DNA of 64,000 nt. Origin: an uncultured bacterium. Lineage in GTDB: Bacteria; Patescibacteriota; Minisyncoccia; Phycocordibacterales; GCA-2401445. A model generated the notes under the pieces. That model was not told the DNA's origin. It made no database searches and saw only the letters and a program-made list of their open reading frames with translations. Numbering within the stretch: position 1 is the first letter of the stretch; the number at the start of each line of letters is the position of its first letter. The stretch spans positions 398,661 to 462,660 of the forward strand of contig CALFYW010000016.1 of NCBI GenBank assembly GCA_937952265.1. Reading direction: 5' to 3'. Below are positions 1-64,000 of this stretch, piece by piece. The position numbers were made by a program, and so were the translations under genes.

Positions 1-660
1 TTTATAATCTCCCGGGGTAACAATTGAACCAAACGGGGTTTCAATAATAATTCCCATTGAGTCAGGTATAGTATGGGTAACTGCAAAAAATCGAACAAAA
101 AGATTTCCAATAGGAATGCGAGCGTCTTTTTCAATCGTATGAATTTCCAATTGTTTCAAATGAGGGAATTCTGCCTGTCGTTTTTTTAACATGATTGCCG
201 TCAGGTTGCGGGTATAGATTGGAGGAAATCCGATCCGATCAATGATATAGGGCACTCCACCAATATGATCAAGGTGTCCGTGGGTAATAAATACTGCTTT
301 GATCTTTTCTTTTCTTTCTTCAAGGTAGGTAGTGTTGGGAAGGATATAGTCGATACCAGGAGTTTCTTCTTCTTTAAACTGGAATCCCATATCAATCACG
401 ATAATTTCATCTCGGTATTCTATGGCGGTCATATTTTTGCCGATTTCTTCAACTCCTCCAAGGGGAATAATCCGGATATTCTCTCCAGCAGGTGGAATTG
501 GAGTTGATTTTCTGGGTTCGAGATTTCGCTTGGAGGGAGCGAAGGGTTGTTGTCGTGGTCGCATCGAGCGATTTGTGCGACGGCGTCGCGTTGGGGAGCT
601 ACGACGATCTCCCGTTGCATGTCTTCGGTTTGTCTGCTGATGATGGGTGTGTGGTGTCAT
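1..660 (-). CDS. rnj: Ribonuclease J (metallo-beta-lactamase/beta-CASP family), N-terminal part. The gene continues off the left edge of the window.
   Basis: Minus-strand ATG at 660-658 opens a frame that runs in-frame to position 1. The translation contains FITHGHLDHIGGVPYII, the His-x-His-x-Asp-His motif of MBL-fold RNases. The N-terminus carries an Arg-rich ~45 aa extension. Confidence 0.7.
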   Translation of the reverse strand, partial: MTPHTHHQQTNRRHATGDRRSSPTRRRRTNRSMRPRQQPFAPSKRNLEPRKSTPIPPAGENIRIIPLGGVEEIGKNMTAIEYRDEIIVIDMGFQFKEEETPGIDYILPNTTYLEERKEKIKAVFITHGHLDHIGGVPYIIDRIGFPPIYTRNLTAIMLKKRQAEFPHLKQLEIHTIEKDARIPIGNLFVRFFAVTHTIPDSMGIIIETPFGSIVTPGDYK

Positions 661-710
661 GGTAATTATTTTTTTAACAAAATCTAATAGATACTATTTT
701 ATTTTTTTGA

Positions 711-2468
711 TTATTTTACAAAGATCTTCCAAACCTTCTCGGTATTGGTATACCATTCGTGAACATTGAGGAATCGTTCAGAGGGAATAGTAAGGTGTCC
801 GAGAGAAATGTTTTGGGTTCCTGGTGAGACAAGATAGATGAAATGGGGAACGTAGAGGAAGACCGCGGGCGTATCATTCTGTATTTCTTCGTTGAATTCT
901 TGGTATTTACGCGCGCGCGCTTCTGGATCAAAGGTGATACGGGCGTCTTCCAGGAGTTTGTCCGTGGTGATGTTGGCGTAGAGCGCGATATTAAGACCCG
1001 GATCATTTCGTTGTGAAGAATGCCAGAATGCGAAAAAATCAAGGTCTCTTCCAATGATTTCTCCAAAAAGGAGGGCGTCGTACCGCCGAGGTCTGATGAC
1101 ATTCTGATTGAGGTCGCTGGTATCAAAAACTTTTATCTCGACTGAAGCCCCGATAGCATCCCATGCTTCCTTGAGTATCGTGGCAACTGCTTTTAATTCA
1201 GGAACATTTGACGTTGAGAGCGAGAAGGACAGACGTAGCACTTCGCCACCTTTCTCCTTTTCGCGTATACCAGTCTCTGGATTAAGTTCCCACCCATTAT
1301 CCTCGAGTAGTTCAATTGCTTTTTCTGGATCGTACGCATGGTCACCGTTTTCTTCACCGTTAAGAAGCGCGAGAATACCCGGTGGTATTGGTTGGTTTAA
1401 TGGTTCGCCAAATCCTTTAAGCACTTCTTCCACAATATGTTCTCGGTCTACGGAAACCTCAAGCGCTTCCCGTACTGATTGGTCCGCAAAGAGAGGAGCT
1501 TGATTTTGATTGAAAAATACTCCAAAGATACGCGGAAGCGGGACGGTGATACCAACCGTATTTAGATTTTCTTCAATGAGGGTGACCGCATGTTCAGGGA
1601 GAATACTATTAATATGTGCTATTTTTTTATTCTGATATGCCTCAATCAATGCTTGCTCGTTAGTGTAGAAAGAGATATTCAGATTGCTGATATAGGGAGC
1701 CCCAAGCGCGTAGTCTTTAAATGAAGCGAGGGAGTAGGTATCTGGGACGCCAGACGCGTTTCTGCGAATTTTTTTTATTTTGTATGGACCTGATCCGATG
1801 GGTTCAATATTGTATTGGCTAAACTGAAATTCTTCAGCGCCGGCATTTTGCCAGATATGCTTGGGGAGAATACCGAGAGTGGCATTCTCGAGAAAAGGTG
1901 CGTAAGGTTGTGAGAGAAGAATGCGGACCACACGATCAGATATCTTCTCAGCAACGACCCCTTCCCAGTTAGCGCGTTTGGGGCTTCGGAGTGCCTGGTC
2001 TTGGGCGCGAGTGATCGTAAAGACGACATCATCAGCGGTTACTCGGCGTCCGTCATGAAAAACCACGTCATCGCGAAGGATAAAGGTATACGAGAGATGA
2101 TCTTCCGCAATAGTTACTGATTCTGCAATATCCGGAATGAGTCCTCCTTCAGGTGTCGCTTTCATTAATCCTGAATAAATAAGTTGGGTGAGGTCTCGAT
2201 CCGCGTCTGAAAGAGCAAGGAGTGGGTTAATAAAGCGCGGAGATCCAATGACGCCCTCAGTAACAGTTCCGCCTTTGACTGGAACCGCGACGCTGAAAAA
2301 GGTATTCACTTGTCCAACCAGCGCGAGCGCGCTTATTGAAAGACCTAAGAAAAACATGCCAAAAATAAGGCGTTCAGTAAACGAGAATGAAGCCACAATA
2401 GTGTTGATTTGTTTTGATTTTGGGATTGAATAGTGTTTCCCAAAAAGCTGCGCAATCTTTGCTTTCAC
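711..2468 (-). CDS. ABC transporter substrate-binding protein, family 5 (oligopeptide/dipeptide/nickel-binding, DppA/OppA-like), with an N-terminal membrane anchor.
   Basis: 585 aa ORF with an N-terminal hydrophobic segment and SBP_bac_5-like composition. No permease or ATPase partner lies within the window. Confidence 0.55.
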   Translation of the reverse strand: MKAKIAQLFGKHYSIPKSKQINTIVASFSFTERLIFGMFFLGLSISALALVGQVNTFFSVAVPVKGGTVTEGVIGSPRFINPLLALSDADRDLTQLIYSGLMKATPEGGLIPDIAESVTIAEDHLSYTFILRDDVVFHDGRRVTADDVVFTITRAQDQALRSPKRANWEGVVAEKISDRVVRILLSQPYAPFLENATLGILPKHIWQNAGAEEFQFSQYNIEPIGSGPYKIKKIRRNASGVPDTYSLASFKDYALGAPYISNLNISFYTNEQALIEAYQNKKIAHINSILPEHAVTLIEENLNTVGITVPLPRIFGVFFNQNQAPLFADQSVREALEVSVDREHIVEEVLKGFGEPLNQPIPPGILALLNGEENGDHAYDPEKAIELLEDNGWELNPETGIREKEKGGEVLRLSFSLSTSNVPELKAVATILKEAWDAIGASVEIKVFDTSDLNQNVIRPRRYDALLFGEIIGRDLDFFAFWHSSQRNDPGLNIALYANITTDKLLEDARITFDPEARARKYQEFNEEIQNDTPAVFLYVPHFIYLVSPGTQNISLGHLTIPSERFLNVHEWYTNTEKVWKIFVK

Positions 2469-2562
2469 AGTAGTCGAGGTGTATCGCGGTGAAAATGGAG
2501 CCTGCTCCGTATCACGGCGGTTTTTGTTATATGATTAATTTTGATTTTTCTTTTGGAGGTTT

Positions 2563-2838
2563 TTAGAGAATAAGTGCGAGAAAAGCCGATAGTGCGAAAA
2601 GTACGCCAAGAATAATAGTGACATTAAATAATGTTTTTTCAAGCCCTCGTCTGGTTGCGGGAGCTCCGCTACCATCACTTCCGCCAAATGCGCCACCGGC
2701 ACCGGTTCCTGTCTGCTGCAACAATATGGTCGTAATAATAAGAAGTGAGAGGATAATTTGTACGTACGGAAGTATCCCGCGAACAATCTCCATTGGAGGA
2801 ATAATAGCACGGGAATAAGATAATGCAAATCTTGACAT
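2563..2838 (-). CDS. secG: Preprotein translocase subunit SecG.
   Basis: Two TM helices flank the Gly-rich LLQQTGTGAGGAFGGSDGSG loop typical of SecG. Start chosen at the internal Met (MSRF...); the Met at 2793 is an alternative start. Confidence 0.6.
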   Translation of the reverse strand: MSRFALSYSRAIIPPMEIVRGILPYVQIILSLLIITTILLQQTGTGAGGAFGGSDGSGAPATRRGLEKTLFNVTIILGVLFALSAFLALIL

Positions 2839-2966
2839 ATTTTCTATACTTTTATCCTCTAAAATCTCATTTCCAGAAATGTGGTAGCGTGGAATGCGCC
2901 ACCATTGTTTTGTGCTCAATACCTATCTCTAGCCCAAATGAGGAGGTTTTTATGGATACAATCGTA

Positions 2967-2994
2967 TTGACATTTTCAATTTACTTAGTACAAT
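2967..2994 (+). promoter_or_regulatory. Sigma70-like promoter candidate for groES-groEL (TTGACA-16 nt-TACAAT).
   Basis: TTGACA at 2967-2972, a 16-nt spacer, TACAAT at 2989-2994, ~45 nt upstream of the groES ATG. No CIRCE inverted repeat was found. Confidence 0.35.
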
Positions 2995-3037
2995 ACCACA
3001 CACAACGTAGCATTATCAGCCTTAAAAAGTTTAGCGT

Positions 3038-3418
3038 ATGGCTATCAAAAGAAAAAAGACAGTGATGAAAAAGAAGAAATCAGCACCTTCTAAGAAAAGT
3101 GGGATATCTCATGCCCAACCCGCACGAAAAGGAGTTATTCCTCTTGGAGACCGGATTCTTATTGAAGAAATAAAAAAGGAAGAGAGTGAGAAGCGTGTTG
3201 CGGGTATTATCATTCCTGCAACCGTAAAAGAGGATCGCGAAACAAAGCGAGGGCGAGTGGTCGCGGTTGGCGAAGGGAAGGTGGTTGATGGTACTCGTGT
3301 TCCCGTAGAAGTTATGCGTGGAGACACAGTGCTCTTTCAGTGGGGAGACCAGTTGGTGATTGATGATAAAGAGTATTATATTGTCAGCGAATCAAGTATT
3401 TTAGCAGTCATTAGGTAA
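3038..3418 (+). CDS. groES: Co-chaperonin GroES with a Lys-rich ~30 aa N-terminal extension.
   Basis: Core GVIPLGDRILIEE...VAVGEGK...GDTVLF is canonical GroES. It lies directly upstream of groEL. Confidence 0.85.
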   Translation: MAIKRKKTVMKKKKSAPSKKSGISHAQPARKGVIPLGDRILIEEIKKEESEKRVAGIIIPATVKEDRETKRGRVVAVGEGKVVDGTRVPVEVMRGDTVLFQWGDQLVIDDKEYYIVSESSILAVIR

Positions 3419-3437
3419 CATTTTGATGTTTTAAGAT

Positions 3438-5078
3438 ATGAGTAAACAAATCTATTACAATGAAGAAGCTCGGAAAGCGCTTAAGCGGGGTATTGATGCG
3501 GTAGCGCATGCCGTAAAGGTAACCATCGGACCTCGTGGGCGTAATGTGGTACTAGATAAAGGCTATGGTGCCCCTACAATTACCAATGATGGCGTTTCTA
3601 TCGCAAAAGATATCTCGCTCAAGGATAAGTTTGAAAATATGGGGGCTGAGATTATTAAGGAGGTTGCAAATAAGACGAACGATACTGCAGGAGACGGAAC
3701 AACGACCTCAGTAATCTTAACGCAAGCGATGGTTGTAGAAGGATTGCGACACACAACCATGGGAGTTAATGCCATGGGAATTCGTCTTGGTATCGAAAAA
3801 GCAGCTTTGGCAGTAGTTGATGCTTTGAAGAAAATTGCAAAGCCAATGAAAGGCAAAGATGAGATAAAACATGTTGCCACTATTTCTGCGGAATCAGAGT
3901 CTATCGGATCAATTATTGCAGAGACGATTGAGAAGGTTGGTAAAGATGGAGTTGTGACGGTTGAAGAATCGCAGTCATTTGGCGTTGAGTCTGAGGTAGT
4001 AGAAGGACTTGAATTTGATAAAGGATATGTCTCACCGTATATGATTACCGATGGTGAGCGCATGGAGGCTGTATATAAAGATGTAGCGATCCTTATTACC
4101 GATAAAAAAGTTTCAGTAATTAAGGAAGTACTTCCTCTTCTTGAGAAACTTGCGCAAAGTGGAAAGAAAGAATTGGTAATTATTGCGGAGGATGTTGATG
4201 GAGAAGCACTAACGACCTTTGTGCTCAATAAGCTTCGAGGCGCATTCCATGTATTAGCTGTTAAAGCTCCAGGATATGGTGATCGCAAGAAAGAATTGCT
4301 TCAGGATATTGCGGTAACCGTTGGCGCAAAAGTGGTATCTGAGGACCTTGGATTAAAACTAGAGACCGCTGACGTGGATGTGCTTGGAAAAGCAATGAAG
4401 ATTGTCTCAAGTAAAGATAATACCGTTATCGTCGGCGGTAAGGGACAAAAAGCCGCGATTGATGAGCGGGTTAAACAGTTAAAGAAGCAAAAAGAGCAAA
4501 GTGACTCGAAATTTGATCGTGAAAAATTTGAAGAGCGAATCGCAAAACTTTCAGGTGGTGTCGCCGTGATTCGAGTTGGGGCTGCGACTGAAACTGAAAT
4601 GAAATATCTTAAATTGAAAATTGAGGATGCAGTAAACGCAACCAAAGCCGCGATCGAAGAAGGCATTGTTCCTGGTGGCGGTAGTGCTTTGATTCGTGCA
4701 GCACACAAGGTTTCAAGTGCATCAGGAGCTTCTCGAAGTCGAGAAGAAGAGGTTGGGTTTGAAATTGTGCTTAAAGCACTCGAAGCCCCACTACGCCAAA
4801 TTGCCGTGAATGCTGGCAAGGATGATGGCTCAGTGATTGTCGAAAAGGTGAAAGAGCTCGGAGATAATGGTGGCTATGATGCAAACAAGGATGTATTAGT
4901 CGATGATATGCTTAAAGAAGGTATTATTGATCCGGTAAAAGTAACTCGCAGTTCTGTTGAAAACGCTGCTTCTGCTGCCGCAATGCTACTTACTACCGAG
5001 GTCGCTATTACGGATGAACCAAAAGAAGAGAAGGATACCCCACCGGTTCCAGGTGGCGGTATGGGTATGGACTACTAA
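3438..5078 (+). CDS. groEL: Chaperonin GroEL (Hsp60).
   Basis: 546 aa with AGDGTTT and GGGSALI motifs and a C-terminal GGGMGMDY tail. Confidence 0.95.
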   Translation: MSKQIYYNEEARKALKRGIDAVAHAVKVTIGPRGRNVVLDKGYGAPTITNDGVSIAKDISLKDKFENMGAEIIKEVANKTNDTAGDGTTTSVILTQAMVVEGLRHTTMGVNAMGIRLGIEKAALAVVDALKKIAKPMKGKDEIKHVATISAESESIGSIIAETIEKVGKDGVVTVEESQSFGVESEVVEGLEFDKGYVSPYMITDGERMEAVYKDVAILITDKKVSVIKEVLPLLEKLAQSGKKELVIIAEDVDGEALTTFVLNKLRGAFHVLAVKAPGYGDRKKELLQDIAVTVGAKVVSEDLGLKLETADVDVLGKAMKIVSSKDNTVIVGGKGQKAAIDERVKQLKKQKEQSDSKFDREKFEERIAKLSGGVAVIRVGAATETEMKYLKLKIEDAVNATKAAIEEGIVPGGGSALIRAAHKVSSASGASRSREEEVGFEIVLKALEAPLRQIAVNAGKDDGSVIVEKVKELGDNGGYDANKDVLVDDMLKEGIIDPVKVTRSSVENAASAAAMLLTTEVAITDEPKEEKDTPPVPGGGMGMDY

Positions 5079-5105
5079 TAATTTACTTTGGTTAGAATGT
5101 GGAAA

Positions 5106-5144
5106 ATAAAAACCCCTAGCTGAGAAACTCAGTTAGGGGTTTTG
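5106..5144. terminator. Bidirectional rho-independent terminator between convergent groEL and the minus-strand gene.
   Basis: A-run, then a 12-bp stem (cccctagctgag / ctcagttagggg, one G-U wobble) with an AAA loop, then a T-run. Confidence 0.6.
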
Positions 5145-5158
5145 CTTACCACTCACTA

Positions 5159-5611
5159 CTATTCAAGTGAGTATGTTCGATTGGTAGGTGCCAGGAAAGG
5201 GATTTCATTGATACGCACTGCCCGAGCCTTTGCGTACCCCCGTTGTGCCAGCTCTTCCGCTGAATTTTCAGCGTAAGTGATGATTCGGATACGGGATGGG
5301 TCTGAGGTGAGCGGTTGTATCGTAGCGGCAAAAAAGTATCCGTTGGTACGAAACCCGTGATCTCTTGTTGCTCTGGCAGTGAGCGTAACTGCTTCAAGGG
5401 AGTGGTTTTTCGATCCTGCGAGATCAGAGAAACTTCTCTCCAGGTGAATCAGTCCGTCGAGAATTTTTGCTTGATCAGAGGCAAATTCCGAACTGATGAT
5501 AGCGGTTCGGTTTATTTGGGGCTCCAGTGCTCTGTGATGTTCTTTTCTGAACACCATTGCTCCAATGGTGAGTACACATACGGTATAAGGCACGAGAAAA
5601 GATCTTGTCAT
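5159..5611 (-). CDS. Hypothetical membrane-anchored protein.
   Basis: 150 aa ORF with an N-terminal TM helix, convergent with groEL, sharing the bidirectional terminator. Confidence 0.4.
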   Translation of the reverse strand: MTRSFLVPYTVCVLTIGAMVFRKEHHRALEPQINRTAIISSEFASDQAKILDGLIHLERSFSDLAGSKNHSLEAVTLTARATRDHGFRTNGYFFAATIQPLTSDPSRIRIITYAENSAEELAQRGYAKARAVRINEIPFLAPTNRTYSLE

Positions 5612-5656
5612 AAAAATTCCTTTCGTCTAGTCTGGATTGTACCGAGATCTCCATCT

Positions 5657-5685
5657 TTGTCAAACAAAAAAGTTCGTGGTAAAAT
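5657..5685 (+). promoter_or_regulatory. Promoter candidate for lemA-htpX (TTGTCA-17-TAAAAT).
   Basis: Spacing and hexamers read directly from the sequence upstream of 5721. Confidence 0.3.
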
Positions 5686-5720
5686 ATACCCGCTTATTAG
5701 CCTAATCATTTGCTATTTCT

Positions 5721-6281
5721 ATGAGCATAGTTTTATACATTGTTTTAGGTGTTGCGGTGGTCGGAGTATTTTGGATCATTGCGGCATATAACGGATTTGT
5801 GCGATTAGTTAATCGTTCAAAAGAAGCATGGGCAGATATTGATGTTCAGCTTAAGCGCCGATATGACCTCATTCCCAATCTGGTGAATACAGTTAAAGGG
5901 TATGCAGCACATGAAGCAGGGACATTCGAGAAGGTCACTGAAGCACGCACGCGCGCAATGCAGGCAGGAAATGTACATGATAAAGAACAAGCGGAGAATA
6001 TGCTCACGGGAGCGTTGAAATCACTATTTGCGGTTGCGGAAAGCTACCCAGATCTTAAGGCAAATCAGAATTTTTTGGAGCTCCAGCGCGAGCTTTCTGA
6101 CACTGAAAATAAGATCCAAGCTGCCCGCCGTTTTTACAATGGCAATGTGAGAGACCTCAATACTAAGATTGAGACTTTCCCCTCAAATATTGTTGCTGGA
6201 ATGTTTCGCTTTGATAAACGTGACTTTTTCGAACTTGAAGAAGGTGGGGAAGCACGTGAAGCAGTTCAGGTTAACTTCTAA
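5721..6281 (+). CDS. lemA: LemA family protein.
   Basis: N-terminal TM followed by the AAYNGFV...IPNLVNTVKGYAAHE...RRFYNGNVRDLN pattern characteristic of LemA. Classic LemA-HtpX pairing. Confidence 0.8.
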   Translation: MSIVLYIVLGVAVVGVFWIIAAYNGFVRLVNRSKEAWADIDVQLKRRYDLIPNLVNTVKGYAAHEAGTFEKVTEARTRAMQAGNVHDKEQAENMLTGALKSLFAVAESYPDLKANQNFLELQRELSDTENKIQAARRFYNGNVRDLNTKIETFPSNIVAGMFRFDKRDFFELEEGGEAREAVQVNF

Positions 6282-6308
6282 GCTTCTCTTCGGTGGTAGA
6301 GACTTTAT

Positions 6309-7217
6309 ATGGCAACTTTATACACCCACCAAGATCAAAATATTCGGAAAACATGGGTACTCATGACGCTTTTCCTCGTGAGCGTGATTGGGATTGGGTG
6401 GGCATTTAGCTTTGTGCTCGACAATGTATTCATTCTTTATGTCGCCGTGGCGGTGAGTATCCTCATGAACATATGGAGTTATTGGTATTCGGACAAGATT
6501 GTCTTAGCAATTGCCGGAGGAAAGCAGGTAAGTCGCGAGGCATATCCTGATCTTTGGAATATCACGGAGAATCTCGCAATTACTGCTGGTCTGCCAATGC
6601 CCAAGCTCTATCTTATTCATGATGACGCACCTAACGCGTTTGCAACCGGAAGAGACAAAACGCATGCGGCAGTCGCGGTTACAACAGGGCTTCTCTCAAT
6701 GCTTGATCGTAGCGAGATTGAGGGGGTGATTGCGCACGAACTCGCCCATATTGGTAATCGAGACATTTTATTAACCACTATCGTGGTAATTTTGGTCGGG
6801 TTTGTAACCTTGCTGTCAGATTTCTTCCTACGCATGACTTTTTATGGACATGGCGGTGGACGTGATCGTGACGGGAGAGTACAGATGATTCTACTGCTTA
6901 TTGGCATTGTGCTCGCGATTGTGGCTCCACTCGTAGCGATGGTTATACAACTTGCGATTTCAAGAAAACGTGAATTCTTGGCTGATGCGAGCGGCGCGCT
7001 ATTAACTCGCTATCCCGAAGGTTTAGCACGCGCGCTTGAGAAGATCTTTTCATATACTCAAGACTTGAAGCGCGCGAATCATGCAACCGCGCATCTCTAT
7101 ATTGCGAACCCTTTTAATTCGCAAAAAAGTCGCCGAGGATTTTTTACGAAACTTTTTATGACGCATCCTCCGGTTGAAGAGCGGATTGCCGCGCTTCGCG
7201 GCAGGAGAGAGGTATAA
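6309..7217 (+). CDS. htpX: Zinc metalloprotease HtpX (peptidase M48).
   Basis: HELAH zinc motif, four TM segments and a C-terminal THPPVEERI tail. Confidence 0.85.
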   Translation: MATLYTHQDQNIRKTWVLMTLFLVSVIGIGWAFSFVLDNVFILYVAVAVSILMNIWSYWYSDKIVLAIAGGKQVSREAYPDLWNITENLAITAGLPMPKLYLIHDDAPNAFATGRDKTHAAVAVTTGLLSMLDRSEIEGVIAHELAHIGNRDILLTTIVVILVGFVTLLSDFFLRMTFYGHGGGRDRDGRVQMILLLIGIVLAIVAPLVAMVIQLAISRKREFLADASGALLTRYPEGLARALEKIFSYTQDLKRANHATAHLYIANPFNSQKSRRGFFTKLFMTHPPVEERIAALRGRREV

Positions 7218-7227
7218 GAGTTATCAC

Positions 7228-7312
7228 GGAGGGTTCGCATAGTGGTCGAGTGCGCTCGCTTGGAGAGCGAGTAAGGGTTACACCTTCGAGGGTTCGAATC
7301 CCTCACCCTCCG
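7228..7312 (+). tRNA. tRNA-Ser (anticodon GGA), class II tRNA with a long variable arm.
   Basis: The 7-bp acceptor stem GGAGGGT pairs with ACCCTCC. The anticodon stem-loop is CTCGC-TTGGAGA-GCGAG, followed by a 16-nt variable arm and a GGTTCGAATCC T-loop. Confidence 0.8.
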
Positions 7313-7316
7313 CAAA

Positions 7317-8295
7317 TCGTAACTTCGCGTTCTGACAGTGCGGTCGCGCGCCGTGATGGGCGCACGGCGCGCGACAATTTTCCTCGCCGCTTCGCGGCGA
7401 AATGGCTCGGCGGGGTGAATTCAAAAAGAGCGGATTTGTCACGAACCCGAGGGTTCGTTCCGATTTTTTGGACGAACGACTTTATTTCATGTAGATTGTC
7501 CGACTTCGCCAAAAAATCGGCCTGTTTCGTCTAAAATCCATGCCTGCAGGGGTTCGACTTTTGAACGCGGCGAACAAAGCAACCTACGCCAACAAGGAAG
7601 CGCCGAAAGTCGCGCCCTCCCGCCTCAAATCCGAGGACTATCATTTTGAACAGGACGGCTTGATATATCACGATACCTATTTTGGCGGGCGCGACTTTAT
7701 CGGCGGAGAAATCGTATATGAAAGCGAAAAGCCGGTCTGGGGTGCAAATTATTTCGGCTTCGTGCTAGACGAAAATATTAGCGAGAAAGATGTATACGAT
7801 TTTTTGCGTAGTGCGCTTATGCAGGAATATGACGATGTTATTCCCGTGCGCGCACTGGGTGGGAGGGGCAAGCACAATACCAATTTTGTATCTTGCCATT
7901 CATTCTTGATAAAATGGTATGGCAAGATTCTTTTTTTGGAGCCGCATTTTTTCGCCGAAACGCATTCAAGCGAGGGCGCGGCGGGAGGAGGGGGATGGGG
8001 GGAGGAATCCCGCCGCGCCCGAGCTTCCCGCCGGAGCGAAGCGGAGGCGGGTCAGTTCCCTTCAAAAAAGGTTCGTGCAAAGTGTAATATTTCACCGCAA
8101 TGATTCACGAAGGACAGCCTTGAGGCTGTCCGAGTGAAGCATCATTGCGAGACGGGCAAGGAGATGAGAAAGACGGAGCGAATACCGAGCCAGCAGGCGA
8201 GGTCGCGAGTCGGGGTCGCAGAAATTTCCGAGTGACGACGAGGAAATTATCAGTGACCGAATCCCTGCCGGCAGGCAAGCTTCACCCTCCGCAAA
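7317..8295. mobile_element. Putative remnant of a tRNA-Ser-integrated element: a ~1 kb GC-rich islet bounded by the tRNA 3' end and a partial downstream copy of it.
   Basis: The tRNA T-arm/acceptor segment 7295-7316 (CGAATCCCT...CACCCTCCGCAAA) recurs at 8257-8295. The downstream copy has a 16-nt insertion, and the distal 14-mer TCACCCTCCGCAAA is identical. The enclosed DNA is visibly more GC-rich than its flanks. No integrase is present. Confidence 0.4.
7540..8103 (+). pseudogene. Decayed DUF5680-like gene. The N-terminal ~130 aa look protein-like; the C-terminus dissolves into GC-rich low-complexity sequence.
   Basis: The N-terminal segment resembles DUF5680-family proteins from memory. After ~aa 130 the frame reads SSEGAAGGGGWGEESRRARASRRSEAEAG, which is not protein-like. 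Confidence 0.3.
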
Positions 8296-8425
8296 ATAAT
8301 GAAGCGAAATATATTTTGCGAGACGTTAGTCTTAAACAATTCGTTCTTGACCCCAAAGACGCTAAGCGCGGGGGTTGAGGAAATGATCGAAAGTAAATCA
8401 CAGGTTATTAATAATCAACAAATTT

Positions 8426-8845
8426 ATGAATAACATGATCACCATTCAGACAACCGTCAAAGCTCCTATTGAAAAGGTGTGGGAGTGTTGGACAAAGCCC
8501 GATCACATTTCCATGTGGGCGGCGAGTGGCGATTGGGAAGCAATCGCTAAAAGCAATGACTTACGCGTTGGCGGTACGTTTAACACGCGCATGCAAGCAA
8601 AAGACGGCAGTGCCGGCTTTGATTTTATTGGCGAGTACACCGCTGTTGTTCCTCATGAGCGTATCGAGTACACCATGGATGATGGTCGTAAGGTAAAGGT
8701 GGTGTTTGAGACAGAGTCAAAAGGAGTAAAAATTGTTGAAAGTTTTGAAGCTGAGAAAGAGAATTCAGAAAAGGTACAAAGAGATGGTTGGCAAGGGATA
8801 CTTGATAGTTTTAAGACGTATGCTGAAAAGGCAATTAAAAAATAA
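8426..8845 (+). CDS. SRPBCC-superfamily protein (AHSA1/Aha1-like, activator of Hsp90 ATPase homolog domain).
   Basis: 139 aa with the typical N-terminal I-T-V-APxEKVWECWTKPDHISMW AHSA1-domain pattern. Confidence 0.65.
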   Translation: MNNMITIQTTVKAPIEKVWECWTKPDHISMWAASGDWEAIAKSNDLRVGGTFNTRMQAKDGSAGFDFIGEYTAVVPHERIEYTMDDGRKVKVVFETESKGVKIVESFEAEKENSEKVQRDGWQGILDSFKTYAEKAIKK

Positions 8846-8855
8846 GTAACAATAT

Positions 8856-9911
8856 ATGAATCTTAAGGATCGTATCGCTACTGAAGCACAACAAGCAATA
8901 GATGATCATGTGTTTCCTGGGTGTGTAATTGGTATTGTATACAAGGATGGAACCGGCTCTATACTGCCATTTGGGCATTTCACCTATCAGCAATCATCCT
9001 CACGTGTAAAAGAGGACAGTATGTATGATGTTGCGTCAATTACCAAATCGATCCCTACCGGAAGTATTGCCCTTCAGTTGATTGACCAAGGAAAGTTGCA
9101 TGTCACTGACAAACTCATTGAGTATGTCCCTGAGTTTAGAAATAGTGATCGAGAACGAGTTTTAATTAAACACCTGCTCACGTACACACTAGATGGCTAT
9201 GGTCTGGCCTCATTAAAAGAGAAGAGTGCAGATCAACTCTTTGAGATATTACTTACACACGATTTTGAAAAACGTCCAGGAACGGTATTTAAATATTCAA
9301 ATATTCCCGCAGCATTACTTGGCTTGGTGGTTGAGCGGATTACTGGAAGAACACTTGATCAAGTTGCGGATGAGTGTTTTTTCAATCCGCTCGGTATGGA
9401 ACGTACGACGTTTTATCCGGAAAATTATTTAATTGATGATATTGTCCCAACTGAACGTGATGATTGGCGTGGTCTGGTGCACGGTGTTGTGCATGATGAA
9501 AGCGCGTATATTTTTAAGAGAAGTGGCAAAATTGTTGGGCACGCGGGTTTATTCTCCACCGCTCCTGATTTATTAAAGTTTCTCGAGATGCTTCTGCACA
9601 AGGGTGTTTTTAATGGAAGGAGGTATCTTTCAGAAACAATAATTACCCGCATGACAGAGAATCAAATCCCCTTGCTTGATGATACTACGGGACTTGGCTG
9701 GGAACTTAATCAGCCTCGATATATGGGGGAATATGCGGGATCGAACACTTTTGGAAAGACCGGTTTTACCGGTACACTTTGTGTGGTAGATATTTCGAGA
9801 GGGGTTGCGTACACCATCCTTTCTAATCGGATCTTCCCACAACGACCTCCCAATTCTCACTCTATTAATAGGTTTAGGAAAATTATCGGGGAAATTGTTC
9901 TGAAGCCGTAA
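8856..9911 (+). CDS. Serine hydrolase of the class C beta-lactamase / PBP4* family.
   Basis: All three motifs are present: S-x-x-K (SITKS), Y-x-N (YSN) and K-T-G (FGKTGFTGT). Confidence 0.75.
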   Translation: MNLKDRIATEAQQAIDDHVFPGCVIGIVYKDGTGSILPFGHFTYQQSSSRVKEDSMYDVASITKSIPTGSIALQLIDQGKLHVTDKLIEYVPEFRNSDRERVLIKHLLTYTLDGYGLASLKEKSADQLFEILLTHDFEKRPGTVFKYSNIPAALLGLVVERITGRTLDQVADECFFNPLGMERTTFYPENYLIDDIVPTERDDWRGLVHGVVHDESAYIFKRSGKIVGHAGLFSTAPDLLKFLEMLLHKGVFNGRRYLSETIITRMTENQIPLLDDTTGLGWELNQPRYMGEYAGSNTFGKTGFTGTLCVVDISRGVAYTILSNRIFPQRPPNSHSINRFRKIIGEIVLKP

Positions 9912-10250
9912 TTTTTTAATTGTGGATTCTTTTTTTCTCTGATAAGGTGTACATATGAAAAACACATCACGAGATACGATATGGCAGAAGATTCAGCATG
10001 GCGTGTTTATTATTGCTGAAGCAGGCAAAAATTTTATTCAAACCGAAGAAGAAAAGACGGTTGTTGCTTGATGAGATCAGTGTTGATCTCCGGAAGATTG
10101 GCTCAGGTGATATTCCCGATTTTGTGATGCTTGACTATTCTTACGGGTGAATTATTTTTTGCTTTTTCTGAGGCGAGGTGATAAAGTCTTCGATGGGAGA
10201 TCTGACAGTATTAACTAGTACAGTAGAAGTGATCAACAAAAGGAGCATGG

Positions 10251-10406
10251 ATGTCGTCGAGAAAAAAATCAACACGGACAAGAGCTAATCGCCGTGACAG
10301 ACGAAAAGCGAAAGCATCAGGAAATTTTCGTCGTCCAGGAAGAAGCAATCCTCGAAAGGTTGGCCACGGTGGAAGCGGCATGAAAACAAGAGGGAAGCCA
10401 GATTAA
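10251..10406 (+). CDS. Small highly basic protein (51 aa), possibly nucleic-acid- or ribosome-associated. Too short to appear in the ORF track.
   Basis: AAAGGAG Shine-Dalgarno 6 nt upstream of the ATG. The ORF is MSSRKKSTRTRANRRDRRKAKASGNFRRPGRSNPRKVGHGGSGMKTRGKPD. A strong terminator follows 26 nt downstream. Confidence 0.5.
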   Translation: MSSRKKSTRTRANRRDRRKAKASGNFRRPGRSNPRKVGHGGSGMKTRGKPD

Positions 10407-10432
10407 CCTCAATAATCGTGCTTTATCAAAAA

Positions 10433-10461
10433 CCCGTACAACAACATGTGCGGGTTTTTTT
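10433..10461 (+). terminator. Rho-independent terminator after the small basic ORF.
   Basis: 8-bp stem cccgtaca / tgtgcggg (one G-U wobble), 6-nt loop, then TTTTTTT. Confidence 0.7.
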
Positions 10462-10552
10462 ATTACTATCAATCCGAAATTTATTTAAACCATGTTTTTG
10501 CTACCATGTCCGGTGTGTAGAAATCTTATTTTGAACTTGTTACTATAACTGC

Positions 10553-11836
10553 ATGGTAGTCAAAGAGCTTAAGGAATCCTGCACTGCGCTACTTATTGGA
10601 GGTATTTTACTACTCTTTTTATGGGGTGTTATGATGACTTCGGCGCCCCCTACTCCAGAGGAATCAGAGAATATTGAGGATGTAAGAGTCTCAGGTATGC
10701 CACAGCTCCTTATACAGGAGAGCGGAAGTTTGGGGGGTCTTAATAATTTGATTTTCAATCAAGAAGAGGAGCGTTACGTACCTGTTAAGGATCATCTTAT
10801 TTCATACGTCCTCTATGGAAGCGGTATTCGGGCGCGGCGAAGTGATGCAGTCGGTGGAACCTTGGCAATACCAAGCGCGCTTGCGCCAATTGGTGAGCAT
10901 GTATTTGCTATGATCCCTTCATATCATACGCTACTTAAGTTAGATCGGGATCTCTCTGTCCGTACTCAAGAAAATTTCGGACCATTTACCTATGCAGGGT
11001 CATTCACTCGATTTATGCGCGCGCATAACAATCACCTGTTTTTCTTTTATGATGATCCGAATGAAGGCACGATATTATTCGCGTACGATCGGGATCTTAA
11101 TCGAGTTGGATCTTTGTCCATCCCTCTTCACCCTTCAGGGGGTTATGCGTACAATCTCAATCAATTTTTGATTGTTGAAAATACGCTTTATGTAATCGCA
11201 GGGGCTGATGCATTTCCCGCAGTCCGTTGTGCTAGCGAAGCACGTATGTCAGAAGAGGAGCTTGAATTTGAGATAGTATCCGGGTGTAGCAATGCGCACA
11301 CAATTGTATTTGGCGCGATTGATATTCACGACCCAAAGCATATGCGGATTGAGATGTTTAAGCAGGTTACGGACGAATCCATTCCTGAATCTTTTATGGC
11401 TCGAATTGATTCAAAACGGAAACAGACCCTCATGGTTGAAATCGGTTCTTCAGGAGAATCCATATTCACGTTACGTTCACCAGAGTCAATGACGAAGCTA
11501 CTTTCAAAAGAGTCGAGAAATGTGAGAATTCTTGCGCTTACGCAAGAAAATCCTTTTTATGCACTTGTAGAGAAGCAGGGGGGTGTTTTCCTTCTACCTA
11601 TTTCACTTGAGGGAGAAACCCTTACATTTGGAGAAATGCTCAATCTCAATTTATCGACCAGGGATATATTAGGGACCCCGTTAATGAAGCGTTTCAGCAG
11701 TATGCTTTTTATCGTACTTCAGGATCAACTTCGAGTTGCCCAAGTTGTCGATACTCCAGAGCTTGTATTGACGCAGAATCTCTCAAATCTCTCTGGAGAA
11801 CCGTCGTATGTTTCTGATTTCTTTTTCTGGGATTAA
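10553..11836 (+). CDS. Hypothetical protein with an N-terminal membrane anchor.
   Basis: 427 aa ORF with a TM at aa 10-30 and no recognisable motif. Confidence 0.45.
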   Translation: MVVKELKESCTALLIGGILLLFLWGVMMTSAPPTPEESENIEDVRVSGMPQLLIQESGSLGGLNNLIFNQEEERYVPVKDHLISYVLYGSGIRARRSDAVGGTLAIPSALAPIGEHVFAMIPSYHTLLKLDRDLSVRTQENFGPFTYAGSFTRFMRAHNNHLFFFYDDPNEGTILFAYDRDLNRVGSLSIPLHPSGGYAYNLNQFLIVENTLYVIAGADAFPAVRCASEARMSEEELEFEIVSGCSNAHTIVFGAIDIHDPKHMRIEMFKQVTDESIPESFMARIDSKRKQTLMVEIGSSGESIFTLRSPESMTKLLSKESRNVRILALTQENPFYALVEKQGGVFLLPISLEGETLTFGEMLNLNLSTRDILGTPLMKRFSSMLFIVLQDQLRVAQVVDTPELVLTQNLSNLSGEPSYVSDFFFWD

Positions 11837-11878
11837 CGTTTTTCGTATTATTCTTTTCAAAAAGGTATACTTGAGGTA

Positions 11879-12304
11879 ATGAATGAATCATTCAAGGAGA
11901 AACGTGAAGATGACTGGAAGAAATCGCTTACGCCAGCCCAGTTCCATATTCTTCGAGAAGGGGGTACCGAACCTGCGTTTTCAGGGGTGTATCATGATAT
12001 GAAAAAATCGGGAGTATATCGTTGTGCCGGCTGTGGTAGTGTGTTATTTGATTCGCGCACAAAATTTGATTCTGGTACCGGATGGCCCTCTTTCTATGAT
12101 GCAGTAGAAGATAGTATTCGACTTCATGATGATAGGAAATTTTTTATGCGCCGTACCGAAGTTCGTTGTTCCGTGTGTAATGGGCACCTCGGGCATGTGT
12201 TTGATGATGGGCCGGATCCAACAGGGAAACGGTACTGTATTAATTCAGGGGCGCTTGATTTCTCTGAAGAAAGTGGCGTCCAAGATAATGGATCGATAAA
12301 GTAA
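11879..12304 (+). CDS. msrB: Peptide-methionine (R)-S-oxide reductase MsrB.
   Basis: Two CxxC zinc pairs (CAGCGS, CSVCNGHLGHVF) and the catalytic RYCINS signature. Confidence 0.85.
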   Translation: MNESFKEKREDDWKKSLTPAQFHILREGGTEPAFSGVYHDMKKSGVYRCAGCGSVLFDSRTKFDSGTGWPSFYDAVEDSIRLHDDRKFFMRRTEVRCSVCNGHLGHVFDDGPDPTGKRYCINSGALDFSEESGVQDNGSIK

Positions 12305-12311
12305 GAATTTA

Positions 12312-12767
12312 TTGGTATGGTCATGGTTATCAATGGAAGCAAATCGTAATATGTCATGGATTATTTATGCGCTTCTCGCGGCATTCTTTGCGGCATTGGT
12401 GGCGATATTCGGAAAGATCGGTGTTCAAAAGATTGACCCAACACTTGCAACAACCGTGCGCGCGGTCATTATGGCGGGTTTCTTGCTTATAGTGGCTTTT
12501 AGTCTGGGCAAGCTTAAATTTATCGCAACCATTGATAGTCGAGCGCTCTTTTTTATCGTGCTTGCGGGTATTGCGGGCGCGCTTTCGTGGATCTTTTATT
12601 TTGCGGCATTGAAATCAGGTGAACCAACTGCGGTGGTTGCGCTCGATCGATTAAGTATCGTGTTTGTCTTGATATTTTCGGTCATCTTTTTTTCCTCTAA
12701 GGTGAGCTTCGCATCAGTAAGTGGGGCGCTCTTGGTAACTATTGGAGCAATTCTTCTATCATTATGA
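12312..12767 (+). CDS. EamA-like small transporter (DMT superfamily, 4-5 TM).
   Basis: Hydrophobic 151 aa ORF with an EamA-type composition. The true start is probably the internal Met (MSWIIYALL). Confidence 0.55.
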   Translation: MVWSWLSMEANRNMSWIIYALLAAFFAALVAIFGKIGVQKIDPTLATTVRAVIMAGFLLIVAFSLGKLKFIATIDSRALFFIVLAGIAGALSWIFYFAALKSGEPTAVVALDRLSIVFVLIFSVIFFSSKVSFASVSGALLVTIGAILLSL

Positions 12768-12810
12768 GCTGTATTGCCAGGGGTATGGCGCCTATGGCAT
12801 TATTTTCCCT

Positions 12811-13950
12811 ATGAGTAAAGATACGCCCTCGGGCTTACGAACCTGGATTACGGTTGATCAAGCAGCAATACAGAAAAATTATCAGTCATTTCGGGATTTT
12901 ATTCCGAAAGAGACAGACATTATGGCCGTCGTGAAGTCGAATGCCTACGGTCATGGGCTCGTTCCATTTGCCCGCGAAATGGAAAAATTACACGTATCCT
13001 GGCTTGGAGTTGATTCGATGGTGGAAGGACTTGCAATTCGAAAAAGTGGAGTTACGACTCCAATCCTCAACTTGGGCGCAGTCCTTGAGAGCCGATTAAA
13101 AGAAGCGTTCCTTCAAAAAATATCGGTTACGGTGTCTTCTTTTGATGGATTTCGTGCGCTAAAGCGGGCTCGACTTCCTGGTCTTTCGATACAGGTGAAA
13201 GTCGATACGGGAATGCATCGACAGGGGTTTGATGAAAAAGATCTGCCAGAGGTGCTCCGAGTGGTTTCAGAGGGTGAAGGAAAGTTTTTTACGCTCACTG
13301 GGCTTTATACGCATTTTGCTTCAGCAAAAAACCCTGCATTTCCGGAGTATACGCATATCCAAATTGAAGCTTTTAAGCGATGGAAGAAAGCATTTAACGA
13401 TCAGGGTTTTTCTCCGATAGCGCACGCGGGCGCAACAGGGGGCGCGCTCCTATTTCCTGAATCACATTTCGATATGGTGCGTATCGGTATTGGTATGTAC
13501 GGATTGTGGCCATCACTTCCGGTACGTCGGGCAAGAGAAGAGAATCTTGCGCTTTTTCCTGCGCTTTCCTGGTACAGTGTCGTTGTGGGTGTAAAAGAGG
13601 TCCCATGTGGAGCACGCGTAGGGTATGATTTAACGGAGACACTCACTCGCGATACACGATATGCGGTTATTCCCATAGGATATTGGCATGGGTACCCTCG
13701 AATACTTTCAAGCATTGGGGAGGTCATGATTCATAGAATGCGCGCACGAATTCTCGGTAGAATCTCTATGGATATGATGATTGTTGATATTACCGATATC
13801 CCGGATGTTTCGAATGGAGATAAGGTAACACTTATCGGAGGTGAAGCAGGATCGCGGATTTCTGCTGAAGAGCTCGCGCTTCTCGGGGATTCAATTAATT
13901 ATGAATTGGTAACCCGTATTAATCCATTAATTGAAAGAATATACCAATAA
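12811..13950 (+). CDS. alr: Alanine racemase.
   Basis: PLP-lysine motif AVVKSNAYGHG and a C-terminal racemase domain. The start is moved to the internal Met, because the longer ORF (from 12742) overlaps the upstream gene. Confidence 0.8.
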   Translation: MSKDTPSGLRTWITVDQAAIQKNYQSFRDFIPKETDIMAVVKSNAYGHGLVPFAREMEKLHVSWLGVDSMVEGLAIRKSGVTTPILNLGAVLESRLKEAFLQKISVTVSSFDGFRALKRARLPGLSIQVKVDTGMHRQGFDEKDLPEVLRVVSEGEGKFFTLTGLYTHFASAKNPAFPEYTHIQIEAFKRWKKAFNDQGFSPIAHAGATGGALLFPESHFDMVRIGIGMYGLWPSLPVRRAREENLALFPALSWYSVVVGVKEVPCGARVGYDLTETLTRDTRYAVIPIGYWHGYPRILSSIGEVMIHRMRARILGRISMDMMIVDITDIPDVSNGDKVTLIGGEAGSRISAEELALLGDSINYELVTRINPLIERIYQ

Positions 13951-14507
13951 TGGAAGATTCATCGCATCGAAATAATCAGCATGAGGAAGTACAGATTCCT
14001 ATCGGAGGTTCCCTTTTTGTGGCGGGAATTTGTATTATCGCGGCAGTTATGATTTGGTCGCTTTTTACACAGGAGGCGCCAGTGGACGATTCTTTGAATA
14101 AAGGAAATGTTGCCACCACAACCCCGATAGTTAACCAGCATCCTCTTTTCTACGAGGTGCGAGACCTTATGGTTGGGAGTACCACGATCAGTGTTGAGAT
14201 TGCTGATACTGATAAGAAGCGCACACAAGGGCTTTCAGGGAGAGAGGGTCTTTCTCCTGAATCAGGGATGCTCTTTTTATTTCCTTCTCCGGGAATATAC
14301 CCTTTTTGGATGCACGAGATGCAGTTTGCCCTTGATATTATCTGGATCAATACCGAAGGGGTGATTGTTTCTGCGTATGAGTCGGTGGCTCCAGATACAT
14401 TTCCAGAATTTTTTACTCCCAATGCTGAAGCACTGATGGTACTTGAGGTGCCAGGTGGATTTATGGAGCGGTACGGAATTCAGATTGGGGATCTGGTGAC
14501 ATTTTAA
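13950..14507 (+). CDS. DUF192 (COG1430) domain protein with an N-terminal TM.
   Basis: C-terminal domain with the DUF192 core pattern ADTDKKRTQGLSGRE...MLFLFP...FWMHEMQFALDIIWIN. Confidence 0.65.
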   Translation: MEDSSHRNNQHEEVQIPIGGSLFVAGICIIAAVMIWSLFTQEAPVDDSLNKGNVATTTPIVNQHPLFYEVRDLMVGSTTISVEIADTDKKRTQGLSGREGLSPESGMLFLFPSPGIYPFWMHEMQFALDIIWINTEGVIVSAYESVAPDTFPEFFTPNAEALMVLEVPGGFMERYGIQIGDLVTF

Positions 14508-14633
14508 AAAAATAAGACTAAATAGGTTTTATTTTCTGATTATTTTTCTCTATCACTTTACAGTGTATTTTTTTTGTTTTTGAAATGTTTATCCACAATT
14601 TTTTACCCCTCGAGAAAGATATAATTGACAGTA

Positions 14634-14659
14634 CCAAACAGCATAACATGCTGTGTTGG
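14634..14659. promoter_or_regulatory. Imperfect palindrome (ccaaacagcat-aac-atgctgtgttgg) in the RNR leader, 4 nt downstream of a TTGACA hexamer. Operator candidate.
   Basis: Read directly from the sequence. Flanked by two copies of TTACCCCT (14603, 14667) and followed by a second AT-rich inverted repeat at 14671-14699. Confidence 0.3.
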
Positions 14660-14710
14660 GATAGCTTACCCCTAAAAAATTATTAGCGTTATTTTTAGGC
14701 ATAAAAAACT

Positions 14711-17023
14711 ATGGGTAAAGAGAAAAAAGCAGGGAAACGTGTGGTCGATATGGTAAAGGAGGTGAAAAAGAGAGATGGGAGCGTGGTCCCTTTTGACCTT
14801 ACCCGTATTGTGAATGCAATTCATAAGGCAATGTTGCAGACGAATGAGGGCTCAAAGGAAGAAGCAGCACTTGTCGCTAATAAGGTATTAAGTGATTTGG
14901 TAAAAATCATCAGAAAACATAGTAATTTTATTCCAACCGTAGAAGGAATTCAGGATAGTGTTGAAAATGAACTGATTCTTTCTGAATATGTAAAGACCGC
15001 AAAATCATACATTCTTTATCGGGAGAAACGAGCTCATTTGCGAGAAAAAGGATTCCATGTGCCTGAAGAGGTTCGTTCTTTGGTTGAAAAAAGTAAAAGC
15101 TATTTCCGCGATTCCTTGGGTGAATTTGTGTATTACCGAACGTATTCACGATGGATTCCAGAAAAAGGGCGGCGAGAAACCTGGATTGAATCGGTTGATC
15201 GATACATGGATTTTATGAAAGAGAATCTTGGGAAAAAATTGAAAGCTCCAGAATACCAAGAACTTCGCGAGGCAATTTTAAAGCAGGAGATCATGCCCTC
15301 CATGCGTTTGCTACAGTTTGCGGGTCCGGCAGCCAGCAAAACAAATATTTGCGCGTACAATTGTTCCTATATCGCGCCTGCCAGTATTCAGGATTTTGCG
15401 GAGATTATGTACCTTTCAATGTGTGGAACCGGAGTTGGCTGGTCTGCAGAAAGTCAAAATATTCAAAAACTTCCTCAAGTAAAACAGCAAAGCGGGGTCA
15501 AGCTCCCAGTGCATGCAATTGGAGATAGTAAAGAAGGGTGGTGCGATGCATTAGCTCTTGGTATGCGCGCGTGGTTTAAGGGAGAGGATATCGAATTTGA
15601 TTATAGCCTCCTGCGTCCAGCAGGTGCACGTCTTAAAACCATGGGAGGAAAGAGCGCGGGTCCGGCACCACTACGTTCGATTCTCGATTTTACCCGAGAG
15701 AAGATTTTATCACGGCAAGGGAAGCGTCTCCGCAACATTGATGCGCATGATATCATCTGTAAGATCGGCGAAGGAGTAGTATCTGGCGGGGTGCGTCGTA
15801 GCGCAATGATCTCACTCTCTGATTTTGATGATGAGGAAGTTCGTGATGCAAAGAAAGGGCAGTTTTATTTAACCGAGCCGCAACGAAGTCTCGCAAACAA
15901 TTCTGCGGTATATGTGATGAAGCCCTCGAACCTCGAGTTTTTGGATGAATGGATTGCGCTCATGAAAAGTGGATCTGGTGAGCGGGGTATTTTTAACCGA
16001 GGATCACTCGCAAAAACCTTACCGGCGCGTCGTCTTGAGGTATTTCGCGCGCATGGATATTTTGATCGTTCAGGGGAGCATGTTGTTGGTCCAGTGGGAA
16101 CAAATCCATGTGGAGAAATTATTCTTCAGTCAAAACAGTTTTGTAATCTCTCAGAAGTGGTTGCACGCGCTGAGGATACCGAAGCGACGCTTTTGCGGAA
16201 GGTGCGTCTTGCGACCATACTTGGTACCTACCAGGCAACACTTACGCATTTTCCCTACCTCTCAAAAGAATGGAAGAAAAACTGTGAGGAGGAGCGCTTA
16301 CTCGGAGTCTCAATTACCGGACAGTGGGATTCAAAGGTGGTTCGAAATGCAAAAGTATTAGAGAAGATGAAGGCCGCAGCACTAGAGACTAATGAGGGCT
16401 ACGCAAAGCGCTTTGGTATCAATCGTTCAACGTGTGTGACCTGTGTCAAACCATCAGGAACCGTTTCGCAAACCGTTGATTGTGCCTCAGGTATGCATCC
16501 TCGACACGCGCCATTTTATATCCGCCGTATCCGAATTTCGGCAACAGATGCGCTCTTTAAGATGCTTCGTGACCAAGGTGTTCCGTATCATCCTGAAGTA
16601 GGACAGTCTCTTGAAACGGCGAACACATTTGTACTTGAATTTCCAGTTAAAGCGCCAAAAGGAGCAGTATTTAAAGATGATGTGAGCGCGCTCGATCAAC
16701 TCGAACACTGGAAGCTCGTTAAGAAGCATTATACCGAGCATAATCCGTCGGTTACCGTTTCGGTGGGAGAGGATGAGTGGATTCAGACTGCTAACTGGCT
16801 CTATAGTAATTGGGATATGATTGGCGGACTCTCGTTTCTTCCTCGATCAAATCATGTGTACCAACTTGCGCCATATGAACCGATTTCAGAGGAGCAATAT
16901 GATGAGATGGTAAAACGACTTGGACACATCGATTTCTCAAAGATCGTTACGTACGAAAAAGATGATGAGACGGAAGTAAAGAAAGAGCTCGCGTGTGTGG
17001 CAGGTGTGTGTGATGTGGTATAG
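14711..17023 (+). CDS. nrdJ: Ribonucleotide reductase, class II (adenosylcobalamin-dependent) type, with an N-terminal ATP-cone.
   Basis: ATP-cone (VVKRDGSVVPFDLTRIVNAI), active-site NPCGEI motif and a C-terminal Cys pair (CVAGVCDVV). The class assignment is inference from these motifs. Confidence 0.7.
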   Translation: MGKEKKAGKRVVDMVKEVKKRDGSVVPFDLTRIVNAIHKAMLQTNEGSKEEAALVANKVLSDLVKIIRKHSNFIPTVEGIQDSVENELILSEYVKTAKSYILYREKRAHLREKGFHVPEEVRSLVEKSKSYFRDSLGEFVYYRTYSRWIPEKGRRETWIESVDRYMDFMKENLGKKLKAPEYQELREAILKQEIMPSMRLLQFAGPAASKTNICAYNCSYIAPASIQDFAEIMYLSMCGTGVGWSAESQNIQKLPQVKQQSGVKLPVHAIGDSKEGWCDALALGMRAWFKGEDIEFDYSLLRPAGARLKTMGGKSAGPAPLRSILDFTREKILSRQGKRLRNIDAHDIICKIGEGVVSGGVRRSAMISLSDFDDEEVRDAKKGQFYLTEPQRSLANNSAVYVMKPSNLEFLDEWIALMKSGSGERGIFNRGSLAKTLPARRLEVFRAHGYFDRSGEHVVGPVGTNPCGEIILQSKQFCNLSEVVARAEDTEATLLRKVRLATILGTYQATLTHFPYLSKEWKKNCEEERLLGVSITGQWDSKVVRNAKVLEKMKAAALETNEGYAKRFGINRSTCVTCVKPSGTVSQTVDCASGMHPRHAPFYIRRIRISATDALFKMLRDQGVPYHPEVGQSLETANTFVLEFPVKAPKGAVFKDDVSALDQLEHWKLVKKHYTEHNPSVTVSVGEDEWIQTANWLYSNWDMIGGLSFLPRSNHVYQLAPYEPISEEQYDEMVKRLGHIDFSKIVTYEKDDETEVKKELACVAGVCDVV

Positions 17024-17030
17024 AAAGCAA

Positions 17031-17056
17031 AACTCCCCACGATAGTGGGGAGTTTT
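17031..17056. terminator. Hairpin terminator shared by convergent nrdJ (+) and rnpB (-).
   Basis: 10-bp stem aactccccac / gtggggagtt with a GATA loop, 8 nt after the RNR stop codon. Confidence 0.5.
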
Positions 17057-17063
17057 GATATGT

Positions 17064-17453
17064 TGGCAACTATGCCTATAAGCCGAATTCTGTACTGATG
17101 CCATAGCGGAATCAGCGATAGTCATTTATCTAGCCCTATAATTACTTATAGGGTCAAGCGGCACTCTGAAATCTTAAAAAGAGATCAGCACGGCCTTGCA
17201 CTTAGGTAAGGATTTAGCCGTTTCAATTTTTACGTTACCGTAAAAACTCATCCATTGTTATGATCACAGTGGATGTCAGACTGCTTTCGCATCCTGACGT
17301 CTCTGCTCGCACCTCTATCCATAACATAGTTAATAAATTATGGATTGACGGGCGTTACCCGCTACCGTGCTCCGAGCTTTTAATGGCTCGGAAGTGTTCG
17401 GACTTTCCTCTCCAGGAGTTAAACTCCTAGAGCGACTATCCGGCATAATCACT
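17064..17453 (-). ncRNA. rnpB: RNase P RNA (bacterial type A-like), rnpB.
   Basis: The reverse complement contains GAGGAAAGTCCGAACAC (P4 5' strand) and ACAGAATTCGGCTTATAGGCATAG (P4 3' strand plus P1), as well as AGATAAATGACTATCGCTG, GGTAACGCCCG and a P3 hairpin (ctaggag-ttta-actcctgg). The P1 pairing TTATGCC / GGCATAG defines the ends. Length ~390 nt. Confidence 0.8.
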
Positions 17454-17460
17454 AGTTATA

Positions 17461-17489
17461 ATTATAGCACATTTTATTATTTTTGCAAT
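17461..17489 (-). promoter_or_regulatory. Near-consensus sigma70 promoter for rnpB (TTGCAA-17-TATAAT on the minus strand).
   Basis: -10 TATAAT is the reverse complement of 17461-17466. -35 TTGCAA lies at 17484-17489. The inferred TSS coincides with the rnpB 5' end (~17453). Confidence 0.5.
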
Positions 17490-17569
17490 AGTTTGTTTGC
17501 CCTTTGTACACATTGCGTCTATAACCCCTCTCACGTACAATAAATGGGCATATAAAGAGCCTTCGGTTT

Positions 17570-20110
17570 ATGAACGACATTACCAACAAAAACATTCCTC
17601 CTGAAAGTTCTGCGGTTATTGAAATTGAGAGACAAGAGGATTCCGGAGTTTTAGCTTCAGAAGAGAGGGTTTCGGATACACAAAAGCCTCAAAAAGGAAA
17701 ACTCGAAATGCTTCTTTTGTGGCTCCTTACCGCGACGACATTGCTTCTTCCGCTTATCTTTCTTCCAAGTGTACATTTTCCATTACCAGCAACCAAGAGT
17801 GTGTTTTTAGGGTTGTCAGTATTTTTCTCTCTTATTCTCTGGATCATTATCATTTTCCGGAATGGCCATATTGAGATCCCTAAAACCCCGCTGATCCCTG
17901 TTTCAATCGGTATCCTTTTTGCGTACCTTGCCTCTACGTTGTTTGCGAACCCTATTGGTGTTTCTTTTTGGGGACAGGGTTTTGAAACAGGAACCTTCCT
18001 TGCTACTTTTGCCTTTGTGGTGCTGTTTATTGTCTCTGCTTCAGTCTTAAACACGAAGGCGCGAATGTTAAACATTTTTTCTGCGCTCTTTATCGCTTTC
18101 TTTGTCGTTGCGCTTTATCAGGTCATCCACTTGCTCGGGGTATTTTTTGGTTCTGGGGAACCATTCCTCTCATGGGGTCTCTTTGTTGGATCAACTGCTA
18201 ACCTTCTTGGCCGTTGGTACGATCTTGGAATTTTCTTTGGACTTGGAATCATCCTCTCCTTGATGGCGCTTGAAACACTCACACTCAATCGTCGAGTTTC
18301 AGTATTTCTCTCGGCAACACTCCTGATGAGCCTACTTTTGCTTAGTGTGATCAATTTTACTATTGCGTGGTTCGTCGTTGTTATCTTTTGCGCCATCTTT
18401 CTTATTTATCGTATTACTCTTGATACGATGCGGACCTCTGTTGAGAAAAAAGGCTTTGAGGGAAGAGGAAAAAATTATATTCGCGGACTGAAGCAACACA
18501 AGAAAGTCGTGGGGATCTTGATAATCGGGCTTATTTTTGTATTAAATCCTCCGTTGATTAATCCTCAAGAGTCAAGTCGTTTCGAGGACGGAACGCTTGC
18601 GGACATCGTTACCACGGTTACCGATACTCGTTATCTTGAAGTAAGGCCTTCTTGGGGAACAACCTTCATTATTCTAAAGGAGACACTTAAGGAGAGCGCA
18701 TTTCTGGGTTCTGGGCCGAACATGTTTACAAAACAAATGAACCAGTTCAAGCCGTCCGCAGTAAATGAGTCTCTCTTTTGGGGCGTTGATTTTAATGCGG
18801 GTATTGGTTTCATTCCTACAGCGTTTATTACCACTGGATTATTTGGGGCAGTGGTATGGATCCTATTTTTACTCTTGTTTCTCAGAGCAGGGTACCGCTC
18901 TCTTTTTGCGGATATCTCGGATCCGCTTGCTCGATTTATCGTACAAGGATCCTTTTTCGGCGCGCTCTACTTATGGGTTATGGCAGTTGTGTATGCTCCG
19001 TCAATCGTTATCTTAGGAATAACGATGATTCTAACGGGATCTTTTGTTGGCGGACTTGCCATTGCAAAATTGCGACCAATACGGAAAATCATGTTAGTGT
19101 CAAATCCAAAATTTGGTTTTATTTCAATAACCCTGCTACTCTTTTTATTGTTAGGAAGCATCTTTTTCTCTTATCACACCGCATCATCATACATTTCCCT
19201 CGCGCGCTTTCAAAAAGGTGTTGGGGTTTTGAATGCCACGGGTAATATTGGACAAGCCGAAACACTGATTCGAAAAGCAAGTACGCGCAGTGATAATGAT
19301 CTTTACCACCGAACGTTGGTCGACATTAATATTCTCAAGCTCAACCAATTGCTTCAGACGCAAGGACTTTCCCAAGAAGAGGTGCAAGAGCAGTTCCGTC
19401 TTTTGGTAGATGATGCGGTTGAGCAGTCGCAGTTGGGAATTGGTGTTGATCCAAACAATTATCAAAACTGGCTTTCTTTGGGACGTATTTATGAGGCAAT
19501 TGTTCCATTGGGTATTGAGGGTGCCTATGAAGAAGCAATTCAGGCATACACCCAAGCCCTTGCGACAAGTCCAAGGAACCCCTCAATCCATTTATCAATT
19601 GCGCGCTTGGAACTTGCTCGTGGAAATAGGGAGGCCGCACGAGAAGCAATTGCTGAAGCAAAGCGTTTAAAATCGAATTATACTGAAGCCGCATACCTCC
19701 TTTCGCAGATTGCGGCACAAGAAGGAAAACTTGATGAAGCGCTTAGTTCAGCAGAGTCAGCATCATTCTTAGCCCCTGGAGATCCAGTAGTATGGTTTCA
19801 AGTTGGGTTTCTTCAGTACAATAAGCCAAATTATGAAAAAGCCATTGAGGCGCTTCAACGTGCAGTCTCATTAAATCCCGAATATGCGAATGCTCGGTAT
19901 TTTCTCGGATTGAGTTACGCCCGTACAGGGAGGGGTGAGGACGCACTCGCGCAATTCATTGAAATCGAAAAGACAAATTTAGATAATCAGGAAGTTAAAA
20001 CCATTATTAACAATTTAGAGCGCGGACTTGATCCGCTCGTGCATCTTGAAGATCTCGATACTGCTCCTGAAGATCGTGAATCACTTCCGCTTGAAGAGGT
20101 TGAGTTATAA
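17570..20110 (+). CDS. Large polytopic membrane protein (O-antigen ligase/Wzy_C-like region, ~10 TM) fused to C-terminal tetratricopeptide repeats.
   Basis: 846 aa. The N-terminal 520 aa are highly hydrophobic. The C-terminal 300 aa contain TPR-like repeats (AYTQALATSPRNPSIHLSIARLELARGN..., AIEALQRAVSLNPEYANARYFLGLSY). Confidence 0.45.
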   Translation: MNDITNKNIPPESSAVIEIERQEDSGVLASEERVSDTQKPQKGKLEMLLLWLLTATTLLLPLIFLPSVHFPLPATKSVFLGLSVFFSLILWIIIIFRNGHIEIPKTPLIPVSIGILFAYLASTLFANPIGVSFWGQGFETGTFLATFAFVVLFIVSASVLNTKARMLNIFSALFIAFFVVALYQVIHLLGVFFGSGEPFLSWGLFVGSTANLLGRWYDLGIFFGLGIILSLMALETLTLNRRVSVFLSATLLMSLLLLSVINFTIAWFVVVIFCAIFLIYRITLDTMRTSVEKKGFEGRGKNYIRGLKQHKKVVGILIIGLIFVLNPPLINPQESSRFEDGTLADIVTTVTDTRYLEVRPSWGTTFIILKETLKESAFLGSGPNMFTKQMNQFKPSAVNESLFWGVDFNAGIGFIPTAFITTGLFGAVVWILFLLLFLRAGYRSLFADISDPLARFIVQGSFFGALYLWVMAVVYAPSIVILGITMILTGSFVGGLAIAKLRPIRKIMLVSNPKFGFISITLLLFLLLGSIFFSYHTASSYISLARFQKGVGVLNATGNIGQAETLIRKASTRSDNDLYHRTLVDINILKLNQLLQTQGLSQEEVQEQFRLLVDDAVEQSQLGIGVDPNNYQNWLSLGRIYEAIVPLGIEGAYEEAIQAYTQALATSPRNPSIHLSIARLELARGNREAAREAIAEAKRLKSNYTEAAYLLSQIAAQEGKLDEALSSAESASFLAPGDPVVWFQVGFLQYNKPNYEKAIEALQRAVSLNPEYANARYFLGLSYARTGRGEDALAQFIEIEKTNLDNQEVKTIINNLERGLDPLVHLEDLDTAPEDRESLPLEEVEL

Positions 20111-20125
20111 CGTTCTTCAGGAAGT

Positions 20126-21805
20126 ATGGTACGTCGAATTTTACGGATCTTAGTGCGTGATATACGAGGGCTTCATGAAGCCGCCTACCTCCTTGGTCTT
20201 TTCGCGATTCTCTCTCAGTTGTTAGGTTTAGTGCGAGATCGGATTCTTGCGCATATTTTTGGCGCGACCCAATCACTCGATGTCTATTACGCGTCTTTTC
20301 GGATTCCTGATCTCATTTTTGCGTCGGTAGCTTCGATCGTTTCAGTGTCCGTACTGATTCCGTTTTTGGCACAGTACATTGAAGGTGATCCAAAGCGACT
20401 CCGAGCTTTTATTAATAGCATTTTTTCCTTTTTCTCTTTCCTGATTATTGGGGTAAGTATCGCAGTGTTTTTTTTAATACCCCAGATTCTTTCAGTACTT
20501 TTTCCCTCAATCGCATTGAGCGATCTTTCAGATGATTTTATTCTCTTAACAAGAATACTTCTTCTTTCGCCAATTCTACTTGGGTTATCAAATTTTTTTG
20601 GAAGTATCACTCAGGTACGCCGTGCGTTTTTTTTATACGGGTTAAGCCCCTTTCTTTATAACAGCGGAATTATTCTAGGGATTCTCCTCTTTTATCCTGC
20701 TATGGGAATTCCAGGGCTTGGGTTAGGAGTAGTTCTTGGAGCCCTACTCCACATGGGAATGCAGTTACCGATTCTATTTCGCGAGAAACTCTTTCCTCGT
20801 TTTACGTTCACTCCTAACTATCAGGACGTTTTTTCTGTGGTAAAACTATCACTGCCGAGGACGATTACGCTCTCAATACACCACGTAACGCTCCTCATTC
20901 TCATCATGTTTTCCGCGCGTATTGGAGAGGGAATTATCTCAGTGTTTAATCTATCCTCGAACCTCCAGTCGGTACTACTCTCTATTGTAGGGGTGAGTTA
21001 TTCGGTAGCGGCATTTCCAACGCTCGCACGACTTTTTTCTAATGGTGATCAGGTTCAATTTTTTGAGAAGGTTTCCACTGCCGCACGACATATTATTTTT
21101 TGGTCATTACCAGGAGCCATCCTGTTTATTGTGCTTCGTGCGCAGATCGTTCGCGTCATATTAGGTTCTGGGTCGTTTGATTGGACCGCAACCCGACTGA
21201 CGGCTGCGGCACTCGCGATTTTCTCAGTATCTTTAATTGCGCAAGGTCTATCCCTCCTTTTTGTACGCGGATATTACGCATCAGGAAAAACATTTCGACC
21301 GCTTCTGGTTAATCTTTGCGGAGGTGTTGTCGCTGTCGGGTCTGCGTATGGACTCTGGAGACTTTTTGAAAACGTACCTGTAGTAAGGTATTTTTTCGAG
21401 TCACTTTTGAAAGTCTCAGATCTTCCCGGAACTGCCGTACTGATGCTCCCCCTTGGGTATTCAGTGGGTATGATTGTGAATGCGCTTTTGTTTTGGATCA
21501 TATTCCAACGTGATTTTAGTAAATTCTCGCATACCCTCTTTCGAACGTTCTTTCAAAGCCTTGCCGCGTCAGTGGTAATGGGTTTTGTCGCGTATCAAGT
21601 CTTGAACATTCTGGGTACGATATTTAATCTAAACACACTGTTGGGGATCTTTTTTCAAGGATTTATTGCGGGTATGGTCGGTATTATTGCTGGGATTGGT
21701 ATTTTGCGCATTCTTGGTAACCCTGAGTTGGGTGAGGCAATTCGGGCTTTTCGCCAGCGTTTTTGGAAATCAGCACCCATTTACCCTGAACAAAAAGAGC
21801 TTTAA
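20126..21805 (+). CDS. murJ: Lipid II flippase MurJ (MviN).
   Basis: N-terminal LGLVRDRILAHIFGATQSLDVYYASFRIPDLIF signature and 14 predicted TM segments. Confidence 0.8.
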   Translation: MVRRILRILVRDIRGLHEAAYLLGLFAILSQLLGLVRDRILAHIFGATQSLDVYYASFRIPDLIFASVASIVSVSVLIPFLAQYIEGDPKRLRAFINSIFSFFSFLIIGVSIAVFFLIPQILSVLFPSIALSDLSDDFILLTRILLLSPILLGLSNFFGSITQVRRAFFLYGLSPFLYNSGIILGILLFYPAMGIPGLGLGVVLGALLHMGMQLPILFREKLFPRFTFTPNYQDVFSVVKLSLPRTITLSIHHVTLLILIMFSARIGEGIISVFNLSSNLQSVLLSIVGVSYSVAAFPTLARLFSNGDQVQFFEKVSTAARHIIFWSLPGAILFIVLRAQIVRVILGSGSFDWTATRLTAAALAIFSVSLIAQGLSLLFVRGYYASGKTFRPLLVNLCGGVVAVGSAYGLWRLFENVPVVRYFFESLLKVSDLPGTAVLMLPLGYSVGMIVNALLFWIIFQRDFSKFSHTLFRTFFQSLAASVVMGFVAYQVLNILGTIFNLNTLLGIFFQGFIAGMVGIIAGIGILRILGNPELGEAIRAFRQRFWKSAPIYPEQKEL

Positions 21806-21855
21806 TTTTTTCAGGGACTTTTCTTTTAGGTAATTTTTCATTACTATCCTCGTAT

Positions 21856-23646
21856 ATGCAGGAAATAAGGAATTTTACAATTATTGCCCATATTGACCAT
21901 GGGAAATCCACACTTGCTGACCGCATGCTTGAAATTACTGAAACGGTGGCAAAACGAAAGCTTGTTGCCCAAACTTTAGACCAGATGGATCTCGAACGCG
22001 AGCGTGGTATTACGATAAAAATGCAACCCGTACGAATGCAGTATAAGGGTGCGATGCTTCATCTTATTGATACTCCTGGGCATATTGATTTCTCGTATGA
22101 AGTTTCGAGGGCGCTTAAAGCCGTTGAAGGCGCGGTACTGTTAGTTGACGCAACACAAGGGGTGCAAGCGCAGACACTTTCAGTATTAAGTATGGCGCGT
22201 GCTGAAGGCCTTGCTATTATTCCGGTAGTGAATAAGGTTGATTCACCTCTGGCTCGTGTAGACGAGGTTACCGATCAAATTGCCCGATTAATGGATATTC
22301 CTCCTCAGAGCGTGCTTGAGGTATCCGGAAAAACAGGACAAGGAGTCGAGGCACTACTCGATAAGATTGTGTCTACCGTTCCTCCTCCTCAAAAGCACGG
22401 GATCAGTGGTAATTTTCGTTCTCTTGTATTTGATTCAAATTATTCAGACCATAGAGGAGTGATTGTCTATGTCCGTGTTTTCGATGGGAGCATACGACGT
22501 GGGGATAGTGTAGTTTTTAAGGTAGCTCAAAAGAAGTTTTCCGTACTTGAGGTGGGAACATTTTCTCCTCGGGATGTACCACTTGATTCACTTTCTTCTG
22601 GTGAGGTTGGTTACATTGTAACGGGCATTAAAGAGCCGGGGGTTGCTCGTGTTGGAGATACCGTTGCTTCAGAAAAAGACACCCGAGATCCCCTTCGTGG
22701 ATATCAAGAACCTAAACCAGTGGTATGGGCTTCAGTGTATCCGGAAAGCCAAGATGACTTTCTAGAACTTAAACACTCGCTATCTCGGCTGAAACTCTCA
22801 GATTCCTCGCTTTCTTTTGAAGAAGAAACATCGGGAGTATTAGGGCGCGGCTTCCGTATTGGTTTTTTAGGAATGCTTCACTTGGAGATTGTCACCGAAC
22901 GACTTAAGCGTGAATTCGATCTTTCTTTGGTGGTTACCACGCCATCAATTACGTATCGAATTCTGCTCAAGAACGGAAAGGAAGAAGTGGTGTATACTCC
23001 CTCTCGTTTTCCTGATGATTCTGAAATTGAAAAGATTTTTGAACCGTGGGTATCGCTTACGATTATTACCCCATCGAAATACCTCGGCTCGCTATTACCC
23101 CTTCTGTATGAGCATGAGGCAGTAGTGGGGCATTCAGAAACGGTGGGCGAGGATCGAACATCTCTCTCGGCAAAAATACCGCTTCGTGAATTGATGCGCC
23201 ACCTCTTTGATGAGATTAAGAGCGTTTCTTCTGGATATGCATCAATTTCTTATGAAATTATCGACGAAGAGGAAGCATTGGTAACACGGCTTGATGTGTG
23301 TGTCGCTGAGGAAATTGTCCCTGCGTTTTCTCGGGTAGTCGCTCGCCGGCGTCTTCAGGAAGAAGCTGAGCAAGTAGTTGAGCGTTTAGAAAAGCTCCTT
23401 CCTCGACAGCTTTTTGTTACGAAGATTCAGGCGAAGGGAGCGGGAAGAATCCTTTCATCACGGAGTATTTCTGCGCTGAAAAAAGATGTGACGGGGTATC
23501 TTTATGGTGGAGACATTACTCGAAAAATGAAGTTGCGGGAAAAACAGAAGCGAGGTAAAAAACGCATGCAGTCTCGTGGTAAAGTTCACATTCCACATGA
23601 TGTATTCATGAAGATGATGCGTGGAAGGGATACGGGATCTTCCTAG
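21856..23646 (+). CDS. lepA: Elongation factor 4 (LepA).
   Basis: IRNFTIIAHIDHGKSTLADR G1 motif, DTPGHIDF and the LepA-specific C-terminal domain. Confidence 0.95.
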   Translation: MQEIRNFTIIAHIDHGKSTLADRMLEITETVAKRKLVAQTLDQMDLERERGITIKMQPVRMQYKGAMLHLIDTPGHIDFSYEVSRALKAVEGAVLLVDATQGVQAQTLSVLSMARAEGLAIIPVVNKVDSPLARVDEVTDQIARLMDIPPQSVLEVSGKTGQGVEALLDKIVSTVPPPQKHGISGNFRSLVFDSNYSDHRGVIVYVRVFDGSIRRGDSVVFKVAQKKFSVLEVGTFSPRDVPLDSLSSGEVGYIVTGIKEPGVARVGDTVASEKDTRDPLRGYQEPKPVVWASVYPESQDDFLELKHSLSRLKLSDSSLSFEEETSGVLGRGFRIGFLGMLHLEIVTERLKREFDLSLVVTTPSITYRILLKNGKEEVVYTPSRFPDDSEIEKIFEPWVSLTIITPSKYLGSLLPLLYEHEAVVGHSETVGEDRTSLSAKIPLRELMRHLFDEIKSVSSGYASISYEIIDEEEALVTRLDVCVAEEIVPAFSRVVARRRLQEEAEQVVERLEKLLPRQLFVTKIQAKGAGRILSSRSISALKKDVTGYLYGGDITRKMKLREKQKRGKKRMQSRGKVHIPHDVFMKMMRGRDTGSS

Positions 23647-23784
23647 TCTTAGTATAAGAAGGTTGGGGTGTAAAGGGCAATCATGCTGATAATAATCAAA
23701 ACACCCACGATAATAGAAAGCCCCTTAACCATTTTTTGGTACTTTTTATTAAACATTGAATAGGAGTATACTATACTTTGACCT

Positions 23785-24183
23785 ATGCGTGAACTGGAAA
23801 AGAGACGTCGAATTAAGGAGATTTTATATTCACGAGTTACCCTGGTAGTACTTCTGATCGCGGCACTCTTTAGCGCGGAGGCACTCTGGGGTATGATCCG
23901 TAAGGAGCGTGATGTTCGGGAGAAGCGTCTTTCGGTTGAAACTGAAGTAGAGGAGTTGAAAGATCGGATCACCTTTCTTGATGGTGAAATTGAGAAGTTT
24001 AATACTTCTCGTGGGATCGAAGAAGAGATTCGTGAGAAATTTAGAGTAGTTCGAGGTGATGAACAAGTGGCCATTATCATTGATAATGAGGGAGAAAAAA
24101 CGAATGAGAGTAGCGAGCTTGCTCCCGAGCCTCGCTGGTGGAGTAGGATATTAGGATCTATCGGGGGCTTATTTGATAAATAA
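23785..24183 (+). CDS. FtsB/DivIC-like septum-formation initiator (TM plus coiled coil).
   Basis: 132 aa with an N-terminal TM (VTLVVLLIAALFSA) followed by a heptad-rich coiled coil. It ends 1 nt before tRNA-Gly. Confidence 0.5.
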   Translation: MRELEKRRRIKEILYSRVTLVVLLIAALFSAEALWGMIRKERDVREKRLSVETEVEELKDRITFLDGEIEKFNTSRGIEEEIREKFRVVRGDEQVAIIIDNEGEKTNESSELAPEPRWWSRILGSIGGLFDK

Positions 24184-24254
24184 GCGGGTATAGTTTAGTG
24201 GTAGAATGATTGCTTCCCAAGCAATAGGCGAGAGTTCGATTCTCTCTACCCGCA
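24184..24254 (+). tRNA. tRNA-Gly (anticodon CCC).
   Basis: Acceptor GCGGGTA / TACCCGC, anticodon arm ATTGC-TTCCCAA-GCAAT, T-loop GAGTTCGATTCTC. Confidence 0.8.
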
Positions 24255-24359
24255 CAAAAATCCGAGCAAAGCCAAGGTGTACCCCCGTTGGTTCATTTGT
24301 TTTTTATCTGGTATCATATATCATGATACGAAGCAATTATTAATAACATCAAGATATTT

Positions 24360-24593
24360 ATGAAGAAGGTTGTCATCTATACCACCCCAACATGTACCTA
24401 TTGTAAGCAGACAAAAGACTTTTTTAAGGAGAACAGTATTTCCTATGAAGAATATGACGTGGCATCTGACATGGATAAAAGAAAGGAGATGGTAGAAAAG
24501 AGTGGTCAGATGGGAGTGCCGGTTATTTTTGTTGACGATCAGATGTTCGTTGGGTTTGATAAAGAAGGGTTATCGCAAGCACTTGGTCTTTAA
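24360..24593 (+). CDS. Glutaredoxin-like protein (CxxC thioredoxin fold; NrdH/Grx-like).
   Basis: 77 aa with VVIYTTPTCTYCKQ...GVPVIF, the glutaredoxin active-site pattern. Confidence 0.75.
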   Translation: MKKVVIYTTPTCTYCKQTKDFFKENSISYEEYDVASDMDKRKEMVEKSGQMGVPVIFVDDQMFVGFDKEGLSQALGL

Positions 24594-24617
24594 GGTGAAA
24601 AAATAAAAGTAGTAACA

Positions 24618-24644
24618 AAACTCGCCAGTCACAGGCGAGTTTTG
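24618..24644 (+). terminator. Hairpin terminator after the glutaredoxin gene.
   Basis: aaactcgcc / ggcgagttt stem with an 8-nt loop, followed by TTT. Confidence 0.5.
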
Positions 24645-24727
24645 TGCTATAGTTCATGGTATAGGATGGTTTACTCCCCCTTTTGGGGCGAGGTTCAGGT
24701 TCTAATTTGATTACGGTTCAAAGTATT

Positions 24728-25057
24728 ATGTCGAGAAAAGAATATCAAAAATTAGTGCGAGATAGTATTCCAGGCATTATCAAAGAGAATGGAGGGTCTC
24801 CAAAAATTTTAGAACTTGATGAAAAACAGTTTATTTCATTGCTCAAAGAAAAACTTACTGAGGAAGTCGGGGAATTACAAAAGGCAGAAAATAGATCAGA
24901 GATTTTGGAAGAGCTTGCGGATATCACCGAAATACTTGAGTCAGTCGGACATTACTACCACATTTTATCTGATGAGATACACGCACATAAAAAAGAGAAG
25001 AGAAAACAACGAGGAGGTTTTGAAAAACGTATTTTTCTTGAGTATGTAGATGAATGA
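24728..25057 (+). CDS. MazG/HisE-like nucleoside-triphosphate pyrophosphohydrolase (all-alpha NTP-PPase).
   Basis: EExxE...EELADITEILESV acidic-helix pattern. The start is placed at the internal Met (MSRKEYQKL); the ORF track begins at 24683. Confidence 0.5.
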   Translation: MSRKEYQKLVRDSIPGIIKENGGSPKILELDEKQFISLLKEKLTEEVGELQKAENRSEILEELADITEILESVGHYYHILSDEIHAHKKEKRKQRGGFEKRIFLEYVDE

Positions 25058-25121
25058 AAGTCTTGTTTGGGTATATGAAAATTCCGCTTCAAATGGAGCT
25101 TTTATGTTATAGTCTTGGTAC

Positions 25122-25193
25122 GCCGCTGTAGTTCAATGGATAGAACGAGGGACTCCTAAGCCCTAGATGTAGGTTCGATTCCTGCCAGTGGCA
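25122..25193 (+). tRNA. tRNA-Arg (anticodon CCT).
   Basis: Acceptor GCCGCTG / CAGTGGC (one G-U), anticodon loop CTCCTAA, T-arm GTAGG-TTCGATT-CCTGC. The 31-39 pair is an A-G mismatch. Confidence 0.7.
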
Positions 25194-25268
25194 TGGATAC
25201 TAATAATATATTAATACATCTCAAGATCTGAGTTCCTTGAGGTTGTGATTGCATGCTAGTATAGCGAT

Positions 25269-26618
25269 ATGCGCAGAGAAGAATATCAACACTATTTTAA
25301 AGATAAAAAAGTAATTGTTATGGGGCTTGGTCTCTTAGGCCGCGGCATTGCTGATGCGCGATTTTTGGCGGAGTGTGGCGCGGAGGTCTTAGTAACTGAT
25401 CTTAAAGATGAAAAGGTGCTTAAAACCTCAGTTGATCAACTGCGTAAATTTTCAAATATCACCTTCATCCTTGGAGAACACCGTCCGGAGGATTTCCGTA
25501 ATTGCGATTTCGTTTTGAAAGCAGCGGGAGTGCCACTTGAGTCCCCATTTCTTGAAGAAGCACGGAAAAACCGTATCCCAATTGAGATGGATGAATCTCT
25601 CTTTGCAAAAATTGCCCAAGGAGTGACCTTGGTTGGTATTACTGGAACGCGCGGAAAGAGTACCACTACCCATTTGATTTTTGAGATGCTTAAAAAGAAA
25701 TATGAAAAGAAGGTTTTTCTTGCTGGAAATATTCGAGGAAAAGCAACGTTACCGCTTTTGAGTGAGGTATCACCAGGGGATATTATAGTGCTCGAACTTT
25801 CTTCGTGGCAATTACAAGGCTTTCATGATGCAGCAGTAAGCCCGAATGTCGGAGTCTTCACAAATTTTCTTGATGATCATTTAAATTATTATCACGGAGA
25901 TCGTGATCTGTATTTTAAAGATAAGGCGGCAATTTTTCGGTTTCAGAAGAAAGGGGATACCTGTGTTGTTGGAGCGCAAGTAGCACCTTTACTCGCTGAA
26001 GAATCGCTCCAGGGGAACCTTATTGTGGCAAGAAAAGAAGACGTTCCATCTTCTTGGAAGCGAGTATTGCCCGGGGAGCATAATCAGGAAAACATTGCGT
26101 GTGCAATTCATGTAGCCCGCACATTAGAAGTCTCTGATAAAGATATTCAGGAAGTAGTTGAGACTTTTAAGGGTGTGGAGGGAAGGCTTCAATTAGTTCG
26201 AGAGAGTAACGGCGTCGCTTTTTATAATGATACGACCGCCACAACACCTGATGCGACGTTCGCGGGGCTTAAAGCTTTAGGTGGTAAGAAGCCTTTGGTA
26301 CTTATTATGGGCGGGACTGATAAAGGTCTCTCTTTTGATCAAGTGCTTCGTGCATTTCCTCAGTACGCACAAGGTGTAGTTTTGCTCCCCGGTACTGGCA
26401 CTGAGCGCATCATCACTCATATTCAAAAACTCTCTTTTGAAAAAGGGGTACACCAAGAAGATACCTTAACGGGAGCTTTAAACAAAGCACAGACACTACT
26501 GCATGGTGAGAAACAGGGAATTATCCTCTTTAGTCCTGGCTTTGCGTCTTTTGGAATGTTTCAAAATGAGTTTGACCGCAGTGATCAATTTCTTGCGCTT
26601 GTTGAAACATTAAACTGA
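25269..26618 (+). CDS. murD: UDP-N-acetylmuramoyl-L-alanine--D-glutamate ligase MurD.
   Basis: N-terminal Rossmann VIVMGLGLLGRG and P-loop GITGTRGKSTTTHL. Mur ligase middle and C domains. Located upstream of murC. Confidence 0.75.
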   Translation: MRREEYQHYFKDKKVIVMGLGLLGRGIADARFLAECGAEVLVTDLKDEKVLKTSVDQLRKFSNITFILGEHRPEDFRNCDFVLKAAGVPLESPFLEEARKNRIPIEMDESLFAKIAQGVTLVGITGTRGKSTTTHLIFEMLKKKYEKKVFLAGNIRGKATLPLLSEVSPGDIIVLELSSWQLQGFHDAAVSPNVGVFTNFLDDHLNYYHGDRDLYFKDKAAIFRFQKKGDTCVVGAQVAPLLAEESLQGNLIVARKEDVPSSWKRVLPGEHNQENIACAIHVARTLEVSDKDIQEVVETFKGVEGRLQLVRESNGVAFYNDTTATTPDATFAGLKALGGKKPLVLIMGGTDKGLSFDQVLRAFPQYAQGVVLLPGTGTERIITHIQKLSFEKGVHQEDTLTGALNKAQTLLHGEKQGIILFSPGFASFGMFQNEFDRSDQFLALVETLN

Positions 26619-26622
26619 TACT

Positions 26623-26643
26623 GTCCGAGGTCGGACCTCGGAC
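26623..26643. terminator. Perfect 9-bp stem-loop (gtccgaggt-cgg-acctcggac) after murD; weak terminator or RNA-processing site.
   Basis: Read from the sequence. Followed by an A-run and then TTTTT, rather than an immediate T-run. Confidence 0.3.
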
Positions 26644-26742
26644 AAAAAAGGTTTTTAGTGTGCTCGTAAATGCGTTATGAGGTATTTCAGATTAAGCGAT
26701 TCTATCTTTTAATGTGGTTGTTACCATGCTATCCTCATCATT

Positions 26743-28041
26743 ATGGAAGATTTACGGATAAACCCCCTGCAGGTCAAACGCGTGCATTTTATTGGTATTG
26801 GGGGTATTGGCCTGTCTGCAATTGCGCGTATGTTTTTTCTCCAAGGCGCACGAGTTACGGGTTCTGACCTTGCAGGGTCCCCAGTCACTGAATCATTGAG
26901 AGATCTCGGTATTACGGTCTCACTCGGACATCAGGCAGAAAATATACCTCATGGAACTGAGTTAGTGATCTATACTATCGCTCTCGATAAAAATGATCTC
27001 GAATTTCGTGCCGCGAAGGCAAGAGGTATTCCCATGCTCTCTTATCCTGAATCACTTCGGTGGCTCTCAAAGGATAAATACACAATTGCCGTAGCAGGTA
27101 CTCATGGTAAGACCACCACCACTGCTATGATTGCCCAGGTGTTAATTGAAGCAGGGTATGATCCTACGGTCATCGTGGGTAGCTTGCTTCGTCGTGGTAG
27201 AGAGCATGCAAGCAATTTTATTGCCGGTAAAAGCAATTATTTTATTGTTGAGGCGTGCGAGTATCGGCGGTCTTTTTTAAATATTTTTCCACAAGTGCTC
27301 GTGATTACAAATATTGAAGCTGATCACCTTGATTATTATCACGATATCGATGAGGTAGTTCTCGCATTCCGTGAATTAGCAATGCGCGTGCCAAAGAATG
27401 GTTTTATTATCTGCGATAAAGAAGATAGTAATATTTTGAACGCTCTTAAAGGTGTACCAGCTTCAATTATTGATTATAACGAGTTTGAGTATAAAGGTGT
27501 ACTTCAGGTATTTGGAGCACATAACAGAAGTAATGCAAATGCGGCAAAAAGTGTTGGAAGAGTACTTGAAATACCTGATTCAGCGCTTGATACTTCACTC
27601 GGTTCATTTCAGGGTGTGTGGAGACGGTTTGAGTATCGAGGAAAAACCCATGCGGGTGCGTTGGTTTATGATGATTACGCCCATCATCCAACGGAGATCA
27701 GAGCAACCATTAATGGTGCGAGAGAAGCTCACCCAGAAAAGAAAATCGTGGTAGTGTTCCAACCCCATCTCTATAGCCGAACCAAATCTCTTTTCACAGC
27801 ATTTGCAGAAGCGCTTTCTCTGGCTGACCAAGTGCTACTCTTACCTATCTATGGCGCGCGTGAACAGATTGATCGTACAGTGAAAAGTGAAGATTTATTA
27901 CCATTTATTACTTCTCCATCAACATATACGGAGTCTTTTGAAGAAGCGACTTCTTTGCTTAGCGGGAATAAGGGAGAGTGTGTAATTATTACCCTTGGGG
28001 CTGGTAATGTTTATGAAGTAGCAGATGCTCTTGTTGTATAA
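26743..28041 (+). CDS. murC: UDP-N-acetylmuramate--L-alanine ligase MurC.
   Basis: HFIGIGGIGLSAIA N-terminal signature and P-loop AVAGTHGKTTTTAM. Confidence 0.85.
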   Translation: MEDLRINPLQVKRVHFIGIGGIGLSAIARMFFLQGARVTGSDLAGSPVTESLRDLGITVSLGHQAENIPHGTELVIYTIALDKNDLEFRAAKARGIPMLSYPESLRWLSKDKYTIAVAGTHGKTTTTAMIAQVLIEAGYDPTVIVGSLLRRGREHASNFIAGKSNYFIVEACEYRRSFLNIFPQVLVITNIEADHLDYYHDIDEVVLAFRELAMRVPKNGFIICDKEDSNILNALKGVPASIIDYNEFEYKGVLQVFGAHNRSNANAAKSVGRVLEIPDSALDTSLGSFQGVWRRFEYRGKTHAGALVYDDYAHHPTEIRATINGAREAHPEKKIVVVFQPHLYSRTKSLFTAFAEALSLADQVLLLPIYGAREQIDRTVKSEDLLPFITSPSTYTESFEEATSLLSGNKGECVIITLGAGNVYEVADALVV

Positions 28042-28049
28042 AGTGTGAT

Positions 28050-28739
28050 ATGAAGAAATCAGGTACATTTTTTGTAGTGGGGACACCTATTGGAAATCTT
28101 AAAGATATTACATTACGTGCGATTGAAGTATTAACGCAAGTACAGTTGATTCTCTGTGAAGATACTCGCGTTACAAAAAAATTACTCGCGCATTATCATA
28201 TTGTCCAACCAACGGCTACTTTTCACGCGCATAGTCAGCACCGTATATTTGAACGAATCCTCTCTGATTTAGAAGAAGGAAAAGACATTGCATTAGTTTC
28301 AGATGCGGGAATGCCGGGCGTTTCTGACCCTGGAGAGCGTCTGGTCGCGTTTATTCGAGAGCGATCCCCAGAAATTTCTATTGTTTCAATCCCTGGACCG
28401 AGCGCCGTGCTGAGCGCGTTATCAGTTAGTGGCATTCCGTCATCCGAGTTTGTTTTTTTAGGTTTTCTGCCCCATAAGAAGGGAAGGAATACACGCTTAG
28501 CGGAGATCGCGGACTCAAAGCGCGTCATTGTTTTTTACGAATCAGTCCACCGAATTGAAAAGACACTTTACGCTTTAAAGGAAAGCATACCAGAACGTTA
28601 CGCAGTAGTTTCTCGTGAGCTCACTAAACTACATGAGGAATCAGTGTCGGGGAGTATGGAGTACCTTTATGAATATTTCAAAAAACACCCCGATCATATA
28701 CGCGGCGAATTTACTATTGTGGTCTCACCAAAAAAATAG
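28050..28739 (+). CDS. rsmI: 16S rRNA (cytidine1402-2'-O)-methyltransferase RsmI (tetrapyrrole-methylase fold).
   Basis: FFVVGTPIGNLKDITLRAIEVL...LILCEDTRVTKKLL is the RsmI N-terminal signature. Confidence 0.8.
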   Translation: MKKSGTFFVVGTPIGNLKDITLRAIEVLTQVQLILCEDTRVTKKLLAHYHIVQPTATFHAHSQHRIFERILSDLEEGKDIALVSDAGMPGVSDPGERLVAFIRERSPEISIVSIPGPSAVLSALSVSGIPSSEFVFLGFLPHKKGRNTRLAEIADSKRVIVFYESVHRIEKTLYALKESIPERYAVVSRELTKLHEESVSGSMEYLYEYFKKHPDHIRGEFTIVVSPKK

Positions 28740-28766
28740 ACCCACTGTCTTTTGTTGACTATGGGT

Positions 28767-29171
28767 CTAAGTGATGGTGACGACCTCTTCTTCACTAATA
28801 TTCTCACAATCCCCAGGGGGGAATAAGGTGAGAATTTCTTTAGATGAGGTGGTAATTACTACTCGTTTGTTCGGAAGCGTGGTGATTTTCGTCGGAGTGA
28901 ATTTCATTTCATAATGCTCTCTTCTAAAAAAGTGCTTCCGTGCAATGTTTCGAAAGAACCGAAATGTTCGGGTGAGTTTTGAACCAGCCTCTTTCTCAGC
29001 ATAGGCGTACCACTGAAGCGTAATCACAAGCTCGTCTTTCGGGCTAATCGAGATAACCTCGATTGGGCCATGGAGAAGTTCTCCATAGGCCGTCTGAAGA
29101 CGAATTTGTTTGGCATCAAGCAGTTTCTCGTTCTTTGGGCGGTTTTTCCATGCAAAACTTGGCATTGGCAA
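28767..29171 (-). CDS. Hypothetical protein.
   Basis: 134 aa ORF divergent from the downstream + strand genes. No recognisable motif. Confidence 0.35.
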   Translation of the reverse strand: MPMPSFAWKNRPKNEKLLDAKQIRLQTAYGELLHGPIEVISISPKDELVITLQWYAYAEKEAGSKLTRTFRFFRNIARKHFFRREHYEMKFTPTKITTLPNKRVVITTSSKEILTLFPPGDCENISEEEVVTIT

Positions 29172-29284
29172 ATCACCTCCTTTCTCTTACTACTGTAGTG
29201 TGCTTACTCCAAGAAGTCAATTTTAACAGTAGAGATATTGTGGAAATCCTCCTATGGTATACTAGAGCTATTATTTTTTAAATT

Positions 29285-29545
29285 ATGATTTCCATGCGTA
29301 CTTACCGCCCCATCATTATTTTAGGTGTTCTTGTTGCATTAGTACCTTATATCGGGATTCCTTTTGAGTGGCGCAATACGCTTTTGGTTTTTCTCGGTGT
29401 CATGATTATCTTTTTTGGTTTAGTGGTTCGTCACCGTTCACCGAGTCAATATAAGCGTGTTTCAACTGACACCTATACAGAGCAAGAGAGAGACACGGTT
29501 TCAAATTCAAGAGAGGATATGTTTGAAACAAGTTCTGATCATTAA
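29285..29545 (+). CDS. Small hypothetical membrane protein (2 TM).
   Basis: 86 aa with two hydrophobic helices and a charged tail. Confidence 0.35.
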   Translation: MISMRTYRPIIILGVLVALVPYIGIPFEWRNTLLVFLGVMIIFFGLVVRHRSPSQYKRVSTDTYTEQERDTVSNSREDMFETSSDH

Positions 29546-29574
29546 TTTTAATCATCTTAAGCCCCTAAGATATT

Positions 29575-30822
29575 GTGTCGCGACGCAATTTTCTCATAAG
29601 TAAGAAAAAATACGGAGTTTTTTTAATAATGAGCCTCGGTGTCGTGAGCGTCTTTCTGTTTGTGTTTTTGGTAATTCCAGACCTCTCTTCAATCACCTAT
29701 GGATCACCAGAAAAAGAGACAGCATCCATTTCAGTAAGAGAAGTTGTAAATACAGAACCATTAGTGAAAGAAGTGCTGCACCTCCCCACACCTCAAGAGG
29801 TAAAGGGGATTTATATGACAAGTTGGGTTGCAGGAACCCCATCTCTTCGGGATGAGCTCATTGCGCTCATTGAAGAAACCGAACTCAATAGTCTGGTTCT
29901 TGATATTAAGGATTATAGTGGAAAGATCGCGTTCAATGTATCTGACCCACTGCTTCTCTCGTACGGGGCTGTTGAAGAGAGGATTCCTGATATCAAAGAG
30001 TTAATCCGTGATTTGCACGATCGAGGTATTTACGTGATTGGAAGAATCTCTGTCTTTCAAGATCCGCATCTTGCGCACCATCGCCCCGACCTCGCGGTGT
30101 TACGAGAGAGTGATGGCAAGGTGTGGCGCGATTACAAAGGTCTCTCATGGCTTGATCCTGGGTCCCCTGAGGTTTGGAAGTATATTATTGCCCTCGCGCG
30201 TGAATCACACGAGCTCGGTTTTGATGAAATTAATTTTGATTATATTCGATTCCCTTCAGACGGAAATATGAAAGATATTTATTATCCTTGGAGTGAGGAA
30301 TCAATAAATGCATTTAAGCCCGCATCAAGCACGGAGAGTATTATACGGACAGGGAAATCCGATATTATTCGCCGTTTTGGGGAATATGCAAAAAAAGAGA
30401 TGCAAGGCACGGGCGCCGTGCTTTCTGCTGATTTTTTTGGTATGACTGCTACCAATATCGATGATTTAAATATTGGACAATTGCTTGAGAACGCGCTCGA
30501 AGCATTTGATTATGTCTCGCCTATGGTCTATCCATCTCATTATCCTTCAGGATTTCTTGGGTATCAAAACCCTGCTTCATTTCCTTATGAGATAGTCCAT
30601 TACTCAATGGAGCGCGCGGCTGCACGGGCGAGCACTACCCCAGAGAAGATCAGGCCGTGGCTTCAGGATTTTGATTTAGGTGCAGATTATTCGGGAGCAG
30701 AGGTTCGTGCGCAAATACAGGCAACCTATGATGCGGGCCTTACAAGCTGGCTATTGTGGAATGCATCGAATCGCTACACCAGAAGCGGTCTCGAGCCATC
30801 TGAGGAAGTATTGACGCGGTGA
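29575..30822 (+). CDS. Putative TIM-barrel glycoside-hydrolase-like protein (DUF4015/GHL family) with a signal anchor.
   Basis: The N-terminal TM and motifs WLDPGSPEVWKYIIALARE and GFDEINFDYIRFPSDG resemble GHL/DUF4015 proteins from memory. The track start at 29575 is GTG; an ATG at 29629 is an alternative. Confidence 0.4.
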   Translation: MSRRNFLISKKKYGVFLIMSLGVVSVFLFVFLVIPDLSSITYGSPEKETASISVREVVNTEPLVKEVLHLPTPQEVKGIYMTSWVAGTPSLRDELIALIEETELNSLVLDIKDYSGKIAFNVSDPLLLSYGAVEERIPDIKELIRDLHDRGIYVIGRISVFQDPHLAHHRPDLAVLRESDGKVWRDYKGLSWLDPGSPEVWKYIIALARESHELGFDEINFDYIRFPSDGNMKDIYYPWSEESINAFKPASSTESIIRTGKSDIIRRFGEYAKKEMQGTGAVLSADFFGMTATNIDDLNIGQLLENALEAFDYVSPMVYPSHYPSGFLGYQNPASFPYEIVHYSMERAAARASTTPEKIRPWLQDFDLGADYSGAEVRAQIQATYDAGLTSWLLWNASNRYTRSGLEPSEEVLTR

Positions 30823-31128
30823 GTGATGAGGCATACTATGATCTATAGACCATAGGGAGCGCAATTGCTACTCTCACTATGTATGGTTTCTTAACGTTCA
30901 TGCGAAAGGGCGAAAGGAATGCAATGAAGAGGAGAAACACCAAAAAGAAGAAGGTGTCGCGCGGGGATGATAGCAGTGATGCAGGCGGTGACGAAATACA
31001 CCAGAAAGGTTGTGTCATTGTCTGCAAGTCTCCTCTGTCTGCTGGGGAAGTATTTTCCCCGGGAAGTAGCTCGCGTCATCGTGAAAGGTTTTATCTCCAC
31101 GAATGATTGATGGGCACACTCAGTAAAA

Positions 31129-31173
31129 GCCCTAACCGTGTTTCGATTTTGTATACACGGTTAGGGCTTTTTT
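31129..31173 (+). terminator. Strong hairpin plus T-run (12-bp stem gccctaaccgtg / cacggttagggc, 15-nt loop, TTTTTT), ending 3 nt before the ATG of the VirD4-like gene.
   Basis: Read directly from the sequence. It overlaps the 5' part of the track ORF 31107..32948, so the real start of that gene must lie downstream at 31176. Confidence 0.6.
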
Positions 31174-31175
31174 GC

Positions 31176-32948
31176 ATGTCTGATTTAACCTATACTGTAT
31201 ATATGGTTAAAGAAAATACGATCACCTTTTTTGCTCAAACTGATTCCCGAAATCGAAAGATTCCTTTTGGAATCAAATCTCATGATCGTACGAAGCACAT
31301 GTATGTTATCGGGAAAACCGGTATGGGAAAATCAACGCTTCTCGAAAATATGGTAGTGCAGGATATTCAGAATGGAGAAGGGGTTGCGTTTATTGATCCG
31401 CATGGAAAATCTGCAGAACTGCTTCTTGATTATGTACCACGAGAGCGAATCAATGATGTACTTTATTTCGCGCCGTTTGATATGGAGCATCCAGTTTCTT
31501 TCAATGTAATGGAGGATGTGGGTGCTGATAAACGTCATTTGGTCGCTAATGGTTTGATGAGTGCGTTCAAGAAAATCTGGGTTGACGCATGGTCGGCCCG
31601 AATGGAATATATTTTAAATAATATCCTCCTTGCATTGCTTGAGTATCCCGGTTCGACACTCATTGGGGTTAATCGGATGCTTGCAGATAAAGACTATCGA
31701 AAGAAGGTGGTTGAGAATATCACTGATCCCTCGGTCCGGTCATTCTGGATTGATGAATTTGCTCGATATGGCGATCGATATATGCAAGAAGCTGGGGCCG
31801 CAATTCAAAATAAAATTGGCCAATTTATTTCGAACCCGCTTGTCCGTAATATTATCGGCCAACCGAAATCAACCTTCGATATTCGCACACTCATGGATGA
31901 TCGGAAGATTTTAGTGATCAACCTTTCTAAGGGGCGCGTCGGTGAGGCAAACGCAAATCTTTTAGGGAGTATGATCATTACTAAGATCTATCTTGCGGCT
32001 ATGTCTCGAGCAGATGTGCACGATAAGGTGCTTCAAACACTGCCCAACTTTTATTTATATGTTGATGAATTCCAGTCTTTTGCGAACGAATCCTTTGCGG
32101 ATATTCTTTCTGAGGCCAGGAAGTACAAACTTAATTTAACGATTGCGCATCAATATATTGAACAGATGTCGGATGAGGTACGAGCTGCGGTGTTTGGTAA
32201 TGTTGGAACCATGATTACGTTTCGGGTTGGCGCCTATGACGCGGAAGTGCTCGAAAAAGAATTTTCTCCGCAATTTAGCGCTCAGGATTTAGTGAATTTA
32301 GGATTTGCGCAGATTTATTTGAAACTCATGATTGATGGTATCAGCTCGCACCCATTCTCTGCGACCACACTAACTCCTATTGCGCCACCCCCGGAAAGTT
32401 TTAAAGAAAAAATTATCACACATTCTCGAGAAACTTTTGCTCGGCCGAGAGCAGAGGTTGAAAAAGAGATACGCGATTGGCATCAACCCGAATCAGTAAC
32501 TACAGAACAAAGAAATCAAAAGCGAGAAGGAGGTAGTGGGGGAAATTATCACCGCGGTAAGACGGGAGTTTTGCCTCAAAAAGAAGAAGAGAAAAAAAGA
32601 GAAATCTCAAATTATCAGACCCCTCGTTCGGTAATGGTTCCGCTTGATTCATTAAAGAAGAAAAATCATCAAAAAGGTGGAGAAGGGCATTCGAAACCCT
32701 TAATGAACAAAAACCCTTCACCAAAAAATATGTCTGCATTGCGGGAGGCGCTTTCAAGGGCTATGGAAAAACATGAGGAAGATAAAAAAGAAAATCAGAA
32801 ATTAAATCCCGAGAAGAAAGAAGAAGCACCAGAATCAATTCTGAAGGAGAGGGAAAAAGAAATGCGTCCTTTTGTACCCCCTCGGCGCGAGATCCCGGAA
32901 GAAGCATTAAGAAAGGTTCTTGATGTTCCAAAGCCGGAAAAGCAATGA
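31176..32948 (+). CDS. P-loop ATPase of the VirD4/TraD/TrwB (type IV coupling protein) or DUF87 superfamily, with a ~170 aa K/E-rich disordered C-terminal tail.
   Basis: Walker A VIGKTGMGKST, Walker B FYLYVDEFQSF and LVINLSKGRVGE. The C-terminal third is low-complexity, K/E/R-rich. Confidence 0.5.
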   Translation: MSDLTYTVYMVKENTITFFAQTDSRNRKIPFGIKSHDRTKHMYVIGKTGMGKSTLLENMVVQDIQNGEGVAFIDPHGKSAELLLDYVPRERINDVLYFAPFDMEHPVSFNVMEDVGADKRHLVANGLMSAFKKIWVDAWSARMEYILNNILLALLEYPGSTLIGVNRMLADKDYRKKVVENITDPSVRSFWIDEFARYGDRYMQEAGAAIQNKIGQFISNPLVRNIIGQPKSTFDIRTLMDDRKILVINLSKGRVGEANANLLGSMIITKIYLAAMSRADVHDKVLQTLPNFYLYVDEFQSFANESFADILSEARKYKLNLTIAHQYIEQMSDEVRAAVFGNVGTMITFRVGAYDAEVLEKEFSPQFSAQDLVNLGFAQIYLKLMIDGISSHPFSATTLTPIAPPPESFKEKIITHSRETFARPRAEVEKEIRDWHQPESVTTEQRNQKREGGSGGNYHRGKTGVLPQKEEEKKREISNYQTPRSVMVPLDSLKKKNHQKGGEGHSKPLMNKNPSPKNMSALREALSRAMEKHEEDKKENQKLNPEKKEEAPESILKEREKEMRPFVPPRREIPEEALRKVLDVPKPEKQ

Positions 32949-34447
32949 AAAGTTTTTGTTTCTACCTCGGTATCATAGTAGGGTGTTCTATTTTCCCGTT
33001 TTCCGCGGAGGCGCTCGTGGTTACTGAAATCATGTATGATCTGCCAGCAGGAGATGCCGGGCATGAATGGATTGAAGTATACAACGATAGTGATACTGAG
33101 ATTGACCTTACCCTCTGGAGGTTTTTCGAAGGAGAGCAAGGTCACTTAATAAAAAATGCTTCTGGGAATCCACCACTTCCCCCTCAAGGGATTGCCATCA
33201 TTGCGGATAATGAAGCGCAATTCAGAGCAGATTGGCCGTCATTTTCTGGAAGTCTCTTTGATAGTAGTTTTTCTTTGCACAATACTGGTGAAGAGCTTTC
33301 ATTTAAAGATGAAAATGGATTAGTGCATGGAAAAATCACCTATGCTTCAGAGTGGGGCGGGTCTGGCGATGGGAACTCCCTCTCTCTTTTTCAGGGGGCG
33401 TGGCATGGCAGGAGTCCTTCGCCAGGCACTTTTGATAAAACATCCGATGATACGAGCGGGACTTCCCAAGATCAAGATGGGTCACATGAATCTAGTTCTT
33501 CAGAAACTATTGATCCAGTAGCGAAGCCAAAGAAAGAATCACAAGCATCATTTGTGGTGCCCAATATTTATGCTGAAGCACACATGAATCAACGAGCAGT
33601 TGTGGGTGCGCAGAGTGAGTTTACTGCGGATGTGTTTGGGCTTCAAGGAGAACCAATTGACAATGCTCGATTTTTATGGAATTTTGGAGATGGTTCAGTT
33701 CAGGAAGGGAAGCGTGTTTACCACGCCTATGAGTATCCCGGTTCTTATGTGGTGGTGCTTTCCGTGAGCGCGGGGAAATACCATGTTACTGATCGTGGAG
33801 AGATAGTAGCAGTGTCTTCTCCAATCAATGTAAGTAATGCGGTAAGTATGGGGAATGAAGGGTTTATTGAGGTTTCTAATACAGGGGATTTTGAGATTGA
33901 TATATCTCGTTGGATCCTATCTCACGAAGATCGACATTATGTGTTTCCCAAATATAGCATCATTCGGGCTCGTGCCGAGACGCGTTTTCCCTTAAAGACA
34001 ACCCTTATTGCCTTAAATCAGGCATCTCCTATTGTACTCTCGTATCCAAATGGCATTACTGCATCGACATATCATTTTCCTATCTTACGCACCGCAGATC
34101 ATGAAGGTACGGTGGTTCCGGATGTGGTACGAAGAGAAGTGGTATCAATAGAATCATCGAATATCCAAAGTGGGGCGAATATCGCACCTGCTTCCTTAAG
34201 CCAGAGCGCATCCGTAGCGTTTACAATTCCTGGTGAGAGCGAGTTATCAGAATTGAGCACCTCATCAGACGATGGCTCTCGTGCTGAAGCTTTGATTCAG
34301 ACTGAAATTGAAACCAATGAGACGTCAGGGAATTCTCTCGCGTGGATTCTCGCATTTACCTTTATCGTGGTGATTTCGGTACTCGGCATTATTTTTATTC
34401 GACGAGAAAAACAAGATGAAGATAATGACATTACCTTATTAGATTGA
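32945..34447 (+). CDS. Lamin-tail-domain (LTD) surface protein with a signal peptide and a C-terminal TM anchor.
   Basis: VVTEIMYDLPAGDAGHEWIEVYN...DLTLW is the LTD signature. A second beta-rich region and a C-terminal hydrophobic anchor (LAWILAFTFIVVISVLGIIFI) follow. The ATGA junction with the upstream ATPase gene indicates translational coupling. Confidence 0.6.
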   Translation: MKSFCFYLGIIVGCSIFPFSAEALVVTEIMYDLPAGDAGHEWIEVYNDSDTEIDLTLWRFFEGEQGHLIKNASGNPPLPPQGIAIIADNEAQFRADWPSFSGSLFDSSFSLHNTGEELSFKDENGLVHGKITYASEWGGSGDGNSLSLFQGAWHGRSPSPGTFDKTSDDTSGTSQDQDGSHESSSSETIDPVAKPKKESQASFVVPNIYAEAHMNQRAVVGAQSEFTADVFGLQGEPIDNARFLWNFGDGSVQEGKRVYHAYEYPGSYVVVLSVSAGKYHVTDRGEIVAVSSPINVSNAVSMGNEGFIEVSNTGDFEIDISRWILSHEDRHYVFPKYSIIRARAETRFPLKTTLIALNQASPIVLSYPNGITASTYHFPILRTADHEGTVVPDVVRREVVSIESSNIQSGANIAPASLSQSASVAFTIPGESELSELSTSSDDGSRAEALIQTEIETNETSGNSLAWILAFTFIVVISVLGIIFIRREKQDEDNDITLLD

Positions 34448-34448
34448 T

Positions 34449-35612
34449 ATGAAGCATATTTTGATTTTTAGTACAAATTATCTACCCTCTCTCGGCGGTG
34501 CGGAGATTGCCGTAAAAGAGATTACGGATCGTATTCCTCGTGATCAATATTCATTCTCCATGATTACGGCTCGAATGTCTCGAAAAAATCCGGCACAAGA
34601 AGTTGTTGGAAACATCTCCGTATATCGGGTTGGGTTTGGTATTTGGTTTGATAAATTCCTTTTACCTTTTTTGGGAATGCGCGTTGCGCGTTCAATACAT
34701 AGCAGACAGCCGATCTCTCTTTTGTGGTCAATTATGGCAAGTCAGGGAGGAATTGCGGCGGTGCGTTTTAAACGCGTATTTCCAAAAATGAAGCTCCTGC
34801 TCACCCTTCAAGAAGGTGATGAAGAGACGCATCTCAGGCGCTATGTACTCGGTATTACATTTTTATACCGTCTTTTTATTCAACCTTTCTATCATTCAGT
34901 TTTTTTTGCCGCCGATTCAATTACGGTAATTAGTAACTATTTGAAAGCGCGTGCGGAGAGAATTGGGGTCCAGGTTCCAATTATCCGGATTCCAAATGGG
35001 GTAGATGTGGCACATTTCGAAAACCATGATTCTTGTTCAAAAGAAGTGTATCAAGGCAAAAAGGAAGGTGTCCGTTATCTTGTTACCGTATCACGTCTGG
35101 TGGAAAAGAATGGAGTCGATGATTTAATTAGCGCTTTTGCGCTACTTCCGAATACGACTCGTCTGGTGATTATCGGTACTGGTAAAGAGTATAAAAGGTT
35201 GTTACAGCAAACAATGCGGTTGGGAGTTAAAGATCGCGTTGATTTCTTAGGTATGATTCAGCACGAGATACTCCCGTGTTATTTAAAAGACGCGGATGTA
35301 TTTGTTCGGACATCACGCTCTGAAGGATTAGGAAACGCATTCCTTGAAGCAATGGCATCAGGTATTCCGGTAGTTGGTACTCCTGTTGGAGGTATTACTG
35401 ATTTTCTTCAACATAGGGTTACTGGATTTATAGCCCGTGTCGGAGATCCGGATGACATTAAACAGAAGATCCTATCCGCGTTAGAGGAAAATGAGTCGCG
35501 TTTACAAATACTGAATAACGCCCGTGCTTTGATCGATCGAGAGTATAAATGGAGTGTTATCGTCTCTCGCTTTGAGAAAGAAGTCCTTGATAAACTCACC
35601 ATGGGTCAGTAG
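34449..35612 (+). CDS. Glycosyltransferase family 4 (GT-B).
   Basis: C-terminal RTSRSEGLGNAFLEAMASGIPVVGT (E-x7-E) motif. Confidence 0.75.
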   Translation: MKHILIFSTNYLPSLGGAEIAVKEITDRIPRDQYSFSMITARMSRKNPAQEVVGNISVYRVGFGIWFDKFLLPFLGMRVARSIHSRQPISLLWSIMASQGGIAAVRFKRVFPKMKLLLTLQEGDEETHLRRYVLGITFLYRLFIQPFYHSVFFAADSITVISNYLKARAERIGVQVPIIRIPNGVDVAHFENHDSCSKEVYQGKKEGVRYLVTVSRLVEKNGVDDLISAFALLPNTTRLVIIGTGKEYKRLLQQTMRLGVKDRVDFLGMIQHEILPCYLKDADVFVRTSRSEGLGNAFLEAMASGIPVVGTPVGGITDFLQHRVTGFIARVGDPDDIKQKILSALEENESRLQILNNARALIDREYKWSVIVSRFEKEVLDKLTMGQ

Positions 35613-35634
35613 TATTGGCAGGGGTTTAAACGTT

Positions 35635-36744
35635 ATGGATTATAAAAATAAACGACGAATTCTTATTGCAACGGGTATCTTTCCTCCTGATATTGGAGGG
35701 CCTGCAACCTATAGTGCGTTACTAGAGAAAGAGCTTACCACTCGAGGTTTTACCGTAAACATCGCATCATTTTCTTCGGTGAGAAAATGGCCTCGCCTGA
35801 TTCGGCATAGTATCTTTTTTTTACGAGTGATAAAACGGGCGTGCTCTGCTGATACTGTTTTTGCCCAGGATCCAGTGAGTGTTGGATTCCCCGCATATTG
35901 CGCGGCGCGACTGTGTAGGCGTCGATTTGTCCTCAAGGTGGTAGGAGATTATGCATGGGAGCAGTATGCGTTAGCACATCCTCATAATTTCCCTACGATT
36001 GAAGATTTTCAGCACCTTTCTCTCGGTGGTATCACACTGCTTCGTCGCACGATAGAGCGATTTGTGGCTCGACACGCAGATGCGGTTGTGGTACCAAGCA
36101 TGTTTCTCAAGAAAATCATATTATCATGGGGGGTCTCAGCTGAACGGGTGCATGTGATTTACAATGCAGCCAATCTCCCAGATAGAGAGAATCATGATCC
36201 CCTCCTTTCAATCCCAGAAGGAGAACCGCTATTAATGAGTGCGGGACGAGAGGTTCCTTGGAAAGGCTTCGATCAGATTATTGACTCATTAACATTACTC
36301 GAGAAGAAATTTCCTCGCGTTAAACTTCTGCTTATTGGTGATGGGCCGGATCGGAGACGTCTTCAAGAAAAGGTAAGAGAACATAAAGTTGAACATCTGG
36401 TAGTGTTTCTAGGTAATTTAGAGAGAGAAACCCTCTTTAGGTATTTATCTTCTGCTGATATTTTTATTTTGAACACCCTCTATGAAGGTTTCCCTCATCA
36501 GATTCTTGAGGTTATGCATCTTGGTGTGCCTATTATTACGACTGATGTTGGTGGTATACGGGAATTAGTAGATGAGAGATCGGTGTGTTTTGTAAAGCCG
36601 AAAAATACCGAGGCATTGGTGAAAGCAGTAATATCAGTCCTTGGGGAATCTAGTATGAGAACGGAACGTATTGCCAACGCAAAAAAACGGGCAGCATCTT
36701 TTACAAGTCGTGATATGATTACTTCGCTTTTGCCACTCTTATGA
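35635..36744 (+). CDS. Glycosyltransferase family 4.
   Basis: EGFPHQILEVMHLGVPIITTDVGGIRELV. Start placed at the internal Met (MDYKNKRR) rather than the track start 35554, which overlaps the upstream gene. Confidence 0.7.
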   Translation: MDYKNKRRILIATGIFPPDIGGPATYSALLEKELTTRGFTVNIASFSSVRKWPRLIRHSIFFLRVIKRACSADTVFAQDPVSVGFPAYCAARLCRRRFVLKVVGDYAWEQYALAHPHNFPTIEDFQHLSLGGITLLRRTIERFVARHADAVVVPSMFLKKIILSWGVSAERVHVIYNAANLPDRENHDPLLSIPEGEPLLMSAGREVPWKGFDQIIDSLTLLEKKFPRVKLLLIGDGPDRRRLQEKVREHKVEHLVVFLGNLERETLFRYLSSADIFILNTLYEGFPHQILEVMHLGVPIITTDVGGIRELVDERSVCFVKPKNTEALVKAVISVLGESSMRTERIANAKKRAASFTSRDMITSLLPLL

Positions 36745-37877
36745 AATTGTTAATGATATCAAGTGATCAGAAAATATTTGAGGACAATAGTCCGGTACGG
36801 CAACGTATGGAAGCGTTTAGTAGTTCAGTTGACATGCTCCATATCTTAGTGATTGCGCGTCGCCATACCACTGAAGCGCCTGTTGTGTCTGGAAAGAAGA
36901 TGGTGATATATCCGATCACTATTAATTTTTGGGCTTTTAAGAAAATTTTTCTCGCGCTTCGAGAAGCGCGAGAAATCGTCCAAGCTGATATAACAGGGAG
37001 GTGGGTAGTCACTGCGCAAGACCCTTTTTTTATGGGGTTATTTGGATGGCTCATTGCGCGTAAAAAAATTCCACTTGAGCTTCAGGTGCACACTGATATT
37101 GGGAGTCCTTTTTTCGTCACAGAATCAATAATGAATCGAATAAAATTATCTCTTGCACGATTCCTCCTCCCGCGTGCGAGTCTTGTTCGTGTCGTATCAG
37201 TGCGTGTTAAAAATGCGCTCCTGCGTGATTTTAAGGTCTCTGAAGATCGTATTGTAGTATTGCCGGTATATGTGGATCCAAACCGAAGTGCTTTTCCCCA
37301 AGATGAGACCATGAAGAAACCGTATCCGATTACGATCCTCATGATGTCTCGACTTACCCCTGAAAAAGATTTTATCACCGCGCTCCGCGCATTTAAAATT
37401 GTCGCGCAAAAAAATCCAGACGCAGGGCTCCTTATCGTAGGGGATGGTCCAGACAAGAATCTCATTCAGAGGAAAGTTAATGATTTCTCACTTTTTCGAA
37501 AAGTTACTTTTTATCCGTGGAGTAGTGCGATTGGAACCTATTTTAAGCATGCTGATATTTTTCTGTTAACTTCTCGATATGAAGGATACGGAATGACTCT
37601 TATTGAAAGTGGGATGGCACGATGCCCGATTGTGACGACCGATGTTGGTATTGTTGGTGAACTTATTCAGGATCGCCAAAGTGCGCTCGTATGTCGCGTT
37701 GGAGACCATCGCTCTCTGGCACGAGCATTACAAGAGCTTATTGATGAACCTTCTCTGCGCGAAGCACTGCGCTCTCATTTTCGTGAATCTCTAACCCGAC
37801 ACCTTCCTGCGAACCAAGATATGTATCTTGCCCAATACAAACTCGCACTCCAGCGACTTTTTAGTGTTACCTTATGA
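36741..37877 (+). CDS. Glycosyltransferase family 4.
   Basis: SRYEGYGMTLIESGMARCPIVTTDVGIVGELI. ATGA overlap with the upstream gene. Confidence 0.75.
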   Translation: MKLLMISSDQKIFEDNSPVRQRMEAFSSSVDMLHILVIARRHTTEAPVVSGKKMVIYPITINFWAFKKIFLALREAREIVQADITGRWVVTAQDPFFMGLFGWLIARKKIPLELQVHTDIGSPFFVTESIMNRIKLSLARFLLPRASLVRVVSVRVKNALLRDFKVSEDRIVVLPVYVDPNRSAFPQDETMKKPYPITILMMSRLTPEKDFITALRAFKIVAQKNPDAGLLIVGDGPDKNLIQRKVNDFSLFRKVTFYPWSSAIGTYFKHADIFLLTSRYEGYGMTLIESGMARCPIVTTDVGIVGELIQDRQSALVCRVGDHRSLARALQELIDEPSLREALRSHFRESLTRHLPANQDMYLAQYKLALQRLFSVTL

Positions 37878-38908
37878 ACATTTTAGTAATTACTCAAAAA
37901 GTAGATCAAGATGATACCGTCCTTGGATTTTTTCATGGCTGGCTAAACGCATTGGGAGAAAAGTTTGACCATGTCTCGGTGATTTGTCTTGAGAAAGGAT
38001 CCACCGATTTACCTCAAGATATGCCAGTGTATTCCTTAGGAAAGGAATCGGGATTTTCGCGTATTCGTTATGTATGGAATTTATTTTTTTATCTTGGAAA
38101 ACTTCACCATCGTTATGATTGCGTATTAGTACACATGAATTATGAGTACGTACTTTTGGCTGGTTGGTGGTGGAGACTGTTTGGGCGGAAGATTGGATTT
38201 TGGTATAACCATACATACGGAAATATCTTTTCTCGTATTGCATTCATGATTGCGCACCGAGTTTTTCATACATCCCCCTTTGCTTTTTCAGCAGGAAGGT
38301 CAAACTCAGTATCTATGCCGGCTGGGATTGATACAAAACTTTTTTCAACTACTCAAAATCAAGTTCCTAACACTATTCTTTTTGTAGGTCGTATTGCTCC
38401 CGTGAAAGGGCTCATCACCTTAATTAAGGCTGTTCAACTTTTAGTTCAAAGGGGTGTTTCGGTTTCTCTTAACATATATGGAGAAGCGCTTTCTCGAGAC
38501 AGAAAGTATCAGGAGCGTGTTCACGTAGAGGCTCAAAATTTAGTGACACGTGGAATAGTGAAATTCCATAACGGGGTAGCCTATGATCAGGTACCGCAAT
38601 TATTTGCTTCACATGAGTTTTTTGTTAACCTCACTCCAAAGGGAAATTTTGATAAGACCGTGTTAGAGGCTATGGCTAGTGGTGCAATACCGGTGGTTTC
38701 AAGCACGGCATTCTCAGACCTCTTACCCCCACCCACTTTTTTTAAAGAGCATGACGCGGACGATCTTGCTCGCCAGCTCGAATATTTAATGAAGCTCTCT
38801 TTCGAGGAGAAGTCGAAGATTAGAGGGTTGTTACGCAAACGTGTCGAGAAGAAGCATGATCTCCATGTGCTCGTGTCGCGGTTAGCGGAAGAATTTGATA
38901 CATTATGA
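37874..38908 (+). CDS. Glycosyltransferase (GT4-like).
   Basis: FVGRIAPVKG...TVLEAMASGAIPVVSS. ATGA overlap. Confidence 0.6.
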   Translation: MNILVITQKVDQDDTVLGFFHGWLNALGEKFDHVSVICLEKGSTDLPQDMPVYSLGKESGFSRIRYVWNLFFYLGKLHHRYDCVLVHMNYEYVLLAGWWWRLFGRKIGFWYNHTYGNIFSRIAFMIAHRVFHTSPFAFSAGRSNSVSMPAGIDTKLFSTTQNQVPNTILFVGRIAPVKGLITLIKAVQLLVQRGVSVSLNIYGEALSRDRKYQERVHVEAQNLVTRGIVKFHNGVAYDQVPQLFASHEFFVNLTPKGNFDKTVLEAMASGAIPVVSSTAFSDLLPPPTFFKEHDADDLARQLEYLMKLSFEEKSKIRGLLRKRVEKKHDLHVLVSRLAEEFDTL

Positions 38909-40050
38909 TGAAGAAGATTTATTATATTGCAAATGCTCGGATGCCAACCGAACGAGCTCATGGTATACAACTTGCAAAGATGTGCGAAGCATTTCTTGAT
39001 ATTGGTGTTCCACTAACGCTCGTCGTTCCAAAACGTAAAACAGTAGGAGAGCAGGTCGCGTCTTTTTATGGACTTGCGAGAGAAATTCCAATCGTGAAGC
39101 TCCCTATTATCGACACGTTTCTTTTTGGTCGTCTCGGTTTTATTTTTGGGACGATTTCTTTTATGGCATCGTATAGCGTATTCCTTCTTCGGAAGAAACT
39201 CTCCGGGGAGGACTTTGTGGTATATACCATTGATATGGATCAGTTTTCATTTTTGCCACTCATTATATTTAATATTCCATATGTGATTGAAGTACACGAT
39301 GCAAAGCCGAAACGCTTTTTATTTCGGCTTTTATTTCGGCGTGCTCGGGCAGTGATGGTTATCAATCGTTTAATTCTGGAAAAGATCCATCGTTATTTTA
39401 ATGTGCCGAAACACCATATCTTTGTGGTCCCGAACGCCATTGATCCAAATTTTATGAATAAGGCTCAGCTAAGAGATGCTTTTCGAAAGAAAGAAGGTAT
39501 TCCACCTAAAGCGTTTCTTCTCTTATACGTGGGAAAATTTTACGAATGGAAAGGTTTTGAGATTTTATATCAACTCGCTCAAGACCTTGATCCTTCCGTA
39601 AACATTGGGTTGGTTGGAGGATCAAAGGAAGAACTCGAAGAGTTAATTGGAAAGCATGTCCCCGAGAATATATTTTGTTTTGGAGCTCGGCCTTATGAAG
39701 AGGTGCCGTCCTGGATCGAGGCTTCGGATGCGTTACTCGTGCTTGGAACTAAAGCAAATGAGTATTCTTATTACCATACATCCCCGATGAAATTATTTGA
39801 ATATCTTGTTTCGGGTCGCCCAATTATTGCAAGTAAGACCCCGGCGATTTGTGATATTGTGAGTGAGAAGGAAGTTTTATTTTATATGCCTGATGATAAG
39901 GAAGATTTAAAGCGCGCTATCTTACGTGTTCAATCGAACCCAGCATCCTTCCATAATCGAGTAAAAGCCGCAAAGGAGTTAAGCACCTCATTTACCTGGC
40001 ATTCTCGAGCGAAGAAAATTAATCAATTTATAAAGGACCGACTATCATGA
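38905..40050 (+). CDS. Glycosyltransferase family 4.
   Basis: SPMKLFEYLVSGRPIIASKTP. ATGA overlap. Confidence 0.65.
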   Translation: MMKKIYYIANARMPTERAHGIQLAKMCEAFLDIGVPLTLVVPKRKTVGEQVASFYGLAREIPIVKLPIIDTFLFGRLGFIFGTISFMASYSVFLLRKKLSGEDFVVYTIDMDQFSFLPLIIFNIPYVIEVHDAKPKRFLFRLLFRRARAVMVINRLILEKIHRYFNVPKHHIFVVPNAIDPNFMNKAQLRDAFRKKEGIPPKAFLLLYVGKFYEWKGFEILYQLAQDLDPSVNIGLVGGSKEELEELIGKHVPENIFCFGARPYEEVPSWIEASDALLVLGTKANEYSYYHTSPMKLFEYLVSGRPIIASKTPAICDIVSEKEVLFYMPDDKEDLKRAILRVQSNPASFHNRVKAAKELSTSFTWHSRAKKINQFIKDRLS

Positions 40051-41135
40051 GAATTGGCATTTTCCTTCATCCTTATAATGAAAAAAAACCAGCAGGATTA
40101 GGCAGGTTTATTTTCTATTTAAGCAGGCACTTGATTGAAAACGCGCCGCAACACACCTTTTACCTTTTTGTTAAAAGTGCCCCAAAGGTGAAGCCGGATA
40201 TCTCTGGTTCAAACTGGTCTGTCATAGAATGCGGCCGCGGATTATTTTGGATGGATCGTGGAATTTCAAAAGCGCCAAAAGCTGATATATACCTTTTTAA
40301 CACACCAATAATACCTGTTTGGAGAAGCGTGAAAAAAAGTGTGGTAATTGCGCTTGATTTTGCCTATCTTGATTTCCACTCTCCGGGCATACTACACGCG
40401 TTAAAACGATACATCCTTAAACAATACCACCGCTTCTCTCTTAAACGTTCTGATCAGATAATTGCAATCTCGCACGCGACAGAGGGGGATGTGATTCAGA
40501 GGTTTCATATTCCTCAACAAAAAATTCGTGTTATCTACCCCGGTTTTTCATCGGTGTGTGAGATAAGCCCTAAATATGTGTCGGTACCCAAACCATTTTT
40601 TCTTTTCATTGGGGTGATAAAAGAGAGGAAGAATGTACATGGAGTTATCGAGGCTTTTATAAAGCTTCTAAAAGAGGATGCGACAGTGTCTCTTGTGGTT
40701 GCGGGTAATGGAGAGGGGGATTACTATGAGCAGATTATATCGCGGGTAAAAACCGCGAATGCTCTTAATCGAATTTATTTTCTAGGTCATATTTCAGCAG
40801 CAGAAGTTTCTTATCTTTTTCAAAATGCGCGAGCGTTAGTATTCCCGAGTTTAACAGAAGGGTTTGGTTTTCCAGTACTTGAGGGTATGGAATGTGGTAT
40901 TCCCGTCATTACGTCAAATAGTTCGTCTTTAGTTGAGCTCGGAGGTGATGCCGCGTATTTAGTTGATCCGCGTGATCCCGAATCAATCTATAAGGGGATG
41001 AAAGCACTGCTTTATGATGAGAATATCCATCAAAAATTGATTCTTCGCGGTTACGAGCAAGTTAAAAAATTTTCTTGGAATCGTTCAGCCCGAGAATTTT
41101 TATTAGTGCTAGAAGAATTATGCGGCCAGAAATAA
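40047..41135 (+). CDS. Glycosyltransferase family 4.
   Basis: LTEGFGFPVLEGMECGIPVITSN. ATGA overlap. Confidence 0.75.
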   Translation: MRIGIFLHPYNEKKPAGLGRFIFYLSRHLIENAPQHTFYLFVKSAPKVKPDISGSNWSVIECGRGLFWMDRGISKAPKADIYLFNTPIIPVWRSVKKSVVIALDFAYLDFHSPGILHALKRYILKQYHRFSLKRSDQIIAISHATEGDVIQRFHIPQQKIRVIYPGFSSVCEISPKYVSVPKPFFLFIGVIKERKNVHGVIEAFIKLLKEDATVSLVVAGNGEGDYYEQIISRVKTANALNRIYFLGHISAAEVSYLFQNARALVFPSLTEGFGFPVLEGMECGIPVITSNSSSLVELGGDAAYLVDPRDPESIYKGMKALLYDENIHQKLILRGYEQVKKFSWNRSAREFLLVLEELCGQK

Positions 41136-42253
41136 GAAAAAAAATTTTAGTATCCTTAACGTTGGTGTGTTCACCCATACTTCTCTTGCTTCTACACTTT
41201 AGAAACACCCGAAAGTCTGAAAATCCGCGAATACTAGTTATTCCGCAACTGACCCGTATTGGTGATCTCATTTCTGTCACACCGATATTTCGGGAAATCA
41301 AAAGAAAGTTCCCTCACGCGTATGTTGCTGTATTAGTGAGTAAGAAAAACATGGGAGTAGTAATTGAAAATCCTCACATTGACGAAATCATTCATTATCA
41401 AAGCATTAGGTTATTTGCTGTTTTGAGAGCAATCTATCAGGGGCATTTTGATATAAGCATTAATGCGGGCGCAACGAGCGAAGGAACCGCTATATCCCTC
41501 TGGGGCCAAATCCCAGAGCGGATCAAGCTTACCTATTCAGGTCGTCCATTGTTTGAGGTGCTCACTGATTGGATGAACACGCACTCCATGCGATACACGC
41601 ATCAAACGTATCTCCCATCATTTTTTCTGCAACTTCTACATCCTCTTGGGATTAAGGCAGAGAATACCGATCCTGAAGTTTTCGTGACTCATCGTGGCAG
41701 AAAAGTGCGCGATAATTTTCTGGTCGAGAAAGGTATTCAGGGTGGGAAATATATCGGAATAAGTATTACGGCGGGAAATAAAATAAAAGAGTGGGGTGAT
41801 GATCGGTTTAAGGAGTTAATAAAAAAAATTCTTAACCGTTTTCCCTACTACATTTTTCTGATTGGAGGAGCGGGGGATCGGGAACGGATAATGAGCTTTC
41901 GGGAAAGATTTTCTCGAGAAGAAGCCGAACGGATCGTTCCTGTCTGCGGTATTCCGCTTGAAATACTTTCTGCCTTTTTTGAGAAACTCTCATTGTTTAT
42001 TGCGGTTGATACTGGTTTAATTCATATGGCACACGCGCTTGATGTACCACTTATTGATATTCTTGGACCGGTTGATTCAGAAGAGCTTTCCCCTAAGAGT
42101 AGGAAGAGCAGGTTACTGCTTCCGCTCAATACCAGACCGAGTGTCTTTGCTTTTAAGCGTCCCGGATCTGCGGAAGATGCTCGGCGCGCCCTTTCTTCTA
42201 TTAGTGTGGATCAGGTCGAGTCTGCATGTGAAGACCTTTTGTCGGAGAATTGA
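41119..42253 (+). CDS. Glycosyltransferase family 9 (ADP-heptose:LPS heptosyltransferase-like).
   Basis: LIGGAGDRERI...LFIAVDTGLIHMAHALDVPLIDILGP matches the GT9 C-terminal signature. Start at the Met (MRPEIRKK) at 41119. Confidence 0.65.
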
Positions 42254-42303
42254 ATCAACGAGGGTGAGAGGGTATAGTTCCATAAAGGGATATTTTATTT
42301 TTT

Positions 42304-42861
42304 ATGATGACAGCAAAAAAACTTAATCTTGGTTGCGGGACTGATATTCGATCAGGCTGGGTAAATCTTGACAAGTATGACCTTCCTGGTGTTGAGGTCG
42401 TACATGACCTTGAGGTACTCCCGCTTCCTTTTTCTGATCATTCTTTTGACGAGATTCTTTGTCAGGATATTTTGGAGCACGTGGCGTATCCAGTACTCCT
42501 TAAAGAGCTTTATCGGATTCTAAAGAAGGAAGGTGTTCTTAAGATTCGTGTGCCTCATTTTACCTCGAAAAATAATTTTATTGATCCAACACACCAAAAG
42601 ATGTTCAGTGTTCGAACTTTTTATTTTTTTGTTACTGATCATGGGTTTAAGAAATACCATCGAAAGTATTACTTTGATTTCTCTTTTAGAAAGATTACGT
42701 CATTGCGCATCACCTTTGAGGGGAGTTCTCGCTTTTTTTTCTATAATCGATTTATCGAGTGGGTAGTTAATAGGAGCGAGGATACCCAGTATCTCTATGA
42801 AGCGACCGGCTTTTCCCGTATTTTTCCTGCAGAAAATATAGAAATTACTTTAATCAAATAA
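42304..42861 (+). CDS. Class I SAM-dependent methyltransferase (Methyltransf_11/23-like).
   Basis: LNLGCGTDIRSGWVNLD...FDEILCQDILEHV. Paralogous to the gene at 55847. Confidence 0.6.
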   Translation: MMTAKKLNLGCGTDIRSGWVNLDKYDLPGVEVVHDLEVLPLPFSDHSFDEILCQDILEHVAYPVLLKELYRILKKEGVLKIRVPHFTSKNNFIDPTHQKMFSVRTFYFFVTDHGFKKYHRKYYFDFSFRKITSLRITFEGSSRFFFYNRFIEWVVNRSEDTQYLYEATGFSRIFPAENIEITLIK

Positions 42862-42869
42862 AATGTATT

Positions 42870-44081
42870 ATGAACATTGCGTTAATTGTACGAAGGCTTG
42901 ATACTCGCGGAGGTACCCAACGCCAAGCTCTTGCGCTTGCTCACACCCTAAAGGAGCGGGGAAACAATGTCGTAGTATACACCTTTCGATATCAACCATC
43001 AGAGACCTTCTCAGAATCGCTTAAAGGTATACGAGTTGTCGCACTAGATCAGAAAGAAGGTAAGGATTATTCGCACTCGATACCTTTTCTTCCGAAGTTT
43101 TTTTCAGATTATCTCAATGATAACCGATGTGCTCGTGCGCTTGCGCGATGTATTGATGTCGACACACACGTGCTTAACCCTCATGATCAAGTAAGTTATC
43201 GTGTCGCGGTGTATTTCAAAAAAAAGGTGAAACAAATTCCATCTGTGTGGATGATGAATGATATGCCCACTAAGTATGCGTCTATGATACGTGAACGAGA
43301 AGTATACGGATATCATCGAACTTCGCTATTAAAACGAATCATATATAAGTTTTTTGATTTCTTTGAGATCCGATGTTTTATCAAGCCACAAGATGCCATT
43401 GTTGTGTTAGATCATCGAGATAAAAAGTGGGCTCAAGAATTTTTCAAAAAAGATGCTTTTGTGGTACGAAGTGGTCTTGATCACAATCGTTTTACTTATC
43501 GAGAACGCACCCTGTCTTCAAATAAAAGGATTAATATTCTTACGACAAGCATTTTTCTTCCGCATCGGAGATTTGAAGACACGCTTCGTGCTATTCGGAT
43601 GCTTTTAAACACAAAAGAGTACGACATACAGTTCTCAATTGTTGGAGGATTTCATAATAAGGGATATGTAGAGTTTATTCGAAAAGTGATAAAGGAAGAG
43701 AAGCTTCAGCATAACGTGTCTCTCCTCGGAGCAGTCTCTGATGAGAAATTACAGGCTCTCTATAGAGATGCAGATATTTTTGTATTTGTGAGCCATATGC
43801 AGAGTTGGGGTATTGCGGTTTTTGAAGCGCTCGCATCAGGGATCCCAACAGTCGTATCAGAAACCACTGGAGCATCGGAAATTCTTAAGAATGGTCTTCA
43901 TGCGATAACAGTTCCTCCGAAAAATCCACGCAGGATTGCGGACGCGCTTAATACACTCATTACTGATCCAGATCTTTATCAGAGTTTAAGCAGAGAAGGT
44001 CGAGCTTTAGTACTCAGTGAGATCTCATGGGAGCAATATAGCAAGAAGATGGAGGCTATTATGGAACATGTTATGAGATAG
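42870..44081 (+). CDS. Glycosyltransferase family 4.
   Basis: SHMQSWGIAVFEALASGIPTVVSETTGASEIL. Confidence 0.7.
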   Translation: MNIALIVRRLDTRGGTQRQALALAHTLKERGNNVVVYTFRYQPSETFSESLKGIRVVALDQKEGKDYSHSIPFLPKFFSDYLNDNRCARALARCIDVDTHVLNPHDQVSYRVAVYFKKKVKQIPSVWMMNDMPTKYASMIREREVYGYHRTSLLKRIIYKFFDFFEIRCFIKPQDAIVVLDHRDKKWAQEFFKKDAFVVRSGLDHNRFTYRERTLSSNKRINILTTSIFLPHRRFEDTLRAIRMLLNTKEYDIQFSIVGGFHNKGYVEFIRKVIKEEKLQHNVSLLGAVSDEKLQALYRDADIFVFVSHMQSWGIAVFEALASGIPTVVSETTGASEILKNGLHAITVPPKNPRRIADALNTLITDPDLYQSLSREGRALVLSEISWEQYSKKMEAIMEHVMR

Positions 44082-44119
44082 TTTATCTGTTTGCGAAAGT
44101 AGGGTAGTATGTTGAAATT

Positions 44120-45466
44120 ATGAAGACCGTTGTAATTACCAGTTTTCACCCCCATATTTCAAGGAATATTTTAAGCACGGAAGCATTTCGTATTTTAGTC
44201 CAAAATCCAAAGCTTCGAATTGTGCTCGCGGTTCCTGATTATAAGGTGGATTTTTTTACTAAAGAATACGCTACCAACGAGCGCATTTCAGTATTTGGTA
44301 TTGAACCCTATCAGGCTTCTCGAACGCTACGCGGGCGATTTTTTAAGCGCCTAGGGGTATTTCTTTTTGATACCCAAACCGCTCGAAACAGAAAAAAATA
44401 TGAATACTATTTTCATGGTAAATATATTATTTATTATTTTTCTCGACTACTTGGTATAATTGGCCACTCTTTTATTTTTCGTCGATTGGTACGTTTTCTT
44501 GATCTGTGGTGCGCTCCAAAAACAAGTGCTTCACGCATGCTTTCTGAAATTAAACCGGACATGCTCTTTTCAACTGATCTTCAAAATGAAAATGATGTGA
44601 GCATCATGCACGCGGCACGCAAGGGAAAAATTCCTATTTTAGGAATGTTACGTTCATGGGATAATCCAACTCAGCGTATTCTACGAGTTTTACCAGAAAA
44701 AATGATTGTAGGGTCAAACGTGCTTGAAGAAGAAGTTCGCTTGCTGTATCGATACCCACCAGCACAAATCGTTATTACGGGAAATCCGCATTATGACCGA
44801 TATCTTAAGGGTCCCACGATGAGTAAGGATAAATTTCTAAAGTCTCTCAATCTTCCCCTCGATAAAAAACTTATTTTATATGCGCCAGTTAGTGATGCGC
44901 TCATCTACCATAATGATATTGATGAATATGTGCTCTCCCTACTTGGAGATGTTGACGCATCAGTATTAGTTCGTTTTCCTCCAGAAAAGCCGGTTCGTCT
45001 CTCGGGTGATTTTAAACAACCTCAGAACATGGTCTATGATCGTCCGGGCGTATCTTTTAATGCTCGTCGGGTTGGTGATCGTGAGATTCGTCGCGAGGAT
45101 GATAGTCGCCTTATTGATTCTTTGTATCATGCGGATGTGGTGGTAACTGGCCCGACGAGCATTACCATTGATGCTGCATTAATTGATCGTCCGGTAATCG
45201 CGGTTCATTTTTATCCTACGCCACGTGAGTTTTTCCGTTCTGTATACCGTTACGAGGATAATCAGATCGTTAAAGTTCGAGAAACGGGAGGTATTCATGT
45301 GAGCGTTACAAAAGAAGATTTTTTAAAAACTCTTGCTTCTTATTTAGAAAATCCAAGACGTGATGCAAAAGGAAGAGAGAAAATACGATCAATGTGGTTT
45401 TCGCATGCAGATGGAAGTGCTGGCAGGCGTGTGGCGGACGCGGTACTTGATTTTCTAACGGTATGA
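44120..45466 (+). CDS. TagB/TagF-family CDP-alditol/glycerol phosphotransferase-like protein (Glyphos_transf), paralog 1.
   Basis: SWDN motif, LILYAP, and ADVVVTGPTSITIDAALIDRPVIAV (cf. TagF LITDYSS...DKPIIFY). Confidence 0.45.
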   Translation: MKTVVITSFHPHISRNILSTEAFRILVQNPKLRIVLAVPDYKVDFFTKEYATNERISVFGIEPYQASRTLRGRFFKRLGVFLFDTQTARNRKKYEYYFHGKYIIYYFSRLLGIIGHSFIFRRLVRFLDLWCAPKTSASRMLSEIKPDMLFSTDLQNENDVSIMHAARKGKIPILGMLRSWDNPTQRILRVLPEKMIVGSNVLEEEVRLLYRYPPAQIVITGNPHYDRYLKGPTMSKDKFLKSLNLPLDKKLILYAPVSDALIYHNDIDEYVLSLLGDVDASVLVRFPPEKPVRLSGDFKQPQNMVYDRPGVSFNARRVGDREIRREDDSRLIDSLYHADVVVTGPTSITIDAALIDRPVIAVHFYPTPREFFRSVYRYEDNQIVKVRETGGIHVSVTKEDFLKTLASYLENPRRDAKGREKIRSMWFSHADGSAGRRVADAVLDFLTV

Positions 45467-46842
45467 AAACAATTCTAATTCCAATCACAACAAATTTCTT
45501 TTCTCGAACGTTTCTTCAAACTGACGCTCTATCCGAATTATTGAAAGATCCAGAAATTCGTATTGTCTGCTTATCCCCGAAGAATAGGAGATATTATTAC
45601 GAAAAAACATTCGGGCATGACCGATTACTTTTTGATGAACTTCCAGACACCAGTGCAAAGACCATTGAGTCAGTATTTAGATTTTTGGAAGTGTGGAGTA
45701 TTAAAAGTAAAACACAGAAACTGATTATCGATGCGGAATTTCACCGCAAGGGAAGTAAAGCCTCTTTCTTCTTACGCCTCATTACTTTTATGTTAAAAAA
45801 ATCCTTATGGTTTTTGGGAGCTTTCCGTTGGTGGCGACAGGGGATCCGTTTTTGCTACAGCGTATTTTCGAGCACTGATTACCATGCTTTGTTTGGAGTC
45901 TATCATCCGGAATTAGTATTTGCTCCTACGATGCTTCCTGCTGATGCGCACATACTTCGAGAGGCAAAAAAATTCGGTATTAAGACTGCTGGGGTAGTAC
46001 TAAGCTGGGATAATCTTTATAGTAAAACATTTTTTCGTGTACATCCTGATCGAGTCATGGTTGCGTCAAAGACATTGGAAGATCTTGCGGTAGAGAAAGC
46101 TGATTATCCGCGGAATAAGCTAGAGGTGATCGGTATTCCCCAGTACGATCGTTACGCGAATAAAAAACCCTCACTTTCTCGTGATGAGTTTATTCGCAAA
46201 CTCGGCGGCGATCCTTCAAAAAAATTAATACTTTACGCGCTGTCAGGAAAAAAAGGCATATCTATCGAACATGGTATTATTGAATTGCTGTATCGCATAG
46301 TAAAGGAGAACATGCTTAAAGAGCCTGTTGAGGTGCTCATACGCCCTTATCCTCGCTATGATTTTTCTGAAGAAAAATTATCGAAGTGGCGACATGAATA
46401 TGGGTTTCGAGCCGAATCATCACTCGCACATATTGACGGTAAAGCAGATGAATGGGAATTTGATGATGTATCACTTGATTTTTTGCAGAATAGTCTTGCT
46501 CATGCGGATGTGATTATTACCATGTATTCTACTTTTTTTATTGAGGGAGCGATTCACGATAAGCCGTTAGTCGCGATAGGGTTTGATGGTTTAGAAGATG
46601 AAAATTATTGGAATTCAAGTCGGCGTTTTTTTGAGTGGGATCATTTGAAGTCATTATTGCCGTGTGATGGGATTACCTTCGCCCGTAGCTTCCAAGGTTT
46701 AGCCGAATCAATTAATAGCTCGCTCATGGATCCGAAATTAAAACGGGAAGGAAGAAAATGTATCGTAAATCAGCAGGCAACGTTTAACGATGGAAAATCA
46801 GGCATTCGTCTGGGAAAGTCACTTTATACCTTGATGAAATAA
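45463..46842 (+). CDS. TagB/TagF-family phosphotransferase-like protein, paralog 2.
   Basis: VLSWDNLYS and ADVIITMYSTFFIEGAIHDKPLVAIGFDG. ATGA overlap with paralog 1. Confidence 0.45.
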   Translation: MKTILIPITTNFFSRTFLQTDALSELLKDPEIRIVCLSPKNRRYYYEKTFGHDRLLFDELPDTSAKTIESVFRFLEVWSIKSKTQKLIIDAEFHRKGSKASFFLRLITFMLKKSLWFLGAFRWWRQGIRFCYSVFSSTDYHALFGVYHPELVFAPTMLPADAHILREAKKFGIKTAGVVLSWDNLYSKTFFRVHPDRVMVASKTLEDLAVEKADYPRNKLEVIGIPQYDRYANKKPSLSRDEFIRKLGGDPSKKLILYALSGKKGISIEHGIIELLYRIVKENMLKEPVEVLIRPYPRYDFSEEKLSKWRHEYGFRAESSLAHIDGKADEWEFDDVSLDFLQNSLAHADVIITMYSTFFIEGAIHDKPLVAIGFDGLEDENYWNSSRRFFEWDHLKSLLPCDGITFARSFQGLAESINSSLMDPKLKREGRKCIVNQQATFNDGKSGIRLGKSLYTLMK

Positions 46843-46854
46843 TATTGTTTCGTT

Positions 46855-48252
46855 ATGCATAAAAAAACAATCGCCATTACGTTAGGATCTGCGGCCGCGT
46901 TTCGGAACCTCTTTTTCTTCCCAGGGAGCGTGTTCGAACAGCTTCGAGTATATGCGAAAAAAAATAATATTCGAATTCTTGTCTGCATTACGCCAAAAGA
47001 CTATGAAAAGTATCAGCCAATTATTAACCCTGATGGGGAATATGTGTGCTATGAGAAAATTTCAGTCGCTCCTGCGCGCAGATCTCTTGAGCGCGTATTC
47101 TACTTTTTCTATTCCTACTTAGTGTATACCGGAACGACGAAAGTGTTAGCTACCATGGCGATTCGTCCTGATGAGCCCCCAGCCGGAGGAAAGTCGTATT
47201 TAGTATTCTTGAAGTGGACAATTTCTCGTTTTTTTGGATGGAGTCGTTTTTTGAAACGAAATGTTATCCCTTTTTTATTTCACAAAATTTTTATTGAGAG
47301 ACCCTTCAGAGATACAATCGAATCATACCAACCTGATCTTATGGTGAGTACCCATATCTATGGATGGTTTGATACTCAGTTTCTTCGAGAAGCAAAAGCG
47401 CAAGGCATTAAGACCATCGGCATGCCTGCTGGGTGGGATCATCTCGATAAGTATTTTCTACCATTTCACCCTGATACCCTTTTAGTTCCAAGTAAAGAAC
47501 TCTCAAATGCCGCAGTAAAATACCAAGCATACGCGAAATTTGAAATACAAATTGTAGGGTACGCGCATTTTGATTTTATTCTAAACCCAGAAATTCAAAA
47601 AACACGAGACGAGGTGTTGCGTTTCTTGAATTTTCCACCCCATGCCAAGTATCTTCTCTATGTGTCTGGAAGCGCGTATTGCCCGGATGAACCCGATATT
47701 ATAGAGACATTGCTTCAATGGTTTGAGGAGAAGCAGGTTGGTGATGAGGACGTTTACCTGGTTATCCGCCCTTACTTAGGAGGGAGAGGGAAAGACCGTG
47801 AATTTGATGAGAAAAAGTTTAATCGTTTTAAGACGCACCCAAGAGTTTATTTTTTTGATAAACCACTTTGGAATGATGTTGAAAATAGTGCCTCATTTAT
47901 TAATATTATGCGATACGCGGATGTGGTGCTTGGTATGTATACCACAATTGTGCTTGAGGCAAGCGTATTTGATCGACCGCTTATTGCCGCCGGATTTGAC
48001 GGTTATACTACACGCCCCATGAAGCGCTCAATTCGTCGGTTTGAGTATCTTGAGCATTTTAAGGATGTTCTGAAGACAGGAGCACTTCCAACCGCTTATA
48101 ATTTTTCGGAGTTACAAGAGTTGCTCAAACTCACGTTAGCTGATCCTCATAGTCGGTCACATGAACGCGAGAAATTGCGACATTCACTCGCAGGGGTCCT
48201 TGACGGGGCATCTTCTCGTCGTATAGTAGATGCATTAATTAACGCGCTCTGA
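46855..48252 (+). CDS. TagB/TagF-family phosphotransferase-like protein, paralog 3.
   Basis: PAGWDHLDKYF and ADVVLGMYTTIVLEASVFDRPLIAAGFDG. Confidence 0.45.
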   Translation: MHKKTIAITLGSAAAFRNLFFFPGSVFEQLRVYAKKNNIRILVCITPKDYEKYQPIINPDGEYVCYEKISVAPARRSLERVFYFFYSYLVYTGTTKVLATMAIRPDEPPAGGKSYLVFLKWTISRFFGWSRFLKRNVIPFLFHKIFIERPFRDTIESYQPDLMVSTHIYGWFDTQFLREAKAQGIKTIGMPAGWDHLDKYFLPFHPDTLLVPSKELSNAAVKYQAYAKFEIQIVGYAHFDFILNPEIQKTRDEVLRFLNFPPHAKYLLYVSGSAYCPDEPDIIETLLQWFEEKQVGDEDVYLVIRPYLGGRGKDREFDEKKFNRFKTHPRVYFFDKPLWNDVENSASFINIMRYADVVLGMYTTIVLEASVFDRPLIAAGFDGYTTRPMKRSIRRFEYLEHFKDVLKTGALPTAYNFSELQELLKLTLADPHSRSHEREKLRHSLAGVLDGASSRRIVDALINAL

Positions 48253-48253
48253 T

Positions 48254-49216
48254 ATGAAAATTTCGATAGTTACTCCACTGTTTAACGAAGAGGAAAGTGT
48301 AGCTCCTTTCTTAAGGGAGTTACGAAGCGTACTAAAGAAGACGGGTCTGGCGTATCAAGTGGTTGCGATCGATGATGGTTCAACTGATAAAACCTATGAT
48401 GAAATGTCTGCTTTCTCCTCTCGTTTTCCTGAGTTATTGATTATTAGATTCAGTCGTAATTTCGGGCAAACCGCGGCATTATCAGCGGGATTAAAGCACG
48501 CAGAGGGAGAGGTAATAATTACGATTGATAGTGATCTTGAAAATGATCCTCACGATATCAATAAGTTGGTCGACAAGATCAAAGAGGGGTTTGATGTTGT
48601 TTCCGGTTGGCGCAAAAGTCGATGGGAAGGTCACACTTTTTCTCGAAAGATTCCTTCTTTAGTTGCTAACTGGCTGATTTCAAAAATTGGAGGAGTACCG
48701 CTTCACGATTACGGCTGCACACTAAAAGCATATCGTCGTAGCGTAATTGAGGGGCTTTCTTTGTATGGCGACATGCACCGTTTTATTCCTATTTATGTAC
48801 ACGGGAGGGGTGCACGTATTACCGAGATTCCGGTAGCACATCGGTCGAGGCGCTTCGGAAAAAGCAAATACGGCATATCGAGAACATTCCGTGTACTCCT
48901 AGATCTTTTCTTTATTAAATTCTTTACGGGTTACCTCAATCGGCCGATCCACTTTTTTGGTGGTATCGGACTTATTTGTTTACTCCTTGGTACTATTGCT
49001 GGAGTATGGTCAATTGCTTTAAAAATTTTGGCGTTGCGAACTTTTGTCTCCACCCCACTTCCTACCTTTGCGGCTCTTTTTCTCATTATTGGAGTACAAC
49101 TTATCATTATGGGTATCTTGGCAGAAATGATGATGCGTACCTATTATGAATCACAACAGAAAACCCCTTACGTGATTCGAGAAAAAATTTCTCAGGGTCG
49201 TATCGTAGAATCATAA
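48254..49216 (+). CDS. GT2 polyprenyl-phosphate glycosyltransferase (GtrB/ArnC/DPM1-like) with C-terminal TM helices.
   Basis: ISIVTPLFNEEESV...AIDDGSTD...TIDSDLENDP (DxD). Two C-terminal TM segments. Confidence 0.8.
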   Translation: MKISIVTPLFNEEESVAPFLRELRSVLKKTGLAYQVVAIDDGSTDKTYDEMSAFSSRFPELLIIRFSRNFGQTAALSAGLKHAEGEVIITIDSDLENDPHDINKLVDKIKEGFDVVSGWRKSRWEGHTFSRKIPSLVANWLISKIGGVPLHDYGCTLKAYRRSVIEGLSLYGDMHRFIPIYVHGRGARITEIPVAHRSRRFGKSKYGISRTFRVLLDLFFIKFFTGYLNRPIHFFGGIGLICLLLGTIAGVWSIALKILALRTFVSTPLPTFAALFLIIGVQLIIMGILAEMMMRTYYESQQKTPYVIREKISQGRIVES

Positions 49217-49218
49217 TT

Positions 49219-51105
49219 ATGTGTGGCATTGCAGGATTTGTTGGAAGTGGAAATCAAGCTGATCTTAACTTGATGCTAAAGCGTATTGCGCATCGGGGTC
49301 CTGATAGTGAGGGAAAATTCACCCGGGGGAATGTGTTCTTTGGCCACCGGCGTTTATCGATCATTGATTTGAGTAGCGCGGGAAACCAACCTATGTGGAA
49401 TGAGGAGGGAAATATCGCGCTTATTTTTAATGGTGAGATCTATAATTTTCAGGAATTACGGAAAGAGCTTCTTGCTACTCGGCGGCATACGTTTCAGAGT
49501 AATACTGACACCGAGGTGATCATCCATCTTTATGAAGATCTTGGAGTTCAGTGTTTTAAGAAGCTCTCAGGGATGTTTGCATTAGCGATTTATGATTTTC
49601 GATCTAATCGTTTAATATTGGCTCGAGATCGAATTGGCAAGAAACCTCTTTATTGGTCGCGACAAGGAGATACGATCATTTTTGCGTCAGAACTTAAATC
49701 AATACTTGCGCACCAGTTAATCCCTAAAGCGATTGATCCAATGATGCTCAATCAGTATCTTCAATATGACTATGTGCCGACCCCATATACGATGGTTCAA
49801 GGAGTGAGGAAGCTTTTAGCCGGAAACTACCTTCTCTGGGATGGGAAGAAACACAGCCTCCATTCATTTTGGGAGCAATCATTTCTACCTAAGCACTCTG
49901 AAGAGTCAATCGAGGCAACACTTTCTCAGCTTAACAAGCACCTCACCAAGAGTGTTTCAGAGAGGCTGGTTGCTGATGTACCGGTGGGAGTCTTTCTAAG
50001 TGGTGGGTTGGATAGCGCGGTTATGGCATACTATGCGTCTATCTTACAACCTTCTTCAGTACGGACATTTTCTGTTGGATTTCGAGAGAAGACTTTTGAT
50101 GAATCAAGTTATGCACGCATGGTAGCAGAATATTTAAATACCGATCATACCGAGCGTTATGTGACTGTTCAGGATATGCTCGATGCAACACTTAGTATTA
50201 CCGATTTTCTCGATGACCCTATTGCTGATACCTCAATTATTCCAACGTATTTATTATCTAAGTTTGCCCGTGAGTCAGTCACGGTTGTACAGAGTGGTGA
50301 TGGCGGAGATGAGCTCTTCGCGGGGTACCCTACTTTTTTTGCGGAGTTTTTTGCACGTTTCTATGAGAAGGTCCCCCGCGCAATCCATCATCATGTAGTT
50401 CGTCGAATAACTCAGTTATTCCTCTCTCCGCACGATAAGTACTTTAGTCTCGAATTCAAAGTTAAAAAGTTCTTAGAAGGATTTGAAGATATGAGACATC
50501 GTCGACATGCTATCTGGCTCGGTAGCCACTCAAGGGATAGTAGATCAAACCTATTATCTGAATCGTTATGGAGTGAGGTTGGAGGAGAAAATGAATTTGC
50601 GTTAGTTGATGCTTTTTTTGAACGTTTTAGGAATGAGGATTCGCTCAGTCAACTTCTTGCTTTCTATCAGCGATTTTATTTGATGGATCAGGTTTTGGTA
50701 AAGGTGGATCGCGCAAGTATGGCGCACGGATTAGAAGTTCGATCTCCTTTTCTTTCCTATGAACTCGTTGATTATGTCAACCGCATGCCTTCAGATCTAA
50801 AGTATCGGATGTTTACCTCAAAGTGGATTTTGAAGAGGTTGATGCATGGGAAGCTTCCACCTCAAATTATCAATCGAAAGAAACAAGGGTTTGCAACACC
50901 GCTTTCTCTATGGTTTAAAAATGAACTCAAGGGATTTATCTCAGAGGTTCTACTTTCCTCAGGGGTGAAGCAGGACGGTTTCTTTAACACGGTATACATT
51001 GAACGCTTAATTCATGAGCATGTCTCCGGGAAAGAAAACCATACCAAAAGGATCTGGTCTTTATTGGTATTCGAACTTTGGAAGAACCGGTGGCTTAAGC
51101 GTTAA
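49219..51105 (+). CDS. asnB: Asparagine synthetase (glutamine-hydrolysing) AsnB-family amidotransferase.
   Basis: N-terminal MCGIAG nucleophile. PP-loop SGGLDS. Confidence 0.85.
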   Translation: MCGIAGFVGSGNQADLNLMLKRIAHRGPDSEGKFTRGNVFFGHRRLSIIDLSSAGNQPMWNEEGNIALIFNGEIYNFQELRKELLATRRHTFQSNTDTEVIIHLYEDLGVQCFKKLSGMFALAIYDFRSNRLILARDRIGKKPLYWSRQGDTIIFASELKSILAHQLIPKAIDPMMLNQYLQYDYVPTPYTMVQGVRKLLAGNYLLWDGKKHSLHSFWEQSFLPKHSEESIEATLSQLNKHLTKSVSERLVADVPVGVFLSGGLDSAVMAYYASILQPSSVRTFSVGFREKTFDESSYARMVAEYLNTDHTERYVTVQDMLDATLSITDFLDDPIADTSIIPTYLLSKFARESVTVVQSGDGGDELFAGYPTFFAEFFARFYEKVPRAIHHHVVRRITQLFLSPHDKYFSLEFKVKKFLEGFEDMRHRRHAIWLGSHSRDSRSNLLSESLWSEVGGENEFALVDAFFERFRNEDSLSQLLAFYQRFYLMDQVLVKVDRASMAHGLEVRSPFLSYELVDYVNRMPSDLKYRMFTSKWILKRLMHGKLPPQIINRKKQGFATPLSLWFKNELKGFISEVLLSSGVKQDGFFNTVYIERLIHEHVSGKENHTKRIWSLLVFELWKNRWLKR

Positions 51106-51157
51106 GTGGTATATGTGATATGATGCTTTTTGTTTATTATTGTAACTTTCTTAAACC

Positions 51158-52747
51158 ATGTTTTCTCTATTAAAGGATCGGTCGTGGCGTTTGGCCATCA
51201 TCACTATTTTGGGATTATCGTTTCTCCTGCTTGAAATAGTAATTTTGGTATTATATCGCGAGACATGGTTTGACGAACTACTCTATCTATTTAAAGGAAG
51301 GGCGGCAATTGGAGGTTCTCTTGTTCCTTTCCAGGATATGATCATTGCTCATCCACCGCTTGCGTTCCTTCTTCATGGAATTACCCAGTATATTTGGGGC
51401 CCAAGCATCCTGCTCGGAAGGATCGTATCCTCAATTATTTTTTTTGGTATCTTATGGATTATGTATGTGATCGCAGATCGCTATGCGGGTGCTCTTGCTG
51501 GAGTAGGGGCGCTCTTTTTGATGGTGAGCAATGTTTTTCTAGTAGGGAACTATGTATCAGCTGTTCCGTTTGGGCTTTCGGTTATTTTTATTTTATTGAG
51601 TATCTGGGTTGAGTTATTAAAAATATCTTCTCAAAGAAAAACACTCTTATCAGCTTTCCTTATTGGGCTTGCGGTATTAACACGAATTAACCTATTACCT
51701 GCTGCAATTATGTATGTTCTATTTCTTGCGGTAACTCGTCGTGGTTGGAGGGAAATAGGGTCTTTCAGTATTGTGTTTGTGGTAATACTCTTTTTAGGAT
51801 TCACCCCTTTTCTTTTGTTGGATTTTTCACTTGCGATAAGTGTTATTCTGGCGCCATTTGTGAGTATCGGACTTCTTTCATCACTTCCATCATCGGTGAA
51901 AGCCGATGGATTTTCCTTTTCAGAATTTTTACCAACCATCGTTTCCTTTGTTCGGGAATATGATTTAACACTGCTCCTGTTCTTTGCGGTGACAAGTCTC
52001 CTCTTATTTTCGGTTTGGAATACGCGGGATCGTTTTCTTAAGACTGAGCCAGTATACGTACTCTTGCTCATGATAGGGACTGGGCTTTTTATACCACACT
52101 ATTTTTATTGGAAAATTAGCGGAAGCTTAGTTTACGCGAATTATTTCTTCCCATTTTTGATCCTCGCGATTGTGATTGGAATATTCCGATTTTTTCCAGA
52201 GAAAAAAGTTTTAATTGTCTTTCTGGTTGGGGTGATTAGTCTGAATTTCTTAGGAAATATGTTTCGGACCGATATCATTTCTCACCCAAATGATGAGACT
52301 GATCTCGAACGAATTAATCGTGGAGCAATGCTTCTAAAGAAACATACCAATCCCGAGGATTTAATCATCGCTTTCGATAATTCAATTTTCCACGTGTTTG
52401 CTGCGGATCGGGTCACCAAAGGTCCCTTGCTTAACAGAAATTTTATGTTTGTGGGTTTGCCGGATACATCATTAGTAAATCGGATTCTCCATTATAATCC
52501 TGAAATACTCCTCACGTGGATCGACAACGCGGATTATGTTGTACTTCATGAAGAAAAATGGCCGTGGACATTTCGTAGAACATTTCGATCAGTAGATGGT
52601 TATGACAGTGAAGCATTTATCCATCAAGTTGAGCGGCTGTTAAATGATCGGTATGTTTTGGAAGATCGTGCGTTTAATGTATATCCACGGAAATATACTG
52701 AGGGAAATGATGGAGGTACCCTTCTTTTATACCGTCGCATTAAGTGA
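51158..52747 (+). CDS. Polytopic membrane protein, GT-C fold glycosyltransferase-like (ArnT/PMT family-like).
   Basis: 529 aa with ~11 TM segments. Lies immediately after the GtrB-like polyprenyl-P-sugar synthase; the pairing suggests a lipid-linked sugar acceptor transferase. Confidence 0.45.
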   Translation: MFSLLKDRSWRLAIITILGLSFLLLEIVILVLYRETWFDELLYLFKGRAAIGGSLVPFQDMIIAHPPLAFLLHGITQYIWGPSILLGRIVSSIIFFGILWIMYVIADRYAGALAGVGALFLMVSNVFLVGNYVSAVPFGLSVIFILLSIWVELLKISSQRKTLLSAFLIGLAVLTRINLLPAAIMYVLFLAVTRRGWREIGSFSIVFVVILFLGFTPFLLLDFSLAISVILAPFVSIGLLSSLPSSVKADGFSFSEFLPTIVSFVREYDLTLLLFFAVTSLLLFSVWNTRDRFLKTEPVYVLLLMIGTGLFIPHYFYWKISGSLVYANYFFPFLILAIVIGIFRFFPEKKVLIVFLVGVISLNFLGNMFRTDIISHPNDETDLERINRGAMLLKKHTNPEDLIIAFDNSIFHVFAADRVTKGPLLNRNFMFVGLPDTSLVNRILHYNPEILLTWIDNADYVVLHEEKWPWTFRRTFRSVDGYDSEAFIHQVERLLNDRYVLEDRAFNVYPRKYTEGNDGGTLLLYRRIK

Positions 52748-52770
52748 TCCTCTAAGGTTATAGTTAATAT

Positions 52771-53943
52771 ATGCGAATTTTAATCATTGCACCGACACCT
52801 TTTTTTTCACATCGAGGATGTCATATAAGAATTTTTGAAGAAGCACGAGCACTGCTTGAACGGGGTCATTCGGTTGAAGTAGTAACGTACCATATCGGTG
52901 AAGATCTTCCGGATATTTCTATAAAGAGGATCCCTAATTTTTTTTGGTATCAGGAAAAAGGAACACATGTAACGTGGCATAAACTTTATTTTGATTTTTT
53001 TCTTCTCCTGCGCGCTTTTTATTCTCTGTTGCGTTTTCGTCCTCATGTCTTACATTGTCATCTCCACGAGGGAGCGCTTATCGGTATTATTTTACGTCTA
53101 ATTACGCGAAAACCGATGGTTTTTGATAGCCAAGGGAGCCTTGTAGCAGAGCTTAAAGAGTTAAAGGCGATCAACCAAAATTCATTTTCGTACCGATTAT
53201 TCTTGTGGATTGAAAAGTTTATTTATTGGCTGAGCCCCATTATCTTAGTAAGTAATGAGGCTAATAGAGTAGAATTGATAACTTCATTTAAGGTACCAGA
53301 GAGGAAGGTAAAATTATTGGAGGACGGCATTTCAATTGCCGATTGCAAGGTTTCGAAATCTACCGCTCAGCGTTTTCGAAAGGAAATTCGTGTTCCCCCC
53401 AGCAAAAAGGTTATTATTTTTGTTGGGGGGTTATATCAAAAAAAAGGAGTAGGGGATATTATTGAGTTAGCGTATGAACTAGCCAAGAAGCGTGATGATC
53501 TCTTCTGGATTATTCGAGGGTTTCCTTATGTCACATGGTACCAAGAAGAGGTAAACAAGAAGCATCTTCAAAGCGTAGTCCATGTTGGTGGAAAAATACC
53601 GTATACTGATCTATGGAGCCTGTTTTCAATTGCCCACTTTGCAATTAGTCTAAAACCTCCAACTGTAGAGGGGAGCGGTAAGCTCTTGCATTATGCGCAG
53701 GCAGGTCTTCCCGTAATTTGCTATGATCAGTTATCCAATCGGTCGATATTAGGCGAGCACGCATTCTATCTTTCTTTTAATTCGTCCATGGAAGAGAATG
53801 CGTCGCATGTAAGTGATTATCTAGATCTTGAACCAGAAATACATAAGGAGAGCGTTAAGGCAATGCAGGAAATGGTGTTGCATACCTATGAGTGGAAACA
53901 AATTATTAAAGAATTAGAACATATCTATGGAGGTCTTATCTAA
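52771..53943 (+). CDS. Glycosyltransferase family 4.
   Basis: MRILIIAPTPFFSHRGCHIRIFEEARAL N-terminus and GGLYQKKGVGDIIELA. Confidence 0.65.
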   Translation: MRILIIAPTPFFSHRGCHIRIFEEARALLERGHSVEVVTYHIGEDLPDISIKRIPNFFWYQEKGTHVTWHKLYFDFFLLLRAFYSLLRFRPHVLHCHLHEGALIGIILRLITRKPMVFDSQGSLVAELKELKAINQNSFSYRLFLWIEKFIYWLSPIILVSNEANRVELITSFKVPERKVKLLEDGISIADCKVSKSTAQRFRKEIRVPPSKKVIIFVGGLYQKKGVGDIIELAYELAKKRDDLFWIIRGFPYVTWYQEEVNKKHLQSVVHVGGKIPYTDLWSLFSIAHFAISLKPPTVEGSGKLLHYAQAGLPVICYDQLSNRSILGEHAFYLSFNSSMEENASHVSDYLDLEPEIHKESVKAMQEMVLHTYEWKQIIKELEHIYGGLI

Positions 53944-54844
53944 ATGCACAATTTGTGGAAGCTCTCGCGTTCGCGAAGTAGGTCGCGGCGGCGATCTCTC
54001 CTTCTCTCATGATGAAATTTTCGTGTTTTCAGTATGCCTCAAGTGTCATGTGTTTTTTCTTTCAACAAGACCCCGAGAAGATGAAGCGTATAAGTTTTAT
54101 GGGGTTGAGTATGACCCATACACCGCATCATACACAAAACTGTCTGAACTCTTTATTCGCTTACGTACCTTGCGAGAACTCGATAGTATCGTTCGTTTCT
54201 TGCCTCCTAGGGACAAGAAGCGGCTGCTTGAAATTGGCTCATCGTGGGGGAAATACCTTCTACTTGCTCGTAATGAACGGAACTTTGAAGTCGTAGGAGT
54301 CGAGATGTCTAACGCAATGTGCCAAAAAGGGCGCGAAGAACACGGACTTCTTATCTATCCGGGAGATCTGCGCAATCAAGATTTTTCTCCTTCAGAATTT
54401 GATGTGGTAGTTATGAACCATGTGTTAGAGCATCTTTATCATCCGAAGGAAACGATAGCAATGATAGCCAAAATTTTAAATAAAAGAGGAGTGCTTCTTT
54501 TGCGAACTCCGGTTGTTGGGACTCTTGAGCAGAAAATTTTTGGAAAGTATTGGCATGCGTATGAATTTCCTCGGCACGTTACACTCTTTAGTGAGAAAAA
54601 CCTAGTTGATTTGCTTGAACAACAGGGATTTGAAATTAAAAAAATCAGATATGAGGGCGTGCCAAATAATTTAATTCTTTCCTTTAAGAATTTTTTTCAA
54701 ATGAAGCTTGGTAGTGGGGTTATTGCAAATTTATTTTCAATCAAGAATCCATTGATGCTCGCACTCTTTTCCCCATTATCTTTTCTGCTTGGTTTTTTTC
54801 ATCAGAGCGGAAGAATTATGATCATTGCTCAAAAACATAAATGA
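53927..54844 (+). CDS. Class I SAM-dependent methyltransferase with an N-terminal Cys-rich (zinc-ribbon-like) segment.
   Basis: CTICGS...CLKCH, then LEIGSSWG...FDVVVMNHVLEHL. Confidence 0.55.
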   Translation: MEVLSKCTICGSSRVREVGRGGDLSFSHDEIFVFSVCLKCHVFFLSTRPREDEAYKFYGVEYDPYTASYTKLSELFIRLRTLRELDSIVRFLPPRDKKRLLEIGSSWGKYLLLARNERNFEVVGVEMSNAMCQKGREEHGLLIYPGDLRNQDFSPSEFDVVVMNHVLEHLYHPKETIAMIAKILNKRGVLLLRTPVVGTLEQKIFGKYWHAYEFPRHVTLFSEKNLVDLLEQQGFEIKKIRYEGVPNNLILSFKNFFQMKLGSGVIANLFSIKNPLMLALFSPLSFLLGFFHQSGRIMIIAQKHK

Positions 54845-55830
54845 GAAAAAAATTTTTCATACTTTTAAAAATCGGAATAAGTTTCTCTCTTATTTATCTT
54901 GTCATCACGAGAATTGATGGGGTTGAGGTGCTCTCTACGCTGCGCTCTGTTCACCCGGGCATTCTCTTACTCGCATTCCTTATTTTTGTAGTTGCCCACT
55001 ATCTTAATACCTTTAAGTGGCAGATTTTACTTAAGGTGCTTTCGATCTCTGAGGATATGGGGAAGTTATTTGAACTCCACCTTATTGGCATCTTTTATAC
55101 CATGTTTCTACCTGGGGGTCAGCTTACCGGAGAAGCAGTCAAGGCATACCGAACAAAAAATCATCTGGGACAGACTGAAAAAATAGTAGCCTCTATTCTC
55201 GTTGATCGTGTTACCGGATTGTTTCCCTTTTTAGTACTTGGGGTGGTCGGAGCATCTTTTTCGTCCGCGCTTCTTCATACAGAAGGTCGAGGCGGAATCT
55301 TTGTTGTTTTTTGGATATCAATAGTGGTTCTTTCATTAGCGGGTATTTTATTTCATAAGAGTTTTCTTCCTATGGTGAGCCGATTACAGAAACTGGCAGC
55401 TCGTCTAAATACCCCTCGCTTCATACGAGGAACCATACATAAAGTTTTGGAAGTAATAAGTGCTTATGCGGGAAAATCATCCGCGCTTTTGGCGGGTCTT
55501 TTGTTTGGTTTTTTGTTTCAAATATTAAATATCCTCGTAGTATATTTTCTGGCGTATTCAATTGGGACTCCAATCTCAATTTTTGATATTATGTGGGTCT
55601 ACTCATTAGTAAGCGTTATTCTTATTTTACCAGTGAGTATTATGGGTTTGGGGCAGCGAGAAGTGAGTTTCATTTTTTTGCTAGGTTTGGTAGGTGTCTC
55701 TGGAGTAGTCGCGACAAGTCTTTCAGTGCTTATCTTTATATTCGCACTCGCACTCGGCGTTCTAGGTGGTATTATTGAGGGGTATCATTGGTGGATTCGC
55801 GATAGAGTCCCTCCCGTTAAAAATGTTTAG
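54841..55830 (+). CDS. Flippase-like membrane protein (UPF0104 / lysyl-PG-synthase TM-region family).
   Basis: 8 TM segments. The N-terminal KIGISFSLIYLVITRID...HYLNTFKWQILLKVL pattern is typical of this family. Confidence 0.55.
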   Translation: MRKKFFILLKIGISFSLIYLVITRIDGVEVLSTLRSVHPGILLLAFLIFVVAHYLNTFKWQILLKVLSISEDMGKLFELHLIGIFYTMFLPGGQLTGEAVKAYRTKNHLGQTEKIVASILVDRVTGLFPFLVLGVVGASFSSALLHTEGRGGIFVVFWISIVVLSLAGILFHKSFLPMVSRLQKLAARLNTPRFIRGTIHKVLEVISAYAGKSSALLAGLLFGFLFQILNILVVYFLAYSIGTPISIFDIMWVYSLVSVILILPVSIMGLGQREVSFIFLLGLVGVSGVVATSLSVLIFIFALALGVLGGIIEGYHWWIRDRVPPVKNV

Positions 55831-55846
55831 TATTATTTAATTTTTT

Positions 55847-56422
55847 ATGAAGAAACTCAATCTTGGTTGTGGTGATTTTAAAAAAGAAGGATTCGTTAAC
55901 CTTGATATCAATCCACATACCCATCCCGACATTGTGTGGGACCTCGACACGTATCCGTACCCATTCGAAGACAAAACGTTCGATCTTATTGAGGCTGACC
56001 ACGTGCTTGAACATGTGAAAGACCCTTTTCGCACGATGCACGAACTTCATCGAATTTTGGGGAATGACAAAGAGTTAATTGTGCGGGTACCACACTTCTC
56101 GCGAGGATTTACGCACGCAGACCATAAGCGTGGGTTTGATGTGGGATTCCCGTTTTATTTCCAGCGGGATTTCCAGGGAGGGTATAGTGGTGTTGAATTT
56201 AAGAGTAGTAGCGTAAAGCTTACTTGGTTTTCTCAGCCATACCTCAAGAGGAGTGTGTTAGGACCTATCTCATTTTATGTTGGGTGGACGTGTGGAAAGA
56301 TATTTGATTTTTTTGCCCAACTTTCTCCCTTCTTTTGTTCACGAGTGTGGTGTTTTTGGGTTGGCGGTTTTGAACAGGTTGAATTCCGTTTTCGAGCAAT
56401 TCACACTTCGGAGGGACGCTAG
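55847..56422 (+). CDS. Class I SAM-dependent methyltransferase (paralog of the gene at 42304).
   Basis: MKKLNLGCGDFKKEGFVNLD...FDLIEADHVLEHV. Confidence 0.6.
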   Translation: MKKLNLGCGDFKKEGFVNLDINPHTHPDIVWDLDTYPYPFEDKTFDLIEADHVLEHVKDPFRTMHELHRILGNDKELIVRVPHFSRGFTHADHKRGFDVGFPFYFQRDFQGGYSGVEFKSSSVKLTWFSQPYLKRSVLGPISFYVGWTCGKIFDFFAQLSPFFCSRVWCFWVGGFEQVEFRFRAIHTSEGR

Positions 56423-56425
56423 AAA

Positions 56426-58417
56426 TTATTTTCTCTTGGTGTGAGAAAATATCTGGACCATTTCATTTTCATAAATTAGTTTTATTGAATCTGTTTCTTT
56501 AATATTTCCTCCAAGGAGTCGCTCTCGTGGGCCGAGATAGAGGTAGTCAAGATGGAAAGAATTTTCAATTGGTAGAGCAGTTTCAGTGTATTCCTGATAT
56601 TGCTCAAGAAGCTTCGTGTGGTCTTCGTCTGAAATATACGGGGGAAGGAATCCTTTATTTGTAAAAATACTTCCTGGTTGCTTTGCACGAAGCATGTCCC
56701 CATATAGGTAACTCAATCCTTCAAATTCATAGCTTGCTGGAGGATAAGTTTCTTCTGTGGCAAAGAAATGAGCAAAGACATCCGAGGTAATCATAAATAG
56801 GTGCGAGATCTCCATAAATCGTTTTGTAATTTCTTCATTTGGAGCGATAGAGGTAAGCCCGTTTGGCGCATAGAGATTGTTGAAAGTGAGGTTAGCAAGA
56901 TAGGTATTTGAAAGAAATGATGGTGTACCAACGACACTTCCTGGCTGGGTGTTTTCATTAAGCCACTTAAAACTCTCAGATTCATATTGTGGAATCATGG
57001 CACGGGCCTTGCTCTCCTCGATAAAATTTTCTTGCGCCATCATTCCTTTGATAAAAAGCAAACCAATAGCGATCCAAAGAAGGAAGATGAGGTATTCGCG
57101 GTGTGATATGTTAAACAGGTATCGAAACCCCCAGAGTATGTAAAGGAGGGTGATAAATCCTGCAATACCAAAAACTCCAAACATGACCACCGTGCTTTCG
57201 GTGGTAATCCCAATAATCGAAAGTGGAATAACCAGGGTGAGAGTGATCAAGGCGCTTTTTTTCTCCGATGGTACTTTACATTTGTGCTGGAGGAAGTAGT
57301 ACGCAAGTACGAAGAATGAAAGTGTTAATACTACTTGTTGTGGTTTTATCCAGTGATCTGGCTGAGGATTAAATCCAGTAATAATTTGGAAATTATAAAT
57401 AACAAATACTGGAAGGAGTAAGCTGGCAAACCACACACCATTATTGCTTTTTGTATTTCGATAAAGGAACAAAAAGAGAATTGCAAGTACCGCATGTTGA
57501 ACATAAAAGAATAAAACTCGAGGGTACCACAATGGTTTATGAGTATGCTCTGGTCCAAGCCTTAGTGCGAGATCTGAATATGAGGGAAGTGCTTGAACCG
57601 CAAAAAAAGAAATCCAGTATGGAATAGAAATCAAAAGTCCCAGCCCGATGATAATCGCGGTGTTTTTTACAACGCTCCATTTTTTTGAAAACGCGGCAAT
57701 CCCGAGCAAAAATACGAGTGCGATTCCAAGGTACGCCACATAATAAAAATAGGTATAAAAAAGAATCCCAAAGGAAATCCCCGCAAGGTAACAAGTGATT
57801 CTTTCATTGCGTTGTATAGTTCGATAGATGAGGTAGAGCGCAAGAATGAAAAAGGGGAGGGTCAGGAGCGGGTCCTCGAATCGATCAAGTGGAAGGTGTT
57901 TTGGTGCAAGGATTAGCTTTGTTAAGAACCATGATTGGTAGTATTCTGAAAAGAGTGGAAAAAAAGCGAGATAGCGGGGTAAGATAATAGAGAACATTGC
58001 AAAAAAAATCGCACCTGTCTTCTGTCTCGTAATTTCAAAAAAGAGCAGATAAAGAAAAAAGAAGGTTGCTATTGGAAAGAGGGCGTCACCTAGCATATTT
58101 GCGATCTGTATGTCCCCAACGAATCGAGCAAAATAACCCGCAATCAGATGGGGTATTGGTGGAAGAAAGTTTGGAGAATCTTGGTATTCCCAAACATTGA
58201 CATCACCCGCAGGCTCTCCATTAATAAATACTTCATTGACCCGTGCGGTGGTAAAGTGTCGTTCATCAAGGTTAACAAGCGTAGGATAGTATTCGATCCC
58301 TCTTTTCGAGAAGCTCTCAAAAAGGATGAAATGGGCAGTTCCATGGAGCAAGAAAATGGCAATGAGTAGGAGAAGCGCAATATGATGCCGGAATATAAAT
58401 GAAGCTAATCTTGACAT
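56426..58417 (-). CDS. Large polytopic membrane protein, GT-C-like (candidate oligosaccharyl/glycosyl transferase). The only minus-strand gene inside the glycan locus.
   Basis: 663 aa. The N-terminal ~450 aa have ~13 TM segments and are followed by a soluble C-terminal domain. Confidence 0.4.
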   Translation of the reverse strand: MSRLASFIFRHHIALLLLIAIFLLHGTAHFILFESFSKRGIEYYPTLVNLDERHFTTARVNEVFINGEPAGDVNVWEYQDSPNFLPPIPHLIAGYFARFVGDIQIANMLGDALFPIATFFFLYLLFFEITRQKTGAIFFAMFSIILPRYLAFFPLFSEYYQSWFLTKLILAPKHLPLDRFEDPLLTLPFFILALYLIYRTIQRNERITCYLAGISFGILFYTYFYYVAYLGIALVFLLGIAAFSKKWSVVKNTAIIIGLGLLISIPYWISFFAVQALPSYSDLALRLGPEHTHKPLWYPRVLFFYVQHAVLAILFLFLYRNTKSNNGVWFASLLLPVFVIYNFQIITGFNPQPDHWIKPQQVVLTLSFFVLAYYFLQHKCKVPSEKKSALITLTLVIPLSIIGITTESTVVMFGVFGIAGFITLLYILWGFRYLFNISHREYLIFLLWIAIGLLFIKGMMAQENFIEESKARAMIPQYESESFKWLNENTQPGSVVGTPSFLSNTYLANLTFNNLYAPNGLTSIAPNEEITKRFMEISHLFMITSDVFAHFFATEETYPPASYEFEGLSYLYGDMLRAKQPGSIFTNKGFLPPYISDEDHTKLLEQYQEYTETALPIENSFHLDYLYLGPRERLLGGNIKETDSIKLIYENEMVQIFSHTKRK

Positions 58418-58475
58418 CTAATTAGTTTTTACGTATAAAAAATACCATGGTAGACGGTTATACTATACTCGGGAT

Positions 58476-59855
58476 ATGAATTTCTCCAAACGGCAAGAGC
58501 CGTTCTCTTTTTCGCGTGCGTTTGTGCAAGGGGAACTCCACCTCGGTATTTGGAGTTTCTTTAAAAAATTTGTCGGTGTTGGAAATTCTTTCTTCGTCTT
58601 AAGCTCCCTTACTCTATATCAATACGGAGTCTATCAGCTCCTACTCTCTTTTTATGCAATTGTGTCTGATTTCTTCCACGATTTGTTTGCGAGCGTAACT
58701 TCAAATGATATTGCTCGTTTTATTGGAGAGAGAAAAGAAGCACATGCAAAACGACTCTTTCTTGAATATGCCCGATTTCGTCTTTTTATGGCTGCAATTC
58801 CTTTGGTAGGGACTTTTTTTATTGCATCTTCCGTTTCGCACCTTTATGGACCTGAAGCTATTCTTTGGGTTCAAATACTCGGTATTTTATTTATGGTAGA
58901 TGCCATACTCGCGCTTGCAATGATTCTTTTAAAACTCCGACTTGAATTTCGCATTGTCGCAACACGTCCAGCTTTTCAGAAATTTATCCAACTCGCTGTC
59001 TTAGCGTATTTCTTTTTCTTTTCTTCTATTGGGATCAAAGAGGTCTTGCTGGCACAGCTTCTTGCGCCGCTCATCACCTTGGTTTTTCTTATCCCCGCCA
59101 TTATTCGCGTTTATCACCCATGGAGAAGTTTGCGTGGATTATCAGAAGGTATTTTTGTTTCGGTGGTGCGATCTTACGGAAAGTGGGAGATCCCGCAATC
59201 ACTACTTCGCGACCTGGTAGCCAAAGTCCGACCTTGGATTATTAAGTTTTTTCTCACTACGGAAGCAGTCGGAATTTTTGGCGTTGCGAATACCGCAGTT
59301 TCTTTATTGAAGGATTTAATACCGATGCGTACCCTCTCTACTCTTGTGCCACGGAAAGTTTCTGATCGGGGGTACCTCAATTTTCTTTTTGCGTATGGAA
59401 CAAAATATTATCTTCTTCTCGGAGCAGGTCTGGTCGTGATTGGGGGGGTTGGTTTTCCTATCGCTATTAAATTCCTTTTCCCGCATTTTTCATCCGCAAT
59501 TCCGCTCTTCTATATACTGCTTCCAACGGTACTCTTCTTCGCGTTTATAAAAATCATCAGTATCTTTTTGGTTGTTGAAAGACGCCAACGGTTTATCTTC
59601 TACTTCTCTCTTTTTCAAAGTGTCATCACGCTCGCATTTCTCGTAGGTGCAGTAAGTAAATTTGGGCTCATGGGTATTGCGCTAGCTGAAGTCTTCGCGC
59701 TTGGTATTGCAATTTTGGTTAAATACCGTTATCTCTTGCGGCAGAAATTTATTAAGCCCTTTTCTTTTGGCACGCTGTTTACTTTCACCCAAGAGGATCG
59801 ACGTATTTTATCAATACTGCATTTGAATATTTTTGCCTTTTTAAAGAAAAAATAA
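58476..59855 (+). CDS. Polysaccharide/oligosaccharide flippase-like membrane protein (MOP/Wzx-like).
   Basis: 459 aa with ~12 TM segments, located within the glycan cluster. Confidence 0.45.
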   Translation: MNFSKRQEPFSFSRAFVQGELHLGIWSFFKKFVGVGNSFFVLSSLTLYQYGVYQLLLSFYAIVSDFFHDLFASVTSNDIARFIGERKEAHAKRLFLEYARFRLFMAAIPLVGTFFIASSVSHLYGPEAILWVQILGILFMVDAILALAMILLKLRLEFRIVATRPAFQKFIQLAVLAYFFFFSSIGIKEVLLAQLLAPLITLVFLIPAIIRVYHPWRSLRGLSEGIFVSVVRSYGKWEIPQSLLRDLVAKVRPWIIKFFLTTEAVGIFGVANTAVSLLKDLIPMRTLSTLVPRKVSDRGYLNFLFAYGTKYYLLLGAGLVVIGGVGFPIAIKFLFPHFSSAIPLFYILLPTVLFFAFIKIISIFLVVERRQRFIFYFSLFQSVITLAFLVGAVSKFGLMGIALAEVFALGIAILVKYRYLLRQKFIKPFSFGTLFTFTQEDRRILSILHLNIFAFLKKK

Positions 59856-59860
59856 TACTA

Positions 59861-60646
59861 TTGGAGCTTATGAATAATCGCGAACTTCAGGAATTCTATA
59901 ATCGTGTCTATAAGAAAGGAGAGCGCAAACATTACAGTAAATTCTTGCTGACAAAAGAAGGCCTTACCCAAGAGAAGAGAGCTATTTTAAATACAACGTC
60001 ATGGAATAGGAAACGAGTACTTGATATTGGATGTGGTACCGGTGAACTTGCTTACCATATTGCTCAAAAAGCAAAATATGTGTGCGGAATTGACTACGCG
60101 CCAAGTGCGATAAAAATTGCTCAGAAACATTACCAGAGAGATAATTTAACCTACTTGCAAAGTGATGTTGAATCTCTCGATGAGGCTTTTGATGTTATCG
60201 TGATGGCTGGAGTGCTAGAGCATATTGACGAACCTTTTCTATTGCTCAAGAAATTGTCACATTTACTTGCTCCCAAGGGTTCCATAATCGTGACTTGTCC
60301 AAACTGGTCGAATATGAGGGGGTATATTTTGCTCGCCCTCGCAATGCTTTTTGACGCTCGTATTACACTAGCAGATATTCATTATTTTACACCGGTTGAG
60401 TTTGAAGCTTGGGCAAGGAAGCTTCGAATGAAGCTCTCATGGAATAGTATTGAACAGGAGTGGGGCCACGGAGAGAAAATGATTGCTGATTTTAAGAAAC
60501 GTCTTCCTAAGGTGCTTCAAGATACGCAGGTAAAGATTTCTCCTCAGAAGATTTCTCGATTTATCGCGTGGCTTTCAAAACATTACGCGTTAGAAACCAA
60601 TCAAAAAGCTTCAGGCGCAGTTGGTATTTATCATCTTAAAAGGTAA
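59861..60646 (+). CDS. Class I SAM-dependent methyltransferase.
   Basis: VLDIGCGTGELAYHIA...VIVMAGVLEHI. Confidence 0.7.
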   Translation: MELMNNRELQEFYNRVYKKGERKHYSKFLLTKEGLTQEKRAILNTTSWNRKRVLDIGCGTGELAYHIAQKAKYVCGIDYAPSAIKIAQKHYQRDNLTYLQSDVESLDEAFDVIVMAGVLEHIDEPFLLLKKLSHLLAPKGSIIVTCPNWSNMRGYILLALAMLFDARITLADIHYFTPVEFEAWARKLRMKLSWNSIEQEWGHGEKMIADFKKRLPKVLQDTQVKISPQKISRFIAWLSKHYALETNQKASGAVGIYHLKR

Positions 60647-60656
60647 TAGGGAGCAC

Positions 60657-62252
60657 ATGCGAAACTTGACAGATAAAACTATTTACGATATTTTGACTCC
60701 ATTGCAGAGATCTATGGAAAGAGGAGAAACAAGCGTTTTTGATTTTAGAGATTTATTCGTCTTTGAAATGGCCAATAACCATCAAGGGAGTCTTGAGCAT
60801 GGAAAAAAGATTATTCGTGAAATGGGGGTTATTGCGAAGAAAAAAAATATACGCGGAGCTATTAAATTTCAATTTCGAGATCTAGACACATTCATCCATC
60901 CTGAATTTCGTCGAGATAAAGAAGCTAAACATATTTCCCGTTTTCTCTCCACCCGTTTGACTGAAAGTGACTTTGAGACCTTAGTGAAATATGCCCGACG
61001 ACAAGGACTTATGACGATGGCGACCCCTTTTGATGAAGTCTCAGTCGATATGATTGATCGTTTAGGAATCCAGATTATTAAAGTCGCAAGTTGCTCAGCT
61101 CATGATTGGCCACTACTCGAGAGGATCGCTCAAACAGATCGTCCGATTATTGTCTCCGTGGGTGGACTTACGCTCAAGGAAGTCGATCGTGTGGTCAGCT
61201 TCTTCGAACATCGAGGCGCACACTTCGCCCTCATGCACTGCGTGGCGGTGTATCCAACTCCTGATAAAGATTTAAATCTCAATCAAATTACGCTTATGCT
61301 AGAGCGATACCCGCATATTACTATTGGATTTTCAACGCATGAATCCCCTGATAACACGACAGCTATCGCTCTTGCGTATGCGCGCGGAGCGCGTATCTTT
61401 GAAAAACACGTTGGAGTAGCAACTGATACCATTAAACTTAATGCGTACTCTGCAGATCCGACTCAGGTAAGTCATTGGATTGATGCATATCGTAAGGCGA
61501 GGGTGTCATGTGGAGATGATGTAGAAAGGACGATTGGAACACAAGAGAAAAAAGATCTCCAAACGCTTTTACGTGGAGTGTATGTGAAGCGAAAGCTAAA
61601 AGCCGGATCAATTATTTCCAGAAACGATGTATTTTTTGCAATGCCATATCAAAGTGGCCAAATGAAGAGCGGTCGATTTAAAGAAGGTTTTACTGCTGAT
61701 CGGGATTATAAGAAAAATGAACCTCTCAATGCATACATTGAACCTCAGCGTCCTTATAAAAGAGACATTGTCTATGGAGCAATCCGTGAAGCGAAAGCGA
61801 TGCTCGCCAAAGCGCGTATTCCGCTCAATCATGAATTTTCAGTTGAAATCTCGCACCATTTTGGGCTTGATAAATTTCAGGAGACAGGTTGCATGATCAT
61901 CGAATGTATTAATCGGGAATATGCAAAGAAGCTCATTATTCAATTTCCCGGACAGAAGAATCCAGTACATTATCATAAGGAAAAAGATGAGACCTTCCAA
62001 GTTCTCTTTGGTTCACTTGAAGTAGTGGTGGAAGGGAAAAAGCGTACGCTCTTTCCTGGAGACACGCTATGGGTTCCACGTGGAGTGTGGCACGGCTTCC
62101 ATACTAATACCGGCGTCGTGTTCGAGGAGATCTCTACGGTCGCAAAGGGTAATGATTCTTATTATGTAGACAAGCAAATTGCAAGTATTCCACGAGAAAC
62201 ACGAAAAACCTACCTTCAAAACTGGGGAAGACATCAGTTTGATGAAGAGTGA
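60657..62252 (+). CDS. NeuB-family nonulosonic-acid synthase (NeuB plus SAF domains) fused to a C-terminal cupin domain.
   Basis: NeuB TIM-barrel motifs (MANNHQGSLEHGKK, MATPFDEVSVDMI, IKVASCSAHDWPLL), then a SAF domain. The tail fits both cupin motifs: G-x5-HxH-x3-E (PVHYHKEKDE) and G-x5-PxG-x2-H-x3-N (GDTLWVPRGVWHGFHTN). Start moved to the Met at 60657 to avoid overlap with the upstream gene. Confidence 0.75.
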   Translation: MRNLTDKTIYDILTPLQRSMERGETSVFDFRDLFVFEMANNHQGSLEHGKKIIREMGVIAKKKNIRGAIKFQFRDLDTFIHPEFRRDKEAKHISRFLSTRLTESDFETLVKYARRQGLMTMATPFDEVSVDMIDRLGIQIIKVASCSAHDWPLLERIAQTDRPIIVSVGGLTLKEVDRVVSFFEHRGAHFALMHCVAVYPTPDKDLNLNQITLMLERYPHITIGFSTHESPDNTTAIALAYARGARIFEKHVGVATDTIKLNAYSADPTQVSHWIDAYRKARVSCGDDVERTIGTQEKKDLQTLLRGVYVKRKLKAGSIISRNDVFFAMPYQSGQMKSGRFKEGFTADRDYKKNEPLNAYIEPQRPYKRDIVYGAIREAKAMLAKARIPLNHEFSVEISHHFGLDKFQETGCMIIECINREYAKKLIIQFPGQKNPVHYHKEKDETFQVLFGSLEVVVEGKKRTLFPGDTLWVPRGVWHGFHTNTGVVFEEISTVAKGNDSYYVDKQIASIPRETRKTYLQNWGRHQFDEE

Positions 62253-62271
62253 TTCGGTTTAAAAAGTAGGG

Positions 62272-62934
62272 ATGAAAGATATAAGATCAGAAAATATCAA
62301 GACGTTGGTTTTTGATTTTGATGGAACTCTTACTAAAGGCGGAGAATCTCTAAAGAAAGAATCATGGGTTGAGCTTGGAAAAGATGACCTCTCTTTTCAA
62401 AAAGCCCTACTTCACGCCCATAATTTTTTTGCTGGAAGTAAGAGTCGATTTGAGATTATACGATACGCGTTGGGAGAATCTTCCCATTATTCAAAAAAGA
62501 ATATTGAGGCATTGGTGGAGGGTTATGCATTTCAGTACGATCAGATTGTACAGCGTAGACTTCTAGCGAGTGGACTCATTGAAGGAACGATAAAAGGACT
62601 TGAGGTGCTTAGAAATCGATTTTCACTCTATATTAACACAAGCACCCCCGAAATCGCGGTGAAAGAGAGTTTAAAAAACTTAAATATCAGGCACCATTTT
62701 TCTGGTGTTTTCGGAAAACCTAGCTCGAAGTCTCAAAACTTAAAAAAAATAATAAAGAAAGAGAATGTGTTAGTCGAGAATGTGCTTTTTATTGGTGATA
62801 GCGAACATGATAGAGAAGTGGCGACAGATCTCGGGGTTACTTTTATTGGTGTTGCGAATAAGGAAAACCGGTGGAAGCATACTGATTTTCCCCTTATTCA
62901 TTCAGTCTTTGATTTGATCGTTTTGACCCAGTAG
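62272..62934 (+). CDS. HAD-superfamily phosphatase (candidate nonulosonate-9-phosphate or KDO-8-P-type phosphatase).
   Basis: LVFDFDGTLT motif I and a C-terminal GDSEHD motif. Confidence 0.65.
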   Translation: MKDIRSENIKTLVFDFDGTLTKGGESLKKESWVELGKDDLSFQKALLHAHNFFAGSKSRFEIIRYALGESSHYSKKNIEALVEGYAFQYDQIVQRRLLASGLIEGTIKGLEVLRNRFSLYINTSTPEIAVKESLKNLNIRHHFSGVFGKPSSKSQNLKKIIKKENVLVENVLFIGDSEHDREVATDLGVTFIGVANKENRWKHTDFPLIHSVFDLIVLTQ

Positions 62935-62961
62935 ATTTTTTGTGTAATAAATAGAGACACC

Positions 62962-63684
62962 ATGAAAATATACGCAATCATTCCCGCGCGCGGTGGGTCA
63001 AAAGGGGTCCCAGGAAAGAACACCCGCCTTTTAGCGGGAAAACCACTGATCGCATGGACCATTGAAGCCGCAAAAAAGGTACCCCATATTGATAAAGTAA
63101 TCGTGAATACCGATGACGAGGCTATTGCGCGCGTGTCGCGTGAATATGGTGCTGAAGTGTTTGATCGACCAAAAGAACTAGCAGAAGATCTAACTTTAGA
63201 TCTTCCTGTATTTGAGCATCATCTCAACACACTAAAGGAGCAGAATGATTGTCCTGACGTAATAGTTGATCTCCGCGCTACTGCCCCTTTGCGTAGGAGC
63301 GAACGTATTCGAGAGGGTATTGAGCTCTTACTTAAGCATGGTCCAGAAAAAGCAGATTCAGTACGAGCGGTGTCAAAAGCATCGAAACATCCTTACAAGA
63401 TGTGGAGGTTTCAGGATAGCTATATTGAACCACTACTTTCAGAAGACCATACAGGAATCAAGGAGCCATATAATGTGGCTCGACAAATGCTCCCGTTGGT
63501 ATATCAGAATAACGGATGTATGAATGCGTTTTGGCCACATATTGTACTTGAAAAGAATTCCATGACTGGCGCCTGTATCGCCGGATACCCAATGGAGGAT
63601 TGGGAATCAGTCAATATTGATACTGAATTCGATTTTCTTCTTGCTGAGTATCTGATGAAAAAACATCAGCATTATTTTAATTAA
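62962..63684 (+). CDS. neuA: Acylneuraminate cytidylyltransferase-family enzyme (CMP-nonulosonic acid synthetase).
   Basis: IYAIIPARGGSKGVPGKN N-terminal signature of the CMP-NeuAc/CMP-Kdo synthetase family. Confidence 0.8.
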   Translation: MKIYAIIPARGGSKGVPGKNTRLLAGKPLIAWTIEAAKKVPHIDKVIVNTDDEAIARVSREYGAEVFDRPKELAEDLTLDLPVFEHHLNTLKEQNDCPDVIVDLRATAPLRRSERIREGIELLLKHGPEKADSVRAVSKASKHPYKMWRFQDSYIEPLLSEDHTGIKEPYNVARQMLPLVYQNNGCMNAFWPHIVLEKNSMTGACIAGYPMEDWESVNIDTEFDFLLAEYLMKKHQHYFN

Positions 63685-63692
63685 ACAAATAC

Positions 63693-64000
63693 ATGTCTAT
63701 GAAAGTAAAAATTATCGGAGCGGGATCAATTGGAAATCACTTAGCGCAGGCAGCTCGTCGAATGAACTGGGAAGTCGTGGTGGTTGACCGTGATAAAAAG
63801 GCACTTAATCGAATGAAGGACGAGATCTATCCTTCTCGGTATGGGGCATGGGATCCGGAGATTTCACTTTTTGAAAGTATTAATGAGCCGAAAGGTGATT
63901 TTGATGTCATTATGGTTGGTACTCCTCCTGATGTGAGGATGAGGGTTGCCCTCGAAGCCTTAAAGGAAGAACCGCGAATTCTTCAATTAGAAAAACCTAT
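63693..64000 (+). CDS. NAD(P)-binding Rossmann-fold oxidoreductase (Gfo/Idh/MocA-like). The 5' part only; the gene continues off-window.
   Basis: MSMKVKIIGAGSIGNHLA dinucleotide-binding motif. The frame is open to the window end. Confidence 0.4.
   Translation, partial: MSMKVKIIGAGSIGNHLAQAARRMNWEVVVVDRDKKALNRMKDEIYPSRYGAWDPEISLFESINEPKGDFDVIMVGTPPDVRMRVALEALKEEPRILQLEKP

Follow-up and report, generated by a model that had tools for sequence, protein, structure and literature searches.

A probable remnant of a site-specific integrative element at the 3′ end of a tRNA-Ser gene in a CPR bacterium

Large serine recombinases (LSRs) normally need only a 2-bp crossover. The classical attL and attR sites of phage-type large serine integrases share a 2-bp core only, and usually lie inside protein-coding genes. 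In staphylococci, the SCCmec and pseudo-SCC elements, with their ccr LSRs, integrate at the 3′ end of a conserved gene that is kept active, leaving short direct repeats at both junctions. Serial accretion at that site generates composite islands, in which remnants that have lost their recombinase keep the repeats. The CIMEs of Streptococcus thermophilus are att-flanked, non-autonomous elements without a functional recombinase of their own. In the streamlined genomes of Prochlorococcus, tycheposons are found at tRNA sites, which collect degenerate elements together with fragmented integrases and partial tRNAs; a minority of these elements carry an LSR (bioRxiv 10.1101/2020.12.28.424599).

Here, we analyze a 64-kb stretch of DNA (hereafter, the window) in which an intact tRNA-Ser(GGA) gene is followed by a GC-rich segment at positions 7317 to 8295 (the islet). 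We consider it likely that the islet represents what is left, after decay, of one or more site-specific integrative elements inserted at the tRNA 3′ end, and that the tRNA-Ser locus is a former integration site. A preliminary description of this DNA had called it the eroded stump of an integrated element. This reading is supported by a recombinase remnant, a foreign piece of a DUF5680 gene, intact relatives linked to tRNA genes, and a conserved right junction. As a scar, it is of a known and ordinary kind, a degenerate integrative element at a tRNA gene, and comes from an under-described CPR family. The mobile elements of CPR/Patescibacteria are poorly catalogued, and our literature search on DUF5680 elements or LSR/tRNA elements in Patescibacteria found no paper.

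The tRNA-Ser gene and the repeat at its 3′ end

The 3′ segment of tRNA-Ser (copy S) recurs downstream as a second, interrupted copy (S*; Table 1). S* comprises CGAATCCCT (8258-8266), an insertion GCCGGCAGGCAAGCTT (8267-8282), and CACCCTCCGCAAA (8283-8295). The two copies thus share 9 + 13 identical nucleotides, which in S* are split by 16 nt. An exact 14-mer, TCACCCTCCGCAAA, is shared by 7303-7316 and 8282-8295, with no third site in the 64-kb window. The composite pattern CGAATCCCT-N(0-30)-CACCCTCCGCA is likewise limited to 7295-7314 and 8258-8293 in the window, and none of 100 dinucleotide-preserving shuffles contained it. The partial downstream copy of the tRNA 3′ end, its identical distal 14-mer, and its 16-nt insertion had all been noted in the preliminary description, and all are borne out. 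Because the repeat extends 3 to 4 nt beyond the mature tRNA end (CAAA), it is a duplication at the DNA level.

Each copy is accompanied by a hairpin. The one at 7343-7375, which is conserved in the related locus L125 (related loci and contigs are given L numbers throughout), is likely to be the terminator for tRNA-Ser. It is perhaps the only part of the islet that functions today; the other parts are likely to be non-functional. The hairpin that uses the end of S* has a flank that is conserved in L077 (6205-6242) and in L046, and it is probably the original tRNA terminator, now displaced.

Table 1. Features of the tRNA-Ser locus, with positions in the window.
Feature	Position	Strand	Remarks
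HtpX (Peptidase_M48), left host flank	6309-7217	+	Pfam
tRNA-Ser(GGA), intact	7228-7313	+	ARAGORN; Rfam tRNA, 56 bits
Repeat copy 1 (S), CGAATCCCTCACCCTCCGCAAA	7295-7316	+	Starts at T-loop C56; extends 3-4 nt past the tRNA
Remnant of LSR gene, 3′-terminal, ~80 codons	7317-7558	-	2-nt frameshifting deletion at ~7531
Terminator-like hairpin	7343-7375	+	13-bp stem, then AATTTT; conserved in L125
Chimeric 187-aa ORF	7540-8103	+	Start antisense to LSR remnant; tail in non-coding hairpin DNA
Deletion junction 1	7558-7559		LSR homology ends at 7558; DUF5680 homology begins at 7559
Internal DUF5680 gene fragment	7559-7855	+	Codons ~8-105 of 153
Deletion junction 2 and downstream fragment	7846-7879	+	10-nt microhomology 7846-7855, GTGCGCGCAC (GTGCGCG.AC)
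GC-rich terminal hairpin region of cargo element	7940-8098	+	Stem 7968-7986 / 8008-8026
Module hairpin 1, GCAATG...CATTGCGAGAC	8096-8149	+	Self inverted match; homologue after tRNA-Met in L107
Tentative decayed inverted copy of tRNA 3′ end (S′)	8156-8186	+	Aligns with clear inverted copies of L046 and L107
Module core	8201-8258	+	19-mer GGTCGCGAGTCGGGGTCGC 8201-8219; hairpin B 8214-8258
Repeat copy 2 (S*), CGAATCCCT + 16-nt insertion + CACCCTCCGCAAA	8258-8295	+
Hairpin CGCAAAATA...TATTTTGCG	8290-8320	+	Uses end of S*; read from sequence
SRPBCC/AHSA1-like gene, right host flank	8426-8845	+	Pfam

Recombinase and cargo fragments in the islet

The preliminary description held that the islet contains no integrase, which proved to be wrong: an LSR remnant lies on the minus strand at 7317-7558, adjoining tRNA-Ser and reading towards it. 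We show its identity by alignment. When translated, the remnant (TKQADFLAKSDNLHEIKSFVQKIGTNPRVRDKSALFEF...) gives an ungapped alignment with residues 440-511 of the LSR of L014 (BLASTP E = 4e-6), and a tblastn search with the L014 protein recovers the remnant (E = 7e-9). The L014 LSR is an intact, 550-aa ORF with Resolvase, Recombinase, and Zn_ribbon_recom domains. We show, again by homology, that it occupies the same HtpX|tRNA-Ser(GGA) site and also reads towards the tRNA; the remnant and its match in L014 lie at equal distances from the tRNA, and the tRNA end in L014 has a 22-nt exact direct repeat. Judged from these matches, the recombinase is of the serine type and not of the tyrosine type. 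The Resolvase, Recombinase, and zinc ribbon domains are absent from the remnant, whose codons lie downstream of them, and tblastn found no other or intact LSR in the 64 kb.

At the nucleotide level, the remnant matches L125 with 85.6% identity over 7241-7558, or 87.7% when the tRNA part is left out (7317-7558), and the HtpX protein of L125 is only 57% identical to that of the host. L125 also holds a remnant, albeit a longer one that corresponds to residues 316-544 of the L014 LSR. Compared with L125, 2 nt are deleted in the window, which yields a stop codon, and the LSR homology between them ends exactly at the first deletion junction. A protein database search with the 75-aa peptide of the remnant returned only five ORFs (92-120 aa, 63-86% identical), which are LSR C-terminal fragments in five other assemblies. 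The LSRs of L087 and L098 gave no significant match to the remnant and were dismissed as its relatives; only the L014 type matches. A T-arm-like motif, CCTGCAGGGGTTCGA (7543-7557), was considered as a third tRNA fragment and rejected, since it is the antisense of LSR codons (..VEPL..) and is common to L125.

Where the LSR homology stops, that to a DUF5680 gene begins. The fragment lacks the first 7 and last 48 codons of its 153-aa homologues, and it is 90% identical in nucleotide sequence to L089 (2005-2301) and 95% identical in amino acid sequence to a 153-aa protein (P0001). The 29 differences from L089 are distributed 2/4/23 over the three codon positions. As most of them are at third positions, divergence took place under purifying selection, and the gene was broken recently. 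Beyond the fragment, positions 7846-7879 correspond to the sequence about 50 nt 3′ of intact DUF5680 genes (L089 2494-2524, L093 1434-1464, and L101 2931-2963, with the same motif in L098). In this alignment, the 10-nt overlap at junction 2 reveals a microhomology deletion that removed about 190 bp. The GC-rich sequence at 7940-8098, in turn, lies directly 3′ of the DUF5680 stop codon in L103, L106, L107, and L108; it forms inverted-repeat arms on both sides of an operon in L090, and the second copy of tRNA-Thr follows it in L096.

The 187-aa ORF at 7540-8103 spans these pieces. It matches Pfam DUF5680 (PF18931) at 57 bits (cut-off 25), over profile positions 1-58 of 104 only, and reads as a DUF5680 member by descent that is now a truncated pseudogene. 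The preliminary description had taken it for a decayed DUF5680-like ORF with a junk C-terminus. The truncation stands, but the poly-Gly/Arg/Ala tail is the translation of the 7846-7879 and 7940-8098 segments, and comes from a microhomology deletion and non-coding hairpin DNA rather than from slow decay of coding sequence. For annotation, neither this “DUF5680” ORF nor the 77-aa ORF at 8145-8378 is a gene.

Intact relatives and a recurrent tRNA-end module

The remnant led us to a coherent element family in related Parcubacteria, in which an LSR and HTH-led operons with defense-like cargo are found at many different tRNA genes. Where DUF5680 genes are intact, they stand at or near the end of operons headed by a small XRE-type HTH gene. 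Cargo of the HTH-led operons includes an Old/AriA/GajA-like ATPase, a dCMP deaminase, an HNH nuclease, and an EcoO109I-like nuclease fusion, as well as NUDIX, GrpB, and histidine phosphatase proteins. The DUF5680 operons adjoin tRNA genes for Asn, Glu, Ala, Thr, Ser-CGA, Gln, Asp, Lys, and His. An LSR lies between the tRNA and the DUF5680 operon in L087, L098, and L100, and that of L087 has Resolvase, Recombinase, and Zn_ribbon_recom domains.

Copies of tRNA ends, both direct and inverted, characterize these loci. In the loci that we fetched, nine tRNA genes are followed, no more than 3 kb downstream, by an exact direct copy of their 3′ end (14-25 nt), for which our own estimate of the chance expectation is ~2e-4 per tRNA; six have an exact inverted copy (13-24 nt). 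The usual order is tRNA, terminator-like palindrome, inverted tRNA-end copy, a structured core of 80-130 nt, and direct tRNA-end copy. The palindrome arms are 172 nt long in L014, where the LSR lies between them, and in L087 and L100 the cargo operon is enclosed by arms of its own, a second pair (211 and 343 nt). The LSR ORFs read antisense through a palindrome arm into the tRNA. In L096, the element lies between two complete tRNA-Thr(TGT) genes.

These relatives suggest a course of events for the window. The ancestral element would have resembled them, with an LSR gene beside the tRNA and directed towards it, an HTH(XRE)-led cargo operon whose final gene was DUF5680, the GC-rich terminal hairpin region, and, at its right end, a structured module of about 200 nt that met a further copy of the tRNA 3′ segment. 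By integrating at the tRNA-Ser 3′ end, the element would have kept the tRNA intact and displaced the previous 3′ segment together with the terminator hairpin at 8290-8320, while a copy of the 3′ segment (T-loop to +4) would have come to lie at the far junction. The element would then have lost its recombinase and cargo. A first deletion (7558|7559) took the catalytic part of the LSR and the operon through DUF5680 codon 7, and a second, at the microhomology 7846-7855, the DUF5680 C-terminus. The 2-nt frameshift in the LSR remnant and the 16-nt insertion in the distal tRNA copy complete the decay. By comparison with related sequences, we show both deletions with their junctions, the frameshift, and the boundaries of the fragments; the integration and the displacement of the earlier 3′ segment are our reconstruction.

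The preliminary description had seen in the repeat a classic attL/attR footprint. In favor of this, the tRNA stands at one boundary and the direct repeat at the other, and a recombinase remnant lies between them. However, the repeat may belong to a recurrent tRNA-end module. Inverted tRNA-end copies and long inverted repeats go beyond a simple attL/attR model, and in L014 and L098 it is the inverted copy that bounds the LSR on the side away from the tRNA. The direct copy may thus be part of another module, one that was present before the cargo. Furthermore, with an LSR crossover of only 2 bp, integration by an LSR need not produce a direct repeat of 22 nt.

The module in question corresponds to 8096-8295 in the window. 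It is a conserved segment of ~200 nt that ends in the tRNA-end copy, and its full length has a homologue in L107, in the DNA that separates tRNA-Met from a partial copy of this gene. The 19-mer GGTCGCGAGTCGGGGTCGC is identical in L107, hairpin B, which ends in GTGAC, is kept by compensatory changes in L107 and L046, and the tRNA-end copy at the module end bears a small insertion in both the window and L107. The predicted folds are strong (z = -5.0 and -6.1). In related genomes the module follows tRNA-Met, tRNA-Ser, and other tRNA genes, and its end copies whichever tRNA is local. We find it free of cargo directly after tRNA-Met (L107), tRNA-Ser (L046, L077, and L038), tRNA-Gly (L007), tRNA-Thr (L096), and tRNA-Gln (L106), while in L014 it lies beyond an LSR that sits between the tRNA and the inverted copy.

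This core, conserved across hosts with different tRNAs, allows an alternative explanation, which we consider rather improbable: the direct repeat would be part of a separate, recurrent module of ~170-200 nt (inverted copy, structured core, direct copy) and not an attL/attR pair of the LSR and DUF5680 element. The LSR and cargo would have been inserted later, between tRNA and module, and would then have decayed. Such a module, sitting 3′ of many tRNA genes in Parcubacteria, might be a non-autonomous element of miniature size, a landing pad that can be used again, or a structured RNA, a proposal to which we likewise give little weight. It is, moreover, largely compatible with the reading of the islet as a decayed integrative element, as the module could be the right end of that element, left behind after deletion of the LSR and cargo between inverted-repeat arms. 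The module has no match among Rfam covariance models. In the window it also looks worn: the segment at 8156-8186 is a weak and tentative candidate for the inverted copy, the direct copy carries its 16-nt insertion, and all three SNPs of the L006 strain variant fall inside the module, which suggests relaxed constraint.

The inverted copies and long inverted repeats might serve as recombinase half-sites, result from the extension or collapse of palindromes, or form part of an RNA. This palindromic architecture is of more note than the scar itself. It is conceivable, though on balance unlikely, that the tRNA-end copies are not passive scars but functional components of a cassette-capture system, as yet undescribed, in Parcubacteria. 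The repeating unit of that speculative system would be S, palindrome, S′, structured core, and S. LSR genes and HTH-led defense-type operons would be held, on this tentative reading, at the centers of long near-perfect palindromes (L014, L087, L098, L100, and L090). If this were true, the ~170-200-nt module would be a re-usable landing pad, a non-autonomous mini-element, or an RNA whose closing helix mimics the acceptor/T helix of a tRNA. Cargo would be gained and lost serially at many tRNA genes, and the window would represent the end state of one such cycle.

Origin of the islet and comparison with known systems

A further alternative is that the islet is ancestral host DNA. A DUF5680 gene native to the host would then have decayed where it stood, and the 14 + 9-nt repeat would stem from local duplication or from chance. 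In line with this, the segment is present in all sampled genomes of the organism: all four same-species assemblies contain the islet, and neither an empty site nor an excision product was found among them, which also counts against the reading as an integrated element. Across the islet, four independent contigs (L002, L003, L005, and L006), from no fewer than three independent assemblies, are collinear with the window. Contigs of the same organism end at 7261, 7853, 7993, 8058, and 8240; alternative arrangements at these breaks were dismissed, as all contigs are collinear with the window.

The flanks allow a comparison with more distant hosts. LemA and HtpX genes lie to the left, and SRPBCC/AHSA1 and beta-lactamase-fold genes to the right. 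Relatives with a related HtpX are Parcubacteria (Yonathbacteria, Paceibacterota, and others) with at most 68% identity, counting one genome per species, and the best non-self homologue among 5.8 billion proteins has 72% amino acid identity. Many of these relatives keep tRNA-Ser(GGA) beside HtpX, in either orientation. In none of 80 relatives is HtpX followed by a DUF5680, SRPBCC, or beta-lactamase gene; the downstream genes of the window are not shared even by the nearest relatives linked through HtpX (55-68% identity).

The DUF5680 and LSR pieces, by contrast, are 88-90% identical in nucleotide sequence to DNA of other metagenomes, from genomes with core proteins no more than 72% identical. 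We show from this disparity that both pieces are of foreign origin. The GC-richness of the islet that was noted earlier is confirmed: its GC content is 53.0%, against a window mean of 42.4% (sd 2.4%, 979-nt windows; top 0.2%), which makes it the most GC-rich kilobase of the 64 kb and the one that deviates most in composition, and the accompanying k-mer check gives a trinucleotide distance of z = 5.7. Such a composition, extreme for the window, argues against ancestral DNA, as do the recombinase remnant, the absence of the repeat from shuffled sequences, and the similar pattern at other tRNA genes. Ancestral DNA is thus already contradicted, and we regard it as very improbable. Still less credible is a degenerate tandem second tRNA-Ser gene, or a piece of some tRNA-like RNA gene (a permuted tmRNA, for example), at the downstream copy: whole-tRNA duplication is known in the element family (L096), but no D-arm, anticodon-arm, or 5′ acceptor sequence lies upstream of 8258, ARAGORN and Rfam call no tRNA or tmRNA there, and the sequence 5′ of the copy is a module hairpin shared with the tRNA-Met site of L107.

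Other sources of the GC-rich DNA were also considered. A phage or plasmid origin was dismissed, since blastn of the islet against phage and plasmid collections gave no match and IMG/VR held no DUF5680 relatives. A structured RNA, group I intron, or permuted tmRNA was dismissed by Rfam and ARAGORN. Rfam scans (by E-value over 6500-9500, and at gathering threshold over the window) found only tRNAs and RNase P RNA, and ARAGORN found no tmRNA in the window. Other Rfam matches were at chance level and overlapped the tRNA. Neither a second arm of the 7970-8096 hairpin element nor another copy of the islet occurs elsewhere in the 64 kb.

The decayed integrative element that we favor belongs to a family that spreads among hosts whose core proteins are only ~57-72% identical, which is direct evidence of recent horizontal transfer among reduced genomes. 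The family is also a possible source of new tRNA-targeting serine integrases. In domain architecture, the LSRs of L014 and L087 resemble phage-type large serine integrases such as those of phiC31, Bxb1, and A118. Unlike the sites of those integrases, the loci described here have tRNA-end copies of 11-25 nt, both direct and inverted. As in CIMEs, DNA lies between att-like repeats without a functional recombinase of its own. With no intact LSR in the 64-kb window and a damaged repeat, mobilization in trans is doubtful, unlike in CIMEs.

By description, rather than by any shown relation to ccrA/B, the locus is also comparable to SCCmec: an LSR would act at the 3′ end of a conserved gene without disrupting it, repeats mark the junctions, composite islands build up by serial accretion, and remnants without a recombinase persist. 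Unlike in SCCmec, the target is a tRNA gene and not rlmH, the elements are far smaller (~2-5 kb when intact), and the phylum is different. Tycheposons share integration beside tRNA genes, flanks of full and partial tRNAs, and tandem accumulation at one site. Their remnants likewise hold fragmented integrases and extra partial tRNAs, and their cargo is similarly related to defense or adaptation. A tycheposon combines an integrase with a replication module; no replication genes (primase, helicase, or polymerase) were called in the inspected intact relatives (L087, L014, L089, L090, and L108), which consist of an LSR and/or an HTH-led cargo operon. Unlike for tycheposons, the host here is a CPR bacterium, and an LSR is the recombinase in every intact relative that we found. 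In further contrast to tycheposons, inverted tRNA-end copies and near-perfect inverted repeats of 130-340 nt surround the LSR and the cargo.

Modules downstream of tRNA genes

A recurrent module lies 3′ of tRNA genes of differing identity (Table). A terminator-like palindrome comes first, followed by the tRNA 3′ end in inverted orientation, a structured core of 80–130 nt, and the tRNA 3′ end again in direct orientation. At comparison locus L077 the direct copy occurs three times, suggestive of serial events.

In the window, the module forms the right end of the islet. Across 840 nt, L006, a strain variant from ERZ869946, departs from the window at 3 positions. These cluster within 55 nt (window 8210–8262) that belong to the module core and the partial copy of the tRNA; the changes, window to variant, are GAGTCGGGG to GAGCCGGGG, GTGACGAC to GTAACGAC, and CGAATCC to CGACTCC. 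A 77-aa ORF (window 8145–8378, +), which one public assembly annotates as a gene (L003 992–1225), covers only the non-coding module and the partial copy of the tRNA. This ORF is probably not a gene.

The HtpX–tRNA-Ser locus

Among relatives, tRNA-Ser(GGA) is found beside HtpX in either orientation; thus, this HtpX-adjacent locus has been inverted during evolution. At window 7154–7261, one of two ERZ869942 contigs (NODE_170 and NODE_236) ends and the other begins, and their 108-nt overlap covers the HtpX 3′ end and the 5′ half of the tRNA. A “tmRNA” called by ARAGORN in a relative (L014 5536–6043) overlaps the HtpX 3′ end and tRNA-Ser, and is almost certainly a false positive arising from the tRNA.

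Recombinase remnants and cargo operons

Short ORF remnants preserve the C-terminal end of the window’s large serine recombinase (LSR) lineage in five other assemblies. A word-indexed search found no intact LSR bearing this C-terminus. Over the 125 nt adjoining the tRNA, the window and L125, which carries a longer remnant, are ~96% identical; this conservation suggests that the tRNA-proximal part is under constraint.

Defence-like genes are carried by cargo operons whose lead gene encodes a small XRE-type HTH protein. These genes encode an Old/AriA/GajA-like ATPase, an HNH/REase-like nuclease, an EcoO109I-like nuclease fusion, a dCMP deaminase, and NUDIX. DUF5680 is nearly always the terminal gene, and has no PADLOC match itself. 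In L096, a DUF5680 element lies between tRNA-Thr(TGT) genes that are both complete (14–88 and 4249–4323), neither of them a partial copy.

Table. Features located in the comparison loci (L), database proteins (P) and window
Feature	Location	Strand	Basis
Module downstream of tRNA	L007 3637–3900
	L046 8502–8775
	L077 5925–6420
	L096 8285–8500
	L107 2240–2506
	L106 1826–2030
	L038 6823–7050
tRNA-Ser after HtpX	L008, L011, L012, L018, L019, L020, L024	−
LSR C-terminal remnant ORFs	P0241–P0245; L125 1047–1745; L126 3020–3195; L127 1456–1691
HTH-led cargo operon	L087 3571–6462
	L089 151–2441
	L090 402–2527
	L108 9309–10462
LSR frame crossing tRNA	L014 5930–7582	−
	L087 1632–3101	−
	L098 7406–9208	−
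Inverted-repeat-enclosed unit	L087 1646–6672
	L100 9180–13917
	L014 5954–7989
	L090 132–2677
RNase P RNA, bacterial class A	window 17063–17451	−	Rfam, 111.7 bits

Inverted repeats and reading frames at the tRNA junction

LSR frames run on, antisense, through the inverted-repeat arm and the entire tRNA gene at three loci (L014, L087, and L098). The coding sequence for the protein’s C-terminal tail thus spans the junction, so that excision or inversion would alter this tail.

Near-perfect inverted repeats (130–343 nt, 96–100% identical) enclose LSR genes and HTH-led cargo operons, each separately. Their outer ends overlap the last 4–24 nt of the neighbouring tRNA (L087, L100, L014, and L090). 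Long inverted repeats with ends overlapping a tRNA are not predicted by ordinary integration.

Follow-up and report, generated by a model that had tools for sequence, protein, structure and literature searches.

The locus considered here lies in a stretch of 64,000 nucleotides from an uncultured bacterium (the window) and raises a simple question: does a VirD4/TrwB-type ATPase work together with the surface protein whose gene follows its own? An earlier note, made from the letters of the sequence, proposed that the two form an ATP-driven device for uptake, secretion or adhesion. The best explanation, to which we give a probability of roughly 0.55, is that the ATPase is a soluble, housekeeping-like member of the branch of the type IV coupling proteins (T4CPs), and that the surface protein, which carries lamin-tail domains (LTDs), is an accessory and not an obligate partner.

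The gene of the ATPase, at positions 31203..32948 of the forward strand, encodes 581 amino acids. Its start is the ATG at 31203 (MVKENTITFF...), the position on which the aligned N-termini of 79 homologues agree, and not the ATG at 31176. Upstream is an intrinsic-terminator-like hairpin (31125..31173, forward strand), with a stem of 17 base pairs (31125-31141 with 31155-31171), a loop of 13 nucleotides and a T-run at 31168-31173; it is symmetric owing to an A-run on its 5' side. The segment of 111 nucleotides around it, 31100-31210, has a folding energy of -38.8 kcal/mol (z = -5.76), a value that none of 200 shuffled sequences equals, and its arms occur only once in the window. The earlier note was right about the hairpin, but the start coordinate it gave, 31129, falls inside it, and since translation starts at 31203, the T-run ends 29 nucleotides before the start codon and not 3. 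A similar hairpin and T-run precede the ATPase in many homologous loci.

Between hairpin and gene, a -10-like hexamer, TATACT (31190..31195, forward strand), ends 7 nucleotides before the ATG, and is a candidate promoter with no leader or a very short one. In 57 of 76 homologous loci, a hexamer identical to TATAAT in at least five of six positions ends 3-14 nucleotides (mode 7-9) upstream of the ATG, compared to 25% of 791 control genes. A Shine-Dalgarno-like motif is found neither here nor in any of the 76 loci, compared to 10% of the control genes. With the hairpin 29 nucleotides away, the -10 box at 7 and no Shine-Dalgarno motif, the hairpin is best read as a terminator of what lies upstream, and the ATPase gene most likely has a leaderless-type promoter of its own downstream of it. 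The suggestion that expression would need read-through or an unusual promoter thus finds no support.

The Walker motifs are intact, as first claimed, and invariant in an alignment of 42 homologues (alignment A1): Walker A, GKTGMGKST, from G37 through K43 to T45 (31311..31337, forward strand), in nine residues out of nine, and Walker B, FYLYVDE, from F283 to D288-E289 (32049..32069, forward strand), in all its columns. Walker B is followed by R306-K307 and H316-Q317 (ARKYKLNLTIAHQ), with the counterpart GRKAGLRVVAGLQ in TrwB, whose residues 279-321 are the stretch that HMMER aligns with this region. The profile search against the PDB also aligns Walker A with the P-loop of TrwB, at the same spacing between the two motifs; it yields five matches with E up to 1, and only two TrwB entries have E below 0.01 (0.002). 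Pfam places the protein with the coupling-protein and DUF87 kind, in agreement with the earlier note: four families score above their gathering cut-offs (T4SS-DNA_transf, 32.3 bits; DUF87, 31.4; TrwB_AAD_bind, 30.0; TraG-D_C, 23.0), whereas FtsK_SpoIIIE, at 15.9, stays under its cut-off of 24. Foldseek matches the structural model to DotL (1e-8), HerA (4d2i, 2.7e-8), TrwB (target-normalised TM-score 0.53-0.58) and Cag-beta, and no FtsK structure is among the 50 matches listed.

The fold predicted by AlphaFold2 is TrwB-like, with an all-alpha insert at residues 108-232 (pLDDT at least 85) and lower confidence at residues 300-390 (pLDDT 38-62). The part before Walker A is limited to about 36 residues, in three short strands. 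The protein is not predicted to cross the membrane: the maximum Kyte-Doolittle value of any 19-residue window is 1.18, under the threshold of 1.6.

How do these properties compare with those of known motors? T4CPs (TrwB of R388, VirD4, TraD, DotL, Cag-beta), the best hits among solved structures, share with the ATPase the P-loop domain of the FtsK-HerA superfamily, the all-alpha domain inserted between the Walker motifs, the RK...Q motif after Walker B and a C-terminal extension that likely binds partners. Unlike them, the ATPase has no N-terminal transmembrane domain, is not linked to relaxase or T4SS genes, and has a basic to mixed-charge tail with three short motifs in place of an acidic one; its scores with T4CP models are marginal only, and the NCBIfam models that define a precise family are far from reached (TIGR03743, 51 bits where 366 are required). 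HerA proteins, archaeal, bacterial with NurA, or from defence systems, give a comparable fold match in addition to the DUF87 hit, but they have an N-terminal barrel domain, for which the ATPase is too short before Walker A. Because the fold match to HerA nearly equals that to T4CPs, what places the ATPase within the superfamily is its all-alpha insert, together with the absence of a barrel domain of HerA size and with weak HMM scores. FtsK/SpoIIIE belong to the same superfamily, and the ATPase, with a motor that a long disordered linker joins to a putative localisation element, mirrors the layout of FtsK in reverse order. The gap between the Walker motifs, alpha-helical and about 240 amino acids long (from G37-T45 to D288-E289; about 255 between outermost residues), is nevertheless much shorter in FtsK, and the gamma domain of FtsK is absent.

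Homologues of the ATPase are numerous, with at least 8000 candidates at E <= 1e-10 (clusters at 90% identity), the best 120 of which are 60-83% identical, and at least 545 hits in GTDB species genomes. Their median identity with the protein of the window amounts to 63% overall and reaches about 76% within the core, compared to 48% for the neighbouring MurC, 50% for MurD, 52% for RsmI, 49% for DUF4015 and 33% for the LTD protein. Judged by these identities, the core of the ATPase is more conserved than MurC or MurD, and the LTD protein evolves far faster than the ATPase (33% versus 63-76%). Coupling proteins borne on plasmids are expected to be more divergent than this chromosomal one.

Such genes have been met before. 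A 2025 survey (PMC12102498) of 3,026 assemblies of Patescibacteria reports VirD4-like T4CP homologues in 2,918 of them (96%), with only 148 of 5,713 of these homologues near virB4, and raises the exaptation of the orphan homologues as a possibility. The window ATPase is almost certainly of the same gene class, which is widespread in the candidate phyla radiation (CPR) and encoded away from virB4 as is ours. In the passages of the survey that we considered, we found neither a description of a missing transmembrane domain, of tail motifs or of a promoter and terminator layout for the orphans, nor any synteny with DUF4015 and a glycan locus or any LTD-PKD-LTD neighbour; a literature search that combined lamin tail and Patescibacteria found nothing. 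The LTD protein is thus a newly noted, non-obligate neighbour of an orphan ATPase of an already known kind.

One may ask whether the ATPase is a canonical coupling protein that is simply encoded far from its machine, feeding a Patescibacteria-type T4SS (VirB4, VirB6/PrgH, VirB3, VirB8, TrsD, VirB2-like pilins), usually encoded near dnaA, while the LTD protein is unrelated. Fold and HMM class are indeed those of a T4CP and, by the survey, T4CP genes are often far from virB4 and most Patescibacteria have VirB4. The survey also gives Patescibacteria-clade VirB4 in fewer assemblies (2,407 of 3,026) than T4CP homologues, and in Ca. S. epibionticum the T4CP homologue is non-essential while T4SS genes are essential (PMC12102498). 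These points speak against that explanation, as do the missing membrane domain, the unreached NCBIfam cut-offs and a conservation much above what is expected of the coupling proteins of mobile elements. Pfam also finds no T4SS gene nearby, as the earlier note had said: there is no T4SS, pilus or competence family among 42 of the 49 window ORFs of at least 150 amino acids, five of these 42 being without any Pfam hit. We consider it rather unlikely that the ATPase serves such a machine.

It is much less probable still, to the point of being hardly credible, that the gene is a HerA-like anti-phage motor or derives from a phage or an ICE. PADLOC gives weak matches (mad8, 49.6 bits; HerA, 34 bits), and the best profile match anywhere is a phage family, phrog_5156 (193 bits), the closest relative outside CPR by profile. 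The 'VirD4-like' proteins of phage G (gp156) and of SPO1-like phages of Bacillus, which also have no transmembrane segments, match at a Foldseek value of 6e-21 with a query-normalised TM-score of 0.59, which makes them the nearest relatives outside CPR by predicted structure too. But these proteins, of 800-900 amino acids, are only about 25% identical to the ATPase, end in an acidic C-terminus, and have an N-terminal extension of about 390 amino acids that is missing here. The ATPase gene adjoins no gene for a nuclease, Sir2, NurA, an integrase or another effector, contrary to HerA-NurA and defence HerA. The near-universal and highly conserved gene sits in a chromosomal order that is fixed over dozens of species: Mur ligases, rsmI, DUF4015, ATPase, then envelope and glycan genes.

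In the window, the gene on the 5' side of the hairpin encodes a membrane-anchored DUF4015 protein, a putative glycoside hydrolase (29575..30822, forward strand; Pfam DUF4015, 351 bits). More than 50 of 79 loci have a member of its family (cluster 3) upstream of the ATPase, and no other upstream partner is as frequent. Downstream of the pair, tightly packed on the same strand, lies a locus for a glycan or teichoic-acid-like polymer (34449..56422), with nine GT4-type glycosyltransferases (Glycos_transf_1), a GT9, a GT2, two CDP-glycerol glycerophosphotransferases, methyltransferases, AsnB and an LPG_synthase_TM protein. From 31203 to about 56.4 kb, a search for strong terminators between the genes came up empty.

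The last 151 residues of the ATPase (431-581; 32493..32945, forward strand) contain 38% of K, R and E, compared to 18% in the core, and are mostly predicted to be disordered, with pLDDT below 50 at residues 443-503 and 531-563, and a helix predicted at 507-531 (pLDDT about 62-80). The charged, disordered tail of the earlier note is there, at 151 amino acids and not some 170. Alignment A1 reveals three conserved short motifs: SL..LK (VPLDSLKKK in the window protein), N-x-S-x-L-R-x-A-L (residues 509-517, nt 32727-32753), and, near the C-terminus, E-(V/I)-P-E-x-x-L-R-K-x-L (residues 563-573, nt 32889-32921). Adaptor-binding C-terminal tails are known in T4CPs such as TraD, and the peptides look similar, which counts in favour of a canonical coupling protein. 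Most loci retain a recognisable C-terminal motif, whether or not an LTD gene is next to the ATPase.

The LTD gene (32945..34447, forward strand) encodes a type I membrane protein of 500 amino acids, delineated by Pfam, alignment A2, AlphaFold2 and hydropathy. A hydrophobic signal peptide (residues 1 to about 24) is followed by a first LTD (24-156), a disordered linker rich in S, T and D (167-205), a PKD domain (208-290), a second LTD (294-376), a second disordered linker (389-460), a single transmembrane helix towards the C-terminus (461-488, nt 34325-34408) and a short tail on the cytoplasmic side that ends in DNDITLLD. The secreted, membrane-anchored protein described at first therefore holds up, with a PKD domain and a second LTD added to it. 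Pfam scores are above cut-off for LTD (59.7 bits) and PKD_4 (40.6 bits). Secretion, membrane anchor and both kinds of domain are common to bacterial LTD/PKD surface proteins, whose typical LTD motif, EIMYD..G.D..EWIE..N, is also present in the first LTD. Contrary to other such proteins, this one has no fused hydrolase, nuclease or ComEC-like domain, and its family has a fixed LTD-PKD-LTD-TM architecture with a conserved acidic cytoplasmic C-terminus, (D/E)(Y/F)xI(I/L)E, kept in 23 of 25 homologues (alignment A2). The Foldseek matches of the model are limited to collagenase ColG, by its PKD domain, and to generic arrays of Ig domains: the predicted ectodomain resembles generic Ig-like surface modules, and nothing in it points to the nucleic-acid binding that had been proposed.

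We can now turn to the pair itself. The two reading frames do share four nucleotides (ATGA, 32945-32948), but along the same-strand array (31.2 to 56.4 kb) 7 junctions out of 20 are of this -4 type, and the overlap is thus generic in this array and not specific to the pair. An LTD gene lies directly 3' of the ATPase at 22 of 74 informative loci, and an ATPase directly 5' of the LTD gene at 31 of 43 LTD loci; all the compared loci belong to fairly close relatives, so that shared gene order may overstate or understate the functional linkage. Wherever an LTD homologue is found within 10 kb of an ATPase (22 loci), it is adjacent, on the same strand, and overlapping or at most about 50 nucleotides away. 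It is absent within that distance at about 70% of the related ATPase loci, and the two conditional frequencies give a rough estimate of about 60% of ATPase-bearing genomes without an LTD-PKD-LTD gene. Because the two genes are conserved as neighbours in many related genomes, the outcome that the earlier note held to be fatal to its proposal, an FtsK-like or housekeeping helicase in a pair that is not conserved, is not the one observed.

Do the two proteins form a dedicated device, in which the LTD protein would be both receptor and membrane adaptor of the ATPase, its ectodomain binding DNA or a host surface and its acidic cytoplasmic tail docking the motor? The constant adjacency, the 31 loci out of 43, the conserved cytoplasmic peptide and an ATPase without an anchor of its own are in its favour. 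So are the Yonath-like genomes that keep the pair in front of different downstream genes (L081, L083), and the way in which LTD presence is scattered over the tree of the ATPase, a sign that the pairing may be old. The recurrence of the pair and the conserved peptide exceed what unrelated neighbours would predict. There is a precedent for a T4CP that has no transmembrane domain, TraJ of pIP501, which is recruited by the membrane protein TraI. Gram-positive proteins of this kind (CD1115 family, NF045973), soluble as is the ATPase and similarly in need of a separate membrane protein, are by analogy the best precedent for an adaptor role of the LTD protein; they sit, however, in conjugation clusters with a relaxase, and NF045973 reaches only 30.8 bits on residues 35-352 of the ATPase, against a cut-off of 250.

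The majority of ATPases without an LTD gene, an equally strong linkage to glycosyltransferases and the generic overlap argue against a dedicated pair. GT4 genes follow the LTD gene in 19 of 28 loci, about as often as it is linked to the ATPase, and they still do so in 3 of 8 loci without ATPase; one homologue (P0236) is placed between pfkB and ychF. No alignment column or tail motif of the ATPase separates the loci with and without LTD, and the faster divergence of the LTD protein and its generic ectodomain also tell against a dedicated device. What survives of the original proposal is a recurrent, non-obligate neighbourhood, and we find it improbable that the two proteins form a dedicated two-part device.

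In the explanation that we prefer, the ATPase would belong, as a soluble protein, to the VirD4/TrwB branch of the FtsK-HerA pumping ATPases, its gene being a housekeeping-like core gene of the chromosome in this part of the class Paceibacteria, near Candidatus Taylorbacteria, rather than part of a conjugative element. The protein would probably assemble into a hexameric ring and use ATP to move a polymer, DNA most likely but perhaps protein, on the cytoplasmic side of the membrane, where its conserved tail peptides may recruit it through a partner common to all these genomes. The LTD-PKD-LTD protein would stand on the surface as a stalk of Ig-like domains, held by one transmembrane helix, and in roughly 30% of related genomes its gene would be co-transcribed behind that of the ATPase. 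We take it for an accessory protein of the envelope, encoded where the glycan locus begins, and at most for an optional adaptor of the ATPase rather than an obligate subunit.

The gene at 31203-32948 (+) encodes a P-loop ATPase whose product passes the cut-offs of four Pfam models, but the matches are weak and the margins narrow: T4SS-DNA_transf gives 32.3 bits (cut-off 20.1), DUF87 31.4 (23.2), TrwB_AAD_bind 30.0 (20.5) and TraG-D_C 23.0 (22). The assignment to the coupling-protein/DUF87 kind made in an earlier note on this DNA is thus upheld, with the FtsK_SpoIIIE model staying under its cut-off. The full-length coupling-protein models of NCBIfam remain far under theirs (51 against 366, 39 against 648 and 31 against 250 bits), and their matches are confined to the region around the P-loop. 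When a profile of 42 ATPase homologues is compared with all PDB sequences, five matches have E ≤ 1, and the only two below 0.01 are TrwB entries (E 0.002); in this alignment, the spacing between Walker A and the region of Walker B and the RK...Q motif is the same in TrwB and in the ATPase.

The AlphaFold2 model of the ATPase has a mean pLDDT of 70.9, with values of at least 85 over residues 50-290, and contains a RecA-like core. Between the core strands, helices 108-232 (pLDDT at least 85) form the all-alpha insert that is a trait of coupling proteins. Foldseek against the PDB places DotL, HerA, TrwB and Cag-beta at the top ranks and VirB4 lower; the TrwB alignments span 410-450 columns, with target-normalised TM-scores of 0.53-0.58. 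The P-loop domain is of the FtsK-HerA type and its Walker A, Walker B and RK...Q motifs are intact; Walker A G37-T45, D288 and E289 of Walker B, R306/K307 and Q317 are invariant in the 42 aligned sequences. An FtsK/SpoIIIE protein or housekeeping helicase was considered and rejected: the FtsK_SpoIIIE match reaches 15.9 bits for a cut-off of 24 and covers the P-loop only (residues 27-61), the Walker spacing is wrong, and no FtsK occurs among the 50 Foldseek matches listed.

Textbook coupling proteins have a membrane anchor, whereas this ATPase does not: Walker A begins at residue 37, leaving no N-terminal transmembrane domain, 19-residue windows peak at a Kyte-Doolittle value of 1.18 (threshold 1.6), and hydropathy reveals no hydrophobic segment anywhere in the protein. 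The N-termini are equally short in all 79 homologues from GTDB species genomes. The Pfam, NCBIfam and fold results bear on the possibility that the ATPase is the coupling protein of a remote type IV secretion system. Its TrwB-like core agrees with such a role. As to the channel, Pfam detected no relaxase, T4SS, pilus or competence family in 42 ORFs of the window, as the earlier note had said of T4SS genes, and no association with relaxase or T4SS genes (VirB4 and others) appeared among the inspected clusters recurring within 10 kb of the ATPase at the 79 loci. We consider a remote T4SS partner unlikely, if worth keeping in mind. At five loci (L018, L020, L028, L050 and L072), the gene immediately before the ATPase is type IV pilin-like and its product begins with KGFTLIELLVVIAIIGIL, and an N_methyl protein is close to DUF4015, the putative glycoside hydrolase gene, at a Yonath-like locus (L083 1-230).

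The ATPase is extremely conserved. There are at least 8,000 homologue clusters at 90% identity, each of the 8,000 candidates scored having E ≤ 1e-10. Among the 120 homologues listed, identity ranges from 60 to 83%, and the named organisms all belong to Parcubacteria/Paceibacteria, Taylorbacteria included, the rest being labelled only 'bacterium'; the lineages of the GTDB loci include Zambryskibacteria, Yonathbacteria and Nomurabacteria. The median identity to the ATPase of the window is 63% for the whole protein and rises to about 76% within the core; the same comparison yields 48% for MurC, 50% for MurD, 52% for RsmI, 49% for DUF4015 and 33% for the LTD protein encoded next to it. Such high identity is not expected for coupling proteins of mobile elements.

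Its position is fixed as well. In the clade, a syntenic block consists of Mur ligases, rsmI, DUF4015, the ATPase, an optional LTD gene and glycan genes; in the window, the upstream genes are alr, a class II ribonucleotide reductase, RNase P RNA, a TPR protein, murJ, lepA, murD, murC, rsmI and DUF4015 (29575-30822). The RNase P RNA (bacterial class A, 111.7 bits) is at 17063-17451 (-), flanked by two plus-strand genes, those of the ribonucleotide reductase, which has an ATP-cone, and of the TPR protein of 846 amino acids. Downstream, a polymer locus of 22 kb on the same strand (34449-56422) holds nine GT4-type glycosyltransferase genes, GT9, GT2, two teichoic-acid-like CDP-glycerol glycerophosphotransferases, several methyltransferases, AsnB and an LPG_synthase_TM protein; beyond it lies a NeuB-cupin fusion (60621-62252). 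In nearly all related loci, the ATPase marks the edge of a glycan island of this kind. Five large ORFs of the window, of 427-663 amino acids (10553-11836, 46855-48252, 51158-52747, 56426-58417 (-) and 58476-59855), have no Pfam match at E limits of 0.001, 0.0001 or 0.00001.

Since the gene keeps a fixed place in the block of Mur ligases, rsmI and DUF4015, a mobile element or prophage was rejected. Its nearest relatives outside the candidate phyla radiation (CPR) are viral: the core (31203-32522) resembles proteins of 800-900 amino acids from SPO1-like Bacillus phages and gp156 of phage G, at about 25% identity and a Foldseek value of 6e-21, and the best profile match overall is the uncharacterised phage family phrog_5156 (193 bits). 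These proteins, such as that of Bacillus phage SP8 (L167 3747-6467), likewise lack transmembrane segments, but unlike the ATPase they are extended at the N-terminus by about 390 amino acids. Like HerA, the ATPase matches the DUF87 model; HerA, however, has an N-terminal barrel and a NurA or effector partner, whereas here the stretch ahead of Walker A holds just three short strands (residues 7-37) and the neighbours are DUF4015, LTD and GT4 genes. A HerA-NurA or defence system was rejected on these grounds, there being room for those three strands only, no effector neighbour, and weak PADLOC matches. With the phage relatives and the weak PADLOC matches on one side, and the conservation and fixed synteny on the other, we regard an origin in defence or in a mobile element as very improbable.

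We now turn to the expression of the gene. The longest ORF, 31107-32948, contains in-frame ATG codons at 31176 and 31203. The N-termini of the 79 homologues align, all of them starting 3-6 residues ahead of a conserved (I/V)TYFAETD; the true start is therefore the ATG at 31203 (MVKENTITFF), which yields a protein of 581 amino acids, and the ATG at 31176 is ruled out. Upstream is a hairpin with a stem of 17 bp (31125-31141 with 31155-31171), a loop of 13 nt and, at 31168-31173, a T-run. For the 111 nt around it (31100-31210), the folding energy is -38.8 kcal/mol (z = -5.8), a value that none of 200 shuffles reaches. The hairpin and T-run described in the earlier note are thus real, but the gap to the start codon is 29 nt with the ATG at 31203, not 3 nt. 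The hairpin was rejected as a repeated element, its arms being found once only within the window; the sole other near-match to an arm, with 3 mismatches, is at 5127-5142 (-), just past a chaperonin gene (3438-5078), and may be another terminator. Folds of -20 kcal/mol or lower that lie no more than about 90 nt from the start occur in 18 of 77 ATPase upstream regions, that of the window among them, and many of these folds are followed by a T-run.

A TATAAT-like hexamer (at least 5 of 6 positions) ends 3-14 nt before the ATG, with a mode of 7-9, at 57 of 76 ATPase loci, against 25% of 791 control genes from the same loci. An SD-like motif occurs at none of the 76, against 10% of the control genes, and 19 loci have a TG at the extended -10 position. 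In the window, the hexamer is TATACT (31190-31195) and ends 7 nt before the ATG. Judging from these signals, the ATPase genes of the clade look leaderless, and the simplest reading is that the hairpin ends the DUF4015 transcription unit and the ATPase opens a new one, with a leaderless or very short-leader mRNA. The need for read-through or an unusual promoter was not borne out, the ATPase having its own -10 box downstream of the hairpin. From 31203 to about 56.4 kb, no terminator comparable to the hairpin was detected, so that the LTD gene and part of the glycan locus may be under the ATPase promoter too. The gap of 380 nt that separates DUF4015 from the ATPase yielded no conserved small gene or known RNA: a 70-aa protein in the gap of Yonath-like loci has no relatives elsewhere, and an Rfam scan at relaxed E-value limits returned only sub-threshold microRNA-hairpin matches on the terminator stem.

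The next ORF, 32945-34447 (+), begins within the ATPase stop codon, in the 4-nt ATGA overlap that had been reported. Pfam finds LTD in two stretches of its product (59.7 bits against 34.3), and PKD domains. Twenty-five homologues and an AlphaFold2 model give the layout: a signal peptide, LTD1 (24-156), a disordered linker rich in S/T/D, PKD (208-290), LTD2 (294-376), a second disordered linker, a single transmembrane helix (461-488) and a cytoplasmic tail of 12 residues; the beta-sandwiches 24-156 and 294-376 have pLDDT above 90. Alignment, model and hydropathy thus agree with the earlier description of a secreted, membrane-anchored protein. Homologue N-termini favour the ATG at 32945 over the GTG at 33017, at which the public call for this protein (P0121, 476 aa) opens, 24 codons late and without the signal peptide. 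The cytoplasmic C-terminus (34409-34444) is an acidic-hydrophobic peptide, (A/D)(D/E)(Y/F)xI(I/L)E, in 23 of the 25 sequences, with consensus ADEYEIIE and, in the window, DNDITLLD. Ahead of the transmembrane helix, the 25 sequences share no motif of the sortase or exosortase type, and Pfam finds no hydrolase or other enzyme domain. The Foldseek neighbours are PKD domains of collagenases and generic Ig-domain arrays from S-layer and adhesion proteins; among these generic PKD/Ig modules, nothing points specifically to nucleic-acid binding by the ectodomain.

Do the two proteins form a two-part device for uptake, secretion or adhesion, as first proposed? The pair does recur as neighbours in many related genomes. 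An LTD-PKD-LTD homologue is present at 22 of the 79 ATPase loci, or 22 of 74 once loci with less than 1.5 kb of sequence downstream are set aside, each time directly downstream and on the same strand; an iterated profile search at these loci found no more. Counting from the LTD side, 80 metagenome loci gave 43 relatives of full architecture with enough upstream DNA: the ATPase is directly upstream in 31, within 3 kb in 2 more, and absent in 10. Yonath-like genomes keep the pair, though peptidase M10 and recG replace the glycosyltransferases downstream. The scatter of LTD presence over a neighbour-joining tree of ATPase cores suggests an old arrangement with repeated loss. Against a dedicated pair, most ATPase loci run directly into GT4 genes, one LTD homologue of Nomurabacteria is located elsewhere in the genome, and GT4 genes lie downstream of the LTD gene at 19 of 28 loci, including 3 of the 8 without the ATPase. 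Residues or tail motifs of the ATPase that would mark LTD-bearing loci were sought and rejected, the largest difference in column frequency being 0.46, with conservative K/R and F/Y changes. Moreover, 7 of 20 junctions in the same-strand array are 4-nt overlaps, and since the whole block is syntenic in the clade, gene order alone is no proof of function. Literature searches turned up nothing about LTD proteins of Patescibacteria or about LTD and ATPase as a pair. An obligate device seems to us quite improbable; the best view of the LTD-PKD-LTD protein is that of an accessory protein at the surface, expressed together with the ATPase. Because its cytoplasmic tail is conserved and the ATPase lacks an anchor, it may be an optional adaptor.

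The last 151 residues of the ATPase, 38% of them K/R/E, have pLDDT below 50 over 443-503 and 531-563: the tail is charged and mostly predicted to be disordered, as had been noted. Three short motifs are conserved in this otherwise variable region: SL..LK, N-x-S-x-L-R-x-A-L (32727-32753) and a C-terminal (K/R)E(V/I)PE(D/E)VL(R/K)xIL (32889-32921). The last of these, placed after a variable disordered linker, loosely recalls the C-terminal peptide of FtsZ (DIPxFLR), a likeness that we treat as a lead only; no ftsZ gene occurs in the 1.9 Mb of compared loci. FtsZ is laid out as core, linker and C-terminal peptide, while the layout of FtsK is the reverse of motor-then-tail.

Read from its sequence, the ATPase is a soluble, TrwB-like protein with intact catalytic motifs, extreme conservation, a fixed chromosomal position, its own promoter signals and a disordered tail whose short motifs are universal. 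We infer that it would act as a hexameric ring translocase at the membrane, with DNA, or less likely protein, as substrate, and that its tail peptides would bring it to a partner common to all these genomes. It is tempting to go further and conjecture a housekeeping DNA translocase of Paceibacteria, tethered by its tail, with the LTD protein as adaptor where present: together they would form an undescribed route of DNA uptake or exchange without nearby T4SS channel genes. The peptides that end the long disordered tail would tether the motor to the membrane, in a layout that mirrors FtsZ and reverses FtsK. In the 30-40% or so of genomes that have it, the LTD-PKD-LTD protein would be a trans-envelope adaptor: the ectodomain would bind the surface of the host or DNA outside the cell, and the conserved acidic cytoplasmic tail would dock the motor. 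We give this combined scheme about one chance in ten.

In a 2025 survey (PMC12102498), VirD4-like coupling-protein homologues are reported in 2,918 of 3,026 Patescibacteria assemblies, about 96%, with only 148 of 5,713 close to virB4; Ca. S. epibionticum can do without the homologue, as the authors note, and they leave room for exaptation. The orphan class is therefore already published, at survey level. Against the passages of that survey consulted and the literature searched, what appears new is the LTD-PKD-LTD neighbour, recurrent but not obligate, and the anatomy of the ATPase: its lack of a transmembrane domain, its tail motifs, the way promoter and terminator are arranged, the synteny and the phage relatives. 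We claim no surprising mechanism, but the locus is a good experimental target: the corrected start, the promoter/terminator layout, the missing anchor and the three tail peptides all offer handles, as does the surface protein that recurs beside the ATPase, with its single membrane pass and conserved cytoplasmic tail. CPR bacteria, which cannot make many of their building blocks themselves, are believed to take up DNA and other molecules from hosts. The ATPase class is present in about 96% of the genomes in that survey, is more conserved than cell-wall enzymes and has no secretion system attached; all this makes it a strong candidate for a core process not yet recognised in these organisms, such as DNA handling at the membrane.

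Follow-up and report, generated by a model that had tools for sequence, protein, structure and literature searches.

A 40-kb glycan-assembly locus in a Parcubacteria genome with a predicted acidic surface glycan as product

Gene content and extent of the locus

Positions 34449–64000 of the window, the 64,000-nucleotide stretch of DNA analysed here, form a real, gap-free block of glycan-assembly genes, as a first-pass annotation of this DNA had observed. All ORFs in the block encode glycan-assembly or accessory proteins, according to scans of those at 34449–63684 with Pfam and NCBIfam (Table 1), and the gene inventory originally proposed was borne out with small corrections. The coding fraction is 0.988 (98.8%), with six literal ATGA overlaps between genes and a single minus-strand gene, in line with the reported mostly one-stranded, overlapping arrangement. 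That these genes constitute one long operon is unproven, given an opposite-strand gene with a 58-nt divergent gap and promoter and terminator scans that gave chance-level results only.

The original size of about 30 kb was an underestimate, because the locus runs 10.6 kb past the window end; on the right, the flagged region stops where the window does, short of the end of the locus. This continuation is seen on contig L001, which shares 11,039 bp with the window at 99.99% identity. The whole locus, which is thus single, contiguous and very large as claimed, spans ~40.1 kb and 35 genes, with its first 29.5 kb in the window; beyond its last gene, L001 carries a hairpin and non-coding DNA. Window and extension together gave 74.6 kb of examined sequence. 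For three proteins of the locus, the nearest homologues come, wherever a source is named, from Parcubacteria, Paceibacteria or Patescibacteria, which supports the earlier view of a CPR-like host and places the locus in a Parcubacteria (CPR) genome.

Table 1 Genes of the locus within the window and the flanking surface-protein gene
Feature	Position	Strand	Evidence
LTD+PKD cell-surface protein (flanking)	32945..34447	+	Pfam LTD 59.7 bits, PKD_4 40.6 bits
GT4 a	34449..35612	+	PF00534 129.6 bits; NCBIfam matches generic only
GT4 b	35554..36744 (longest ORF; likely true start ATG 35635)	+	PF00534 127.1 bits
GT4 c	36741..37877	+	PF00534 112.8 bits; ATGA overlap
GT4 d	37874..38908	+	PF00534 59.6 bits; ATGA overlap
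GT4 e	38905..40050	+	PF00534 67.2 bits; ATGA overlap
GT4 f	40047..41135	+	PF00534 118.7 bits; ATGA overlap
GT9, heptosyltransferase family	41075..42253 (likely start ATG 41120)	+	PF01075 64.8 bits
SAM methyltransferase, short, 185 aa	42304..42861	+	PF08241 37.6 bits
GT4 g	42870..44081	+	PF00534 109.3 bits
TagF-like GT-B 1, divergent	44120..45466	+	PF04464 55.7 bits; NF046086 (BFO_1060) 40.5 bits
TagF-like GT-B 2, divergent	45463..46842	+	PF04464 29.5 bits; NF046086 37.9 bits; ATGA overlap
TagF-like GT-B 3, divergent	46855..48252	+	PF04464 21.2 bits; NF046086 28 bits
GT2 polyprenyl-phosphate glycosyltransferase, ArnC/GtrB/PgfS/AglJ type	48254..49216	+	PF00535 108.5 bits
AsnB-type glutamine amidotransferase	49219..51105	+	PF00733 326.6 bits
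GT-C-like polytopic protein, ArnT/PMT type, ~10 TM segments	51158..52747	+	PF13231 (PMT_2) 25.6 bits (GA 26.1)
GT4 h	52771..53943	+	PF00534 53.2 bits, PF13579 47.5 bits
SAM methyltransferase, 305 aa	53927..54844	+	PF13489 82 bits
LPG_synthase_TM 'flippase-like' protein, 7 TM segments	54841..55830	+	PF03706 142 bits; ATGA overlap
SAM methyltransferase, short, 191 aa (MT191)	55847..56422	+	PF08241 31.1 bits
663-aa polytopic protein, ~15 TM segments, weakly GT-C-like	56426..58417	-	PMT_2 17.8 bits, E 0.004
Wzx-type MOP-superfamily oligosaccharide flippase, 459 aa	58476..59855	+	homologues, AF2 model, Foldseek
SAM methyltransferase, 258 aa (MT258)	59870..60646 (also start 59861)	+	PF13489 71.1 bits, PF08241 71 bits
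NeuB-family ulosonic-acid synthase fused to D-lyxose/D-mannose-isomerase-type cupin	60657..62252	+	PF03102 155.2 bits, PF07883 47.9 bits
HAD-superfamily phosphatase	62272..62934	+	PF00702 53.8 bits, PF13419 49.4 bits
CMP-ulosonate synthetase (CTP_transf_3)	62962..63684	+	PF02348 92 bits
Gfo/Idh/MocA oxidoreductase, 355 aa (5' part in window)	63694..64000	+	translation

The whole locus encodes 13 soluble GT-B transferases that share 19–31% identity: eight GT4s by PF00534, where at least nine had been counted, the expected single GT9, and four divergent TagF-like proteins. The GT9 scored 90.4 bits against TIGR02201, below the model cut-off, and TagF-like genes flank a GT9 in the relative loci L007 and L021 too. 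Three TagF-like proteins lie in the window, as annotated; the third falls just short of the PF04464 cut-off (GA 22.1 bits) and is a clear paralogue of the other three in the locus (23–29% identity, E down to 1e-53).

The GtrB-like GT2, with two C-terminal TM helices, matches ArnC (NF007986, 200.9 bits) and PgfS (166.8 bits), and the adjoining AsnB matches TIGR01536 above its cut-off (475.7 bits) and TIGR03108 (540 bits), so both original assignments hold. This GT2–AsnB pair is common to L014, L019 and L035. Both proteins called GT-C-like membrane transferases do match PMT_2, but below threshold; in L014, L019 and L007, homologues of the minus-strand one adjoin Wzx. Two flippase-like proteins were also recovered. 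The LPG_synthase_TM protein exceeds the TIGR00374 cut-off (79 bits), and the 459-aa protein, which has no Pfam match of its own, belongs by homology and model structure to a divergent, Patescibacteria-specific clade of Wzx-type MOP flippases: its 37 homologues are all from Patescibacteria where named, PF01943 (Polysacc_synt) matches 21 of 35 of them, and its AF2 model (pLDDT 90.1) resembles MurJ (7wax, Foldseek E 1e-7) and WzxE (9g9n, TM 0.71/0.79). All four methyltransferases stand, which makes the suggested methylation of the glycan probable; the 185-aa enzyme is 41% identical to its paralogue MT191, and MT258 is syntenic with the NeuB–cupin gene in 11 CPR loci.

Three precursor modules

By homology, the locus contains three dedicated precursor modules. 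Module 1 corresponds to the nonulosonic-acid genes already recognized at 60657–63684. The NeuB domain matches PDB 3g8r at 294.8 bits, and the cupin profile aligns over its full length with D-lyxose and D-lyxose/D-mannose isomerases and a Man-6-P isomerase (2y0o, E 9e-9; 7nzo, 1.7e-8; 7zvm, 4e-6), with an HxH...E...H metal motif that is invariant in 20 homologues. The CTP_transf_3 protein scored 125.8 bits against the PseF model, under that model's cut-off, and the full oxidoreductase gene (L001 10732–11799) matches PF01408 at 32.1 bits. No aminotransferase or acetyltransferase was found in the module. The fusion protein is a candidate for converting a ketose (fructose or Fru-6-P) to a mannose-configured aldose (mannose or Man-6-P) and for condensing this aldose and PEP. 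The expected product is a 3-deoxy-ulosonic acid without an amino group, either Kdn or a closely related acid. Phosphate would be removed by the HAD enzyme before or after the condensation, and CTP_transf_3 would convert the acid to its CMP-sugar. By analogy with ElaA, a Gfo/Idh/MocA protein that works with the CMP-transferase ElaB and oxidizes CMP-legionaminic acid (PMC13656337), the adjacent oxidoreductase may oxidize one hydroxyl of this CMP-sugar. NeuB–cupin homologues form more than 120 clusters; in 80 loci the gene neighbours a CMP-transferase (70), an oxidoreductase of this family (41) or a HAD gene (27), a core spanning CPR and cultured non-CPR bacteria, with HAD and oxidoreductase missing from many non-CPR loci.

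On L001 the oxidoreductase is followed by a fourth TagF-like gene, NeuC, PAPS reductase with UDP-sulfoquinovose synthase, a GalE-like epimerase, a second CMP-transferase, a second NeuB and an O-antigen-ligase/TPR protein. NeuC (347 bits, cut-off 235.9), the second NeuB and the second CMP-transferase would make up module 2, leading from UDP-GlcNAc to a CMP-Neu5Ac-type acid. In module 3 the PAPS reductase would give sulfite to the SQD1-type enzyme, which matches Arabidopsis SQD1 over its full length (475 bits), to yield UDP-sulfoquinovose; the CysH–SQD1 pair is also kept in L013, L017 and L032. The terminal membrane protein combines Wzy_C (PF04932, 67.9 bits) with TPRs, has more than 3000 homologues, every named source being Patescibacteria, and is the last locus gene in the relative L089 as well.

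One assembly route or several systems

From these homologies, we consider it fairly probable that the 35 genes serve a Wzx/Wzy_C-type route to a complex acidic glycan of the cell surface, or to a few such glycans, using modules 1–3 plus decoration. The GT4s and GT9 would produce a lipid-linked oligosaccharide, to which the four TagF-like proteins would attach CMP-activated ulosonic acids and no polyol phosphates, with methyl and amide groups put on during assembly. Wzx would flip the oligosaccharide, and Wzy_C–TPR would polymerize it or ligate it to a surface acceptor, protein or wall. The GT2, the LPG_synthase_TM protein and the two GT-C-like proteins resemble a side system that may use polyprenyl-phosphate donors to add single sugars outside the membrane. 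The LTD+PKD surface protein, whose stop lies 1 nt upstream of the first GT4, is a possible substrate and not part of the biosynthetic machinery; it has a signal peptide, linkers rich in Ser, Thr and Asp, and a C-terminal TM anchor.

Mosaic versions of the locus also occur in related Parcubacteria, where they take up all or most of the 21.5-kb stretches analysed, in agreement with tblastn gene maps, so the locus is recurrent and not unique. The investment originally called striking is real, at 8.5% of the 474-kb contig carrying these proteins, but is shared with these relatives; likewise, the proposed comparison with CPR genomes found loci of the same kind, but in mosaic, reshuffled order. It is conceivable, though somewhat doubtful, that the 40 kb is itself a mosaic island of independent systems, with oligosaccharide assembly by Wzx/Wzy_C, a second system of GT2, LPG_synthase_TM and GT-C proteins for decoration, perhaps of another polymer or of proteins, and an amidotransferase of peptidoglycan or EPS type as a possible third. 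Their co-location would then reflect the tendency of surface-glycan genes to cluster and to be exchanged as groups. Conservation is indeed sharply uneven. The ulosonate core recurs across phyla (27–70 of 80 loci), the Wzx–MT258 pair is confined to CPR (11 of 80), GT2–AsnB moves as its own unit, at times inverted (L014, L019, L035), and NeuB–cupin seldom or never has GT4_a–GT4_h, the GT-C-like GTC529 or LPG_synthase_TM nearby. Relatives have reshuffled gene orders, even with an ABC exporter replacing Wzx; the locus has a GC content of 0.411 against 0.436 upstream, 2.5 points lower, and one gene on the opposite strand. However, single O-antigen and capsule loci normally combine conserved precursor genes with variable transferases, so uneven conservation alone is no proof of separate products. 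The very tight packing and six overlaps, intergenic terminator-like sites no more frequent than chance, and the single copies of Wzx and Wzy_C in the locus also argue for a joint pathway.

Donor sugars, lipid carrier and product

The TagF-like proteins had been annotated as phosphotransferases, and on their relationships they are more likely candidate CMP-ulosonate transferases. TagF-like 1 has no PDB relative by phmmer, and its AF2 model shows a GT-B fold for which the fold search was non-discriminating. In all 14 TagF-like proteins tested, the best or sole NCBIfam match was BFO_1060 (NF046086), at 23–62 bits, far below the cut-off of 200. Genetic evidence links this Tannerella family to the addition of Pse/Leg derivatives (PMC5420450). 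TagF-like genes lie within 10 kb of the NeuB–cupin gene, and thus near its CMP-transferase, in 24–25 of 80 loci, including those of diderm phyla without teichoic acids.

It is unlikely that these proteins are true CDP-glycerol or CDP-ribitol polyol-phosphate transferases making a teichoic-acid-like, phosphodiester-linked product for later decoration by the GT4s and methyltransferases. TagF-like 1 and 2 do pass PF04464, the family profile weakly matches TarL (8va1, E 4.6e-6) and Cps3D (5e-4), and a TagD-type cytidylyltransferase domain (PF01467) is fused to some NeuB–cupin homologues. Teichoic acids would also be plausible in CPR cells, which are reportedly monoderm. Against this, TarF scored only 21–24 bits where the Pse/Leg-transferase family was the closest curated match of every protein tested, and TagF-like genes sit inside CMP-ulosonate gene sets on contigs of Bacteroidota, Planctomycetota and Chloroflexota, without teichoic acids. 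The 74.6 kb contain no CDP-glycerol or CDP-ribitol synthesis genes (TagD, TarI, TarJ), TagGH exporter, TagO/TagA or LCP ligase, and the two CMP-ulosonates are the only cytidine-activated donors encoded. The phosphodiester linkage suggested earlier, for which the TagF-like calls were the sole basis, is thus doubtful and unsupported.

Because the window and extension yielded no initiating phosphoglycosyltransferase, chain-length regulator or LCP ligase, we infer the lipid-linked route and the acceptor, and the initiating gene would have to lie elsewhere. A build without polyprenyl diphosphate, by cytoplasmic GT-B glycosylation of a protein or glycolipid or by a GT2-started polyprenyl-monophosphate route like that of archaeal AglJ, would explain the missing enzyme and fits the lack of Bac_transf and Glycos_transf_4 (WecA/MraY-type) genes in the same sequence, a GT2 match to AglJ (82.5 bits) and weak GT4 likeness to SdgA/B protein O-glycosyltransferases and glycolipid synthases, but is improbable: all these matches score far under the cut-offs of their families, the gene for the initiating transferase often lies apart from the locus it serves (TagO/WecA is the established case), and the dedicated Wzx and Wzy_C proteins point to a flipped lipid-linked oligosaccharide.

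On the favoured Wzx/Wzy_C reading, the heteroglycan would contain sulfoquinovose and two ulosonic acids, one Kdn-like and non-aminated and one Neu5Ac-like, and would be modified with O-methyl and amide groups. The locus is a large example of a known but poorly studied kind, and its product is probably a complex acidic coat glycan, bearing two sialic-acid-like sugars and a sulfo-sugar, on an ultra-small CPR cell.

Extent and content of the glycan locus

Scans of all ORFs with Pfam and NCBIfam bore out the first-pass annotation that nearly all genes from 34449 onward are carbohydrate-active or accessory, which held for every gene between 34449 and 63684, and confirmed one GT9, one GT2, AsnB and four SAM methyltransferases. 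The reported minimum of nine GT4s came down to eight (PF00534). Among the three TagF-like genes, TagF1 and TagF2 exceeded the PF04464 cut-off and the third, a clear paralogue, fell just under it; the two GT-C-like membrane transferases are both polytopic, but their PMT_2 scores are sub-threshold. The two flippase-like proteins correspond to an LPG_synthase_TM protein and a 459-aa divergent Wzx, and Pfam recovered the NeuB-cupin, HAD and CTP_transf_3 genes of the nonulosonic-acid module. The genes lie mostly on one strand with ATGA joins, as described, with one minus-strand gene and six literal ATGA overlaps. The block of about 30 kb is real and gap-free in the window, with a coding fraction of 98.8 % and a GC content of 0.411 (0.436 upstream), but the window edge is not its end.

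Features of the glycan locus and its flanks (window positions unless stated)
Feature	Position	Strand	Details
427-aa ORF	10553-11836		no Pfam match even at E<=5
RNase P RNA, class A	17063-17451	minus	111.7 bits, above gathering score
846-aa TPR membrane protein	17570-21805		~12-14 TM segments, C-terminal TPR array
Gap	28739-29575		835 bp, with only a 134-aa minus-strand ORF (28767-29171)
DUF4015 putative glycoside hydrolase	29575-30822		351 bits; N-terminal TM/signal segment
VirD4/TraG-like coupling ATPase	31107-32948
LTD+PKD surface protein	32945-34447		signal peptide, Ser/Thr/Asp-rich linkers, C-terminal TM anchor
GT4 x8	starts 34449, 35554, 36741, 37874, 38905, 40047, 42870, 52771		PF00534 53-130 bits
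GT9	41075-42253
SAM methyltransferases x4	42304, 53927, 55847, 59870
TagF-like x3 (TagF1-TagF3), tandem	44120-48252		PF04464 55.7, 29.5, 21.2 bits (GA 22.1)
GT2, ArnC/PgfS-like	48254-49216		200.9 and 166.8 bits; two C-terminal TM helices
AsnB amidotransferase	49219-51105
GT-C-like polytopic protein	51158-52747		PMT_2 25.6 bits (GA 26.1); 10 TM segments
LPG_synthase_TM 'flippase-like'	54841-55830
GT-C-like polytopic protein	56426-58417	minus	PMT_2 17.8 bits; ~15 TM segments
459-aa membrane protein	58476-59855		no Pfam match
NeuB+cupin fusion	60657-62252		PF03102 155 bits
HAD phosphatase	62272-62934		53.8 bits
CTP_transf_3 cytidylyltransferase (CMP1)	62962-63684		PF02348 92 bits
Gfo/Idh/MocA oxidoreductase (GFO)	5' end 63694-64000, rest beyond window	same as CMP1
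CysH-like + SQD1-type pair	~67561-69444 (window-equivalent); 14600-16483 on L001, a near-identical contig extending the window
Further genes: rest of GFO, TagF4, NeuC, the pair of the row above (PAPS/APS reductase and putative UDP-sulfoquinovose synthase), GalE-like epimerase, second CTP_transf_3, second NeuB+SAF, Wzy_C+TPR	past 64000	same strand

The exact CMP1 protein is also encoded on the 68-kb ENA contig ERZ869942 NODE_236, which is 99.99 % identical to the window across an 11,039-bp overlap, and on three Logan contigs. Downstream genes continue to a Wzy_C-TPR gene, whose stop codon gives way to a GC hairpin and T-run and to 749 bp that hold no ORF, and we therefore place the locus between 34449 and virtual coordinate ~74592: ~40.1 kb and 35 genes, or 8.5 % of the 474-kb contig on which its proteins are recorded. 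On contig L085 (12371-13119) the 749 bp are AT-rich and non-coding, with the hairpin CCCCTTCGGGGG and T-run ~95 nt past the stop and a recurring 'GGTATCTCGGAT' motif. The three listed contigs with the 789-aa Wzy_C-TPR variant all end ~725-750 bp past its stop in non-coding DNA, which suggests a repeat or a strain-variable junction; the variant on the 474-kb NCBI contig has 787 aa. In the relative L089 this gene is likewise the last glycan gene, followed by housekeeping genes.

Mutual identities of 19-31 % among the GT4 paralogues and 23-29 % among the TagF-likes indicate old, distinct enzymes and no recent amplification, and recent tandem duplication of the GT4s is rejected. Because the eight GT4s and the GT9 drew only generic, sub-threshold NCBIfam matches, we assign no specificity to them. 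A defence-system reading was rejected, as PF20706 (GT4-conflict) scored 30-38 bits, always far below PF00534 on the same proteins, and the neighbours are purely glycan genes. A repeat search within the locus yielded short paralogue-motif matches only, with no mobile-element signature, and Rfam returned nothing inside it. Promoter and terminator scans of 34000-64000, at or below shuffle level (41 versus 44.9, 27 versus 33.0, 11 versus 17.6 and 15 versus 12.9), are uninformative on operon structure.

Several upstream features adjoin the block. The LTD+PKD gene stops 1 nt before the first GT4 and shares an ATGA overlap with the VirD4/TraG-like gene; its product is possibly a glycoprotein substrate, or a mere co-transcribed neighbour. 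The DUF4015 gene is 3.6 kb upstream of the locus, with 284 nt between it and the VirD4-like gene; its product might trim surface glycan or recycle it. Farther upstream, the 846-aa protein has an N terminus weakly like that of Wzy_C-TPR (E 2e-4) and is directly followed by a MurJ-family flippase (PF03023, 194 bits); the two could form an additional pair of ligase and flippase, located 14 kb upstream of the locus. The RNase P RNA lies between the genes for ribonucleotide reductase and this TPR membrane protein.

Homologues of the NeuB-cupin protein fall into more than 120 listed clusters (at 90 % identity) that are 57-68 % identical to it and come from Parcubacteria-type MAGs, and 252 stretches were confirmed in GTDB species-representative contigs. 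Cultured bacteria outside CPR, among them Runella zeae, Salinisphaera, Desulfofustis glycolicus and Nitrosomonas halophila, also have full-length relatives (46-53 % identity). The CPR placement follows from the source names of these 57-68 % homologues, of all 37 Wzx homologues and of the top Wzy_C-TPR matches, which, wherever named, are Parcubacteria, Paceibacteria, Sungbacteria, Taylorbacteria, Patescibacteria or an unclassified 'bacterium'.

To compare gene content, every locus protein was searched by tblastn in 80 loci, each reaching ±10 kb around a NeuB-cupin gene. A core was conserved, comprising the CMP-transferase (70/80 loci), GFO (41/80) and HAD (27/80), and the Wzx and the 258-aa methyltransferase (at 59870) recurred in 11 loci, all CPR. 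GT2 and AsnB behaved as a separately moving pair, and the GT4 block, the GT-C-like protein at 51158-52747 and LPG_synthase_TM were rarely or never kept near the NeuB-cupin gene. Two close relatives with Pfam-annotated neighbourhoods (L088 and L089) hold the same parts in reshuffled order, one with an ABC exporter, and of the 21.5 kb viewed in each, glycan genes take up all in L088 and most in L089; such loci thus recur in Parcubacteria. Conserved precursor genes with variable transferases are the usual pattern of surface-glycan loci, and the differing conservation of the parts would suit one variable locus as well as an island of mosaic origin.

Predicted precursor sugars of the locus

Module 1 consists of the NeuB-cupin fusion, HAD, CMP1 and GFO. 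In searches with a profile of 20 homologous C termini, most of the fused cupin aligned with isomerases of three kinds: a D-lyxose ketol-isomerase (2y0o, E 9e-9), a D-lyxose/D-mannose isomerase (7nzo, 1.7e-8) and a mannose-6-phosphate isomerase (7zvm, 4e-6). Against quercetinases only the 48-residue cupin core was covered. The metal motif P-x-H-Y-H-K-x-K-D-E...W-H-G-F is invariant in the 20 homologues. The NeuB domain groups with the uncharacterised structure 3g8r (295 bits) and scores only ~83 bits against NeuB or PseI. Neither a DegT nor an acetyltransferase gene belongs to the conserved module 1 core in the locus and the compared loci, and the module has the Kdn-type gene set, in which a NeuB-family synthase is joined by a phosphatase and a CMP-transferase and genes for an aminotransferase or N-acetyltransferase are absent.

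In the pathway that these similarities suggest, the cupin would convert a ketose into a mannose-configured aldose, and the NeuB domain would condense this aldose with PEP to Kdn or a related non-aminated ulosonic acid; the mannose or Man-6-P substrate is predicted from the likeness of the cupin. HAD would remove phosphate before or after the condensation, CMP1 would activate the ulosonic acid and the adjoining GFO would oxidise a hydroxyl of the CMP-sugar. Known Kdn pathways, including that for the Kdn-containing teichulosonic acids of Streptomyces, follow the same logic: a NeuB-family enzyme joins a mannose-type sugar to PEP by aldol condensation, and an HAD phosphatase and a CMP-transferase act next, without amino-sugar steps. 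The present module differs in that its synthase carries a fused cupin of the lyxose/mannose-isomerase type, the NeuB domain falls in the uncharacterised 3g8r clade, a Gfo/Idh/MocA enzyme is included, and the HAD is of the capped HAD-IA type rather than KdsC-like. Some metagenomic NeuB-cupin homologues (among P0049, P0082, P0091, P0073 and P0116) are 674-930-aa fusions that add a PF01467 (TagD-type cytidylyltransferase-like) domain, a PF02348 CMP-transferase domain or both, which brings synthase, isomerase and activation steps into one polypeptide.

The precedent for the GFO step is ElaA, a Gfo/Idh/MocA enzyme that oxidises a hydroxyl of CMP-Leg5,7Ac2 and whose gene lies beside that of the CMP-transferase ElaB in the ElaA/ElaB/ElaC 8-epi-legionaminic acid cassette of Acinetobacter baumannii KL49 (PMC13656337). 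The two loci share this pairing of CMP-transferase and dehydrogenase; in KL49 an SDR completes the epimerisation (PMC13656337). Here GFO directly follows CMP1, and a GalE-like SDR lies 5 kb downstream. The substrate here would be a non-aminated ulosonate, and a pairing of GFO with this SDR is conjecture. A phmmer search of GFO against the PDB matched only a TrkA Rossmann fold (E 0.005), so no solved oxidoreductase, ElaA included if it is in that PDB copy, is detectably similar to it.

Module 2, beyond the window, would yield a Neu5Ac-type acid. Its NeuC, a hydrolysing UDP-GlcNAc 2-epimerase, exceeds the TIGR03568 cut-off (347.1 versus 235.9 bits); NeuB2 combines PF03102 with SAF, scores 261.6 bits against a TIGR03569 cut-off of 399.65 and has N. 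meningitidis NeuB as its best PDB match (124 bits); and the second CMP-transferase, CMP2, carries a PF02348 domain. In module 3 the putative UDP-sulfoquinovose synthase matches Arabidopsis SQD1 over residues 2-385 (475 bits, E 2e-141), with 457 bits against an NF041015 cut-off of 575, and the CysH-like PAPS/APS reductase lies above the NF002537 cut-off at 184 bits. Since the CysH-like gene is directly upstream of the SQD1-type gene, its product is likely a private sulfite source for a sulfo-sugar in a CPR glycan locus, and would feed sulfite into UDP-sulfoquinovose synthesis. The pair also occurs in two other compared loci (L013 and L017) and in the gammaproteobacterial L032. Among SQD1/Agl3 systems (plant and cyanobacterial sulfolipid; Sulfolobus N-glycan), with which it shares a full-length SQD1 match, the gene resembles that of Sulfolobus in lying inside a glycan locus and not a lipid locus, and differs in being paired with a PAPS/APS reductase, in a CPR genome.

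The donor of the TagF-like proteins

The description of the product as 'phosphodiester-linked' rests wholly on the TagF-like proteins, whose nearest curated family is NF046086, and fits poorly with the gene content of the 74.6 kb from the window start to the locus end, in which no CDP-alditol or other teichoic genes were found. Searches of the 74.6 kb for CDP-glycerol or CDP-ribitol supply (TagD, TarI/TarJ) recovered no PF01467, IspD-type or TarJ gene, the IspD match of CMP1 (19.8 bits) being below GA, and Pfam detected no TagO/TagA, TagGH ABC exporter or LCP ligase in the window and extension. The sole cytidine-activated donors encoded there are the two CMP-ulosonates. These results all argue against the TagF-likes being polyol-phosphate transferases, which we consider unlikely. 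So does the reach of a 32-sequence profile of the TagF-like family, which matched only TarL and Cps3D, weakly, with TarL at E 4.6e-6 over the C-terminal 170 aa. By phmmer, TagF1 had no match in the PDB at E<=1.

NF046086 ('BFO_1060') was the best or only NCBIfam match for 14 of 14 TagF-likes tested, which further disfavours polyol-phosphate transfer. The members of this family are TagB-like proteins of Tannerella forsythia that genetics has shown to be needed for the addition of pseudaminic or legionaminic acid derivatives (PMC5420450). On the other side, with 28-40.5 bits for the four paralogues of this locus and 23-62 bits among ten relatives, the TagF-likes score far under the 200-bit cut-off, so they are not members, and an AF2 model returned only a generic GT-B answer; both points weaken the case against the polyol-phosphate reading. 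We accordingly assign the TagF-likes to neither the TagF nor the BFO_1060 family.

From sequence and neighbourhood we nevertheless lean slightly towards the TagF-likes being CMP-ulosonate transferases. In 24-25 of the 80 loci they are encoded no more than 10 kb from the NeuB-cupin gene, and hence from its CMP-transferase; TagF4 sits between the two ulosonate modules; and loci bearing TagF-likes include Bacteroidota, Planctomycetota, Chloroflexota and Elusimicrobia contigs. The arrangement recalls Tanf_01245 and TFUB4_00887 of T. forsythia, likewise soluble TagB/TagF-like GT-B proteins beside CMP-Pse/CMP-Leg genes and required for adding the terminal nonulosonic acid (PMC5420450), although the TagF-likes here have ~450 aa compared with the 365 positions of the NF046086 model.

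Proposed assembly of the glycan and its place in CPR biology

The 459-aa protein has 37 homologues, all from Patescibacteria where named and some labelled 'oligosaccharide flippase', and 21 of the 35 scanned match Polysacc_synt (PF01943). Its AlphaFold (AF2) model (pLDDT 90.1) resembles MurJ and the lipid III flippase WzxE (TM 0.71/0.79), and on this sequence and model similarity we classify it as a divergent Wzx of the MOP superfamily. The 789-aa protein, 10.6 kb past the window, combines an O-antigen-ligase domain (Wzy_C, PF04932, 67.9 bits; GA 31.7) and 12 TM segments with TPRs. Among the ORFs scanned in window 1-64000 and the called extension genes, no Bac_transf or Glycos_transf_4 match marked an initiating phosphoglycosyltransferase of the WbaP/PglC/WecA type, which may be encoded elsewhere. 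The glycan would be assembled on a lipid carrier and flipped by Wzx, and the Wzy_C-TPR protein would then polymerise or ligate it. Because of the TPR array and the adjoining Ser/Thr-rich LTD-PKD protein, protein O-glycosylation is an attractive, if conjectural, acceptor route.

The GT2 and AsnB genes are separated by 2 nt and stay adjacent in three other CPR loci (L014, L019 and L035), at times inverted as a unit, which suggests a functional couple, for example an amidation tied to a polyprenyl-P-sugar step; we know of no described counterpart. The GT2 would make the polyprenyl-P-sugar and the GT-C proteins would use it outside the membrane. As in GtrB/ArnC plus GT-C systems (Gtr O-antigen glucosylation, ArnC/ArnT and CsbB/YfhO), an ArnC/PgfS-like GT2 with two C-terminal TM helices occurs together with polytopic proteins of GT-C-like type and a small membrane protein that is flippase-like. 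Unlike in those systems, the flippase candidate is not GtrA or ArnE/F but LPG_synthase_TM (MprF-type), the two GT-C assignments are sub-threshold, and the GT2 has a tight partner in an AsnB amidotransferase.

By homology, the locus encodes the enzymes of three precursor modules, thirteen soluble transferases of the GT-B type and a set of modification enzymes, along with a Wzx, a Wzy_C-TPR protein and the GT2/GT-C side system; it is a Wzx/Wzy_C surface-glycan locus, a kind already known. With Wzx/Wzy loci for O antigen, capsule and protein O-glycosylation (the T. forsythia S-layer O-glycan; Acinetobacter K loci with Pse/Leg), it shares precursor-sugar modules clustered with many GT-B transferases, methyltransferases, a Wzx and a Wzy_C-family protein, the activation of nonulosonic acids as CMP-sugars, and sugar genes kept among relatives while transferases vary. 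In contrast to those loci, it has neither an initiating phosphoglycosyltransferase nor Wzz, its host is a CPR bacterium without LPS, its Wzy_C protein bears a long C-terminal TPR array, four TagF-like paralogues take the place of known sialyl/Pse transferase families (GT52, GT80, KpsS and Maf), and two ulosonate pathways and sulfoquinovose are united in a single locus. Tight packing of glycan genes is ordinary in bacteria, and no new kind of system is required here. What is unusual is the CPR host, the size relative to the genome and the two ulosonic-acid pathways together with sulfoquinovose, as well as the uncharacterised, widespread NeuB-isomerase fusion, the CMP-ulosonate-linked TagF-like clade and the Wzy_C-TPR ligase.

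A joint reading, which we offer tentatively and think somewhat doubtful as a whole, is that the locus makes an undescribed, strongly anionic Parcubacteria coat that contains sulfoquinovose as well as a Kdn-like ulosonic acid and a sialic acid resembling Neu5Ac. This coat would be produced by the NeuB-sugar-isomerase fusion, which would define a new route to a nonulosonic acid without amino groups and is spread from CPR to Runella, Salinisphaera, Desulfofustis and Nitrosomonas, and by the divergent TagF-like clade as the missing CMP-ulosonate transferases or polymerases, and Wzy_C-TPR would attach it to surface proteins such as LTD-PKD. Full-text searches of an open-access collection yielded no paper tying Patescibacteria, Parcubacteria or CPR to nonulosonic acids, relevant sialic acid or sulfoquinovose.

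The NeuB-cupin fusion and the TagF-like clade are found well beyond CPR, so characterising both would improve the annotation of glycan loci generally. CPR bacteria live attached to other cells, and their surface chemistry is nearly unknown. For a CPR surface glycan, the locus names components that can be tested, namely a pair of ulosonic acids, a sulfo-sugar and methyl as well as amide groups, together with a ligase that bears a protein-binding TPR array. If the joint reading is true, it would be a CPR general O-glycosylation system used in host contact.
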